64,000 bases of DNA from contig OY253672.1 of assembly GCA_958009085.1 (NCBI GenBank), positions 1,550,001 to 1,614,000 on the forward strand, read 5' to 3'. A model generated the notes under the pieces. The model had not been told where the DNA came from and did no database searches. It saw only the letters and a program-made list of their open reading frames with translations. Source of the DNA: Protoeuglena noctilucae. Lineage: Eukaryota. Each line of letters starts with the position of its first letter. Positions within the stretch are counted from its first letter, which is position 1. Of the stretch, positions 1 to 64,000 are shown one piece after another. The position numbers and the translations under genes are program-made.

Positions 1-19
1 TCTCGTTCGTCCCTCGCAG

Positions 20-3000
20 GGCGAAGGAGGAGATCGAGTCCAAGATGCGTGCCGTGGAGTCGGACCTGGCTGCCAAGGCGGCGGCGCTTCACGTGGAGCA
101 GGAGCGGGCGGTGGAGATGGCGCGGAGGCACGAGGCCATGGTCCCAAAGGAGGACGCCGCCAGGGTGGAGGCGAGGGGGGTGGTCGCTGATGTTGTCTGT
201 TGTTGCACTGATCGCAATCACCGCTTCCTTGGTCTCTATCAACAAACGCACCTTGCTCCCCGTCACCTCTCCGCATCGGTGCCGGTCGCCGCCCACCATG
301 CATCGACTGCAGTCACGAGTGCTTCTCTCTGTCGCGTGACTGGCCCCGTGCCTCCTTCGCCGCAGGAGCGCGCCCGTTCTGCCGAAGAGGAACTGCGCCG
401 CGTGGAGGAGCGACTGGTGGTGGTGCAGCGGCAGGCGGACGACGCCCACGCGGCCGCGTCTCAGGCCGAGGTGCAGTCCACCGCCGCCACCGCCGAGCTC
501 CACCAGCTGCGGGCGGCGGTGCGGGAGATGGCGCAGCGGTCGGACGCATCGATGGCCGTCGCCAGATACACGGAGGAGGTGGTGGGGCTGCGGCAGGAAC
601 AGGCGCTGCTTCGGTCGCAGCTGACGCGCAGCGAGAGGGACCGGGAGCGCCTCGTCCACGCCAACCTGTCCCTGGAAAGGAGCATCGCGCAGGTGAGGGT
701 TGAGGAGAGGGTGCTTGGCAGTCGAGGTGTCGACGGCAACCCACAGGGTGTCAACTGCTGACCTATGTCGCTGTCTAAGCGGGGTGTCTAAGCGGAGTAC
801 TGTCAGTACCTTAGCGGGAGTTGTGACTGTACCCAGAAGGTGAGCCCTGTCGTCACATCATCACTCTCCTTGCCCCGCAGCACATGCACGAGACGGACGC
901 GCTGCGTGCCAAGCTGGTGGAGACCAAGCAGCGTGCCGTGGGGGCGGAGGCGCGGCTGGCGTCGCTGCGGGCTTCGTCGGTTGAGCCGCACCGCGCGGAG
1001 CGGTGGGCGAGGGCGGCGGCAGACGCGCGCAGGCGGTGCAAGTGGATGGGCGAGGCCATGGACGCTCTGCGCGAGCAGGCGAGGGCGGGGAGCACGATGT
1101 GACATGCGGGATTTGCCTCACGCAGCATCTGCCTTATCCCAAGCAATGCTCACCTTAAGCGCGCTCACACGCTGCAAGCGAACGTGATCCCAAGCAACGC
1201 TCACCTCGCTGCAACCAAGGCTGTCCTGCGTGCTAATCCCGGCCTTACCTCTCCCGCCTGTTCGATCGCAGGTCGTGACGTGGGCGATGCGCGTGGTGGG
1301 CAAGGAAGAGGCGGCGGATGCGGTGCTGTACGCCAAGTCGTTGCAAACAGTGACGGAATCCGAGGCCAAAAAGGAGGCGGTGCGGCTGCGGGAGCAGCTT
1401 GGCCGAGAGAAACTCACCCGGACCAAGGCGGAGAGGCGAGGGGGGTAGGGGAGTGGCACAGCACGTTGCCACAGGGAGGGGCGTAGCACGATGCCGGGAT
1501 GTTTCACAGTGCATGTTGTTGCATAGGCTATAACTTGCTTAGCGCATGCCCTATGCGCGTGCGGCGTCCCTCCTCCGCACACGCTGACACCAGAGCACGT
1601 TCCTGCAGGGAGCGCATGGTGCTGAATCAGAAGGCCGACTTCTTGTCGCACGTGAACGGGGAGCTGGAGGAGCGCATCGAGGAGTTGGAGAAGGGCGCGT
1701 TGGAGGAGTCGGAGTCGCTGGAGAGGGCCCGGGAGGAGGCGCAGGGGCGAGCGGACCGCGCCGACGCCGAGGCCGAGGCACTGAGCCAGGAGGTGGGTGG
1801 GGACATGGGTGGGGACAGGAGCGGCAGCGGGAGCAAGGGATATGTTATATGTTCTATGTGTTTCTTATAAATATTGCATTTTGTCGGATTTGGGTTTTCG
1901 ACAGAAAGTCCCTCCAAGCCACGTGTTGTCTGCAGCAGTCACACGATTCGTGCTGACACCCGCGTGTGTGTGTGTTACCCTTGCAGGTGGTGAAGCTAAA
2001 GAAGGAGGTCACGTCGCTGGAAGCCAAGCTGTCCGACGAGCAGATGTCGGGGATGCTGCTGAAGAGGGTCCGGGAGGACGCGCGGAGACAGGAGACGGGA
2101 GGGGCGGACGCGGCCGCCATGAGGCGAGGAGCGCACGGGCCAGCACGTGCATCTGCAATCGGCCCGAAGTCAAGCCTGACTCTGCTCTCACTAGTAGTAC
2201 CTATTCTCACTAATAGTACCCACCAAGAGTGTGGCAGAGGCAGCACCCGCCACCCGTTCACCTCCCACCCACGCTCCTCGCAGTGCCATGGAGCGTGACG
2301 CTATGCTAGAGCAAGTGGAGAGGCACAAGATGGTGCGGATGGAGCTGGAGGAGGCCAAGACGGCGCTGGAGGCCGCCACGGAGGCCCTGCGAGACCGGGA
2401 CGAGCAGATCCTGCAGCTGGCGGCGGACCGGGACCGACTGGGCGCCTTGGCAGCGGCGGCGGCCGCGTCAGCCCGGTCCTACGACGCAGCGCCGGGGCTG
2501 TCGTCCCGCGCGGCTGCGGCCGGCCCCGCGACGCCCACCACGCCGCGGCGGCGGGGCGCGGGAGGGGCTGCGGGCGGGGCCGCAGGCGGTGCGCTGTCGG
2601 GTCACGGTGCCGAGGCGGCTGCGGCGGAGATTGACCGATTGGAGGCGAAGGTCCGGGAGCTGCGGGGCGAGGTGGAGAAGCTGCAGCGGGAGCGGCAGAC
2701 GCAGCGAGAGCACGCGGCGAGGGAGGTGGCGGAGCTGCAGCGTCGCCTGACCGACGCGCAAGAGGAGCGGGCACGGGTGGAAGCGCGGCTGGCGGCGGCA
2801 GAGGCACTGCCTCGGGGCAATCGGGGGCGGAGCGGGAGCGGGGCGGCGACGGTGAGTGGGGGTAGTGGGAGCGTGCAGGGCTGACCGGGGTATGGGCGCT
2901 GCGTGGTGGCGAGCGTGTGTGGTAGCGAGGGTGCGTGGTGGTTGTGTGCAACACCCGGCGCTCCACCAGACGCCCCTGGCTGCACGGAACGGAACTCTGC

Positions 3001-6000
3001 AAAGCGTATTCATCCCCATCTGGTTGTCTTCATCTCCCCCGCAGCCGAGGACGCCCCAGAGCGCGACGCCCTTGGGCCGCGGCAGCGTGCCACCCCCGAG
3101 CCAGGCACGTCAGATGGAGGGGTTAGAGGACGCGATGCGGGACCTGCGGGGGCGCCACGAGGCGGAACTGGCGCGTCTGCGGGCGCGCGAGGCCGAGCTG
3201 GAGCGTGAGCTGGCCGAGCGAGAGGAGGCGGTTGCGCGGATGCGGGAGGAGCGGGACCGTGCGAGGGTGAACCCGAAAGCAGCCCGGGAGGCCAGCGAGC
3301 TGCGCCGGCAGCTGGTGGAGCGGGACGCGCTCAACGGCAAGCTGCGGGCGGCGATCAAGGACCTGGAGGGCCGCCTGCGTGTGTTGAGGGAGGAGCACGC
3401 GACTCGGCTCAGTCAGCTGGTGGATAAGAAGGCGGATGTGGACGATGCTGTGGATGGGCGCATGAAACTGGTCGAGGACAGGGTCGCGGACATGGCCAGG
3501 GAGGCCATGGCCAAGGACAAGGTGAGAGGATGGCGCGGTGCTAACAGTGTGATGCCATGCGAGGGGCTTGCGAGGTGACGTAGAGTTGTCTGGGAATTAA
3601 TGCATGACTTGGTATATAGAGATAATCGTCGGCGTTCCTACCTTCCTGCTTCGGTCGGTGCTGACGGTGCTGTGGTCGGTCCTTACCCTCACCCTACCCA
3701 TTACGAGCCCGTGAGTCGCCGTCATGTTGCAGAAGATTTCCAAGCTGGAGCGGCAGTTGGCGGACGCGAGGGACCTTTACGAGAAGGAGAGACTCAAGGT
3801 GGAGAAGGCGGTGAAGGACAAGGAGGCAGCGCTGGTGCGTGTCGTGGCGACGGAGCACAATGACGCCTGCCGCGATGTTGTCATCATGGTCATTTGACCA
3901 TGGTCCTTACAAGCTATTACATTCTTGCACTGGTCCTTACTAGCTGCCGCGCTATCGCTTCGCCGCAACATGGCTGTCATTGCAATGTTAGGATATAGAG
4001 AACGTCGCTTTCACTCCCACCCGTCTCCTGCAGGCCACCGTGAGGGCCGCGCGCCCCCGCACCGCTGGCCATGTCGACCGCAGCGGATTCTCCGAGGAGG
4101 CAGCAGGCGCGGGCGGCTCCCCTCCCCGACCGCCCCGGGTGAGCGTGACACCTGCTTTGCCGTGATCACCTGTGCTCGATGCTCATACCTGGACCCGACT
4201 GAAGCTCCCGGCCATCATTCAGAGCCATGCCATCGCAGTCCGTTATCTGTGCTGCCCACTCCTCCGCTGCGCCTAACCGCTGCAGCTGCTCCAATCTTTG
4301 CTGATCCGCTCCTCTGTTGCCCCACCGCAGGGTCAGGACAACGCGACGGTGCCCGTCCCCAGCCCGGCCCTGCCCCCCGGCCTCCCATCGCTGGCACAGC
4401 TGGCGGAAGCGAGCCGGCCCGGCACGGCCGCGGGCCTGGACCTGAGCGCTACCGGCACGGCGCGCGACGGTGGCGACAGGGAGGGCGGGGACCGGTCCGC
4501 GCGTGAAAAGGTGTTTGAGCACAAGTGCGCAAAGCTGAGAGTACAGGTAAAGGAGCTGCAGATGGAGGTGGAGGATCTGCAGGAGCGGCTACGGGCGCAG
4601 GCGGGGGCGCGGGAGCTGGCAGCGGCGGGCCGGGAGGGTCCGGGCGCGCTTGCGGAGGCGGAGGCGGCGCCATCGGCAGCGACGGCGGCGGCGCGTGCGC
4701 GGTGGGAGGAGGGGAAGAAGCTGCAGCGGAAGCTAGAGGTGGCGCGTGGGAAGCTGGAGCAGTGTCTGGAGAAGCAGCGGGCGGCGGAGGTGGATGCCGA
4801 GAGGCACCGCGATAGAGCGGAGAAACTGGAGGGGACGGTGCAGGCGCTGATGGCCCAGGCGGACGCAGCGACGAGGCGCGCGCGGGAGGCGGAGGCGGGG
4901 GGCAAGCTGCGGCGGCAGGTGCGGCGGCGGCTGAGCAGCCGGCGTGCACTTTGCGGGTCGATGTCGGTGTCGACAGCGAGGGCGCTCCATCGTTGTTGTT
5001 CGCTCTCTGTTGCAGTTGGAAGCGGAGCGCGCCGAGTCCTCCCGACTGGCGGAGGAGGTGGATTCGCTGCGTGAGGAGGTGCAGAGGCTGCGGCAGGACA
5101 TGGCGGGGATGGTACCTCCCGAGAAACACGCAGCGGCCATGCAGCGACGCAGGCAACTCAAGGAAGCCCTGGCACAGGCGCAGGCGAGGGGTTAGGGGAA
5201 AGGGGATGGGTTGATGGGTTTTGGCTTGCGGGTGGATGGGCCGACGGGGCTGTGTCCTGCCAAGGGTCGTGCAGTTGGCAAGGTGGTGGGGGCATGGGAA
5301 TCGTCGCCATGATTGTAATCGCTATTGCTGCTCTCTCGTTTGTTCAGGTGGAGAAGGAGGACGTGGCGGCACGTCTGGCAGACGCCGCGCAAGAGGCGCA
5401 GCGGCAGAGGGCGCGGGCAGATGCAGCAGAGGCGGCAGCGACACGCGCCGAGCAGCAACTGGCGGCACACAGGGACGCCAGCGTGCCCAGGGAACAGGCG
5501 CAGCGGTTCAGGTTGGTATTCAAATGGCGGCATGCAGTCTGGCGTGCAGTCTGGCACCCCTGCATGGCTACGGGGTAGGCGAGATGCGATGTTACGTTTT
5601 CACGCACAGCACCCCACCCTTGTCCCTGCACCCAGGCTGTGGGTGGCGGAGCTCGAGAGCCAGGTGCACGAGAAGGACGAGCAGATCAAGGCGCTGCGGG
5701 GCCGGGTGGATGACTTGGAAAAGTCGGTGCCCGTGGCTGCACCCGCCCCTGCCGCTGCCACTGCCGCCAGTGCACCCTCGGAGGAGGTCCGGGCGCTCAA
5801 AGCGCGCGTCGCCGAGCTGGAGTCCGAGAACGCCGCCATGCGGTGAGGGGCGACTGCGGGCGCGTGTCTGGTTGCATCATTTCTCACCCCGTCCGTCCTA
5901 TGCACATGTCCGTCTCAGAGAGGGTCGATGGGTGTGTTTGATAACGATGGTCAATCGGCTGGGAGGATCGTGAAGAGCGATTGCGACAATGTCTAATCTT

Positions 6001-6133
6001 GCTTGTTCGTTCGCTTTGCAGGGAGAATCTGGATGCTTTCGACGCGGAGTTCTGGGAGCAATTGGAGGACCTCAAGTACGAGCACGCGCAGTACAAGGAG
6101 ATGCTGCAGAGCCACGGACTGCTCGACGAGTAG
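20..6133 (+). CDS. CEP290: CEP290-like centrosomal/transition-zone coiled-coil protein, 3' portion (multi-exon; 5' end lies upstream of the window)
   Basis: Series of E/A/R/L-rich coiled-coil exons. The last exon reads ENLDAFDAEFWEQLEDLKYEH..., resembling the conserved CEP290 C-terminal 'FDPSFFEEIEDLKYNY' motif. Stop TAG at 6131-6133. Confidence 0.75.
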
Positions 6134-6365
6134 TGACTAGCGACACCAAGCGCGGACCTGCGGGCGACAGTGGTCGTACATGTGCGGTTTTGACCCTAGC
6201 ACGAAACGCACACTGGCAGGGCACCCTCGGATGGTGCCCGCTTCCGATTGCTAGTTGGATGCTCGGCAACTCTCTGTAGCGCCCTCACACCTGCGATGGC
6301 TGAAAGAAAACACGCGTTCGCATTCTAGAGCGCTGCGGTGGAGGCACACACACTTTCCAGGGCCC

Positions 6366-7404
6366 ATGCAGAAAGTCCTGGCGTCCAGGGCCTATCTTGG
6401 GCCGCCTGCGCCCGTGGGAAGGCAGACACTGGGACGCAATGTGGTTTGCGCAGCGCATCGTTCCAGGAGGGCGATGATTGCCTCGATCCCATGCGTTCTG
6501 ATGGCCACCGGTGCGTGCGCGCGCGGAAACATCCGATGCCATCTCCGTCGAGCTAAGCGATTGCGATGTAAGACTTGTCGCACCGCGTGCTTGCCCCAGG
6601 GTCCGCTCCTGGCGCGGCCAGGGCCGAGGACTTGACCATCCTCAGCGACGATCCGGGCTTCGGGCAGATGAAGGCGCAGGAGCGAGATCTGCTCTTGATA
6701 CATTACAAGGTGACTCTATGCTCCTTTGCAAGCGTCCCCTCGCACCTGCGCTGGACTCCCAATGCAACGTGTCGCCCACCATGCACACATGCAGGCGTAC
6801 GTTGGGGACACTGTCTTTGACTCGACCATCGGCGACGGCCTCCGATACAGGGACGGCGGCAGGGGCGTGACGCGGCCTGCCATCGTCCGCCTCAGCAGGG
6901 ACAGCCCTGTGCCAGGCATCACCGAGGCGAGTTGCCACGCATGCCGCGCTGCTGGTGCACACCAACCCAACCATCCATGCAAGGGGTTGTTGGCAACCCC
7001 TCAGGGTGCAGGGAGATTACTTGCCCTTTCCTTATTCCAACAATCGCCGCAGGGGCTTCAGATGGGGCTGACAGGGATGGCCATCGGGGGCAAGCGCGTG
7101 TTCACGGTCCCTCCCCAGCTGGGCTTCGGGAGCCAGACGGTCCTGGCGCCTTACGCTGTGGTGCCCGCTAACAGCACGTTACGGTGAGGAAGCCTGCGAT
7201 GAGCATCGCATGAGCTGGCATGGGTCGCACCGAGTGAGCTCTCACCTTCCGCACTCTCGCATCACTCGCAGATACGAGGTGCAGTTGCTGCGGCTGTCAC
7301 GCACAGGGCCGGACAACCTGACGGCGGGCATTGTCCAGTGCGGCCAGGGCGGCGCAGGGCAGCAGACGGCGGGCTGTGGGAAGATCACGTTCGCAGAGTT
7401 CTGA
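6366..7404 (+). CDS. FKBP-type peptidyl-prolyl isomerase, probably thylakoid lumenal (5 exons)
   Basis: Transit-peptide-like N-terminus with twin-Arg RRAMIA. FKBP motifs LIHYKAYVGDTVFDST, GLTGMAIGGKRVFTVPPQLGFG and VPANSTLRYEVQLL assemble across splice junctions. Confidence 0.85.
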
Positions 7405-7580
7405 TTGAAAGGGACACGATAGACTACGGTACGCTACAGTGATGGGCGGGTGCCTAAGTGCAAGTGCCAACGATCAGATGCTACGCGCGCTGGGCGGTGC
7501 AAGACACGGGCAAACGGGCGAGCAAGCGCAGCTGCTGTTCATCCAAGGATGGGCGATCACGCGCCAGTGCCATCGCCAGT

Positions 7581-10500
7581 CTAGAACGCCAAGGCGCAGA
7601 ACAGGGCGACCCCCCTGGCGACCCAGTGCTTCTGTTCCTGGTCGCTGGGGATGTCTACGAAGAGCACGAAGTTGGTGGAGTGTCCCGTCGTGGACAGCTC
7701 GCCCTTGCGCGTGAGGGTCTTGTACACGGGGCAGCTGTACACGCCCTCGGCGGGCGGCTCGCGGTCCTTGGTGGGCTGCAGCCACAGGATGGGCATCTCC
7801 GTGAAGAGCTCCTTCGGCCGCGACTCGTCGAGGATGTGCGTGTCCTGGTTCCACCGCGCCCCCTCCAGGAAAAGACCGTGAACATAGCACCCGTCATCAG
7901 GACCCGCCTCCACCTCGGCCGGGTCGGGGATGTGGTCCATGACTCGGAATTCGAACGAAACCGCGTCGATCGCGAACGTGTACTTGCGCGCGAAGTTCTG
8001 AAGCGTGCCCGTGAGGAAGGCCTGGGGGAACACGAACCCAGAGATCCAAAAGACGGTCGGGGGGCCGTGGTCCACCCACCGCTGGATGAAGGCGGTGCGG
8101 TCGAGCAGGTCCGACACCCAGCTCGAGAGAGGCTTGAGCGAGGGATAGGCCTTCTTCTCCCAGTCTCCCGGGACCTGGTTGTCGAAGATCGCATTCGCGA
8201 TCTTTTCCAAGTCGCCCGACATCACCACCAGGCCCTTCAGCGCCTTCACCGTCTGCCGCAGCGTCGCGGCCATCAGCTCCAGCAGCACGTTGTACCGGAT
8301 GCACTCCTGCGTCAGCACCGTGTTCATCGACTCGGAGTAGGCGGTGGGGTACCGCTTCACCACCTCGTCGATCGGGAAGGGACCGGGGATGTGCGCGAGG
8401 ATCTCGTCGCACTTGGACTCGATCACCGCCTCGCGGGACACCCCGCCGCCGCCGCCCGTGCGCGGCTGCAGGCCCAGGATGGTCCCGAACATCTCGTACG
8501 TCTCATTCTGGTCGCACGTGATGTCGGCGTTGTCGTGCAGACCGAAGATCTCGGGGGAGGGGGAGATCGGCAGCTGCGAGATGTAGTCCAGGTAGTCCCG
8601 CAGCACGATCGCGTCCGTGGTCCTGCGAACGCAGCACGATAGCGGTCATTCAACACGTCGCGTTTGCGGGCGCGGGCGACAAGCGCGCCAGACACCTCGC
8701 CTATCCCAGTAAACCCATCGTTGCTCACTTGTATGTCCCCGATGGGGAGAACTGATACCCGACTTCCAGCACCCCCTCGCACACGAACCCTTCCAGTAGC
8801 AAGTTGATGAGGCGCCGGTCCTTGTCATCTGTGACACGCCCCCCGTAGTTGATCTCGGAAGTCAAGAATCGGATGACGCGGTAGGGGATCGCCTCGTACT
8901 CGTCGAGGTACTGGTGCGTCTGGGCCAGCGATATCTGCAAGTCGCCGTCGGTGAAGTCGTAGCGGATGTTCCACCCCAAAGGGCCGTACTTGCGGCGGTC
9001 CTGGATGACCGCGTGGAAGAGGCACATGCCGAACAGCAGGCGCCGCCACGCCTCCGGTTTCTGGCTGTTGGCCAAAAAGTCGTCGTCGAAGCGCGTGAAG
9101 GAGCGCAGGAGGTTGCTCTTGAGGCCCTTGGGCGGCTCCAGGGTCATCTTGACGCCGTTCTGGAGAATGGAGACAGGGAAGGTGGGCGTGGGGAGCGCCG
9201 TGAGCCAGAGGCGGAAGTGGGGGTTGACGTGCTCGGGGTTGATGTTCTCCACTATGCGGTCGAGGTCAGGCATCCAGGAGGACGCCAGGTGGCAGTTCTG
9301 AAGGCACACCCACTTGCCCACGTCCATCGCCTCGCGCAGGAGCGCCTGCGGGGGAGACACGGGGCGAGGATTAGGCGGCGGGGAGTGCTACCTAGTCGTT
9401 GCGGTGGCATGTGAATGTGCGGGGTATGGTGATAGCAGCTGGGGACGGGTCAACGGCAAGGCTTGCGGTCAGGTGATCAGAGCGATGCGGGTGTGGTGGC
9501 AGGCGAGCGAGCGGGGCGTGACACAAGCAGCCGAGCAACCGTGCAACGTCGACGTCCCATCCACCGCCACCTGCACCCGCTCCACCTTATCCTCCCCGCC
9601 ACCCCCGCCAGTTCTCACCTCTGCCTTCTTGCCCTGCCCCTTCCCCAGGGACACTTGGTCGAACCGCTTGCTCATCTTGAGCTCCTCTGCCAGCTTCCAG
9701 AGGTCCTGCATCGGGTCCGCGCCCGGCGACAGCACGAAGATGAGCGGGATGGCAGGGGATGCCTCGCGGAAGCACGCGGCGAGGTCGAAGGGCGGGAGCT
9801 CGATGAAATCGGAGCCCAGCTCCCCCGCAATGAAGTCCCGCACGCCGCTGATGCACTTGTCCGGCCGGAAGCACCGCAGCACGAGCAGGCGCTGGAAGGG
9901 CGTAAGGATGGACTGCCAGGGCTCCGGGAGCGGGTGCCGGTGCGACTCGTTCGAGTCGAAGAGCTCGCGGTAGGCGGGGAGGTGGTCCACCACGCTCTGG
10001 ATGAAGTTCTTGAAGCTGGGGAGCTGCGAGACGTTCCAGAGCTCGGCCCAGCACTGGTCGGTGATCCAGTCCGCGTCAGCGGGCTTCTCGACGTCGATGT
10101 TGGTGCTGGTGGGCCCGGCGAGGAGGTAGCGCCACTCGTCGGGGTCGATGCGGCCAGCCGACTGCAGGATCTTCACGATCATCATGAACGAGAAGGTGAG
10201 CTTGTGTTTCTCGAACAGCGACCGGCACACGTTGACGTATAAACTCAGCGTGAAGTGGTCGTTGAGGTGCCGGCCGCGCTCGGCCACGTCGTCGCTCCGC
10301 TCGGCCTCGTGGATGCCCCGCACGAAGAGCGCAATGTACCAGGCGAGGGAGTACTGGTACATCGGGTCGATCAGCGCCAGGTCGGAGATGCAAAAGAAGA
10401 GGAGAGACGCCCGCAGGGCCACGGGGCGGTACAGCTCCCGCGTGGCATCGATCTCTTTCTCGGTACGCTCGGCCTCGGCCACCTTGGAGGCGATCTCGTT

Positions 10501-13500
10501 GGAAGTGACCTTGGACTGGCTCAGCGTCGCGATGAGCACCTCGTCCTCGAGGATATCTCCCGATGACGCGCTCAGCAGCTCGAGGATCTTGTCCTCGATC
10601 TCCTTGAGCTCCTTCTTCATCTTGGCGTTTGAAACCATGAGCTGCGTCTTCATCTCGGACAGGTCCGGGCGCTCCTCCGAGACGACTGTGTTGAGGAGCT
10701 GGTCCTCGAGGCCCTCCGGCGTGACGAAGAAGTTGAGCAGCGAGACCTTGACCGAGACCTCGGGCGGGAAGTGCGGGTTGCGCAGCTTGGTGGTCATGAA
10801 GAGGCGGAAGTCGGCCGAGTAGGGGATGATGTTGTCGCCGATCTTGATCACCTCCTGCCCGCCCTGCTTGAACGTCTGCTTCAGCAGCACCGGCTCAATC
10901 GCCGGGTCAAGCGACTCGCCCACGCTCTCCAAAAGCACCGCGCGGCCGAATCGAACCCCGTTCTCCAGCGGGCGAAGAAAGTCCTTGTCGGTGAACTTGA
11001 TGATGTCGAGCTTGTCCGCCTCCATGTTGCGGATCCACTTGTTGGCCTGCCCCTGCGGGTCGATCATGAGCGGCCACCGCCGGGCCTTGTGCATGATGAT
11101 GGCGTTCTCGATCGACACCGCGTCCGTCGGGAGGCCCGCGATGGTCCACGCGCGCGTCTGCACGGGGTCCTCGAGCACCCGCACGATGCTGGCGCCGGGC
11201 GTGTGGGGCAGGTCCAGGTCAACCATCGCCGCGTGCCACTGCTTGAGCAGCCGCTCGCGGAATAGCGGCGTGAAGGGCCCCAGGTACGCGATGGACCCCG
11301 CGGCCACTACCACGTCGCCCACCACGTTCACCAAGTCCGAGCTCAGCTGCTTGACCGTGTTTTGCCACCGCACACGCTCCCCGCCCAGGCCCCCGATCAG
11401 CTTGTCTGCCCGGTCCAGCCGAACCTGGCACTCGTGCAGCTCCGCCTGCAGCGCCTGCTTCTTGTCGTTGGCCTCCCGGAAGCCCCGCTGCAGCTCCTCG
11501 ATCTTGTCTTGCACCGCCCGCAGCTTGGCCTGCGCCTCGGCCAGCTGCTCCGTGGTGAGACGGTACGCCTCCTCGGCCACCGCGAACCGCTCCCGCAGCG
11601 GCGCGACCTTGAGCGCGACGCCGTGGTACTTGTGCATCGACCGCACCCACTTGCACATGGCGGTGCACGCTTTAGACGACTTCTCGATCTCCACCGGCAT
11701 GAAGTCGGGGTTGTCCATGAAGGGCTGGATGGCCTCGATCGTCTTGCTGGGGATGTTGTCCTTGTCGTAGTCGAGGAGCGAGCGGATGAACCGCTTCGGG
11801 TCCTGCATGCGTTTTTTGGCCTGGTCCCAGTAGTACCGCTCCTTGCGGCCCGTCTCTGGGTTCTCCTTCATGTCGGGCTTGTCCCCGAACATGACGCAGA
11901 CGGCGTCCATGGTCATGATGACGCCCTTGGGGGGCTTGATCAGCACGCGCACCTCCTGGATGTCCTTGATGTCGAGCTCGTTCAGGCTCTTCACCGCCTC
12001 CTCCAGCGCCGGCAGCGCCTCGTCCAGCTGCGACTGCGCCTCGATCTTGATCGACTCCGCCTCCGCCGCCTGCTTGTTCGCCTCTTTCTCCTGCTCCTCC
12101 ACCACGACCCGCGTCGCGTCGGCCTCCCGCTGGTCGTGCTCAATCACGACCAAAAGGTTCTCCACCTCTTTGGAAGTCCTCTCCAGCACCGGCTGCTTGT
12201 CCAGGATCTGCTTCTGCAAATCCTTCACGATCTCCTGCGCCCCGGCGAGCTTGTCCAAACCAATCTCCAGCCGCCGCTTGCCCTCGTTGATGTCCCGACG
12301 CTTGTCCTCTAACAACGTGATGAAGGTTGTTAACAGCTCGAGGTACGAGGTGGGCGTGACGTAGTTGTAGCGCCGCAGTTCCTCGAAAACGGCCACGGAC
12401 GCCCGCTCCACCGACTGGTGGATGACCGTGAAGGACTGCACGACCCCACGTGCCAGGTCGGCGTGGCGGTTGGGGTCGGCGGAGAAGGACACGTCGGCGA
12501 GGAAGCTATTGGCGACGGACGTGAGCGCCTCGTCGGGCCATTCGTGGAACCAGTCGATGGTGCAGCAGTTGACCAGCGAGGGGAACATGCGGAGGCGCCG
12601 GCGGAAGGCGTCCCCGATGGGCGACATGCAGATGACGCAGTGGAGGTTCTGGCGCACCCGGCGCGTGAAGAAACTCAGCACCGAGTAGGGCGTCACGGGG
12701 ATGCCCTCGGCGGCCATGACCTTGGTCAGCGCGTCCGTGATCTCCTCCATATCCTCCGTCGCCATCAAGTTTGGAACCTCGCCCGCGTTGAGGATGTTGT
12801 TGACGTCCTCCAGGAACGACTCCTGCACGATCTGCGTGTCCGTCAGCATGAAGACCGTGTCCTTGGCCTCCTTCCCTGCCATCTTGAGCACCCGCTTCAG
12901 GTCGTCGCGCCAGTCGCTCGGACCGTACCCCTTGACCACCTCGATCGAGAAGAGCTCGTACTCCTCCATGTACGCCGCCAGGCGCGTGAGGCTCTGGCGC
13001 CCGGAGCCGCCCACGCCGAGCAGCAGGGCGTTGCCCAGCGGCAGCCGGATGACCCGGCAAACGCGCGAGACGTGCTCGACCGCGTCGAGGAACATCACCA
13101 GGCGCATGGGCGTGGAGGCCAGGGAGTTGTAGTCGTCCAGGTATTCCTGCACCACCTTGAGCAGCTGCTGCATGTTGGTGATAGGGGCGTACACGCGGGG
13201 GTCGGCCCCGGGGACAAGGTAATCCCCGAACAGCACGCGCTCCGACTTGACCACGTCGGTGTACTGCCGCCCGAAGTGGCGGTCGAGCAGCCCGTGCATG
13301 GTGGCGTCGAACCACGCGCTGTCGCCCGCGTTGATGAGGCGGTCGCGGAAGACGCGCATGCACTCGTGGATCCACAGCATGAGGGCCGCGTCGGGCCCCT
13401 GCACGATGCGGGGGTCGGCGCGCATGAAGCCCTGTACCACGCGGCCCATGTCGCGGAGGTTGAAGGTGTAGTGGGACTTGGAGGGCGTCGGGAGGAGCTC

Positions 13501-16500
13501 GGCTCGGATGGTGTTGTACAAGTCGACTGTGGCAGCCACCACCGACCCCGCCATGGCCTGCACCCCGTCGGGGAACTTGGAGGCCAGGAAGGCCCCGACG
13601 ATGGCGTTGTAGATGGCGCTGACGGACTCGTTGCTCATCTCGACGAAGGACAGGAAGCTGAAGTGGCGCAGGAAGCGCGGGGTGACCGGGTTGCGCCCGC
13701 CGCCGGGGGGCCCCATCGACCCCACGAACTGCACGTTGACGATCTTGCGGAAGGTGAAGGGCGGCTTGCGCTCGTACCACCCCTCGTGGTCCATCCACTG
13801 CCGCAGGAGCTCGATCGGCGGCTGCGCGCCGTACTTCTCGCGCTGGGGCATGTTGAGGTCGTCCACCAGCACCGCGTACCGGCGGCCCTGGGGCGGCCCG
13901 CAGTAGAGCACGCCGCCGACCTTGCGCAGCTTGTCCACCTTGGAGTCGATAAGGTCCTGGGTCTGGTTGGCGGACGTGCGGGCTGAGAACGTCACAAACT
14001 GCGGGTCCCAGCCGTCCGGGAGGTGCTGGAGCTTCTGCGTGACCGTGACCGTCTTTCCCGTGCCCGTCTCGCCCACGCAGAGCACGTTGCGATGGATGCC
14101 CATGAGCTTGCCGAGCACGAAGGTGTTTGCCACAGAGTCGGGCGTGGGCACGATGATGTCGTTGAAGGGCATGTCCGGGTTGCACCGGAACTCGGAAATC
14201 GTCTTCATCCACGGGCGCCACGTCAGCGAGTCCTCGTCGAGGCTCCAGTCGAAGACCGGGCGTTCCTCGGGGAACCGCGAGGCCGCGGGGAGGCTGGGGA
14301 TCTCCGACGATGCCTCGTCCAGGAGCTGGCGGAACTTGAGGTCGAAGGCGGATCGGGAGGGCCCGTCGATGGACGCCCCGACGGACCAGACGATGGAGAG
14401 GAGGAAGAGAGCGGGCACGACCACGTCGAGCCGGGCCGCGTCCTCGTCCGACTGAGGGTCGATGCCCTCGGTGCGCTTGTGCCTCTCGCTCATCGCCGTC
14501 ATGTTGGCGAAGAGCGACGCGCACAGGTTGTGGTCCTCCGTGGCCACCGTCTCCCGGCAGCTGCGCCGCACGAAGTCGATGAGGGGCGGCACCAGGGCGC
14601 GGAACAGCGCCTGCATCGTGGGCTTGTACTTGTTGAACCCGGACGCGAGGGACGCGAGCCAGCTCACGAAGAGCGGCTCCATGCCCAGCGCCTTGGCCTC
14701 CAGGTACACCATGCCGCACCGCGACACGGTGGCGGGCGACGCCTCCTCCAAATTGTCGACCTCGAACATCATCGTCATCTCGTCCGTCAGCGGGATGGTG
14801 GCCCCCGACACGAGGCAGAGCTTCTTGTTGTCGTCAAGCACCGTATTCATGTCCTCGATCCACTCGGCGTCGACCGGGCCGTCGAACATGATCCACTTCC
14901 GGTCGGGCGTGCTCGTCTCGGCGAACTCCCGCATGTAGTGCGCGAGGACGCCGTCCGTCCACTCGCGCGTGTTCTTGTCGAACTCCCCGTACAGCTGCCC
15001 GGCCAGGATGCTCTTGGGGTTGAGGCACATGTACTCGACCTTCGGCGCGTCCTTGTGCTCGGCCGCCAGCAGGTTCATCGCTTTGGCCAGCACCTTGTAG
15101 CAGCACGTCTTGCCGCCCATGGTGGGCCCCACGATCATGAGGCCGTGCCGCACGAGGGTCGTCTCGTACAGCTGGATGGTCTTGAACAGGAAGCTGTCGG
15201 TCGGCTGGATGGCCATGAGCCCGCACGCCTTGTGCAGCGCGCCCAGGAGACGCGCGTAGTCGGCCTCGGGCTTCTTGACCCCCGGGAACAGGTCGCTGAT
15301 GATGCCCTCGAACAGCGGGAGGTCATGGGCGAGAAACTTGGGCACGTTGATGTCCCGCAGCCCGCGGAGCACGAGCGTCTCCTCGCTCTCGTCGGGAAAC
15401 TGACCCTTGAGGTTCCCGGCCGCCGTGATGACCGATTTGACCGCCCGCATTCCGTAATCGTAGTGCTTCTGGGACGACAGCTGCTCCGAGCACAGCTTGA
15501 ACGTCGCCACCATCTTCTTGGACAGCACCTTGGCGTTGCGGTAGCCGGAGGAGTAGAGGGAGATCTCCGCGATGAGTGCGTAGTCGGGCACCATCATGGC
15601 GCAGGGCCGGAACAGCGCCTTGAGGTTGTCCGGCAGCTCGGACCGCCCCGCGTATCCCGGGTTCATCGTGATGAACACCGCGCAGTTGGGGTTCATGTTG
15701 AGCTCCGTCTCCTCGAAGACGAACCGCTTGTCCTGGCGCTGGATGGCCCGCTGGATCGTGTCGATCTGTGTCGCCACCACCGACAGCACCTCGGGGTCGA
15801 GCCGATTGAACTCGTCGAAGCACGCCCATGCGCCGGACGACGCCAGGCCCTTGAAGAACTTGGCCAGCTGCATGTGGTCCAGGCTGTCGCTGCAGTTGAA
15901 CACCACGCACTTCTTCGCCAGCGCCTTGGCCAGGTCCTTGGTCGTCTCGGTCTTGCCCGTACCGGCGGGGCCCGCGGGGGCGCCGCCCAGGTTCTGGTGC
16001 ATCGCGGACATCAGCGTCATGTAGCACCTGTGGGGAGAACGAAGCAACTGCGGTCGGTGGGCGGCAGGCGGAGAGCGAGAGCGAGAGCGAGAGCGAGAGC
16101 GAGAGGGAGCGTGCGAGAGCGGGAGCGAGAGCAGGAGCGTGTGAGAGCGGGAGCGTGTGAGAGCGAGAGCGAGAGCGAGAGCGAGAGCGAGAGCGAGAGC
16201 GAGAGCGAGAGCGAGAGCGAGAGCGAGAGCGTGGCATGCACGACATGCGGACTTTCTCCCCCCGCATGTGCTAACGGAGTCCGCAGTCGACAAATCTAAA
16301 CGCAGGCAGCTGGCCACTCGCCTGTCGGTGAGTGGCGTGATGACGAGCCGTGGCGTGTTGCCCAGGTACTCGTATCCGTACTCGCGTGAGGCCTGCACCA
16401 TGTCGACAAAGACGTCGTCGCGCCAGTAGTAGCGGAGCTGGGAGATCCACTCGAAATCGTTGATGGACATCACGGAGGCCGCCATGAGGCCCTCCACGAC

Positions 16501-19500
16501 GTCGCGGGCGTGCACGTCGATCGTGATGAGCGCACCCAGCGTCATACGCTGCAGCTTCTCCAGGGGACCCCGGACCAGGTCCGTGAGGTCCATCAGCTCG
16601 GCCGTGGACTGCTCCACGTACCCCTTGATGTTGTCCGCGTCAATCGCCTGCTCGACCTGCGCCGGGAAAGGAGGAAGACGCTCGCATACGCTCGCACAGG
16701 CGCGTCGCTGGCGCGCCCGTCTGGCGCCTGTCTGCGGCTCCAGGTCTCACCTGCTTGGACCAGAAGATGCCGGCGACGCAGAGGACCGTCATTCCCGGCC
16801 ACTTGCGCACCCAGTCGATGCGCGGCGTGGCCTGGTAGTCCGCGATGGCTGCCAGGGTCTGCTCGCGCACCGATTCGAACATGCACTCCTCGACCTTGCA
16901 CAGCCACGTCTCCACGTTGCCCTCGGGGTACATGCTCGTCTTGAATTCCACGTACTCGCCCTCTTTCGAGTGCATCCCGACGATCTCCATGTCGTCCTGG
17001 AATTCGAGCTCGTTGATCGCCTCGAAGCACTTGCTGAGGTGGTCCTGCACCGCCAGCGGGTTGCGCGTCTGCGACAATATCTGCAGAATGTCGCCGTCCG
17101 ACAGGAAGAAGAACCGCGCGAAGGCCAGGCGCTTGGTCTCGAGGTAGTCGGTGAGGCCCTTCTGCACCGTCTCCAGCTGGCGGTTGGCGTCCACGAAAAG
17201 CTCCAGCTGCGTCTTGTTCGTGCACACGGTGAGCATGTGCGGGTGGCCCTTAGCCTCGGAGAGAGCGCGGCGCCAGAGGCGGTCCACCTGGGGCGACGCA
17301 GGGCGCAGGTGGCAGCGGTCAGAGCGGGGTGGCAGCGGTGAGTGCAGCACGCAGGCGGGGCTCACTGAGGAACGCGGCGGTCCGACCGCATGCCTCGCTG
17401 CGAACCGCAGCGCTCGCGAACGCGCCGCGGCCCAGCCGAGCCTCCCCGTGCACCATACATGTCAATGCGGCCCTGCCGAGCGTCTGCACACCAGCATGGT
17501 ACCACTGCAGCCACGTGGCCTCACCTGCATGAACTTCTTGGCCTCGACGGGCAGCTGCTCCTGGATGTCCTCCGAGGAGAAGATGGGCTGCAGGTACATC
17601 CACTGCCGCTGCAGCTGGATCCACGCGTCGACCATCTCCGACACGAGGTTGAGCTGCCGCTCCCAGTCGACGATCTCCGCCTCGAAGGGGGCCTTGAACT
17701 GGCTGAATGACATGGACTGCGTCATGACGATGTGGTCGTCCAGCTGCTGCGTGACGGCCTCCTCCACCTTGATGATGAAGGTGCCGGACTCGCCGTAGTC
17801 AAGCACGTTGAGGTCCACGTGCTCCCACTCGCCCTTCATCTTGGCCAGCGCCTGCTCGATCGAGAACTCCTTCGCCGCGCGGTCCGCCACCTTGCCCAGC
17901 ATCTCGATGTGCTCCAGCAGGCCCATCGACGCCGCCTTGGCCAGCGTGAAGTCCGCGTCGGGCTCGAAGTGGTAGCCCAGGGCCTCGGAGACCATCTCCC
18001 AATGCCGCTCCTTCATCCCCGGCATGCGCAGCGCGTGGATCAGTGGCACGTAGCGCTTGAACTCCTCGGCAAACGCCTTGCGCTGCTCGGCCAGGGACGC
18101 CTGCTCGTGGAGGCCCCGCTGCGCGAAGACGCGCCCCGTCTTGTGGAAGGTCTTGAAGGCGTTCGTCACGTCCGCCTCCACCTGGTCCGGCACCAGCTGC
18201 TCCCACGACCCCTCCATCCACGCCTTGTGCCGGTCGGCCAGGTCCGCAGCCGTGTGCCAGAACTGGTAGAACGGCTCGAACTGGTCCGCAATCTTGCGAA
18301 TCATCGAGTAGTCGTGCTGCTCCAGCTCGAACAGCACCTCGCGCGAGTTGAAGAGCTGCGCGTCCGCCTCGGCCTGCTTCAGGTTCTTCTGCAGCTCCGA
18401 CACCTCCCGGTCCATGTCCTCCAGCTTGGCCATGTCCGCCTTGGTGTTTAATGCGAACACCTGCGCGAGGCGGGGGCGCGGGGGCGGCGAGTGAGACCGG
18501 GACGCAGCGCAGCGGGCCGCAGCATGGCGCAGCGTGGGCCACCGGACCGGCCACGCGCCATCCGCGCGGCCGCGAGCGCTTTAAGCCTCTCGCCTGGTTC
18601 TCGAGGCTCGTCAGCAGCCCGGAGAACTCCTCCTGCTCCTGCACCATCGCGTCCTTGTACCGCGCCTCGTCCTCGTTGAGCGTCTCGAGCGTCTCGTCCA
18701 CGATGCCCTTTAGGCGCACCGGCCAGTGCAGCGCGTTGTAGCGGACTTTAGAGTCCTCGTCGCGCATGCGGTACCTGCGGGCGGCAGGGGCGGGGAGCGT
18801 CTCATGCCACGGGTCGCGCGCACACTTCACGCCCCCTTTGCTCAATCAGGCACCGTGCACGGCCTGGCCCGCACCTGAGGTCCTCCAGGGCCTGGTACCA
18901 CTCCTGGCTGGCCTCCATAGACGCGGCGAGCTCCGCGACCTTGACCGGGAGGTCGTCGATGTACTTGCGCATCTTGGCCACGTCCTCCACGCACGTGGTG
19001 GCCACCTTGAGCTGGCGGTTGATGGACTCGAACCCTTTGGTGGCCTCGAACATCATCTTTCGCGGCACCTGGGCCACGAGGTCCTTGAGGTGCTGCAGCA
19101 GGCGCAGGCGCACGTCCACGACCAGGTCGCGCACGCGCTTGGTGGACACACGGGCAAAGCCAATGGTGATGGCGGCGGGGAGCGTCTGGCTGGCGGACGT
19201 GTACTGCGCCTCGGCCTTGGCAATGTGCTCCAGCACCGTCTGCAGGCTCATCGTCTCGGAGCTCTCCACGGACTTGACGAAGGCGTCGATGTCGAGGGCG
19301 ATGGCCGGGGCGTGCTCGGCGTAGCAGGCGAGGTACGCCCGCAGCGGCGCGAGCGCCCGGGTGACGGCGGCGTGGAGCCGCTCCCGCATGGCCACGATGT
19401 GCGGCTCGGCCATGTGGGGGGCACTGAAGTTGAGCACCTGGCTCCAGAAAATCTGCGTCATGATCTGGGGCTCCAGCTGCTGGATGCCCGACACGGTCGA

Positions 19501-22475
19501 GATGGCCTGGTCGAAGATGCCCAGGAACACGGGTTCGATCTGCGACGGCGGGCAAGTAGGACCTTGGTAAACAGCAACGGCAACGGCGACAACCTGGGAA
19601 GTTTGTTGGGTCTTGTCAAGCTGGCAGCGGCAACACCTGGGGCTCATGACGTGACAAGCTTGCAACGGCGGGGCGCACCTCGTTGAGGTCGGTGCTGTAC
19701 TGGAAACCCGTTTTGGTCTGGTTGATTTCGAGCTCGAGCGTGAGAATGGGCGACCGGTAGTGCTTGGGCGTGGAGGAGGGGAACTCGCACGTGACGGCGT
19801 CGGTGCCCAGCACGCGCACGTCGGCCGAGCACACCATCTCCACGAAGGACACGAGCTGCTCCAGGGACTGCTCGACCAGCGTGCGGATCACATCCTGCAT
19901 CATGACGCGCGTCAGCGTCAGGAACTTCTTGAGCTTGCTGAACTCGTACGTGTCGCGGTTGGTCTCCTCAAAATGGAACCAGCCCTTGCCGATGGCCATG
20001 AAGTTGCTCCTGCGGCGGAGGGAGTTTGCAAGAGTGAGCCCAGCGCCCCAGTGACAGGCGGGGCCGCGCCTGCGTGGCAGGCAGCCGGGCCGTGGCTGGC
20101 CGTGTCACTTGATGATGTTCTTGATCTTGGTGCACCAGGTGTCCTTGAGCTGCGTGGACATCTTGACGCACTCTTGGTCCTGCGCCTGCTGCAGCTCGTC
20201 CAGGCGCACGGCCTTGTTGAGCGCTGCCATATTGAACATGCCCTGCTTGACCATCAAACTGTTCTCCCGGCGGATCTCCGACAGAGCCTTGATGACCTCG
20301 TCCGTCGTCAGGAGCGAGTTGAAGCAAAAGTCGCTGTAGCGGTCGCCGAAGTCGTAGCGCGGCACGTGCACTGCGGGACAGGGGGCGACGAGGCTCGCAT
20401 CGCGCGAGGGCCCACGCAGGGACACGGCCCAGGGGAACGGCGCAGCGCGGACGGAGCGAGGCGGCGCGCGGTCCCTCACCGCAGCCTCGCAAGGGCGCGG
20501 GGCGCACGTGGCGCGCGGGCAGGGCGACGGGGAGCGGGACCAACATGGACAGGTCCACGAAGCCCCCCCTCGCGAGCGTCCTCAGCCCCCCCGCCTGCGC
20601 CGCCGCCGCCTCCATGACCAGCCGGTTCATGGCCGTCTTGAAGTCCTGCTCGACCTCCCTCAGCAGCCGCCGCTGCGTCTCCTCCTCGGTCTTTTCCCGC
20701 AGCCGGCGCGTGGACAGCGCCTGGTCCAGCACGCGCGCGAGCACGTCCTCCCCCGGGCCCGGCGCGTCATCCAGGGGCATGCAGTCGACGCAGAGGTTGG
20801 CGAGGAGGGCGTCCTCGGTCGCGGCGCGCTCCGAGTGCGCGGCCGCCAGGCGCGCCACGTACACCTCCGGGTCCTCCGCCCCAAAGCAGAGGCTCACGCG
20901 GGGCACGCTGCGGATCTCCCCCGACCGCGCCATCTCCACCGTGTACAGCGCCGCGCGGGGGTCGTAACCCAGCACCGCGCACGGCGTCACCTCCATGCGC
21001 CCCTCGGGCGACAGCTCCACCACCCTGGCAGGGGCGGCGGGCATCCCCGAGTGCGGCGCGACCCAGCCCTCCGGATCGCGCGTCTCGTACGACAGGTCGT
21101 CGAAGTCCTCCAGTTGCAGCGCGCGCCCCAGGTACCGCCGCTTGGGCAGTCCGCTGCGGCTCAGCAGGTCGTGGACGTCCTTGGACTCGTAGAGCCGCTT
21201 CTTGCGTTGGATCTTCACCTCCCTCGGCGCCTCTCCCGCAGGAGTCTGCGAGAATGCGGCGACGCGGTGCCTGGCGCGGGGTGGCGCGGCGGCGGGCGGA
21301 GGCATGCCGGACGTGGCGCGGGCCCACCTGGAACTGCGCCATGACCCTCGGAAGGAGATACTCCAGCTCAGGCGGGGATTCTTCCAATATTGTCTCTTCC
21401 TCGGACGCCCTCTCCCCGTTCCCGAGCGCACCCTGCGCGCCCGGAAGGGCCTGGTCGCGTGCCATTGCCACGCCGAAAGCGCTCGCGCTGCCCGCGCGGC
21501 GCACGCAGGCGGCGAAGAGACTCGCAAATCCAATACCATCACGAGGGCGCGCGGGAGCTGCAGGACCGAGCATTGGTGGCGCGGGAAACGACATCCAGCA
21601 CCGACATGGCGAGCGGGCAGACCGTCCTGTCCCAAGCGAGCCGAGGGGTGCCGGGGCCGCTGGCCCCCATGCGGCCAGCTCCGGCGTTATGTGAGAACAC
21701 CAGGAATCCAGCGGAAGGTCCTCCTGTGCCTCCCGGAGCCCCACGCACCTCGACGTTTTCGGCATTCCTCGCCCGCCCGAACCGGGCCTTGGGCCGGGGT
21801 GCCACCCCCACCACCATGATCCCCACGAGTTCAAATCAGCAGCGCAACCCCGCCAGCCTGTGGAACGCGGGCGCTAGTGCAGGGGGACCTGCGCACACGC
21901 GGCTGTGCAGAAGATGTCCCGTCCTGCGCTATGACATGGGGCCCACCAGAAACCCCAGCATGACACAATGCGATTTCTCGGGACGCAAGCGGCCGCTCGT
22001 GGACGCGTCGCAGGTTTACTGGGACTCCGCCCGACCGGACTCAGTGCCCGACTGGGGGGCATGCATGTGAAAGTCACGGGCGACCGGGCGGTGCGGTCAA
22101 AGGCGCAGCGCGCGACAGCGCTCACACCAGCTGCTCAAATTTTTCACGGTTTGTGCAGGACTGTGGGGAGCCGACGCGCGCAGGCGGACACGAGCCGACT
22201 TGCGTAGATATTTCGGAAATTGCCGTACGTGCAGGCCCTAGTAGTACCCTACAGGTCTCGCTGGCTGCCAAAGAAGTCCCGAAGCGACCGGATGGCCCAG
22301 GCAGAGACAGCGGCGTCTGGCTCGCGCGAGAACTCCTTCCCCTGGGACGAGAAGCAAGGTGGGGAGCTCCGCGGGGGGGAAAGAGCCCCGCCTTTTCGGC
22401 CCCGGGCGAGTAGAGGCCCCCTGCGGCCCCGGGCGCGGTCCCTGGTCCCCCCAGCCCCGCGTCGGCATCTCCCAT
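7581..22475 (-). CDS. Axonemal dynein heavy chain, inner-arm single-headed type (DNAH1/DHC2-like); 5' end approximate
   Basis: P-loops GPAGTGKT, GPTMGGKT, GETGTGKT and GVGGSGRQ; motifs CFDEFNR, HYDYGMRA, RWPLMIDPQGQA and WVCLQNCHL; C-terminus CPVYKT...GHSTNFV...GVALFCALAF*. The N-terminal PREVKIQRKKRLY resembles the DNAH1 class. One 6.47-kb exon (9558-16027). Confidence 0.95.
16071..16230 (+). repeat. (GAGAGC)n hexanucleotide microsatellite inside a dynein intron (16028-16321)
   Basis: Directly visible tandem GAGAGC units. It produces the spurious ALALAL/SRSRSR segment in the long ORF. Confidence 0.95.
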
Positions 22476-23136
22476 CACGGCCTCGACCGTCCTGCGCCTG
22501 CAGGGACCGCGGCGATCGACGCAAGTCCCCCTGTGGACCCCGCGCCGGCCAACAGTCCGCCTCAGCATTCGGCCCTCCGCCCGGCCAGGTGAGGCTGCAG
22601 TTTCCGGGAAGGCGGTTGCCTGCGGCTTGCTGGCGACACTCTCCGCGCGCACGCGGCGGCGGGGCGCGCGGTGGGGCGTCGCGGTCGCGGGGCCATGTCG
22701 GGGGCCGCCGGCGACGGCGAGGATCTCCCCCTCTCCACCGCCCGCGGCTCTGATTTCCTCTCGAAAACGCACAGCGGCGGCGCGCGGGCGCACTTTGGCC
22801 CCGCGGCGACGCCCGTCCTTGCGGCGTTGCTGGTAGCACGCCCCCCGGCCGCGGAAGGCCCACTTTCGGCTTCTCCTGCTTGTTTTGGGCCGCTGTCGCC
22901 GCTCCTTCGCCTCCGCGCCGTGCGCGCGGAGGCACGCGCACGGCGCGGCTGCGGCGCGCTCCCGGTGCGCCGGTCCGCCGCAAACGTGACGTTTGCGTGG
23001 ACCACGACGCTTTTGCGTGCCCGGCAAGCGGCACCCGATGCCCCAGACGCCGCGGCCATCCCCACGGCACGGCCTGCTGGTAGGCGCGTGATGTCATCAG
23101 CCACTCGCCCCCCTCGGCCGCAGCTTCGAGCAGAAG

Positions 23137-25471
23137 ATGAAGAGCGAGTCCGGTCATGAGGCGGCCGCCGAGGTCTCCGTGGTGGCCAACGGGGCGCCCA
23201 CCGAGCCCCCCGCGGCTGACGGGGAGGACAAGGTGCGGCGCGGCGCCCTTCCGCCACGCCGTGCCGCCGCGCGCGAGGCGGGCGAGCCCCCCGACGCCCC
23301 GCCTCTCCCCGATCGCGCGCAGGGCCAGGGCAGCCCCATCACGGGGTGGGTCAAGTTCCCGGCGGACGACCGGCGCGACGTGCGCCCCTTCCTGGAGGCC
23401 CTCTCCACGTGCCAGATCCAGAACGTGGCGCGCGAGCTCGACCGCATGGGCCTCCTGAGCGACCTCAACCAGCAGTTCCTCTTCACGGCGCCCCCCGGGT
23501 CCCGTCTGGCCCAGGAGCAGCGCGGGGCCGCCGTGCACCGCACCACCCTCATGCTCGCGGCCTTCTACGGCGCCCCCGAGGTCGTCACGCTCCTCATCCA
23601 GTGCGGCGCCGACCCCAACCTCGCGTCCCCGGACGACGGCTTCACCGCCCTCCACTGCGGGTGCTGCTCCGAGGCCGCCCGGGCCGCCCTCGCCGTCGCC
23701 TTCCTCACCCAGAACGGGGCGCGCGAGGACGTCCGCAGCCACGACGGCCTTAAACCCAACGACCTGCTGCCCGCGACGGTCCGCGGCGCCGTCCCCGACC
23801 CCCTGCGCCCCGACGTCCGGGCCGCCCTGCGCCTTGCCAAGCCCGGGGCCGACGCCACCCCCCGCGTGGCGCCCGCGGGGGACGAGACGGCGCCCAACGA
23901 CCCCATCCCGCTCGGCACCGGCGGCTCCCAGAGCCCCGCCCCGGCCGCCAACGCCTCGGACGACGCCGACCCGAACGAGGTCGCCTCGCTCAGCGACCCC
24001 CAGGCGAGGCGGGGGGCCGTGCCATCGCGCGGGGGTCACCCTGCCCGCCCCCCTTCCCCCGCGCCCCGCCCCTCACCTTCTCCTTGGCTGTCGTTTCCAT
24101 CCCTGCAGTTCCAGACGGATGACTTCCGCATCTACCGCTTCAAGGTGGAGATGTGCCCCTACACCAAGGTGCACGACTGGACCAAGTGCCCCTTCACGCA
24201 CCCGGGGGAGAAGGCGCGCCGCCGCGACCCCCGCGCCGTGCCCTACAACGGCGTCGCCTGCCCCGACTTCCGCAAGGGCCTCTGCAAGCGCGGCGACGCC
24301 TGCCCCTACGCCCACGGCGTCTTCGAGTGCTGGCTCCACCCCACGCGCTATCGCGTCCAGATGTGCAAGGACGGGCCCAACTGCACGCGCAAGGTCTGCT
24401 TCTTCGCCCACAGGTGCGGCGCGGGCGCGGCGTCGATACAATCTAAGCGAGTGCGCTGACTGTCATGTCAGCCCTGGCTCCTCCCCAGCTCCTCCGGCCC
24501 CCGCGCGCGAGGCCTGCCGCCCCGCCCCTCCCGCAGCCCCGAGGAGCTTCGCACTCCCCCCGAGACGCCCCCGGACGCCACGTCCCTCCACGCCTCGCTC
24601 CTCGACGCGGCGGGCCTCGGCCGCCTGCAGCAGATGAGCGCCCTGGACCTCCTCAACTCGCTGGGCCGCCGCGCCGACGACGACGCGCTCCTCCTCCTCG
24701 CCAACCTCCACTTCCGGTGAGGGTTAGGGTGGCCCAGCACCAGGGCGCAGGCGCCAGGACCCAGAGCGCCACCCGCCTCACACCCACGCCCGCCCCGCTC
24801 CCCGGCCCCGCAGTAGTCAGCTGGGCGTGGGCGGCGTGCCGCACGCGTCCCTGATCGAGGCGGCACTCCGCCAGCAGGCGACCCAGCGCACCCTGGCGTC
24901 CCTGGGCCTGGCCCACCTCCTGGGCGGCCACCTGGGCCGAGGGCGCGGGGGCGCCGTGGCCGGGGGCCCCGTGGCCGGTCGCGGCGGAGGCCGCCTCGGC
25001 CCGGGCGCCGCCTCCGCCGCGCCGACGTCGGTCGGCCACGGCGTGCACCCCTCGCTGCTGGGGGCCCTGGGCTCCCAGCCCCTGGGCATAGGCAGCGGCC
25101 CCCTGTCGCACGCGGCCCTCCTCCAGCTCGTCAACGCGGCCAGCGGCGGCGTGGGCGCCGGCATGGGCGGCCCCCCCGGCTCCCGCCCCCCCACGAGCAT
25201 GGCGGGCAACATGGGCGCCCCCCACGGGTACATCCCCCACGACCCGCACGGCCACGGCGGGCAGATGTGGTCCGACACCTCGTCCGCCATGGGTGCCCGC
25301 GGGGAGGGCCAGGCGCACGCCCACGGCCTCTACGGCAGCCTGGGCGAGGCCCTGAGCCAGGCCGGCCTCACGGCCCTGACGGACGGGTCGGTGGACGAGG
25401 CGCACCTGGCGAGCATGATGGAGAGCCTCGCTCTCTACCCCGGGCAGGGCGGGGCGCCCAAGTACGGCTGA
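23137..25471 (+). CDS. Ankyrin-repeat tandem CCCH zinc-finger (plant RR-TZF/ANK-TZF type) RNA-binding protein
   Basis: Ankyrin repeats [10 protein letters not shown]...GADPN...GFTALHCGC. The TZF signature [11 protein letters not shown]...[20 protein letters not shown]...[30 protein letters not shown]...[22 protein letters not shown] is followed by a low-complexity G/A-rich tail. The start codon is uncertain. Confidence 0.92.
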
Positions 25472-27413
25472 GCCGGCCACGCCCCGCGCGGGGGGCCGAG
25501 GCGCGTGCTGCGTGACGCGCCGCCAGCCGCAGACGCTAGCCTCTCGGGAGGGGTGGGGTGAGCCCCCCCCTCCCGCCATTCCCATTGCCCCCCGTTGCGC
25601 GGGGCCCCGGTCGTCATCGACCTAGGCTCCATTCTTAGCCGCTTGCATCGCCTGTCCCGACGCGCCTGCCCGGACAGCACGTTGCGCGCCGAGCGGCGTG
25701 TCGGGCCCCCAGGTGCCCAATTCCCCCCCCTGCACCCCCCCCTCTGTCCCAGGCCCGCGAAGCACTCTCGGGCCCCCTTGCCTTGCCTCGCCTCGCCTCG
25801 CCTTGCCTCCCGCGGCACTCTGCCGCGGCCCATTCGCCCCAGGTTGACCCCAATGCTGCGGCGCGCGTGGCCTGGCCCGCGCTCCCGCGGCCGCCGGGGC
25901 GCCCGGGCCTTTCGCGCCTCGCCCCACGGTCCCCACCCCGGGTCCAGGGGCCCCCCCGTTGTGCCGGCCCCCGGCATCGTGACTTTGCCTCATGCGTCGC
26001 GGCAAGCTGTGCCCCGCCCGCGCCCCGTGGCCGGGCGACATCCCACCGCCTTTCGGACAGTACCTGCGCCGGGACGCCGGAGCCTCCGCCTCCCGCAGCC
26101 GCGTGCCCGGGGCGGTCAGCGCGCCCCGGGCCCAGACCCAGACCCCAGCGGACCAGCCGTGGCCCGCGCCCTCCCCGAGCAAGGCCCGTCGGGGGCGGGG
26201 AGGGGCGCCACCCCCGGCAGCTGTGCCAGGGTGTCCGTGCCGGGCGGCTCGATATGGCTGGCCCGTTCCGGTTATCTTCGCCCTGCAAGCGGTCGAGGCG
26301 AGCCTTTGCCTCGATCTTTGATCCTGTCCTGACTGCTTGCATTACTGATTATTGGGCGATTCCGTTGCCGCACTGCGATCCTTTGCTGCCGTTCCTCCGA
26401 CCGCATGCCACGCTTCGTGGCGTTACGGGAGGCCCTGACTGTCCATTTGTGTGGCGGCAGGGCCATCCCTCCAGCTGTGCCACAACACACAAATTGCCGG
26501 AGCAGCATGGAATGGCGTTACATCGTTCCTAGCTTTGAAGGGTGACATGGGCGATCCCCGCGGGCCCCGAGCGCTGCGAGCACCGATAGCATCGCCTGAA
26601 CAAGCACATGGTCCCTGGCCACCCCTGACGCCGGCATCGGGGCCTTGCCCGGGTTTTCTGGCAGCGGTCATACCCGACCTGATTCCGATCTGGGCGCCTT
26701 GGGCTCGCCGACCCGCCACGGCGGGCTGAGAACGGTTTTTCCTGTCAACGTGTGCCGCGTGTGGAGACGATGAACGCGTCCAGCGTCCTGCGGGCCAGCG
26801 TGCCCACCCGGTCCATTGTGAGGATTCGCTGCTCTCGCACCCGTGTCCTCGTGGATCGAGGTTTTCATCCTTGACCGCTTGGCCCGCGCTGCGACCGGGA
26901 GATGCGCCCGGCGCCGAGGAACCATCCTCGCCGATCTCGTGCAGCCGGATTGCGCGCTCTCCCTGCCCCACGGGCCGCGCTCGCGCGCTCGGCCGCCCCC
27001 TTAATCCATTCCGCTTCGGATTCGCCGGTCTTATCGCCCGCGTCGCGCTCACGCGCCCTGGTTCGCGGATGGGCCCATCGGGATGGGTGCACTGTTAGCG
27101 GCCGCCCGGGCGAGCCCCCCTCGCCGCGGTGCCCACGCCCAGCGCGATGTTTCGTCGAGGGGACCGCTCGTCCAGGGGTCGGGGCGGTCGGGCAGCCCCT
27201 GGCTCCTGGCCGGGCCTGGATTCGGGCTCGCAATCGGGCCAGCCCGCCTCCAGAGCGGCACCTTTCCGCGCGCTTCGGTTTCCACCGCCGACTTTCGATC
27301 GTTGCCGATGGCATTCGCATCGCGACGCACGCCGGCATCGCCTCGCGACGCGGGACGGGGGCAGCATGCCCCCAGCAGCTTTTGACCCGGATCGCCGACC
27401 GCCCCGCCCCGCG

Positions 27414-28512
27414 ATGGCCCCGCAGGCGGCCAAGGCCGTCAAGGGTGGCACCAAGTCCTCGAAGACGTCCACCTCGACCACCAAGGGCTGGCTCGGGTCC
27501 GCGGAGACGGCGGTGGGCAACCTGGACAACTGGTACGGTGAGTCCCGTCCATCGAGGCGCGCTCCGACCGAGCTGCGGCGCGATGGCAGAGTCCCTATCC
27601 CTTCCCGATCCTGACGGGCTGCTTCCGCGCCCTCCCTGGCGTCGCCCTGCCAACCGCCCCACGCCCCCCCTCCCCCCAGGCCCCAACCGCAAGCTCTTCC
27701 TCCCCTCCGGCCTCCTCGACCGCACCGACGTGCCCTCGTACCTGACGGGCGAGCTCCCCGGCGACTACGGCTACGACCCCCTGGGCCTCGGCCAGGATCC
27801 CGCCCAGGTTCAGAAGTACCGGGCCAACGAGCTCCTGCACGCCCGCTGGGCCATGCTCGCCGCGGCCGGCATCATCATCCCCGAGGGCCTCGAGGCCAAC
27901 GGCGCCGACATCAAGGGCGGCACCTGGTTCGAGACGGGCGCCGTGCTCCTCAACGACAACCTCAACTACTTCGCCGTGCCCTGGGGCGTTATCTCGGTGA
28001 GAGGACGAGAGGGCAGGCAGGCGCAACGGACAGCCTCTTGCTCCCTGCCGTCCGCCCCACCCTGCGCGACATACTTGAGCGACCACCGACGCACCGCCCC
28101 ATGTGCCCTTGCCCCGCAGAACCCCCTCCCCCTGGTGGTGGTGATCGCCATCGAGGTTGGGCTGATGGGCGCCGTGGAGCGCTACCGCGCGTCCGGGGAG
28201 GGCCCCGCCAAGGGGTACGCCCCCGGCGTGGGTGAGTTCGACGAGTCGATCTTCCAGGGCATGGACCCCCTGTACCCCGGCGGCCCCTTCGACCCCCTGG
28301 GCCTGTCGAACGACCCCGAGGTGTTCGCCGAGATGAAGGTGAAGGAGATCAAGAACGGCCGCCTGGCCATGGTGTCTGTGCTGGGGTTTGCCATCCAGGG
28401 CTTGGTCACGGGGGAGGGGCCCTATGCCAACTGGTCCAAGCACGTCGCGGACCCCTTCGGCTACAACCTCCTCACCGTCATCGGCAACACGGAGCGCATC
28501 CCCACCCTCTGA
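27414..28512 (+). CDS. LHCB5: Minor PSII antenna chlorophyll a/b-binding protein CP26 (5' end unresolved)
   Basis: [63 protein letters not shown] and [22 protein letters not shown] are diagnostic of Lhcb5. Introns at about 27538-27679 and 27997-28119. Confidence 0.95.
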
Positions 28513-28719
28513 GCCGCCTGCCCCGCGCGACGACGCCGGGGGCGCACGCCCCGGCACCCTCCTTTGCCTCCCCCTAGACCCCCTCGCCCTTCCCCCCTAG
28601 AGACTCGTTCGACGGTGCCGCGGGCCACGTTGAAAGCAGGAAACCCAACAGCAACCGAGACGACACTAGACGACGCGCCAGGCAAGCGAGCCATACGCAG
28701 CGCAACACCCTACCCCGTG

Positions 28720-29950
28720 TCACCAGCCACCCCCTCCCTCGCTGCTCTCGTCTTCTGACTCGCCGCTCGTGTCCAGGCTCCCCTCCAGCGTCTCTTTCAC
28801 GGGCTCCTTGCCCTTGTCTAACCCCTTTCGACCCCCTTGCTGCCCCTTGCCGCCCTTGCCGCCCTCCCCCGCCCCCTCCCGGTCCCAGTCCCGCATGCCC
28901 TTCCCCGCCGTCGGACCCACCCCCTCCCCCCGCAGCACCGACCACCCCGCCCCCTCCCCCTCCTCCTGCCCCCCTTTCTCCCCTTTCTTTCCCGCATCCC
29001 CCTGCTCCACCCCGAGCGCCCCCAGCAGCGACGCCTTGTTCCTCGCGGCAGCCCCCCGCGCCCCCCTCGCCGCCGCCTCCTCTTTCCCCTTCTGCGCCTG
29101 CGCTACCGCGTTGAACAGCCGCACCACACCCCTTGTGGCCAGGCGCGCCAAAGCACGCTCGGACGCGTCCACCACGGGGTCTTCCCCGCGACGGGGGACG
29201 GGGCGGTGGCCGCGCCGGCGCATCTCCGCGCGCGCCTGCCGCTGTGCCCTCTCCCGCGCCTCCCGCTCCCCCTCCTCCTCCTTGCGCCGGCGGATGGCCC
29301 CAGACCCCGCCAGCACCGCCGACGCCGCACGCGACCCCCGCTCCTCCGCCGTCCGCGCCACGCCCAGCCGGCGGTCCGCCTCCTCCATCGCCCGCGCGAA
29401 CGCACGCGCAAACGACTCCCCTTTCGCCCCTGTCAGGAACGCCGCAGGTGGGCCGCGTCCCTCGCCCTCCTCGGCCTCACTGCCGCTCTCCCCTCCCGGC
29501 CCGGCTCCCGCGTCCTCGCCACCGTCGGAGCCCTGCGGACACCGGCGCACATCTCACGTCCGCCATTGCGACGTCACGCGGCGACGTGCGCGGCAGGCCA
29601 GGGGGCCACGGCACTCGCCCCGAGCCGCGCCCCGCCTGCCCGGCTCCCGGCAACCGTGACTCACCCAGTCCTCCTCGGAGCCTCCTCCGCCAAACTCGTC
29701 GTCTTCATCATCGCCACCAGCGTCGCCCGGCGCGTCGCCGCTCTGCAGCCGAGACCTGGCGGCCTTGCCGTCGCGCAAGCCTCGTCCCCAGGCGACACGC
29801 GCAGGCTTTCCTGCCCCGCTTGCCCTCAAACACAGAGGCAATTTCGACATCCCTCACCTTCATGGCGCGCAGCTGCGCGTCCAGGTCCTCCTCGATGCGC
29901 CGCAGCCGCTTGGCGTGCGGCGACTCCTTGACCTTCTCCCTGCCGCCCAT
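28720..29950 (-). CDS. RRP15: RRP15-like ribosome biogenesis protein (3 exons)
   Basis: ERALARLATRGVVRLFNAVAQAQK and the downstream WSVLR match the Rrp15p domain. Acidic N- and C-terminal tracts; ATG at 29950. Confidence 0.85.
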
Positions 29951-30404
29951 CCTCCAGCGCGGGACTCACGACGGCGAGACGATATTTCCACGACTACCTC
30001 TCGGTAACTTGCTCGCCGGTATAAGCTCTCGCTGGGCCGGTACATGCACGTAAAGGGTCTGCCGGCAGGCGACGCGTCTTGAGCGGGGCCGCACTGAGAG
30101 ACGCGAGAGGTTCTACGAGGCTACTTGCGATCGTTGTCTGCCTGGTGCAGCTCCAGGGCCGGCAGAGCAGACGGCGTGCCGAGCACAGCCAGAGACACTG
30201 GCGTGCCGGAGCGCAGGGAAGGTGAGGATGCCCGCTCGGCCGCACACCAGCAGACGTCTTCGTGCTGAGTTTCTGCACGTGCTTCTGGCGGCGTCGCTCT
30301 AGCATCGCATCAATTCCGACCCGACCTTGAACAGCACTCGGGCGCAGCGCTTTCACGCGTTCGCACGCGGTGGGGGACGGCGCGGGTGAAACAAGGGAGC
30401 CATC

Positions 30405-30990
30405 ATGTTGAAGGGCTGCCTCAATTTCTACTGCGGCCCCTGCTGTGAGTGCTCCTGCTGTTAGGGCAGGGTCCGCCGCGGTGATGCGGCCCGGAACGGC
30501 CGCAGCTTGGCTCGTTCGCGGTCCCGAAGCTCGCGTTGTGGCTGCCGTCACCTCGCAATTGCGTCCCGCCCCTCGCAGATGTCGTGTGGTGCGCGATGAG
30601 CTCCTTCATGTGCATGCTTTGGATGCTTGTCATGGGGAGCCTCATCGCGCGGGACTATCCGTACGTCGGGGAGTGGTATACTCTGGGGGAGGATGTTCCG
30701 TCCTTCGGGGTGCGTTCCCGGCCAAGCCCCGTGCGCGCGCCGGCTTTCTGCCCCGCGCACTGCGCCGCCCGTTCCACCCGCCCGATGCCTCCCGCCGGTG
30801 TACCGGCGCGCTCGGCGCCCCGTCCACCCGCTCTCTTCGGAGACTCATCCCTGTTACCGGGCTCTCGCGCCCGCAGGAGCAGAAGGCGGCCGCGTCGCAC
30901 ACGGCCTTCTCGACCGCGGGCATCTACGCGGCCTTCCTGGCCCTCTCTCTGCTCGGCATCGGCTTCAACAAGTTCTACGGGCGACTGTGA
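30405..30990 (+). CDS. Small two-TM protein, RNASEK / V-ATPase subunit f-like (3 exons, about 94 aa)
   Basis: Spliced product MLKGCLNFYCGPCYVVWCAMSSFMCMLWMLVMGSLIARDYPYVGEW...EQKAAASHTAFSTAGIYAAFLALSLLGIGFNKFYGRL*. The CGP motif, two TM helices and A.IY pattern fit the RNASEK family. Confidence 0.6.
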
Positions 30991-31175
30991 AAGCACGGCG
31001 ATCCGATGACGGCGAGCAGGGAGCCTGCCGGCGAAGGCTGGAAGGGGCCGCTTCGCTTGGGGCCGCGCGGGCTGTTGCAATGCGAGACGGCACAAGACGG
31101 GCGATGCGGGTTGGAGCGACCCTTGCGCTTGCTTCGGCCGCAGTCCGCGCCATAGCCTCGTCTCCCCGCATCGCG

Positions 31176-32005
31176 CTAGCCCTGGTTAGTCGCCTGCCCC
31201 ACTCGGAACGCCTCCATTTCATCGGCGACCCACTTCTCGAAACCACCCAGTTCGCTCGGCGTCGCCTGCCGGTACACTTCCGTGGCGTGGATGAGGCCGT
31301 CCGCGCCCACTTGACACACCGACACGCCCCGCGCCCGGAAGGGCAGGGTCGGCTTGCCCGACCCCGCCAGCGCGGGCGACGGTGTCCCCGCCATCTCCCA
31401 CTGCGTGAACACCCGGTCCCCGCCGACCCCCGTCGCCGTCACCTCGAATCGCAGGTCGGGATAGCTGCTGCGGAAGGCCGCAATGCCCCGGGCCATTCGG
31501 TCCCTGCCCACCGCCTCTGCCCCGTGGCCCCAGACCCGGTCCCGCTGCACGTGGTCAGGGGCCATGACCTCCGGGAGCGCCTCCAGCTGGCCTTGGCTCC
31601 AAACCTCCTGCAACGCGGGCACGGGTCGTCTCACAGGCACTGGGAAATGCGTTGGGGCAAGTTGGAACTGGGACGCAGAAGCCGCGACGGGACTCAGCAA
31701 AAGCGCGATGCGCATATTCGACTGACCTCGTAAAGCCGGCGGACGACCGCCTCTCGCGGGTCTCCGTGCGAGTGCAGCGCAAAGCATAGCCGGCATCTGC
31801 AACCAGGGGCGGGCGTTGTGCGCGTCGCTTGTGGTCCAATGAAAGCGATTGATATCGGAATGGGTCCGTGTCAACGCCTTTTGCTGCATTGGATCGGCTG
31901 CCGCAATGACGCCGCCCACCCGGGACCGGGGCCGTTGCGGAAGTGTTGCGTCCCGTGCCATGTCCTCAGCGGACGGCGCGTGCCCTGTGCAACAGCGCAC
32001 GCCAT
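31176..32005 (-). CDS. SnoaL-like/NTF2-fold ester cyclase family protein with putative organellar transit peptide (3 exons)
   Basis: Spliced EAVVRRLYE|EVWSQGQLEALPEVMAPDHV...AFRSSYPDLRFEV...GDRVFTQWEMAGT...GVSV is a typical SnoaL pattern. ATG at 32005. Confidence 0.8.
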
Positions 32006-32222
32006 TTCAAACGCGCGACGCTACTCTGCGACTCAGAACAACTCCCTTGCTCCAGCGCGCGTATGGCTTGGAACCCAACAGCACGTCACGCCCACACCGC
32101 CGATTTAACGCACGGCGCGGCGACTCCGCCGCGCAATCAGCAAGCTAGCAAAAACAACGCTTCGTTCAATCCGTCATTCCGACGATTGAGACGCACGCCT
32201 CGCAAGCCTGGCAGCGCCGCTG

Positions 32223-35200
32223 TCAGCTCTTCGCGTCCGCTGCCCCCTCCTGCTCCTTCCCCGTCGCCTCGACCCCCGGGAACGCCGCCTTGAGAACGTC
32301 CCTGTAATGCGACACGAATTGCACGTCCAGCCCCTCCCGGACCTCCGCGGGCGCCTCCTCGACGTCCCCCCGGTTGCCCTCGGGCAGTAGCACCGTCCGC
32401 AGCCCCGCCCGCAGCGCCCCCATGAGTTTCTCCTTAATTCCTCCAACCGGCAGCACCTGTCCCGTGATGGTCACCTCCCCCGTCATGGCCAGCCCCGGCG
32501 CCACCCTCTGCCCCAACGCGAGGGACATGAGGGCTGTCACGTACGCGCAACCGGCGGAGGGGCCGTCCTTGGGGATGGCACCCTCAGGGACGTGCACGTG
32601 AACCTGTGAGTCAAAAACAGAGAGACGACCCGTCGGCTCCCTGCAGAGTGCTTAGCAACCCGCACCTGCCACCCTCCCACGACGCGCATCACATGTTAAC
32701 TTGGCGCCCCTGTCCAGCACCCCTGTGCTGCACCCAAGCCAAACGTACACAGTAACGTCCAGTCAACCCCCCTCCCCTCACCTGCGCGTCCTTGAAGAAG
32801 GTGTCCCCCGGCCTGACCTCCTGCAGCAGTGCTCGCGCATACACGTGCGCAATCGACGCGCTCTCTTTCATCACGTCCCCCAGCTGCCCCGTAGTGGTCA
32901 GCGACCCCTGACTGGGACCCCCCTCCACGCGGCAGGCCTCCAGGTACATCACCGTGCCACCATATGCCGTATACCCCAGCCCCTGCACCACGCCCACGGG
33001 AGGCGCGCCCCCAAACAGCCGATCGCTGGGGAAGCGCTTCACCCCCACGTAACCCCGCAGGTCCCCCGCGTCCACCACCACCTCCCCTCTCCTCCCCATC
33101 AGCTTGTCCCACGACAGCTCCCGATAGGTACCCCTATCGGCCTCAACACCCCGAACGTGCTCCAGCGCCACCCTCCGCATCACACGCTCCACGTGCTGCT
33201 GCAGGGACCGCACCCCCGCCTCGCGGCAGTAATCGGAAACCAGAGCGTCGATCGCCGCTCCCGTCACGCGCACCGGCACCCCCGCAAGCCCCGCCTCCCG
33301 CACCGCCCTTGGCAGCAGGTGCGTGCGCGCGATGGCCGCCTTCTCTCTGTCCAGATACCCCGACAGCCGCACGACCTCCATGCGGTCGAGCAGCGGCGGC
33401 GGGATGCTCTCAATCACGTTCGCCGTGCACATGAACAGCACCTTGGATAGATCCAAAGGGACGTCCAAGTAATGGTCGAGGAATCCCGCGTTTTGCTCCG
33501 GGTCCAAGACCTCCAGCAGGGCACTCGCGGGGTCGCCCCGCATCGTGGCGCCCATCTTGTCGATCTCGTCAATGACGATAAGAGGGTTCAGCACCCCCAC
33601 CTTCTTGAGAGCCTGCGCCACCTTGCCGGGACCGGCCGCCACGAACGTGCGACGGTGTCCCTTGATCTCCGAAACGTCGTCAAGGCCACCGACGGAGAAT
33701 CGGAAGTAAGGGCGACCCATGGCTTTGGCCACCGAGTGGCAGATGGACGTCTTGCCCACGCCGGGTGGGCCCACCAGGCATAGCACGTTGCCTGGGGGAG
33801 TAGGGAGGGGAGGAGAGGGGGTGTGCGGAGTGATGGAGATGGGGAGAGATGGGGAGAGGGGAGATGGCGCGGGTGGATGCATGTTTGACGACAAGAGCGG
33901 CAGCAGCCGGCATGCTTGTGCCCTCACTCCTCACCCGATGGGCTCTGCTCTGCCGGAGAACCTCACAGTGCCTCACCCACTCATGCACTCACCCACTCCG
34001 TCACTCGCCCACTCCGTCACTCTCACTCACCCACTCACCCACTCCTTCACTCCCTCATTCCCCCCTTCCCCCACTCACCCGATGGGCTCTGCCTGAGTGC
34101 CTCGCCCAATCCTTCACTCATCCACTCATTCCCTCACTCATGAACACTCACCCGACGGGCTCTGCCTCAGCGCCGTGACGGCGATGAACTCGAGGACCCT
34201 CTGCTTCACGTCTGCCAGGCCGTAGTGGTCGTCATCCAGTATGGCCTGGGCCCTGGGAGAGATTAGAGGGGGATGGAGTATGTGAGATGGGTGAGATGGG
34301 TGGGATGGGTGTGGCGGGTGAGATGTGAGATGTTCCTGCCGCAGTGACACACTGCGCTTTGCATACTACTCCATCTGATACCACTCTGATACCACTCCAT
34401 CTGACAATCAATGCATCCACCATCCACCATCCACCAGTTCACCACCCCCCTCCCCCCCCTTATCGCTCTCGCCTCTTCAGGTCGTATGACTCTGGCACCG
34501 CCTGCTTCCACGGCATGCTCAGCAGCCAGTCCAGGTACGTCAGCGTGGTGCTGAAGTCGCCCGACTGCATCTCGGGGGAACGCACGCGCGCCAGCTCCTC
34601 CTCTACTACCTATGGGGGAGGGCAGGGGGGAGGGGGGGGGGATGAGATGTGAGATGTGATGAACGCACGCGCGCCAGCTCCTCCTGTACTACCTGGGGGG
34701 GGGGGAGAGTGAGATGGGGAGTGTTTGTGTGATGAGGGGCATGGGGGGTGTGAGAGTGAGATGGGGCGTGTTGTGTGATTAGGGGTAAGGGGGGTGAGAG
34801 TGATGTGGGTGGTGGCGCATGTCTAGCCGGTGCCGTGGGTCATCCCCCACCGCTCCCACGTCACCACCTCCCCATCACCTTGGCTACCTCTGCATTCCGC
34901 GCCCCCTTGCACAACACCCATGCATACCACCCCATATCTCACACCCCCCCATATCTCTCCCCCTTCTCACCTTTGCCGCCTCTGCGCTCAGCGCCCCCCT
35001 CCTCTCCTCCAGTCTGTCCACCAGTTTGCGCACGGCCGGGTGCAATGAGTCCTTGTCCTCGTATCCCAGCTGATTCTGAATCGACTTGAGCTGCTCCCGG
35101 AGTATCACTCTGGGGGGGTAAGGGGGGGTGAGGGGGGTGGTGAGGGTGGCAGTGAGGGTGGTGACATGGGTGGCAGTGAGGGTGGCAGTGAGGGTGGCAG

Positions 35201-38121
35201 TGGGGGTGGCAGTGAGGGTGGCAGTGGGGGTGGCGGTGAGGGTGGTGATATGGGTGGCAGTGGGGGTGGCAGTGAGAGCACGCACAGTGCCACCCGCTGT
35301 CTCCCCCCTCCACTTGCGCTGGTGTTTGCCTATGCTTCACCCCCCTCCCTTGCGCTGGTGTCTGCATACACACTCTGCCACTCACTTGCGCTGGTGTTCG
35401 AATATCCTCTCGGCCATGTCCCTCCGGACGTCCAGCAGCGCCGTGAGTGCTGCGTTCTCCTTCACCAGCATCTCCAGCACCAGGCGCAGGCGGGACACCA
35501 AGTCACGCTCCTCCAACACGCGCTGGGGGGAGGGGGATGAGAGAGTGGTGGTACAGGGTATGGTATGTGAGAGAGTCCTGACGAGCGAGTCTCAGTTGTG
35601 CATGCAACCACAAGCACCCCCCATCACGCAACCAACCCCACACTGCCACCCGCACACATTGCCACCCAGCCACGCCACCCAACCACTCCCACACCTATCA
35701 CCACACCTGCATGTCCGCAGCCTTGGTTTCCATGGCCAGCACCGCGGGTGCCAGCCACGACAGGTCCTGGGGCCTGGACAGATCGCCCCACATCGCCGCC
35801 GCCTGCAGCGCGTTGCTGTAATGGGGCCTGCCCCGTCGCAGTGCGTCCAGCTGCGACGTCACTTCGGCTGACAGAGCCGTGACCAGTCGCGATTGCCCCT
35901 CCGCGGGGCGGTCGGGGAGCCGCATGGCGTCGCAGCGGAGGGGAGAGGATGTGCCGCAACGCACACGCTTGACCCTGCGTGAGGGTAGGGGGGTGGGTGG
36001 TGACTGTGACTGTGTTGTCGAGATACTCGATTAGTAATGACTACTGCCAGTTGTGATGATGCTCGAGCATCTAACTGTGTGAAGATGACTGTCTGATCTC
36101 ATTGGTCACACTCATACACCCGTGCGCACCCACCCCCCCTCCAACCACTCCCTCACCTCTCCAGCCCCTTCACCAGCAGCAGCCACGACCCCTTAGGTGT
36201 CGGCACCACCGCCTGCACCTCGCACAGCGTCCCCATCTCTGCCAAATGATCGCACCCGCCCACCGCTGCCCCCTCCCCCTCCCCACTCGCACCCTCCCCC
36301 TCCCCCTCTCCCTCCACCCTCGCAGGCACCTCCGCTGACACCACCACAGGCACGGATGGCGATGCTAACAGGCTCTCAGCCGCTGCGTTGTGGGCGGACA
36401 GCATGCCGCGAATGGCGTCCAATCGATTCGACCCATCTCCCCCATTCGTGCTTTGTAATGTGTCCCCCTGCTGCCCCTGCTGCCCCAGCACATTGCCGAG
36501 GATGAAGAGTCGCGCCCCGCCCTCGTGCACCACCACGCGATCGCCGGGGAGGTGGATCTGAGGAGAGGGGGGGAGGGGAGGGGTGAGGTGGGGTGGGGTG
36601 GCACAGCTGTGATGGTGTGGGTGTGGCTGGAGATGAGATGGGTAATAGCAATAACATTGGCATGCCGCTCAATCAGTGCATCTCTCTGCCGATACCGGCA
36701 GCATCCGTGCACTCGTCACACTCCCACTTGCACCACGCACGCACCTCTTCTCTCCACATCACGCACTCACCACCCTTTCCCCACCCCACATCTTATCTTA
36801 TCTCATCCCATCCCATCCCATCCCATCACATATCGCATCCCACATCACATATCGCATATCAATCACTCGCCTCGTTCCCCGACTGTGCCGCTGCGTCGAA
36901 TTCCTCTTCGGTCGCAGAGAGGAACTCCACGGGGGGGGAGCCAGGCTGGCGGGACACGGTGGGACTGGGGGGAGAGATAGGGAGGGAGATGTGAGAGAGA
37001 TGAGTGAGAGAGATGAGAGGAGAGAGAGAGAGAGAGAGGGCTTTTGCAGGTGGGTGGGTGGGATGTGAGATGGGAGGGAGTGGTGGCTGCGTGGGACACA
37101 CGACCCACCTCCACACACCCCCCTCAACTCTCTGCCATAACCCACTCATGCACACCGCAAGCCATCTCCATACTTAACCCCCTTATCCATTTAATCCTCT
37201 CACCTGGGCAGTGCGGCTGCCCCCCTCGCCTCCTCCGCCTGCCCCGCCCCCGCCCACCCCCCCGCCCCCGCACTCAGCACGCCCTCATCCAACACATCGC
37301 CATCGCTGGCCGGGGTGGGGGTGCCCTGGCCGGGGCGACTGCAGAAGACGAGCAGCGCCGGGCGAGCGCCGGGCTTGTCTGCGGGGCAGCAAAGGGTATG
37401 GGGAGTGTTGCATGGGCACAAGAGATCACGACATCATCTCTGGACGTGAGGTGACATGGGCAGGTGACGATGCAATTAACAGGTCTGGTATATAAATGCA
37501 AATGAACATGTTCACAACTTCTCCCCTATGTTCCCCGCTCTCTCACCCCCCATCAGCTGCAGTTGCTCCCTCAGCATGTTGGTGACCAGCAGAGAGGGGC
37601 TGGTGACCTGCGCCACGTTCTTCAGCAAAACGGGCCGGGGGGACTCCAACGTCAGCATCCCGCGCAACAGACCGCGGCGGCGGGGGACGGAGGGCGCGGG
37701 GGGGTCTCCGGAAGGGGCCGGGACGGCGGCCCAGCCCTGCATCGCTGAGACCTTGCGCTCATGCCTGCGGGGCAGGACACACGGGGCGCTCGCGAGCCGC
37801 GGCGCGACGGTCGCGACTGCGGGGGTTTCCGCGGATAAACGCGCGGCTGAGAACGGCGCGAGAGGAGGCGCGCGCTCGCCTGTCGCGCTTGGTGCGGGGC
37901 TTCCGGTGCCGGCGCGTCGCCCGCCCCTCCGGCTCCTCCTTCGCCCCGCTCGACCTCCCCCGCAGCTGTCGCCGGCCCAGAAGACCTTCGCACGCGTGCC
38001 GCGCGGGGCCCGGCAGCCCGCTCCGGGCGTCCAGCGCGACCAGGCACGTCGCCGCGTGCCGTGGGCCCGTCATCCAGGCCACCCCCTGCAGGATGGCTCT
38101 CGCCAGGGTCCGCGACGACAT
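32223..38121 (-). CDS. LON: ATP-dependent Lon protease, probably mitochondrial (multi-exon)
   Basis: Walker [35 protein letters not shown]; catalytic PKDGPSAG and [25 protein letters not shown]. Arg-rich presequence-like start at ATG 38121. Confidence 0.93.
35120..35276 (+). repeat. About 12-bp minisatellite (GGGTGGCAGTGA/G)n in a Lon intron
   Basis: Visible tandem units with GTGACAT/GTGATAT variants. Confidence 0.9.
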
Positions 38122-38287
38122 CTCTGACCTTCTGACAGCCACGCCCGTCGCGCGCAGGGGCCCGCGAAACGCGCGGCGAGCGCGCGGGCCCAGCGTGTCC
38201 GCTGAGTGGCCACTCCCTCGGCCTGGGCCAGCAGCGATGCGCCGTGGCCCGTGGCGCCAATCGCAAGCACTACAGGGGGGTGCAAAA

Positions 38288-39037
38288 ATGCTATCTTCCA
38301 ATCTCTCCTCCCGTGTCCCTGCTCTCGGGCGACAAGCGACCGTCTGCAGGACAGACGGGGATCCACAAACCCAATGCGCACGCACCACCGTGTGAGTGAC
38401 GACGTTTCTGAGCTCGCGCTGTCGACGATGCCTTGNNNNNNNNNNNNNNNNNNNNNNNNNNNNNNNNNNNNNNNNNNNNNNNNNNNNNNNNNNNNNNNNN
38501 NNNNNNNNNNNNNNNNNNNNNNNNNNNNNNNNNNNNNNNNNNNNNNNNNNNNNNNNNNNNNNNNNNNNNNNNNNNNNNNNNNNNNNNNNNNNNNNNNNNN
38601 NNNNNNNNNNNNNNNNNNNNNNNNNNNNNNNNNNNGTGTGTCTCTCTCAACCCCTCTCCCATCCTCCCCCCACCCATGCATCTCCCATATCTCACAATTC
38701 CCCCGCCCCCATTCTCCCACAGCTAGAGTCCGAATTTCGCGACGCCCGCGCCCGACTGGAGTCGGTATTGATGCGAATGGACGCAGAGCACCGGCTGATG
38801 GGAGAGGTGCTGGCCAGGAGAGGCGACGCCTATTTGAAACTGGCGGGGGGGTCGCAGAACGCAGATGCGACGAATGGGCTGAGGCCAGCGACGGAGGGGG
38901 GCAGGGGGGCGGGGCTGGGGTGTGTCGCGGCTGCCGCCGGGCGCGGGCGTGGGGACGTGTTTGGGCAGTCGGGGCTGGGGGGGTGGTTCGCGCGGCTTAG
39001 GAGGCCTGAGTCGGCGCACCCGGTGATTGGGGGGTGA
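38288..39037 (+). CDS. Unknown protein interrupted by the assembly gap, divergent from Lon
   Basis: ATG 38288 starts MLSSNLSSRVPALGRQATVCR (transit-peptide-like), followed by a GTGAG donor near 38392. After the gap a CAG acceptor (38721) opens LESEFRDARARLESVLMRMDAEH...PVIGG* (TGA 39037). Linking the two parts is inference. Confidence 0.45.
38436..38635. other. Assembly gap (200 N)
   Basis: Run of N. Confidence 1.
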
Positions 39038-39432
39038 TTGGGGGGGTGGGGGGGGTGCTTGTGGGGTGGGGAGATGGGGGATGATGGGAGGGGGTGTGGG
39101 TGCAGGTTGGTAGGGTGGGTGGTGGTCGGTGCTGGTGGGGTAGAGGGGAAGGGGGTGGTGGGGTTGTTGCACTGGTCGGCGCTTGGTGCTTGGGGTAGCG
39201 TTGCGAGTGGCGCGTCGCTTGCCATTGCGAGTGTTGCACGGATCATGAGTTGGCGTGGCTAGTGCCGCACAATGCGCATGTGTGTGTTCAAAGCACGAAC
39301 CGGAAGCTATGCAGCGACATGTACTAAATGTCTTAGCCGCAGCCACGTGCGTGTCTTGCAACCCTATCCCCTCCATATCTCTCCATCCCCTCTCATCCCC
39401 ACCCTGTCCCCCCCACCTCACCCCCCATCTCC

Positions 39433-42400
39433 TCACTTGGCCTCATACCACGTGTCTGCCACCTTGCAATCCACCGCCAGCTTCACCCTCAGCCAGTCCC
39501 TCTCCACGTCTGCTGTTTCAAACGGATTCTCCATGCACCGAACCACAATGGCCTTCGCTTCTTCAGCTGTCTCACGGGGACCCTCCAAAATGACCTCATC
39601 GTGCACCTGAGGGATGAGGGGGTGGTGAGGGTGGGGGTGGGGGTGAGGGTGGCGTTAAGCGTGGTGGAGGGACCACACATCCACCCACCCACCCACACCC
39701 TGCCCCCCCCAACTCACCTGCAGCAGCAGCTTCCACCCCATCTCCCTCAACCGCGGGTGCCTCCATATCTTGACCATGCACGCCGTGGCCACATCCGCCG
39801 CCGATCCCTGGATGGGGGTGTTGATGGCGGCGCGCATGGCGTGACCGGAGGACTTTGCGTTGCTTGATGAGGCATCGGGCAGGCGGCGGCGGCGGCCCAG
39901 CATCGTGGGGACGTAGCCGCCCAAAGGACCGGAAGACTCTGGGGGTGGGTGGCAGTGGGGGTGGCAGTGGGGGTGGTGATATGGGTGGCAGTGGGGGTGG
40001 CAGTGGGGGTAGGATAGTGGGTGAATGTAGTCAGGGCGGTAAGGGAGTTGGTGGGCCATCGGTGTGAAAGTGCATGTGTGCGGTTGTTCATAACCCCGCA
40101 AGCGCATCACCCCTCCCCCCCCCCACACACACACTCACTCGCTTTGCTCCTCATGCGTTCCTGCCACTCCCCCACCTCCCTCCTCGCTTTATACCACTTC
40201 TGAATCGTCGCCTCCGCCTCCTCCTTCGTCACCCCAAAGTCATTCGCGAGCCCAAAGGCGGTCTTGCCATACGCGAGGCTAAAGTTGAGGATCTTGGCCC
40301 GCCGCCTCTCAGACGCAAACACGTCTTTTACCAATGGCCGGGGCGGGGGATCGTGCCCCGACTCCCCCCCATCCCACTCCAGAAGCACCTCCCCCCCCTC
40401 CACTGCCTTTGCGATGTGATCGTACATAGACAACGCCGTGCGGGAGTGGAAGTCCCCGCCCAATCGAAACGCCTCCACCATGCTCTCGCATCCAGCCATA
40501 TGCGCCAACAGTCGCAGCTCCAATTGACCGTAGTCAGCCACCACCAGCGTGTGGCCTTTGGAAGTATCGGCTCGGAATGCCTTGCGTATCTGGTATCGGT
40601 CTTTCTCCAGCGCTGGCTGGTTCTGCAGGTTGGGGCGGCGGGCGCTCAGGCGACCCGTCTCTGCGAGTGGGGGGGTGGGGGGGTGGGGGGTGAGGGTGGG
40701 TAGTGAGGGGATGAGGAGTGGGGTTGAGTAGTGAGGGAATGGGGGTTGGGTAGTGAGGGGTGGGGAATGAGGGTGAGGGGGTGGGCGAGCATAAGACACA
40801 TCGTCACATTGCCATGCATATACGTGCTGCATGCTGCTATCTTGCAACTAGCAAACTACATATCACATATCATCGATGCTCTATGTGCGCTGCCCCCTCG
40901 CCTGTGTTGAGGTTGAGGGAGCAGTGGACGCGTCGGTCGGGGGTGGCGATGTCGTCGCCCTGAAGTGGGATGATGAAGTTGCTGAGGAGAGTCTCTGAGA
41001 TGGGGGAGAGAGGGAGTGATGAGAGGCGTTGTGATGGTAGAGGGTGCTCGTATTACATGACGCGGACTGACATGCGCATCACCGCACTCTCTACCACTCT
41101 ACCACTCTCGCACACACAGCATGTCCACCACTGCCACTCCCACACTGCACAGCATGTCCACCACTGCCACTCCCACACTGCACAGTACTATCCACAACTG
41201 CACTCACCAATCGCCGACACCTCGCACAGCATGTCCATCGCCGCGCACCCCTCCAGCCCCAGCTGCCCCCCCCCGCACGCCTCATACATCTTGCCCAAGC
41301 CATGCTGCCTGGCATACGCAGCCAACTCCCCCCTCTCTCTCTCCGTCAATGCATAGTAGCCGCTGCCCAAGGGTGGGCGAGAGGGAAGGGCATTCTCGTC
41401 CACCCCATCCCCGCCACTCTCCCCCACAGCCACCGTAGCTGTGCTGTCACTGCCACCCTCACTACCCACCCCCTCCGCACCCCCACTCTCCCCCACCTCC
41501 TCACTCCCACTCTCTGCCGCCCCTTTCTTCTTCCTACCCCTCCCACCCCGCCCCTTGCCACCCTTCCCACCCTTACTCGCACTCGCACCCTCCACCACCA
41601 CCCCCTCCTCCCCACTCCCCTCACCCTCCCCACTCTCCCCATCCATGCTACCCCCCACCACCATCCCATCCCCCCCATCCATCCCCATTCCCTCCCCATC
41701 CTCATCACCCCCCAACATCGGCGCATTGGCATCCACATCCCGACACAGCACGCTGTCCGGAAATCGCTCCTTCAGCAGCCGCAGCGCCGCGCCGCTCTTC
41801 CCCGCCAATCCCCGCAACACGGGTGTACCCGCAGCCGGCGCCCCGCCCTTGGTGAAAGTGACGGGACGCACGCAATGCGGCAGCATCACCTCCCCGTCCG
41901 GCCCTATCCCCCACAAACACTCCAGCGACACCTCCCAGGTCTTGGCAGGCCGCCGCTGCCCCTCCCGCACCAGCCCCCACACGTTGTCCACCCGAAATGC
42001 GCGGGAGGGTGCGGGGCGCGGGGGTGAGCCCCTGCCCCTCTCTGGCGGCTTGCCCACTCCCCCAAACAGCAGCTGCTGCAGCTGCGCGGTGCTCTGGACG
42101 TTCATGCGCGCCGCTCCCGGCGCAAACACGGCTGCCCATTCCTTAAACCTTCGCGTCGCATCAGCCGCGTGCCCTTGCGCCTGCTCCATCGCACTCCTCA
42201 GGTGCTCCCGGTCCACCAGGAAGCCCTCTTTCTCCATATCTGTGAGCACTTCCCCGAATGGCATCCACACGGCCCGGTACACGTCCCACAGCGATCGTGT
42301 GTCTGGGAAGAGCGAGTCGCGGAGGCAGGCATCGATGTCATTGTGGGCGGGGCAGTCCATGAGAGAGCCCTCGAGTTGGTGGCGGAGCATCCAGGTGGCG

Positions 42401-45159
42401 ACTGGGGAGAGGGGAGGGGGGGGGGGGGGGGGGGGGGGAGTGGGTGGGTAGTGTGTTGTGGGGGGGAGATGGGGAGGGATGGGGTGGCGCATGCATGCAC
42501 ATTGAGGCTGCCTTAGTGCGTAAGGGGAGAGCCGTTGTGACCAAAGGCAGACATAAGGTATGGGCTGCTTGCAAGAGTGTCTAGTTTACCTCTCTGTCAC
42601 TCTCATCCACTCTTAGTCACACTCGATCCAACCCCCCTCACCCACTGTCACACTCAACCACATCCCCCCCCCCCCCCCACACTCACCCGCATCGTGCGCC
42701 GAGTACTCGATCCACCTCCCCCTCGTCAGCGGCCCCGCCTGCAGCGCCTCAACCCCGGGCATCCACCTTGCCTTCCCCAGCTCCCCGTCCTTCTTCACTT
42801 TATTACGCGAAAACAGCGTCTTCATGTCGGTCTTGCCGCGGAAGCCCTTGGGCATTAACGTCGCGTCGGATGTGAGGGAATCGAGGGCAAAAGATGCCCG
42901 CGAGGTGTCCAGCAGCCTCGCCATATGAAGCGTGTCGCCCGCGAAGCCACGCACCGCGACCCCCTCGTTCTCCAGCACGTGGCGGTCGAACCCGTAGTTG
43001 TGCCACACCTTGCGCACGCCCTCGTCACCGAAGAACCTCCCCAGCGCCGCCAGCATCTCGCCCCTCCGCTCCCCGCTCAGATCCACCCACAGCACGTCCT
43101 GCGCCACCCCCGCCCGCCCCTCGCTCAAGTCCAGCCCCGGCCCGCCATACACCGACAGGCAGATCACGCGCCCGTGCCCCACGGGGCTCTGCCTGGCCAG
43201 GTCGATGTCAGCGACCTCCGTGTCGCAAGCGTAGACGCGGCTGCGGTGGTGCTTGGTGGTCATGAGGCGAACGGCCGCCGCCGCTTCCTCGTAGTTGGCG
43301 TCTGTCACGCACAGCACGTTCTTGGGGGGGTCCACGGGCCAGGTGGGGTCGGACAGGCGAGACTTGGGGTGGGGTGGGGGAGTGGGGGGGTGTTAGGAGT
43401 GGTATGGAGTGGGTGAGGGTAGTGAGTAGGGGTGGGGAGAGGGTAGTGAGTGAGGGGAGGAGGGTGGGGCAGAGAGGGAAGCGAGCGGGCAGTGGGGCGA
43501 TGAGGATGGGATGTGGTGAGTGGGGCGATGAGGGACGGCAACAGCGTTGACAGGCCTCGTCACATTCAACTCATACCAACCCCCCTTGTCATCCACGTCA
43601 CTCACGTGCACCCACAGGTCTGCCACTCACACCACATTCCACCCCATCCACCCCTCTCACCTGCACCCGCGAAACTGCCAGTCACACCATCCTCATCCAC
43701 CCCCCTCACCATCTACGATGTCTATTACAATATCCCCAAGCCCTCCCCCCCTCACCTGCACCCACGGATCCGCCAGCTCCGCCTCGTCCGTCAGCCCAAT
43801 CACCGCCGCCAGCTCCTCCCCCGTCAGCCCCGGCGGACGGCGGCCCCTGGGGTCCCCCGCCGCATCCCACGCGGCCTGCAGTGCGGGGATGGCGCGGTCC
43901 ACCGCCGCGCGATCCTCACGGAGCTGCATAGGCGGGGAGAAGAGGTGAGCACAGGTGAGTGACGATGTCATTGTCATCAGTTACAATAACACGCACCCGC
44001 GCCCCCGCCTCTGGTCGACCGAACACCGTGACACGCTACTAATGATACATTAACCACTTGCTAACAGTCACCAACATCAATGTCATTACTATCAGCTGTA
44101 ATCATGCAACATGCACCGTGCATACACCCACGCCACCCCCCCCCCCCCCCCCCCCACCTTGTCGATGTAAGCTCGGTACTCTGGCGATCCCCCCGCTAAG
44201 ATGCGCTCTGCCGTCTCCCAGTCGTCCCCTTCCACTCTCACACCGCCACCACCACGGCTATTCAGCACTGCCGAGGGTGGGTGTTGCATGTCCGGTGTTG
44301 AGTCGTGAGCATGCTGGGGGGCAGGCAAGGAGTCCCGTGTGCCGTGGGCAGCCACCTCCGCCCCTGGTGCCACTCTGTTGCCGGGGTGCGTCGCGGTCGG
44401 TCCGTTCGCATGAACGGGATGTGGGCCGCGGGTGGGGGGGACGCGGGGACTGCCGGCGGGGGGGTGGCTGGGATGGGGAGAGGTCGGCATGGGATGGACA
44501 GGGCTAGGCATGGGATGGGGAGCGGCCCCAAGGGACCTAGTCCCCTCGCCCGGCCCGGCCAGCCCCCCAACGCTTGAACTGGGTAACATGCCCAGCGGCT
44601 TGCTTGGGCGTTGAGAGAAGGAGGGGACACCCCCGGACATGCCGCGCCCATCTGCAGTCGTTCCGGCCGTCGGCGGCAGCCCCCTCGCGCCCGCACCCGC
44701 CGCCCCTGGGTGGAGTAGCCGGGGAGTGTTGGGGGAGTTGGGCTGAAACACCTCCCCACGCCTCTGCGCAATGAGCGCGCCCTCCCATGGCGGTCGGTCC
44801 GCACGCGACCCCATGGATCGCTGTGTGCTCGCGGGGGCGGGGACGGGTAAATGGAGGCGGCGGGGAGTGGAGGGCGCGCCGCGGTCCGCGGGGGGCGGGG
44901 CGCGGGGGCCGCTGGGGTCCTCAGCGCGCGGTGGGTCCGAAGCAGGGCGGAGGTCGCGGGGTGTCCTCCCCAGCAGCCACCCCCGGAGGGCGCGGGTGCG
45001 CGAGCGCATGGCTGGGGCGGGGAGGGGAAGGGGCGTGAGCGGGGGAGCTGCGCGGGGCGGGGGATGCGGCAGCGGGGGCGCTCGCATACCTACACCGCGG
45101 ATGGCGCAGCGGGACGAGTGGCGGGCCCCAGTGTCCGAGAGGCCCACGGCGCTGGGCAT
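39433..45159 (-). CDS. Plant/protist organellar DNA polymerase (POP, family A) with 3'-5' exonuclease; 5' end approximate
   Basis: Exonuclease motifs ACDTE, KVWHNYGFDRH and YSAHDA. Polymerase motifs SLNLNTETGRLSARRPNLQNQP, VADYGQLELR, RRRAKILNFSLAYG, AINTPIQGSAAD and LLLQVHDE. C-terminus WYEAK* is typical of POP. Confidence 0.93.
39943..40010 (+). repeat. GGGTGGCAGTGG minisatellite in a POP intron, same family as 35120-35276
   Basis: A 35-nt block at 39971-40005 is identical to 35240-35274. Confidence 0.85.
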
Positions 45160-45863
45160 CGTCAGATGCACACGCCGCCGGGCGAGACGGGACGGCCGCT
45201 GCGATGCCCGGGCGGAGAAGGGAGGGCGCCTGCGCGCAGGGCTCGCACGGCACCGATGGGCGGGGCGCTTGGCGGTTGTCGCGGCCCCCGCGACGCAGCG
45301 TCAAGTCGATCCTCGTTTAACAAACAGTCCGCGGTCCCGCGGCAGCTCACGGAGGCCGCGGCGGGGCGCGACGCACCTTCGGTTGACGTTGTCCCTGCTA
45401 AGAAGGAACTACTGCTGTGCGACGCGACCGCGAGGTCACTGTCGCAGGTGTCGATCCAGCACTGCGAGTAGCGGCGCTGGAAGCCGGGCTGGAGCCGAGC
45501 TTTCGCAGCGTCGCACGGAGCCAAGCGGGAGCTTCCACCAGCGGGCTAGGACGTCTGCCGCTGAACAGGTACGCGTGGATGGCCACGAACATTGCCCAGC
45601 GCCTGCGATGGAGCCACGAGCTTGAAGTCTCGGGGACCGGGCAAGGTCGGTTTCTGGCGCGCAGTGCCATCGCGGTTTCCGCGGGCCCGGAACCCCGACG
45701 CGTGGTTGCGATGGCCAGTTTGTCTCCGGGGAGAGCTGCTGTCGTACATGGACTCGGTGTTGAGGACATCGCGGGGAGGAAATTGACGCGGAAACCCGCA
45801 GGTCGAGCGAGGGGGGCCTGGAAACTCCCAAGGACTTTTAGCAGCCTGAAATAGCTCGAAGCC

Positions 45864-47439
45864 ATGCAGTCGGGGTACGGGGCCCAGGCGTACGGGCAGC
45901 GCGACGGGTTTGGAGGTGAGCTGCTCTCTCGCCCGATCTCTGCGCTGTCGGGCCTTCCCAGACGCGATGGATGGATGCACGGTGCAGAATGTGGGCTTGA
46001 GCCGCGCTGACTGCTGCAGGGATCCCTACCGGGGCGCTGCGCAGCGCGGTGTGTGCCTCGTCGCCCCGTCGTTGCTTCTGGCCCGTGTTTACGCGTGCCC
46101 CCCGCTTCCTGCTGCGCAGGGAGTGTCTACGGCGGTTACGCCCCGTCTCAGGCTCAGCAGGCGCCCTACAGCCAGGCTTATCCGGCCCAGCAGGCGGGGT
46201 ACGGGGCGCCAAATGCCAGGTGAGAGAGGCCAGCTAGCTCCCGCCCGTCTCGCGGCCTCCGCTTGCGTCCAAGCGCTCTTTACTGGACATCTGCAGTAAT
46301 GCTCTGCTTTCACTCACTCGCATGGTCGCATGCGCCTAAGGCCGACGGCCCCTCCGTGCTCGCAGCCGGTACGGTGCGCCCCCTCAGCCCTCAATGGCCT
46401 CCACCTACGCCTACTCGTCCCCCGGGCAGTACGGCAGCCAGGGCGGGTACGGCGCCCCCGCTCCCGGCGCGTACGGCCAGCCCCAGGGCTACGACGCGCA
46501 GGGGTACGGGGGGCAGGGCTACGAGGCCCAGGCGGCTCCCGCGGCAGACCCCGGCGATGACCACCTGGCCGCGGGGCCGGAGAACGGGATGCCGCGCGTG
46601 GCGGCGTGCCCGCCCCTGGTGAACGCCTTCAACCTGAAGAAGCTCCCCGGCTTTGACCACGGATACTACCAGACGGTGCGGGGGCGACTGAAGGCGGCCC
46701 TGGCGCAGGCGCCGGCCGCGGGGGAGGACGCAGGGGCGGCGGCGGCGCAGGCGGAGGCGGCGGCGCTGCGGGCGGAGGTGGCCAAGCTGCGCGCGGAGTC
46801 GGAGCGAGCCAAGCGGGAGGCGACGACGGCGCGGGAGGGGGCAGCCGAGGTGGAGCGTCTGCGGAAGGAGAACCAGGAGCTGCGGGGGGAGGTGCAGCGG
46901 CTGCGGACGGCGGGTGGCGGGGGCGGCGGGGACGGGGGCGAGGCGGCGGCGGAGCGTGATGCGTTGAAGGCGCAGCTGAGCAAGGCCAAGGCGGAGATCC
47001 AGTCGCTGCAGGTGGGTGTGGGTTTGTGTGTCTTACATGATGCAGGCTATGCATGTTCCGATGCGTGGGGACGTCAGCGCTCTTGCTGCCCCTCGTATGT
47101 GCAGGAGCGGCTCAACGTGTACGAGGGCGGCGACGAGGACGAGGGGGCAGGGAACGACGCAGGCGAGGATAGCTAGCGCGGGGAAGCACTAAGAATGCTT
47201 GAGGTGCTCCTGGGCATGGCTCTGCTAAGCATGGGACAGCTGTGCTTGCAGGGGCGGAGCATGCGGCCATGCAGATGCAGGGGATGCACGTCGGCGAGGA
47301 CGCAGCGGCCGCGCAGGATGGGTCCGCGTGGGGTCCCGGGGGCGCCGCGTGGGGCGGGGATGCGGCCGGGTGGGGGCAGGGCCAGATGGGGGGGCAGGAT
47401 GGCGGTGCGGGCGGCAACGGTGGCTGGGGCGAGTTCTAG
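45864..47439 (+). CDS. Unknown protein: Y/G/Q/P-rich low-complexity N-terminus, central coiled coil, WG-rich tail ending GWGEF
   Basis: Exons MQSGYGAQAYGQ..., SVYGGYAPSQAQQAPY..., ORF 46394-47011, 47105-47162 and 47252-47439 join in phase. The use of small exons near 45960-46050 is unresolved. Confidence 0.7.
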
Positions 47440-47559
47440 GCGGCGATTGCAGGAGTAGAGCCGAGAGGGCCTAACGTCTTCGTTCAAGAGTTATAGTTCC
47501 TGCTTCACATGCATCCATTGCCATCGTCAGTGTCACTGCCACTGGTTGGCAGTGGTCAA

Positions 47560-48171
47560 TCACTTGCGCGGCACCGCCTTGGACCCTCCCTTCACGATGG
47601 TGGACTTGACGGACGTCTTGCCGCCGCTGAGGGAGCCTTTGTTCTGCGGGCCGGGTCCTTCTTTGGCAAACTTTCCCGCACTGGCCTGGGTGCGGAGGGC
47701 GCAGGGCGACGCATGGCGCGGCGCTCACCTGCCCGAACACGCGCTTGTCTCGCTCCTGCATCTGCTTGGCCGCATCGTCGCCCGGCTTGAGGAAGGCCGG
47801 GACCGCGGCCGAGGCAGCGACGGCGACGGCGACGGCCCTGCATAGCATCAGGCCAGGGAAGGTCACTCTCGGTCGGTGTCCCTGGCCGCGCGATATCCGC
47901 GATGAGATGGAGAACGCAGGCGTCTGCGATGCTCACGCGAGAGGAAGGACCCAGCCGGGGGCATCGACGGAGCCGGGGGCGGCGTCCGCCAGCTGCATCA
48001 GCTCGATCGGGAGCGCGCGGGGAGCGGGCGCCCTCCGAACGGCCCGCGGGGCCTGCGAGGCGGACCAGGGCAGCGCGTCATGGAAAGTCGGCTGAAATGA
48101 GTCTTGCGCAGGGTGCTCCGTTTGCTCACCGTCGTAAACGTTGGACAGGTCACAAATGCGCACGCGACCAT
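47560..48171 (-). CDS. Small plastid-targeted single-TM protein of unknown function (4 exons)
   Basis: Phase-consistent GT-AG splicing gives MVACAFVTCPTFTT-APRAVRRAPAPRALPIELMQLADAAPGSVDAPGWVLPLAAVAVAVAASAAVPAFLKPGDDAAKQMQERDKRVFGQ-ASAGKFAKEG...KAVPRK*. Confidence 0.7.
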
Positions 48172-48442
48172 CTTGACGCAGCGCTGGGAGCCCGACGAGA
48201 TCAACGATCTGACGAGATTGGTTCAATGAAATTCCAGATTGACGCTCAACGGGGCCGTAGCGCCCTCAAATTCGGTGGATGGAGCGTGTGACTTGCGCAT
48301 GCGACTGGCACCAGCGAAACCGCCCGCGCATTTCCACGAGGAAAGTCCTCAGCCTTCTCAGGTGTTCCAACTCCAGTGTTTGGTGCGGTCGTGGGGTCTG
48401 TTGGAGTACTCGCCAGGGATGTGGACACCGTGGTGAAGGAGA

Positions 48443-51400
48443 ATGCCGCTCCTCAACGCTTGCGCCATCTGCGCTAAGCCCGCGGAGTTCCGATGCAGCA
48501 GGTGAGGTGTTTTTCTCGACGGGCAGCGTGGGCTGTCCGTCGACCGTGTCGATGATCGGCCCTGGCCCACTGCTGCACTGCTTGCGCTCTCACCGCCACA
48601 GGTGCAAGCGCGTGTTCTACTGCTCCGCGGATTGCCAGAAGGACGGTTGGGCTGATCACAAGTCGGAGTGTGGCAAACGGGCGGAGGACAGCGAGGCTGG
48701 CCCATCTGCTAGGGTTGCGGCCTCAACGGCACAGGCGGGGCCCTCGCAGAGTGTCAGGGCCGGAGGATGGACCGTCGGTGTGCCTCATCCTATTGGGGGG
48801 CCCCAGGGTTCGGGACCCTTAGGCACGGCGTCGCCGGACAGCGACAGGCTCACACAGGGCGAGGGGTCGACCGCCTCCGCGGCCTCCTCTGCCCCTGCGG
48901 TCCCGGCTTCACCCACGCCAACTACGATCGGCGCTGTGGGGGACGGAACGCCTGGTCCGACCGCCTCGGAGCGCGGCAGCGGGACGTGGACGATAGGCCA
49001 GCATGCCCCCCGCCGCCCGCCCGGTGAGCCCTTCACACGCCACCGCGCTGCGTCGCAAGCTTCATCCTTGTCGCATGCGTTTGCTCGCCGCGTTGCGTGC
49101 CACGAGGTTGCGCGCTCGTTCCGCGACTCGGAGTAGCAAGGACGGCCCCTTTTACTCCCCGTCCCCGCCGCCCCCGGCTCCGTTGCAACGCGGCTGCACT
49201 GGTCGCGCTCGCAGGTGGTCCTCGGCCCCCCAGCCGCGCCTCCTCGACGGCCAGCCGCGCCCCCGCCCCGGCACGCTCAGCCTCTTCTGTTTCCTCCGCC
49301 CCTCGCAAGCCCTCCGCGGGCCGCGACGACTTGGAAGAGACGAGTGAGTGCACGGGGCGCATGTATAAACATGACAGAACATAACAGCAACGCACGCTTG
49401 TGGTTGCGAACCCTTCCGGTCCATCTTTGGCACCCATCCTTCGTATCGCACGCCACCCCTCATGCCCCTCCGCTGCAGTGGGCAACGACGGTCCATCTTC
49501 GTCCGCTGCGCCCTCGCCGTCCGCGCCGCGAAGAGTCCGGCCACCGAGCGCGAGCACGAGTTCCTCGCCGGGTCCCGCGGCGGCCACGCCTCGCCGCCCC
49601 CCCCTGGGCTCCTCGCCCGTCCGCACCCGCACCTCGGATGGGGTTACAGTCGCAACACGCGACGTGGAGGAGTCGAGATCGGTGCCGGGCAGAGAGTCAG
49701 TCGATGCGGTCGAGTCGGCGTCATCGGTGTCTCGCATGGCCTCATTCCGAGGCCACGCCCTCCGACCCCGCGCATCCGCCCGCCCCCCCTCCCGCACCGC
49801 GTCACTCCCCGCCCTGCGGGACGCTGCAGCGCGCGGACCTGCCGACGCCGACGCCGCCCCTTCCGCCGCCCCGCCCGTCGCTCCCCGCCCCTCCAGCCGC
49901 GGCCACACCAGCGCCCTCCACTCCTCCGCTAACCCCGCCAACCCCGCCTGCCGACCCCCGCGCGGCGCTGCCAGTGCTGCCCCGCTGCCAGAGGCGCCCA
50001 CCGTCGAGAACTCCCCGCTCAAAGCCGCCGCGACAGGCACTGCGAGTGCGACTGCCACTGCGAGTGCTACTGCCACTACCACACGCGGCCCCCTTCCCTT
50101 AGGTGAGTCGCCTTACGCCATGCCATGCCACTCATGCCCTATGCCACTCACCCTCACCCTCACTCCTAGCCTCTGCCCTCACTCCCCGCCACTCCTTTCA
50201 CAAGCACTCTCTATTACTCTTAATCACTCTCACTCCCTTACTGTTACTACCCCAGACTCGCTCCTGGGACCCCCGGACGCCTCTGCCAAGGCCCCGTCCT
50301 CTTCTCTCCACCCTGCCGGCGCGTCGAGCGTGGTGGTGGTCACGCGCCCAACCCCGCCCCCAAGTGCCTCCCCCGACCTCGTCCGCGGTCTGTGGGAGTC
50401 GCTGGGACTTGCCACCCCCGCCACGCCGCGCGAGAGGGACTGCACCATCGACGACCTGCCCACCGAGGTGAGACGGGACTCTTGTTCTAAATAGCCAAGC
50501 ACTCTCTGTTAACGGCACCATCGACGACCTGCCCACCGAGGTGAGACTGGTGCTCTTGTTAGCAAGGGCCACTCTTTGTTATTAATGGCTAAGCACTCTC
50601 TGTTAGCAATGACCGATCACTGAAGCTGAGTGGTGAGACCGGAGGTGTGAGAGCCATTTACTGTCATGTGTAATTCCCTTTCCCTGTCACCCCTTCTCCC
50701 TGTTACGCCCACTCCATCACCCCCTCTCCCCTCTCCCCCCCCCAGATCCTTGAAACCATCTTCTGGGCAGCAACCCCACTTGTTACGCACCCCATCAACC
50801 CCACTCTTATCACATCACACCCCCTCTCCCTCTCCCCTCTCCTCACAGATCCTCGAAACCATCTTCCAGCAGCTCCCCGCCCCCGACCTGGCCCGATGCG
50901 CCCTGGTCTGCCGCACCTGGCGAGCCCTGTCCGAGACATCCTTCCTGTGGCGGGGCATCACGGGCATCTCCGAGGATGACTTGAGAGCCGCAGCCGTGCC
51001 ACCCGGGGGTTTCTCCCCAGACGCACTGCCCCCCGAGACGGCGCGAGTGCTGCGGTGGGTGCGCGTGCACGGCGTCGATTTGGCCGACGCCGCCCGCGCG
51101 TTCCGGGCCATGGCTTCCCCCAAGCCCAGCATCCTGAAGGCGCTCCACGCCGCCCGCGCGCGCGTGGCCAACAACTGGCGGCTGGGCCGATTCCGCGCCC
51201 GCTCGGTGGCCCAACATCAGGGGACGGTGGAGGTGGTGCGGCTGGTGGAGACGCGCGCGCTGGGGGACGTGGTGGTGAGCGGGGGATGGGACGGGAAGGT
51301 GCTGTTGGTGTCGAGGGAATCGGGGCGCGTCCTCCGCACCTACTCTGCGCACGAGGGGTGGATCACGTGCATGGCGGTGGGGAGGGCGGTGATGGCGTCC

Positions 51401-53459
51401 GGGTCCACGGGAGGGTCTGTGCGGATATGGGATTTGGGAGTGCCCGGCATGCCCATCGCCATCATGCAGTACCTGCACACCGGTGAGCGGGTGTGGTGGT
51501 GATGGTTGATGGGCGCTGCTAACTGTGAGCGCTGCCACTACGCAACCTAGCTGCCACCCATGCACACTGCCACCCATGCACCCTGTGTCTGCCCCTTCGC
51601 ACCGGACCCTTCCATGCCGGTCACCCCCTCTAGTGTCGTCCATAGCCATCCCCTTGCACCACATTCTCACCACTCTCACTCCCCCTTCTCACCCCCAGTG
51701 TCATCCATGACATTCATCGGCGACAGCGAGCGTTACCTGGCCATTGGTTTGGTAGATGGTCGCGTGCATGTCTGGGACGTCAGGGACGGGGTGCTGGTGC
51801 GGGTGCTGAGGGGACACACCCAAGTGCCGTGGTTCCTCCACGCACTGCGACTCATGCCGGCCGCACAGCCACAAGCGACAAAGGCAACCAACGCACCGCC
51901 ACCCGCACCCGCCTATCCCGGCCACCGCGACCTGTTCGGCAGGCTGGGCGGGCCGAGGGAGGGTGACGCGGAGGCAACGCGGCTCCCGGACGCAGCGCTG
52001 GTCACCGGGGGCCGCGACGGCGCGCTGCGGCTGTGGAGCCTGGGGGGTTCTCGCCCGGACCCCCCCGCACGGTCCCAGGTGCAGATCATATCGGACGCGG
52101 GGGGTGCGGGGGTGGTGAGAAAGGCGCTGTGCGTGCGGCGGGCGCACCGGGGTGCCGTGCTTGCGGTGGAGCCGCTCAATTTGGCCGACGTGACTGACGC
52201 CGATGGGTGGGTGGAGCTGGCGACCGCGCATGTGAGGGAGGCGGTCGGGAGGGGCCTGGCGCGCAACGCGGCGAAGAGAGAGGCGGAGCGGAGAGCAAGG
52301 GAGGCGGGGGCGGGGGCAGCGGGTGTGGCGGGGCCAGCTGGGGCAGCGGGGGCAGCAGGGGTGGAGGGGCAGGGGCACGGGCAGGGAGCGGCAGCAGGTG
52401 CGGGAGAGGGTGCGGGTGGTGGTGGTGAGGAGGGTGGTGAGGAGGGGTGGCAGTCGGGGCGCGAGGTGTGGGGTGACGGCGCTCCCTTCCCCCCCGGTCG
52501 CCTTCCTGAGGGCGTGGTGGCGAGCGGTGGCAGTGACAGCGTGGTCAAGCTCTGGGACATGCAGACGTGGGAGTGCGTGGCGGAGATGCGGGGCCACCGC
52601 CACGGGTGCCTGTCGCTGGCATTCTCACTGCCGCAGAGACCACAGGTGAGGGGTGGGTTAGGGTGCATGGGTGGATGGCGATGCATTGGTGGATGGCGAT
52701 GCATGGGTGGATGGCGATGCATGGGTGGATGGCGATGCATATGTGGATGGCAATGGTTGGCGAGGGGTCACCGGGTGTGGCTTCCCCATCGCTCGTATTT
52801 GCCACTCACACCCGACAGCCGCTGTCACTCTGAATGGTGTGATCTCTCCCTCTCCCGTCAACAGCTGCAGCGAGTCTAACCATTGCACTTACAATTGCAA
52901 ACCCTAACCCCACATCACAACCCATCCCCGCTCTTCTCCGCAGACGAGCGCCCCTTTGTCGTTCGGGTCTCGCCCCCCCACGTCCGCCAGGGGCGCCCTG
53001 TGGCTGCTGAGCGGCAGCCAGGATCACGAGACGCGCATTTGGGAGGTTTCCAGCGCCCAATGCCTAACAGTACTATCACACCACTGTGCGCCCGTCACCG
53101 CGCTGCAGTGCCACGGGGCGCAGCTGGCCACGCTTGCGGCGGGGGATGGGCTGGCGGCGTTTATCAGGGCGCCCTTCGATCCGTCGCTGCACGAGGGGCC
53201 GGGTGCGGCAGAGAGTGAGGGGGGGCGGGGGAGGGGCAGGGGCACGCTGGGTGTGCGGGCGGAGGTGGCGAGGGCGAGGGGCGTGCCGGCGGGGGAGGGG
53301 GAGAGCGTGGGGTTGCCGGGCATGGGGCTGGAGCAGGTGTTGAGTCTGCTGGACGGCGCTGGGGTGTCGTTCGCGGCTTCCCTGGCTATGGACAGGAAGG
53401 GACTCGCGCTGGGGACGCAAGTGGGGGAGCTGTGTCTGTACGATTTCGCGGCCGCGTGA
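48443..53459 (+). CDS. MYND zinc finger - disordered linker - F-box - WD40 repeat protein
   Basis: MYND: CAIC...CSRCKRVFYCSADCQKDGWADHKSEC. F-box: IDDLPTE|ILETIFQQLPAPDLARCALVCRTW. WD40: SGGWDGKV, ASGSTGGSVRIWD, SGGSDSVVKLWD and SGSQDHETRIWE. The exons from MYND through the F-box join in phase. Confidence 0.85.
52665..52752 (+). repeat. 18-bp tandem repeat (TGCATGGGTGGATGGCGA) x about 5 in an F-box gene intron
   Basis: Directly visible. Confidence 0.9.
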
Positions 53460-54739
53460 CAGGGGGGCATGGAATGGGGTGACGAGGAGTGGAAGTGGGG
53501 GAGCTCTGTGTTTATGACTTCGCAGTTGCTTGACGGGGGGGGGGGGCATTATGAGTGGTGACGGAGGGACATGGGATGGGGTGACATGGGGATGGAGCGC
53601 ATGAGGGCGTGCGTCGTGAGCGGTGGCGCATGAGTAGAGCTGCGTCTTTGAGGAGAGGTAGGCCGAGTGTCTGAGCGTGGCTGTGCCTTAACCCAATGCC
53701 TTAACCCACACATCTAGTGGTGTGCTTGCGTTTCAACTAGATAAGTTTGAAGGAACCTCAGGGAACGCATTAGCTCGGGCAGTATGTGCTTGCAACTTTT
53801 TGCAACGTCGCGCGGCAGTGGGCACCGAGGGAGGGATTGGGCCTCCCCCCATCGGTGGGCAGAGGGCGCAGAGGGGCGCAGTCGACAGGCGGGAGTGCCG
53901 TCGCGGTTGCTAGGGAAAGGCAGTCGCGGTTTCTAGGGAAAGGGGCGGCAGGGTGGCAGGGGTGGCAGGGGTGGCATCGGCATCGCTGCTGCCGACGCGG
54001 GGACCGGGCGGGGGGTGCGGCGGGGCGTGCATGCGAGTGCACATCCCGTCGGGAGAGGAGGGGCGGCTCGGCTAGGGAAAGGGATCGGGATGTGGGAACC
54101 GGCAGCTATGCAGGGTTTGCAAGGGGGGTAGGAAGCAGGCACAGCTGACCGAGAAAGGGATTGGGATGTGGGAACCGGCAGCGCAGTATGCAGGTGGTTT
54201 GCGAGGGGCCAGTGGAGGGGAAGGGACGACGGCGGCTGCGACCCCCCCACTGGCGGCGAGGCTGGCGAGACTGGCACTGGATTGGAACAAAACTGGCACG
54301 GGTGCGGGACGGGCGGCACAAACGTGACATGCGATGGGATGGGACGGGATGCGCTGCAGCGGCGCTCTGCAGCCGGCGGGTTGCCGGGAAGGGGGATGCA
54401 CCGGGGGTGGAGGGCGGCGCAGCGCTACTCCCTCGCTAGCGCTGGCAGAGGGAGTCTGGGGTGGCTGGGCCTGGGCTGGAGTCGCGGAGAGGCCGGGACA
54501 AGAGGCGGGGTATGGCAGGTCAAAAGGCAGGCAGTGGCGTGGTGGGCCGTCACATGAACAGACAACGGTAGATGCGGTGGGGGTGCAGGCGGCTGCCTGG
54601 CCGCTGAAGGGTTCGCAGTGCAGCGGCGGTGGCGACGGTGTGGGAGTGAGGCGTGGAGAACGTAAGGCGAGTGTCGCGGCACGGCATTGCAGCGCGAGCG
54701 TTGCAGCGAGCGGGAGTGTTGCAGCGCGGGTGTCTCGCG

Positions 54740-57700
54740 TCACGCCGGCCCGCACACGGCGGGCAGGAGTGCGATGAGTTGGTCTCGCACATCCGTCATG
54801 GACGGTCGCTTCTTGCGGTCTGCGCAGAGGCACTGACTGTAGAGGACGCAGAGGGGCAGGGAGGGGACGGGGAGGGGGGGGATCTGGGGGAGGGGAGAGA
54901 GGTGGGGGGGCGTGGTGGGTGATGGGTGCTGAAGCCATGAATGAGTGAGGCACAGCATTGCATCATAACTGCTGTGACGATGAGGGGAGAGGTGCAGGGT
55001 GGTGGTCAGAGAGTGCAGGGCGCACCAAACAGCCGAGAGTGAGGCAACGCCTTGCATCCGGACTGCAGTGTCACCCCATAGCCATCGCGACCGCAGTGCC
55101 ACCCCATCGCATGTGACCTGCAGTGGCAGTCTCAACCTCACCTCCCCCCTCCGCTTCGAGTCGAGGATGGCCGGCAGCGTCATGGCGTCGTATGCCCCCC
55201 TCCCCGCGACCATGTGGAAGAGCAGCAGACCCAGGGCATAGACATCCGCAGCAGGCGACAAATACGCGTGCTCGTCTGTCACACACTCGGGGGGCATCAC
55301 GGCCTGGGGAGAGGTGGGAGGAGGGGTGTGTTAGTGATAAAGAACATAATGGGGTCAATTGGTGATAAATCACAAATAAAGAACATAGAGAGGTGCATGG
55401 CGAATCATGGTGCATGGGTCATGGTGCACAGTGCATGGGTCATGGGTCACGCATGTAAGCATGGGTCATGATGCATGGTTGAAGCCATCTGAGTGGTGCA
55501 TGCGTCTCACCATGGTCCCGCGGGTGGTGAGTGGCGCTGCCCTGCATGGCGCGTGACACAGAGAAGTCAACGATCTTCGCCAGGAAGGCCTTGCCGGCGC
55601 GATTAGCGTAGGGAGACACCGCGCGCCTGCGTCCCTCCCACGCGTCCCGCTCGGCGCCCTCAGAGCCGAAGCACTGCCCGCCCAGCAACTCGCGCTCTGA
55701 GGGAAGAGTGGGGAGGTACGAGGGGTGGTGAGACGGCGGGGATGCGGTGCAATTGGGTTGCATGGGAGTGGCGTGGGTGCTGGTGTGCGGTCACAACATA
55801 GCATGGGTGTGGGTGTGAGTGTGGGCGTAGGCATGTGTGTGTGTGTGGGTATGAGCATGCAAGTGCGTGTGTCTCTGTCCCTCACCCGTGTGTGAGTGCT
55901 TGGCGTGGGAGCACAGCATGATGTTGCTGGCCTTGATGTCGCAGTGGACGACGTTGCGAGAGTGTAGGTAGGCCGCGCCCTCCGCCACGTCAATCTGCAA
56001 CCATGGTGCCAGATGACGGTGGCAAACGACCACGGGTCATGACCGTGGCAGATGACGGTGGCAGTCACGTGGTGAGGGCGCAGCACAGCATGGCAAATGA
56101 CGGTGGCAATGGGCGGGCGATGGACGGGATGTCACGCGGGGGGTGCCATACAGCACAGCTTGGCAATAACAAGTCAGCATCTCTCTCCCCATGCCCATTC
56201 ACGCACTCACCAGCGTCAGCATCACCAGGGGCAGGTCAGCCTCCCACGTCCCGTCCTCCCGGCGCGTGTGGAAGGAGGGGCCACCCTCCCCAGACAGACA
56301 CTCACGCAGGTCGCCCATGTCACTGCGAGGTGGGGAGGCGGTGGCGTGAATGAGCTATCGGGATGGGCCAATCACTCACGCAGGTCGCCCATGTCACTGC
56401 GAGACAGGGACCTGACGGTCACGGATGCAATGGCATGAGATGAGAGGCAATTGGAACAGGCAGTGGGTATTTTTCACACAACACAACCTCGCAAGCCCTC
56501 TTCCGCTCACCACAGCTCCATGGCCATGCACACGTGACCCCGCGTCGGCCCCCTCCCTCCACCGCCCCCCGCCAGCCACGCCAATCGACTCGACGTGGTT
56601 GAGGCTTCCCCATCACCGCGAACCGACTCGCGGCCCCAAGGCCCAGCCGACCGCCCCGTCCCAGTCAAACTCTGGCTACGGCTCTGACTGTGGCTATGGC
56701 TCTGGCTCTGGCTGCCCTCCCCGCCCCTCGCTGCGGTCGTGGACCCTCCACGAGTGCTCCCCACCCCCCGCTGGCTGCTCTCCCGGCTGCCCATCTTCCG
56801 GCTGCCCGTTTCCCGGCTGCCCGTCTCGTTCACCGTCTCTGACCCCACCGACGCGTGACGCGACAACACCATGCTCGGCTTGCGGTCCTCAGGGGCCATC
56901 ACAGTCTCTGCGGCCATTACAACACATCACATCACAGTCCAGTCTCACACAGCACAGTGTGACGGGCACACACAGCACAGCCCACACCCACCCACACACC
57001 CACACACACGCCACAGTCCACCCAAACACAACCCCCGCCCCTGCCGCGCCCCGCCCCCGCTCACCGACGCTCTTCCCCGGCGCCACCGCACGCCGCCGCA
57101 TCCCCAGCAGACCCGGCAGCCGCAGCGTCCCCCACACCCCCCCCCCCATCTTGGCATCCATCACCTCCTCCAACACGTGAGCCGCTGCATCACCCTCATC
57201 CGCCACCCCATCGGCACCCGTCGACGCAGCGCGCCCTAAGGACCCCGGGCCGTGGCCAGTGGCGGAGGCCTGGGAGGGTGCGAGGCTGCCAGCGCTGGCC
57301 GTGGCGCAGGACGCCGTCGGCGCCTTCAGATCCGGTCGCCGGGGGGTGCGCGTGACGAACACCAGCAGCAGCCGCGCCAGGTTGGGATGGGCCAAGTCCA
57401 TCGACGCGGCGAAGTCCACCTCCCCCAGCGCCCCGCACTGCCGGCGACGATCCTGTGAGGGAGAGATGAGGCGCGTGACAAAGCGTGTACGATGATTAAG
57501 CATGCTTGCAGCTGAGCGGCTCATCGCGGCAGATCAGCCACTGCGACCCTAGCTCCCCAGGCGCCAGCCACTGCGGCCCGCCATGCGCCATTGCCCACCT
57601 CATCGACGCGCGCCCCCAGCTGCAGGACGCCCAGGGTGCCCCTCGGGACCCTCCCCCTCGGCCACACGGCGCTGGGCCTGTCTGGGTCCGCCAGCAGCGG

Positions 57701-58965
57701 CGCCACGTCCGCCATCGCCACCGGCTCACGGAACACCTTGACCGCCACCTCATGGCCGTCCACCGTGGCACGGTACACCTCGCCGAAGGACCCTTTGCCC
57801 AGGGAGGCGTGGAAGGAAAGCTGCGGGGGCGGAGGGAGGCGGCGCGGGTGAGTTGGTGCCCAACGCCAGTGCCACAGCTGCGTCCTGCCTCCATCTCAAT
57901 CTAGAGCAGCCAAGCAATGCTGTCCCTGCCCCGCCTCGCCTTCCACCGCCGCGGCCGGGCCAGGTCCCATGGATCTCCGCCGAGCGCCCAGAGCGCCACC
58001 CCCACAGCCAGCGCCGTGGCCACCAGGCACCCCACCGCCAGCGCCGCCGTGCCCCAGCCGCCCCCCGGCTGGCTCCACTTCGCCGTGCCGTCCCACGTTA
58101 GGGCGAAGGCGTGGACGCGCGCGAGGTGCTTGGGGTCCGCGACCGGTGGCCCGTGCCTCACCAAGTCCCCCGAGGGGTCGCAGGTGAGGGTCACGTCCAC
58201 CAGCCGCGCGGGCCCTGGCATGGCTAGCACCGCCGTGTCACGGATGTGGAACTCTCGCACCTCGGAGGCGCGGATGTGGAGATCGGAGAAGTCGCCGCGC
58301 GGCGCCGCCTGCAGCATGGTGCTGAAGCCAGGCACGGCGCGCGCCTCTCGCAGGAACGTGCAGGGTGAGACAACACGGACGTTGATGAGCATCAGGGCGG
58401 GGTCGTCGGGGTTGCGCGCGCGGTTGAGCCAGGAGAGGTCTTCGACGCCGTAGTCCAGGGGCATGGAGAGCACGACGTTGTAGAGCAGCAGCCCGGGCGT
58501 CAGGCGCATGGGCGGAAGGTCCACCCTGTCCAGCACCGCGCTGGAACCCGCCGACCCCACCGTCAGCAGGCCGGACGGGTGGGATCGAAGGGCGGCGCCG
58601 GTCATGCGGAAGCAGTCGCAGGTCTCGGGGCAGTCGATGCGACCGGAGAAGACGACGTGAGCGGCGCGGTCCCCCAGGCACGCCACGTCGTGCGCACCGC
58701 CCAGGTCGCCGCAGGGAGCCAGTGCCGGCGGGGAGCCCTCCGTTGAAGGGACGCCGGCGAAGAGCGCTGGGCAACGGGTGGCGGCCTGGCAGACACGGGC
58801 AGGGCGGGGAGGCTCGCGCGACGCTGCAGCCGCTGAGGCGGGCGCCCTGGCGAGCGCAGCAGGGGCGGCGCGCGGAAGATCCTAACTCACCTCGTGAGCC
58901 ATCGCCTGGCCCGCGACGCCGACCAGCGCGGCCAAGGCGCCGAGGAGAAGCTTGGAGGCGTGCAT
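54740..58965 (-). CDS. Receptor-like (TKL-type) Ser/Thr protein kinase: signal peptide, Cys-containing ectodomain, TM helix, kinase
   Basis: Signal peptide MHASKLLLGALAALVGVAGQAMA; TM WGTAALAVGCLVATALAVGVALWAL. Kinase motifs LGKGSFGEVY, VAVK, HPNL, MELCDMGDL, HCDIKASN, DFS, PPE and DVYALG. Confidence 0.85.
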
Positions 58966-59551
58966 CGGGCCTGGTCGAGGCCCAGGGCCGCGCCTGCGGC
59001 GCACATTGCGAGAACACGTGGATAAATGGACATGTTATCCATCAGGTGAGGATGACGGGCGCCTCCGTGGGCCAACGTGCCAAAGGCGCCGCGTTACAGT
59101 TGATTTGGCACACGGCGAGGCCTTGCCGGCCCCAAGGAGCGCGAACCCCACGCGCGCAGGGTCACCTCAGTTCCATACTCCCGTCAAAGAAGGACAGACG
59201 CGGTTTGGGCTCTCACCGGGTCCGCTGGCGGGGAGGTGGCGGGGCGGTGGGCCGCCGCGGTGGCCGCAAGGAGCTCAAGGTGCAGTCCTTCGTACGTGGC
59301 TCGCAGTGAATACGAAGAAAGGAGCAAAATCACCCATGCACGCGGCACGGCAGGGGCGCAGAGCGGTTTCAGAGTGCTCCACCGGCTTCGACATCGGCCC
59401 GGAGCGCGGGGGCCGCGCTCGCAGATCCGCCGGAAAGAAGCGGGTGTAGGCCGCGAATTGCGGGCGCTAGATCATGATGCCCGACAGCGCCTTCAGCCGC
59501 AGCGCGCGCCAGTCCGACACAAGAAACGGTCGCAGGAGAGTAGTCATCGTT

Positions 59552-60950
59552 TTACTTGTTGATGAGATGCATGTGCTTGTCGCGGATGATGTCCCCCAGC
59601 TGCAGCTCCTCCGTGTCCCCGGTCATGTACATGATGTGCGCGGTCATAGACGCCGCGTTGATGTCCTGGATCTCGATAAGGTACCAGTACCCGTCGTCCG
59701 GCCAGTACAGCTCCGCCAGTCTGCCCCTGCAGCGTCGGGGAGGGCGGGGCGGGCCTCTTGCAGCTCCCCAGTTTCATCCCAGCCCAGCTGATGAGCCCAG
59801 CTGACTCTGGGCACTCGCCTGAGCTGCGTGCCGACGTCGCTGTACTCCAGGAAGCGGCCCTTGGTCTGCAGGTGGGCCGACGCCTGCCGCAGGTCCGGGG
59901 GCGGCGGGTTGATGAAGGCAGGCTGTGGGAGGGGCGCGGGCGGGTCCACCGCCATGGACGTGTCGCCCCCAAGGGCCTCAGGGACCTCCGCGTGCATGCT
60001 GGCCATCGAGTGCTGCTTGGGCACGGGGCGGTGGGTCCTGGGGGGCCTCTGGAGCTCCGGAACGGGGAGGTCGTTCGACACGGGAGGGCCGAAGTCCGGC
60101 GCCGACTGCGGGGGGTTCGAGGGGCACCGCAGAGGCTCAGACACCGTCACCAATGTCGTCAACATCGCCAGGCCACCAAGGGCACGTGCCTGGGCGCGGA
60201 GCCCCTCTTGCTAAGCTCTAAGCACCTGGATGGTCTCGATCCTCGGTGCCTTGCCCGCGCGCCCCGACAGCGGCGCTTCCCGCGGCGTAAACCCCGGCAG
60301 ATCATCGAAGTCCTCGAGTCCCGGCTGCTCCAGCGCCCTGAGTTCGTCGTCGAATGCGTTCAAATCCTTGTCCACGCGCTCCAGGTAGTGCTCCACCAGC
60401 TCGTATGCGTTGAGGGCCACCTGCACCCGCTCCTCGGCCCAGCTCAGCAGCAGAGCGTGGTCCCGCTCGATCTCGTCCAGCAGCGCCTTGGTCTCCGCGT
60501 GGGCCTCGCGGCCGTGCAGGGACGGCTGCTGCTGCGCGCGGAGCACCTGTGAACGCAAGCAAAGGGTGGCTTATCAATTCAATCTCGCGTTGGCGACTGC
60601 GCCGGGTCTTGTAACGACACGGTCTCCCGCACCTTGGCCTCGACATCCCGCTTGAGCTGCTCGCTCTTCATGTCGAGCATGCGTATTAACGCCAGCAGCC
60701 GCTGCAGCTCGCTCGGGAAGGGCTGGGTGTCTGCAGGGACGAAATCGACACTCGTTGCACGGGGTATGGCGAGGGCAGAGGCCGCCCGCGCGATCGCATA
60801 CTCTCCAGCGCCTTAAATGGGGACGCGCTTGCTTCTGCAAACCGAAACGCGCGCGATGTCCCGCCCGCGGGCGGCCAGTGTGGTACGTTGGGGCCACTCA
60901 CACTCAATGACGGACTCCAGGTAGATCACATTGGCGCTGCTCTGCACCAT
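59552..60950 (-). CDS. ING-family N-terminal domain protein with a C-terminal Tudor-like domain (no PHD finger)
   Basis: ING domain: YLESVIEYTQPFPSELQRLLALIRMLD...AEERVQVALNAYELVEHYLERVDKDLNAF. C-terminus GRLAELYWPDDGYWYLIEIQ...AHIMYMTGDTEELQL resembles a Tudor fold. Stop TAA at 59552-59554. Confidence 0.8.
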
Positions 60951-61321
60951 GACCCCGCCCACGCCCGGGGCGTGCCGACCGCCCCGGTCAGGGCGCGGAT
61001 GCGCTCCTCGCTCCCGCCAACAAGCAGCTACACGACAGTATCGTCTCCCGCCTGCGGCTCTTGCCCTACAACACGCGCTCGCAGAGCGCTGGGCCCCCGG
61101 GCACGCTTTTCGCGCAAATACTCAAGCCCTCGTCCTCCTCGCACACCGGGCTGAGGATGCACGGTCCGCGACGATTCAGGAATATCACGTAGCACTCAAT
61201 AGCAGCCTGAGAAGGGCCAGGCACCCCGGACTGCCCCGTCTGACCGGGTGGGTTCCCCGCTGGCACGCAGAGCCGTCACAATTGCGCCCGCGCAGTCACA
61301 CCCCGCCAAACATTTCATTGA

Positions 61322-63664
<2,343 letters not shown>

Positions 63665-64000
63665 GCGGATCGGGGCAGGCACGCGCTCGGGGGCCGTAGA
63701 TCAGGGCCGTGCCACCGCCATGGGCAGAGTGCGGGGGGCCAGTTGCGCGACTCAATGCGAACGCGAAGCCTATGCGATTCAAAGGGAGTAAAAAACACCT
63801 GGCACGAGACACTATAGCTGTGTGAAACAAGCACATCGCAGCATGCGAAATAGGACAAAGGGTGGGGGAACTGGGGTGCCACGTCCAGAGTGGCAGACGA
63901 ACATCCCTGCGAAAAATGCCGCAAATAAAGAGTACTGCCGATGCTGTCACTGATACGCTCCTTACTAACAAACCCTGCCTTGGTAGTACCCCACACGGCT

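Follow-up and report, generated by a model that had tools for sequence, protein, structure and literature searches.

Copies of exon-intron junctions inside the introns of four neighbouring green algal genes, and their probable origin in local duplication

Several introns in four neighbouring genes of Protoeuglena noctilucae carry copies of their own exon-intron boundary, referred to here as echoes. This raises the question of whether duplication is aimed at splice junctions in this region, or whether it is general and leaves its traces at junctions as elsewhere. The analysis covered the window, that is, the whole 64,000-nucleotide stretch of DNA to which all positions refer; the host is a GC-rich marine green alga. 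Pfam matches on open reading frames identify Lon (minus strand), DNA_pol_A with a 3'-5' exonuclease (minus), F-box/WD40 (plus) and a protein kinase (minus). The second of these, labelled POP, encodes an organellar DNA polymerase of the plant type and not a prolyl oligopeptidase. The F-box and kinase genes are convergent, with a transcribed non-coding stretch between them.

Echoes at splice junctions

The analysis used 23 introns (46 exon-intron boundaries), fixed by RNA contigs or by protein homology. Fourteen introns come from RNA contig joints, each checked for GT/GC..AG, and nine from spliced alignment to homologues; the Lon junctions are fixed by protein homology. The scan took in 22 introns (44 boundaries): the 40 nt surrounding each boundary were compared with the remainder of the same intron, using 300 dinucleotide shuffles as control. 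One Lon donor, 35386/35385, was added later and stands outside this shuffle scan.

A copy of the junction within the same intron is clear at 9 of the 46 boundaries and weak at one more (Table 1), where the original prediction had named at least eight junctions in these four genes. The predicted range, 33930-56403, runs exactly from the start of the first echo to the end of the last. Counting the weak case, echoes are found at 4/10 boundaries in Lon, 3/10 in POP, 2/2 in the F-box gene and 1/10 in the kinase gene, and at none of the 14 boundaries of two short-intron genes at 46-48 kb. At nine of the 44 scanned boundaries, the weak one included, none of the 300 shuffles matched the observed score, so that the predicted excess of intronic junction matches over shuffled controls is borne out in this window.

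Table 1. Positions of echoed junctions and of related duplications in the window
Feature	Positions	Strand	Boundary	Real copy	Echo or copy (match, distance)	Shuffles matching
Lon donor, two echoes	33930..34174	-	exon ends 34152 (34152/34151)	34145-34174	34072-34101 (27/30, 73 nt); 33930-33948 (18/19, 217 nt)	0/300
Lon acceptor, echo	34578..34705	-	exon starts 34609 (34610/34609)	34578-34622	34661-34705 (41/45 identical; 45 nt, 91%; 83 nt upstream, in intron)	0/300
Lon donor, diverged echo	34875..34998	-	exon ends 34971 (34971/34970)	~34967-34998	34875-34906 (26/32, 92 nt into intron)	0/300
Lon donor, first unit of 36-nt x3 array	35306..35413	-	exon ends 35386, by homology		36 and 72 nt away (18/20 and 16/16)	
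POP donor, 33-nt minisatellite	41115..41244	-	exon ends 41208 (41208/41207)		41115-41205	0/300
POP donor, weak 16-nt echo	42649..42693	-	exon ends 42687 (42687/42686)		14/16, 29 nt into intron	0/300
POP donor, two echoes	43601..43776	-	exon ends 43756 (43756/43755)	43746-43776	43651-43681 (26/31, 95 nt); 43601-43625 (21/25, 150 nt)	0/300
F-box/WD40 donor, echo	50439..50560	+	exon ends 50467 (50467/50468)		33 nt exact, 37/39; 46 nt at 93%; 73 nt downstream	0/300
F-box/WD40 acceptor, echo	50722..50866	+	exon starts 50849 (50848/50849)	50828-50866	50722-50763 (30/36; 42 nt at 86%; 106 nt upstream)	0/300
F-box/WD40 stop-codon duplication	53419..53541	+			53419/53493 (49 nt, 80%)	
Duplication in transcribed non-coding stretch between F-box and kinase	54077..54182	.			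54077/54153 (30 nt at 97%)	
Kinase acceptor, exact echo	56299..56403	-	exon starts 56322 (56323/56322)	56299-56329	56373-56403 (31/31, 74 nt; intron 56323-56510)	0/300

In Lon, both echoes of the 34152 donor keep GT; an 8-nt microsatellite lies between them and the spacer shows homology to the neighbouring unit (p=0.002). GT is also kept in the echo of the 34971 donor, and AG in that of the 34609 acceptor. In the array at 35386, GT has become GG in the echo 36 nt away and is kept in the one 72 nt away. In POP, the 43756 junction and its echoes form an array of roughly 55-nt units, and the end of an RNA contig (X9) joins 43364 to the outermost donor copy only. The first unit of the 33-nt minisatellite (2.8 copies) spans the 41208 junction; the whole length of the minisatellite is related to the 62 nt spanning this junction, the donor segment being deleted from the intronic units. 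The weak echo at 42687 has lost its GT and scores 11. In the F-box gene, the spacer at the donor is related to the sequence after the echo (p=0.002), and an RNA contig (X8) aligns from 50847 at the acceptor. In the kinase gene, the RNA joint 56322->56511 (X8) uses the outer acceptor. With a good acceptor on one side and a donor-like motif on the other, the exact echo of this acceptor could be read as a 17-nt exon.

Taken over all cases, the clear copies measure 14-45 nt, at distances of 36-217 nt from their junction. Their identities extend from 100% down to ~80%, in agreement with the predicted range from exact to diverged. Every echo except the POP 41208 units consists of 12-32 nt of exon and 3-15 nt of intron, and GT or AG is retained in 10 of the 12 copies covering the junction; as foreseen, the duplications thus leave spare splice sites. 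Echoes lie in the interior of introns, away from the opposite intron end, and all introns that carry them hold unrelated sequence too. Regular arrays are seen at Lon 35386, POP 41208 and POP 43756; in the other cases there are just two copies, separated by a spacer that is partly unrelated, and most pairs have only 20-58 nt in common out of a 73-106-nt unit. Three echoes are exact or nearly exact (33/33, 31/31, 33/34), and their spacers differ. In the three acceptor cases the spare copy is upstream, and it is thus the downstream acceptor that is in use. Lengthening of introns, also predicted, is seen in the averages: echo-bearing introns measure 310 nt vs 174 nt for the others (one-sided Mann-Whitney p=0.002), and their mean falls to 171 nt once echo offsets are subtracted.

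Local repeats away from junctions

Duplications like the echoes also occur in intron interiors (50482/50576 in the F-box gene, 56006/56046 in the kinase gene), in the transcribed non-coding stretch and over the stop codon of the F-box gene, which speaks against duplication aimed at splice junctions. The non-coding pair, 76 nt apart with an unrelated 23-nt spacer, lies in a stretch covered by RNA contigs (53718-54883). The final 13 codons of the F-box gene recur 74 nt downstream, together with its stop (53457-53459) and the first part of the 3' flank; this second version can still be translated into a related peptide ending in a stop, and its spacer shows homology at p=0.034.

In the whole window, high-complexity direct-repeat matches number 15 at offsets of 15-400 nt and none in each of the bands 401-800, 801-1200, 1201-1600 and 2001-2400 nt, and no high-complexity local inverted repeat was found. 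The repeats are thus direct and local, as expected from the local duplication process first proposed. Minisatellites crowd the region, most of the 65 tandem-repeat rows falling between 33.9 and 57 kb. Within the 64-kb window, neither spacers nor echoes have matches outside their immediate surroundings. Since no further significant copy of the spacers occurs in it, these are local sequence rather than inserted elements.

Among exon windows at least 20 nt from a junction, 0/956 recur in the neighbouring intron, vs 20/170 among those 0-19 nt away. This contrast is predicted by duplication of a block crossing the border, unlike copying from random nearby templates. Whether junction repeats are commoner than other local repeats, as had been supposed, depends on the threshold. 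The supposition fails at a moderate one: at a score of at least 14, donor windows give 27/167 and acceptor windows 27/172, vs 192/765 for intron interiors, and with a dinucleotide entropy of at least 3.3 the figures are 16/107 and 15/103 vs 63/410. It holds among long, high-complexity matches (score at least 18, entropy at least 3.3), where junction windows reach 12/107 and 12/103 vs 16/410 for intron interiors, a ~3x excess. This may stem from the constrained real copy together with the complexity filter; it is an excess nonetheless.

Origin of the echoes

Taken together, these data suggest that the echoes are probably by-products of frequent minisatellite-type local duplication, kept only where the spare copy escapes the mRNA. 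Short-range, head-to-tail duplication, amounting to the birth and growth of minisatellites, would occur all along these genes, in units of 29-106 nt of which the best preserved measure 73-76 nt. A new copy would last only where the mRNA is unaltered, that is, in an intron, in an untranslated stretch or at a border between coding and non-coding sequence, and a duplication straddling such a border would leave its spare copy on the non-coding side. With a block straddling a junction, splicing would stay with the outer site, meaning the first of the donors or the last of the acceptors, because the extra copy is tolerated only outside the mRNA; the inner copy would become a silent pseudo-site and the intron would grow by one unit. 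We infer that the mutational step is slippage, unequal exchange or break repair, that new copies pass through a selective filter and that the inner splice sites are silent.

Several observations agree with this scheme. Whole units are related in the POP 43756 array, the POP 41208 unit and the Lon array. The outer site is used in 3/3 cases with an RNA contig (kinase, F-box acceptor, POP 43756), the remaining cases being settled by protein homology, and in every case splicing at the site used keeps the conserved protein intact, as judged from homology and the F-box motif. No RNA contig joins at an inner site among the 15 of 36 joints listed, these being assembled contigs and few. That duplications are frequent and survive only if the extra copy is spliced out, offered as one option in the original prediction, is the reading that best fits the uncopied exon interiors and the twins found at the stop codon and in the non-coding stretch. 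Three points tell against it: a simple tandem duplication should leave units alike along their entire length, which most pairs are not, the kinase acceptor and non-coding pairs among them; junction windows are in excess among long, high-complexity matches; and the exon share of the echoes is short.

Copy-and-paste break repair, in which a polymerase mending a break would insert 15-50 nt from a nearby template into the intron, as in polymerase-theta end joining, is rather unlikely to be the source. It would be expected to yield two blocks around an unrelated spacer, which is what the non-coding pair looks like; the 31/31 kinase echo, too, has next to it a spacer of low similarity (72% at most, 28/39, p=0.048). 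The copied blocks are short, at most ~58 nt, and the spacers, local sequence with no other significant copy in the window, suit this explanation as well. Polymerase-theta-type templated insertions, however, come in both orientations and can use any template, whereas the local copies are 0 inverted vs 15 direct and exon interiors never served as template. Moreover, a number of spacers show homology to the unit next to them, and several arrays contain at least three regular units.

It is very unlikely that the inner copies are retained for a function, as decoys, as recruiters of splicing factors or as alternative sites leading to unproductive regulatory transcripts. The frequent retention of GT/AG, the three best echoes standing amid differing spacers and the kinase echo readable as an exon could be taken in this sense, but the same structures are found at the stop codon and in the non-coding stretch, where splicing has no role. 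Older copies, besides, decay to ~80%, the POP 41208 units and one Lon 35386 unit no longer have their donors, and the RNA joints listed hold no inner-site use. Still less probable is intron gain or sliding, the echoes being footprints of a duplicated AGGT exon piece or of a splice-site shift. Duplicated donors and acceptors are raw material for both models, as far as the available text of a review goes (PMC3443670), but no evidence for such a route was obtained: no intron is made of duplicated exon sequence, the echo introns all contain unrelated sequence, and the site in use never alters the conserved protein.

An assembly or polishing artefact has a practically negligible chance. It might be suspected because 31-33-nt repeats match exactly at an almost fixed distance of 73-76 nt, which could in principle reflect k-mer-sized joining errors, and because of a 200-N gap at 38436-38635. 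Most echoes, however, are diverged, an argument already made in the original prediction, and contigs of environmental DNA from an independent study, a marine metagenome run (X5), hold three pairs unchanged. These contigs carry the POP 43756 array (contig 42675-44122), the F-box acceptor pair (50518-52366) and the 54077 pair (53535-54897) with 0 differences each, and all aligned contigs listed are identical to the window. The X5 contigs break exactly at the borders of both exact repeats (stopping at 50471 and resuming at 50518 for the F-box donor, ending at 56328 for the kinase acceptor), which are forced branch points of a 31-mer graph.

Known systems and wider meaning

Single cases of junction-straddling duplication are already known; the density seen here is unusual. 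According to the available text of the report, intron 7 of human F7 (coagulation factor VII) carries a minisatellite of 37-bp units, the first of which straddles the border with exon 7, and the identical downstream donors are silent because the most upstream site is chosen (PMC1557585). The same kind of head-to-tail repeat starting from an exon edge, with direct intronic units of which the outer one holds exon edge and splice site, is found at Lon 35386, POP 41208, POP 43756 and the F-box donor. Unlike F7, which in that text is one locus with a regular array, 9-10 of 46 boundaries in four adjacent genes are concerned here, acceptors are affected too (with the downstream one used), and many pairs consist of two copies around a partly unrelated spacer.

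Intron gain by tandem genomic duplication was reportedly treated by Gao and Lynch in 2009. It is also the subject of the AGGT model (Hellsten et al. 2011, PMC3265369; reviewed in PMC3443670). As far as the available parts of these papers describe it, that model likewise starts from a short tandem duplication producing two equivalent splice signals, after which the intervening stretch is spliced and the coding sequence is unchanged. It makes a new intron from duplicated exon, whereas here a pre-existing intron is merely lengthened; among the 956 interior exon windows, none is copied into the adjacent intron.

In Chlamydomonas and Volvox, tandem repeats are enriched in introns, with an excess near intron-exon junctions, in the available part of a survey (PMC3887541). 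The present host is likewise a GC-rich green alga with introns crowded with tandem repeats. The survey deals with units of up to 50 nt and, in that part, does not describe units made of exon edge and splice site.

Direct repeats of introners are target-site duplications at both ends of the element. Introners, the transposon-derived introns of Micromonas and other marine algae (PMC9860276), resemble the present case, as far as the available text goes, in their marine algal hosts, introns of changing length and short direct repeats adjoining splice sites. They form dispersed families of similar elements, whereas each echo copies its own neighbouring junction; within the 64-kb window, neither dispersed similar copies nor terminal inverted repeats with target-site duplications at the ends were found.

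If the echoes are indeed by-products of local duplication, they would show intron growth in a repeat-prone algal genome with no need for junction-specific machinery, ordinary duplications being filtered by the absence of the spare copy from mRNA. They also provide a natural test set for splice-site choice, with identical donors 73 nt apart and identical acceptors 74-83 nt apart, in 24-32 nt of identical exon context; judging from RNA contigs and homology, the outer site alone is apparently used. For annotators they are a warning, since gene predictors choosing the inner copy would produce frameshifted models.

A spacing of 73-76 nt is shared by five independent pairs among the best preserved (two donors, an acceptor, the stop codon and the non-coding site). 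There is a small but appreciable chance that a duplication of set length, ~74 bp, seeds twin splice sites, at least some twins being kept identical to the real junction by conversion or selection, as the kinase echo with its dissimilar spacer may be. Introns would then grow in quanta, and the genome would be rich in natural contests between identical donors or identical acceptors, with the second of two identical acceptors prevailing in some of them; a length-defined mutational mechanism would be indicated if this clustering of young duplications extended to the whole genome. The exon share of the echoes is short, which might reflect, though this is only a guess, selection against strong decoys. 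It is at most 32 nt and amounts to 0.17-0.40 of the unit in eight cases, whereas uniform breakpoints should place some shares above one half, the chance for eight cases being 0.5^8 = 0.004.

Intron boundaries and their copies

The window is eukaryotic, with a GC content of about 65%, and its introns are of the GT..AG type, together with some GC..AG ones. Protein searches with Lon and the polymerase found their best matches in green algae. The DNA is also present in marine metagenomes, and its exons are covered by marine metatranscriptome contigs; a scan of metagenomes, queried with the large Lon exon, yielded 80 loci, all at 55% identity or less, and no close relative. Pfam was run on ORFs picked by their third-position GC contrast. 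The gene previously called POP is not a prolyl oligopeptidase: Pfam identifies a DNA polymerase of family A that carries a 3'-5' exonuclease, and the enzyme is of the plant-type organellar kind.

In total, 23 introns (46 boundaries) were fixed, from joints in RNA contigs and from spliced homology alignment. The joints, shifted to GT/GC..AG, gave 14 introns. Five Lon introns and four further polymerase introns were obtained by tblastn, followed by a search over frame-keeping GT/GC and AG pairs. Because the best proteins found in the two protein searches are only 67% (Lon) and 75% (polymerase) identical, the exon ends of these genes rest on homology plus GT/GC..AG. Three of the 23 introns, a high share, are of the GC-AG type with a donor starting GCGAG.

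Genes, introns, repeat pairs and other features of the window
Feature	Position	Strand	Remarks
Dynein heavy chain, 7.3-kb uninterrupted ORF	9472-16746	-	domain matches in ORFs
Ankyrin/CCCH zinc-finger ORF	23092-24456	+	domain matches in ORFs
Chlorophyll a/b-binding ORF	26875-28509	+	domain matches in ORFs
Lon protease	~36.7 kb down to 32.2 kb	-	Pfam on selected ORFs; echoed boundaries 4/10
Family-A DNA polymerase with 3'-5' exonuclease	43.8-39.4 kb	-	Pfam on selected ORFs; one RNA-fixed intron (the first; loose contig end matching outermost donor copy only); echoed boundaries 3/10, one weak
Gene	45.9-47.3 kb	+	four RNA-fixed introns
Highly expressed gene	47.5-48.2 kb	-	three RNA-fixed introns
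F-box/WD40 gene	~50.2-53.46 kb	+	Pfam on selected ORFs; one RNA-fixed intron (acceptor); echoed boundaries 2/2
Protein kinase	~56.9-53.7 kb	-	Pfam on selected ORFs; five RNA-fixed introns; echoed boundaries 1/10
Two short-intron genes (the two above, at 46-48 kb)			echoed boundaries 0/14
GC-AG intron	47163-47251	+	RNA contig joint
GC-AG intron, Lon	34253-34472	-	homology only
GC-AG intron, polymerase	40661-40901	-	homology only
Lon donor pair	34072/34145		73 nt
F-box donor pair	50442/50515		73 nt
F-box stop pair	53419/53493		74 nt
Kinase acceptor pair	56299/56373		74 nt
Non-coding pair	54077/54153		76 nt
Kinase echo	56373-56403	-	acceptor copy
6-nt microsatellite	16071-16231		27 copies
Assembly gap	38436-38635		200 N
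15-nt F-box intron motif	50201-50215, 50497-50511, 50591-50605		
High word depth	56645-57311		includes CA-rich 12-nt repeat, 56967-57034

For 22 introns, the 40 nt around each boundary were compared with the rest of the same intron and with 300 dinucleotide-preserving shuffles. At nine of the 44 boundaries the observed score was reached by none of the 300 shuffles, for a chance expectation of about 0.15. This confirms the echoes, that is, intronic direct copies of an intron's own exon-intron junction, which had been noticed in the Lon, polymerase, F-box/WD40 and kinase genes. A tenth echoed boundary, the Lon donor at 35386, was found after the scan and stands outside the shuffle-tested set. 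The copies comprise 12-32 nt of exon edge and 3-15 nt of intron, and lie 36-217 nt from the junction. GT or AG is kept in 10 of the 12 junction-covering copies (the F-box acceptor being read directly); in the array at the polymerase exon end 41208, both intronic units have lost the donor segment. The dynein, zinc-finger and chlorophyll a/b-binding genes are apparently poor in introns, since their domain matches are confined to long ORFs without interruption, one or a few per gene. This probably explains why no echoes had been noticed there.

The outer site is in use in all three cases covered by RNA contigs, in a comparison based on assembled contigs and on 15 of their 36 joints, and from which the Lon region was excluded on account of the assembly gap; in the remaining cases its use is shown by homology and by the F-box motif. 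In the kinase echo, the acceptor copy is followed, 17 nt on, by a donor-like motif within the copied exon sequence, and the stretch between them might pass for a frameshifting exon of 17 nt.

Duplications at and away from junctions

An annotation-free self-comparison of the window sorted its high-complexity local direct repeats into 12 families, six of which span splice junctions. A seventh covers the F-box stop codon: the duplicated block comprises the final 13 codons, the stop itself and a short piece of 3' flank, and the copy, 74 nt downstream, still specifies a related peptide, then a stop. Three are wholly non-coding, in an F-box intron, in a kinase intron and at 54077, in the transcribed stretch between the convergent F-box and kinase genes. 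Another, within the ankyrin portion of the zinc-finger ORF (23418/23709, 291 nt or 97 codons apart), is taken to be an old protein repeat. The last one, the 1136/1187 pair, resembles a minus-strand donor echo. It sits in an apparent intron of a coiled-coil gene that runs on the plus strand, and is left unclassified. Over the whole window, 15 high-complexity direct matches occur at offsets of 15-400 nt, against zero in all four wider bands tested. No local inverted repeats of comparable quality were found in a whole-window search, and an origin involving such repeats is rejected.

Tiling of 22 introns and their exons with 40-nt windows, copies being sought in the adjacent intron, showed that exon sequence is echoed only where it is contiguous with the border: 20 of the 170 exon windows lying 0-19 nt from a junction were copied, and none of the 956 lying at least 20 nt away. 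At a moderate threshold (score of at least 14), copies were found for 27/167 donor and 27/172 acceptor junction windows and for 192/765 intron-interior windows. At this threshold, then, the echo rate of junctions is close to that of intron sequence in general. With higher complexity (dinucleotide entropy of at least 3.3), the counts became 16/107 and 15/103 versus 63/410. A stricter threshold (score of at least 18, entropy of at least 3.3) gave junctions an about threefold lead (12/107 and 12/103 versus 16/410). This lead is attributed to one copy being held constant by selection and to the filter penalising intron sequence, most of which is of low complexity; it is an excess nonetheless.

Targeting of junctions is not borne out, given these similar moderate-threshold rates and the same duplications in introns, in a non-coding stretch and across a stop codon. 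What stands of the first interpretation proposed for the echoes is a local duplication process that lengthens introns and leaves spare splice sites; the intron sliding or gain that it envisaged finds no counterpart, no intron made from exon sequence being seen. The best-supported reading is the alternative offered with it, namely that duplications are frequent and survive only when the extra copy is spliced out, as argued by the uncopied exon interiors and by the duplications off junctions.

Mechanism, unit length and competing explanations

Most likely, head-to-tail duplication of a block crossing a coding/non-coding border leaves, on the non-coding side, a copy that is harmless provided that the outer signal stays in use. 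With unit and intron lengths of about 75 and 300 nt, our arithmetic predicts that about 40% of the tolerated duplications touching an intron straddle one of its two borders; therefore, the high share of junction echoes needs no targeting. Homology extends over whole units in the array at the polymerase exon end 43756, in the polymerase 41208 unit and in a 36-nt Lon array. It was also detected in four of the ten spacers tested between used junction and echo (p = 0.002, 0.002, 0.034 and 0.048); an eleventh comparison, between two echoes of one junction, is outside the ten. Echo-bearing introns have a mean length of 310 nt, versus 174 nt for the other 16. Subtraction of the echo offsets brings the former to 171 nt, so that duplications account for the extra length.

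Most pairs, however, have only 20-58 nt in common within a unit of 73-106 nt. The kinase echo is identical at 31/31 positions beside a spacer at best 72% alike, and the spacer of the 54077 pair is unrelated. Copy-and-paste repair would explain such short copied blocks beside unlike spacers, but it leaves unexplained the lack of inverted copies, the lack of exon-interior templates and the regular arrays. The exon share of the unit, below 0.41 in every case, is likewise an imperfect fit to the head-to-tail duplication model.

A further awkward point is that five independent, well-preserved direct pairs lie 73-76 nt apart. When offsets are taken as uniform, a scan statistic puts this cluster at p ~0.02-0.03, which is no more than suggestive; as an explanation, the length of half a nucleosome is pure speculation.

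A pure assembly artefact, against which the divergence among copies had been invoked, is very unlikely in view of environmental DNA from a different study. Three of the pairs, namely the polymerase array and those at the F-box acceptor and at 54077, are present without any difference in contigs of this marine metagenome run (X5), in a comparison that uses assembled contigs rather than reads and has the Lon region outside it. The X5 contigs also break off at 50471, resume at 50518 and stop again at 56328, which is where a 31-mer graph has to branch if exact repeats of 33 and 31 nt with the same borders are present. Finally, a mobile element is rejected, as nothing else in the window matches the spacers significantly.

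Related systems and neighbouring features

The closest known case is intron 7 of human F7, described as carrying a minisatellite whose first 37-bp unit crosses the exon border, with identical, unused donors after the true one (PMC1557585). Intron gain by tandem duplication, in which new introns are reported to be made from exon sequence (PMC3443670), has its raw material in common with the echoes, but that outcome is not seen in the window. Unlike Introners, the echoes have neither dispersed copies in the window nor inverted ends. Tandem repeats are reported to crowd algal introns, notably near intron ends (PMC3887541), and the literature searched gave no account of an alga in which duplications across junctions are dense. 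Junction-spanning duplication is already known; the case here is a new one and unusually dense. Its moderate interest gains somewhat from the acceptors affected, from the twin at the stop codon and from a possible quantum of 74 nt.

The two halves of the window are sharply unlike in how many introns and minisatellites they carry, the genes at 34-57 kb being rich in repeat-filled introns. The 15-nt motif found in two different F-box introns hints at a transfer of sequence pieces from one intron to its neighbours within a gene. An assembly gap separates the polymerase gene from the mapped Lon exons, upstream of the latter. At 56645-57311, word depth reaches about 1574 in one metatranscriptome run, versus single digits elsewhere; this could be a strongly expressed piece or repeats common to other organisms. 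The microsatellite in the dynein ORF lies a short way upstream of where the first AAA domain is matched. Either it is a coding expansion that keeps the frame, or it belongs to an intron without stops that went unrecognised.
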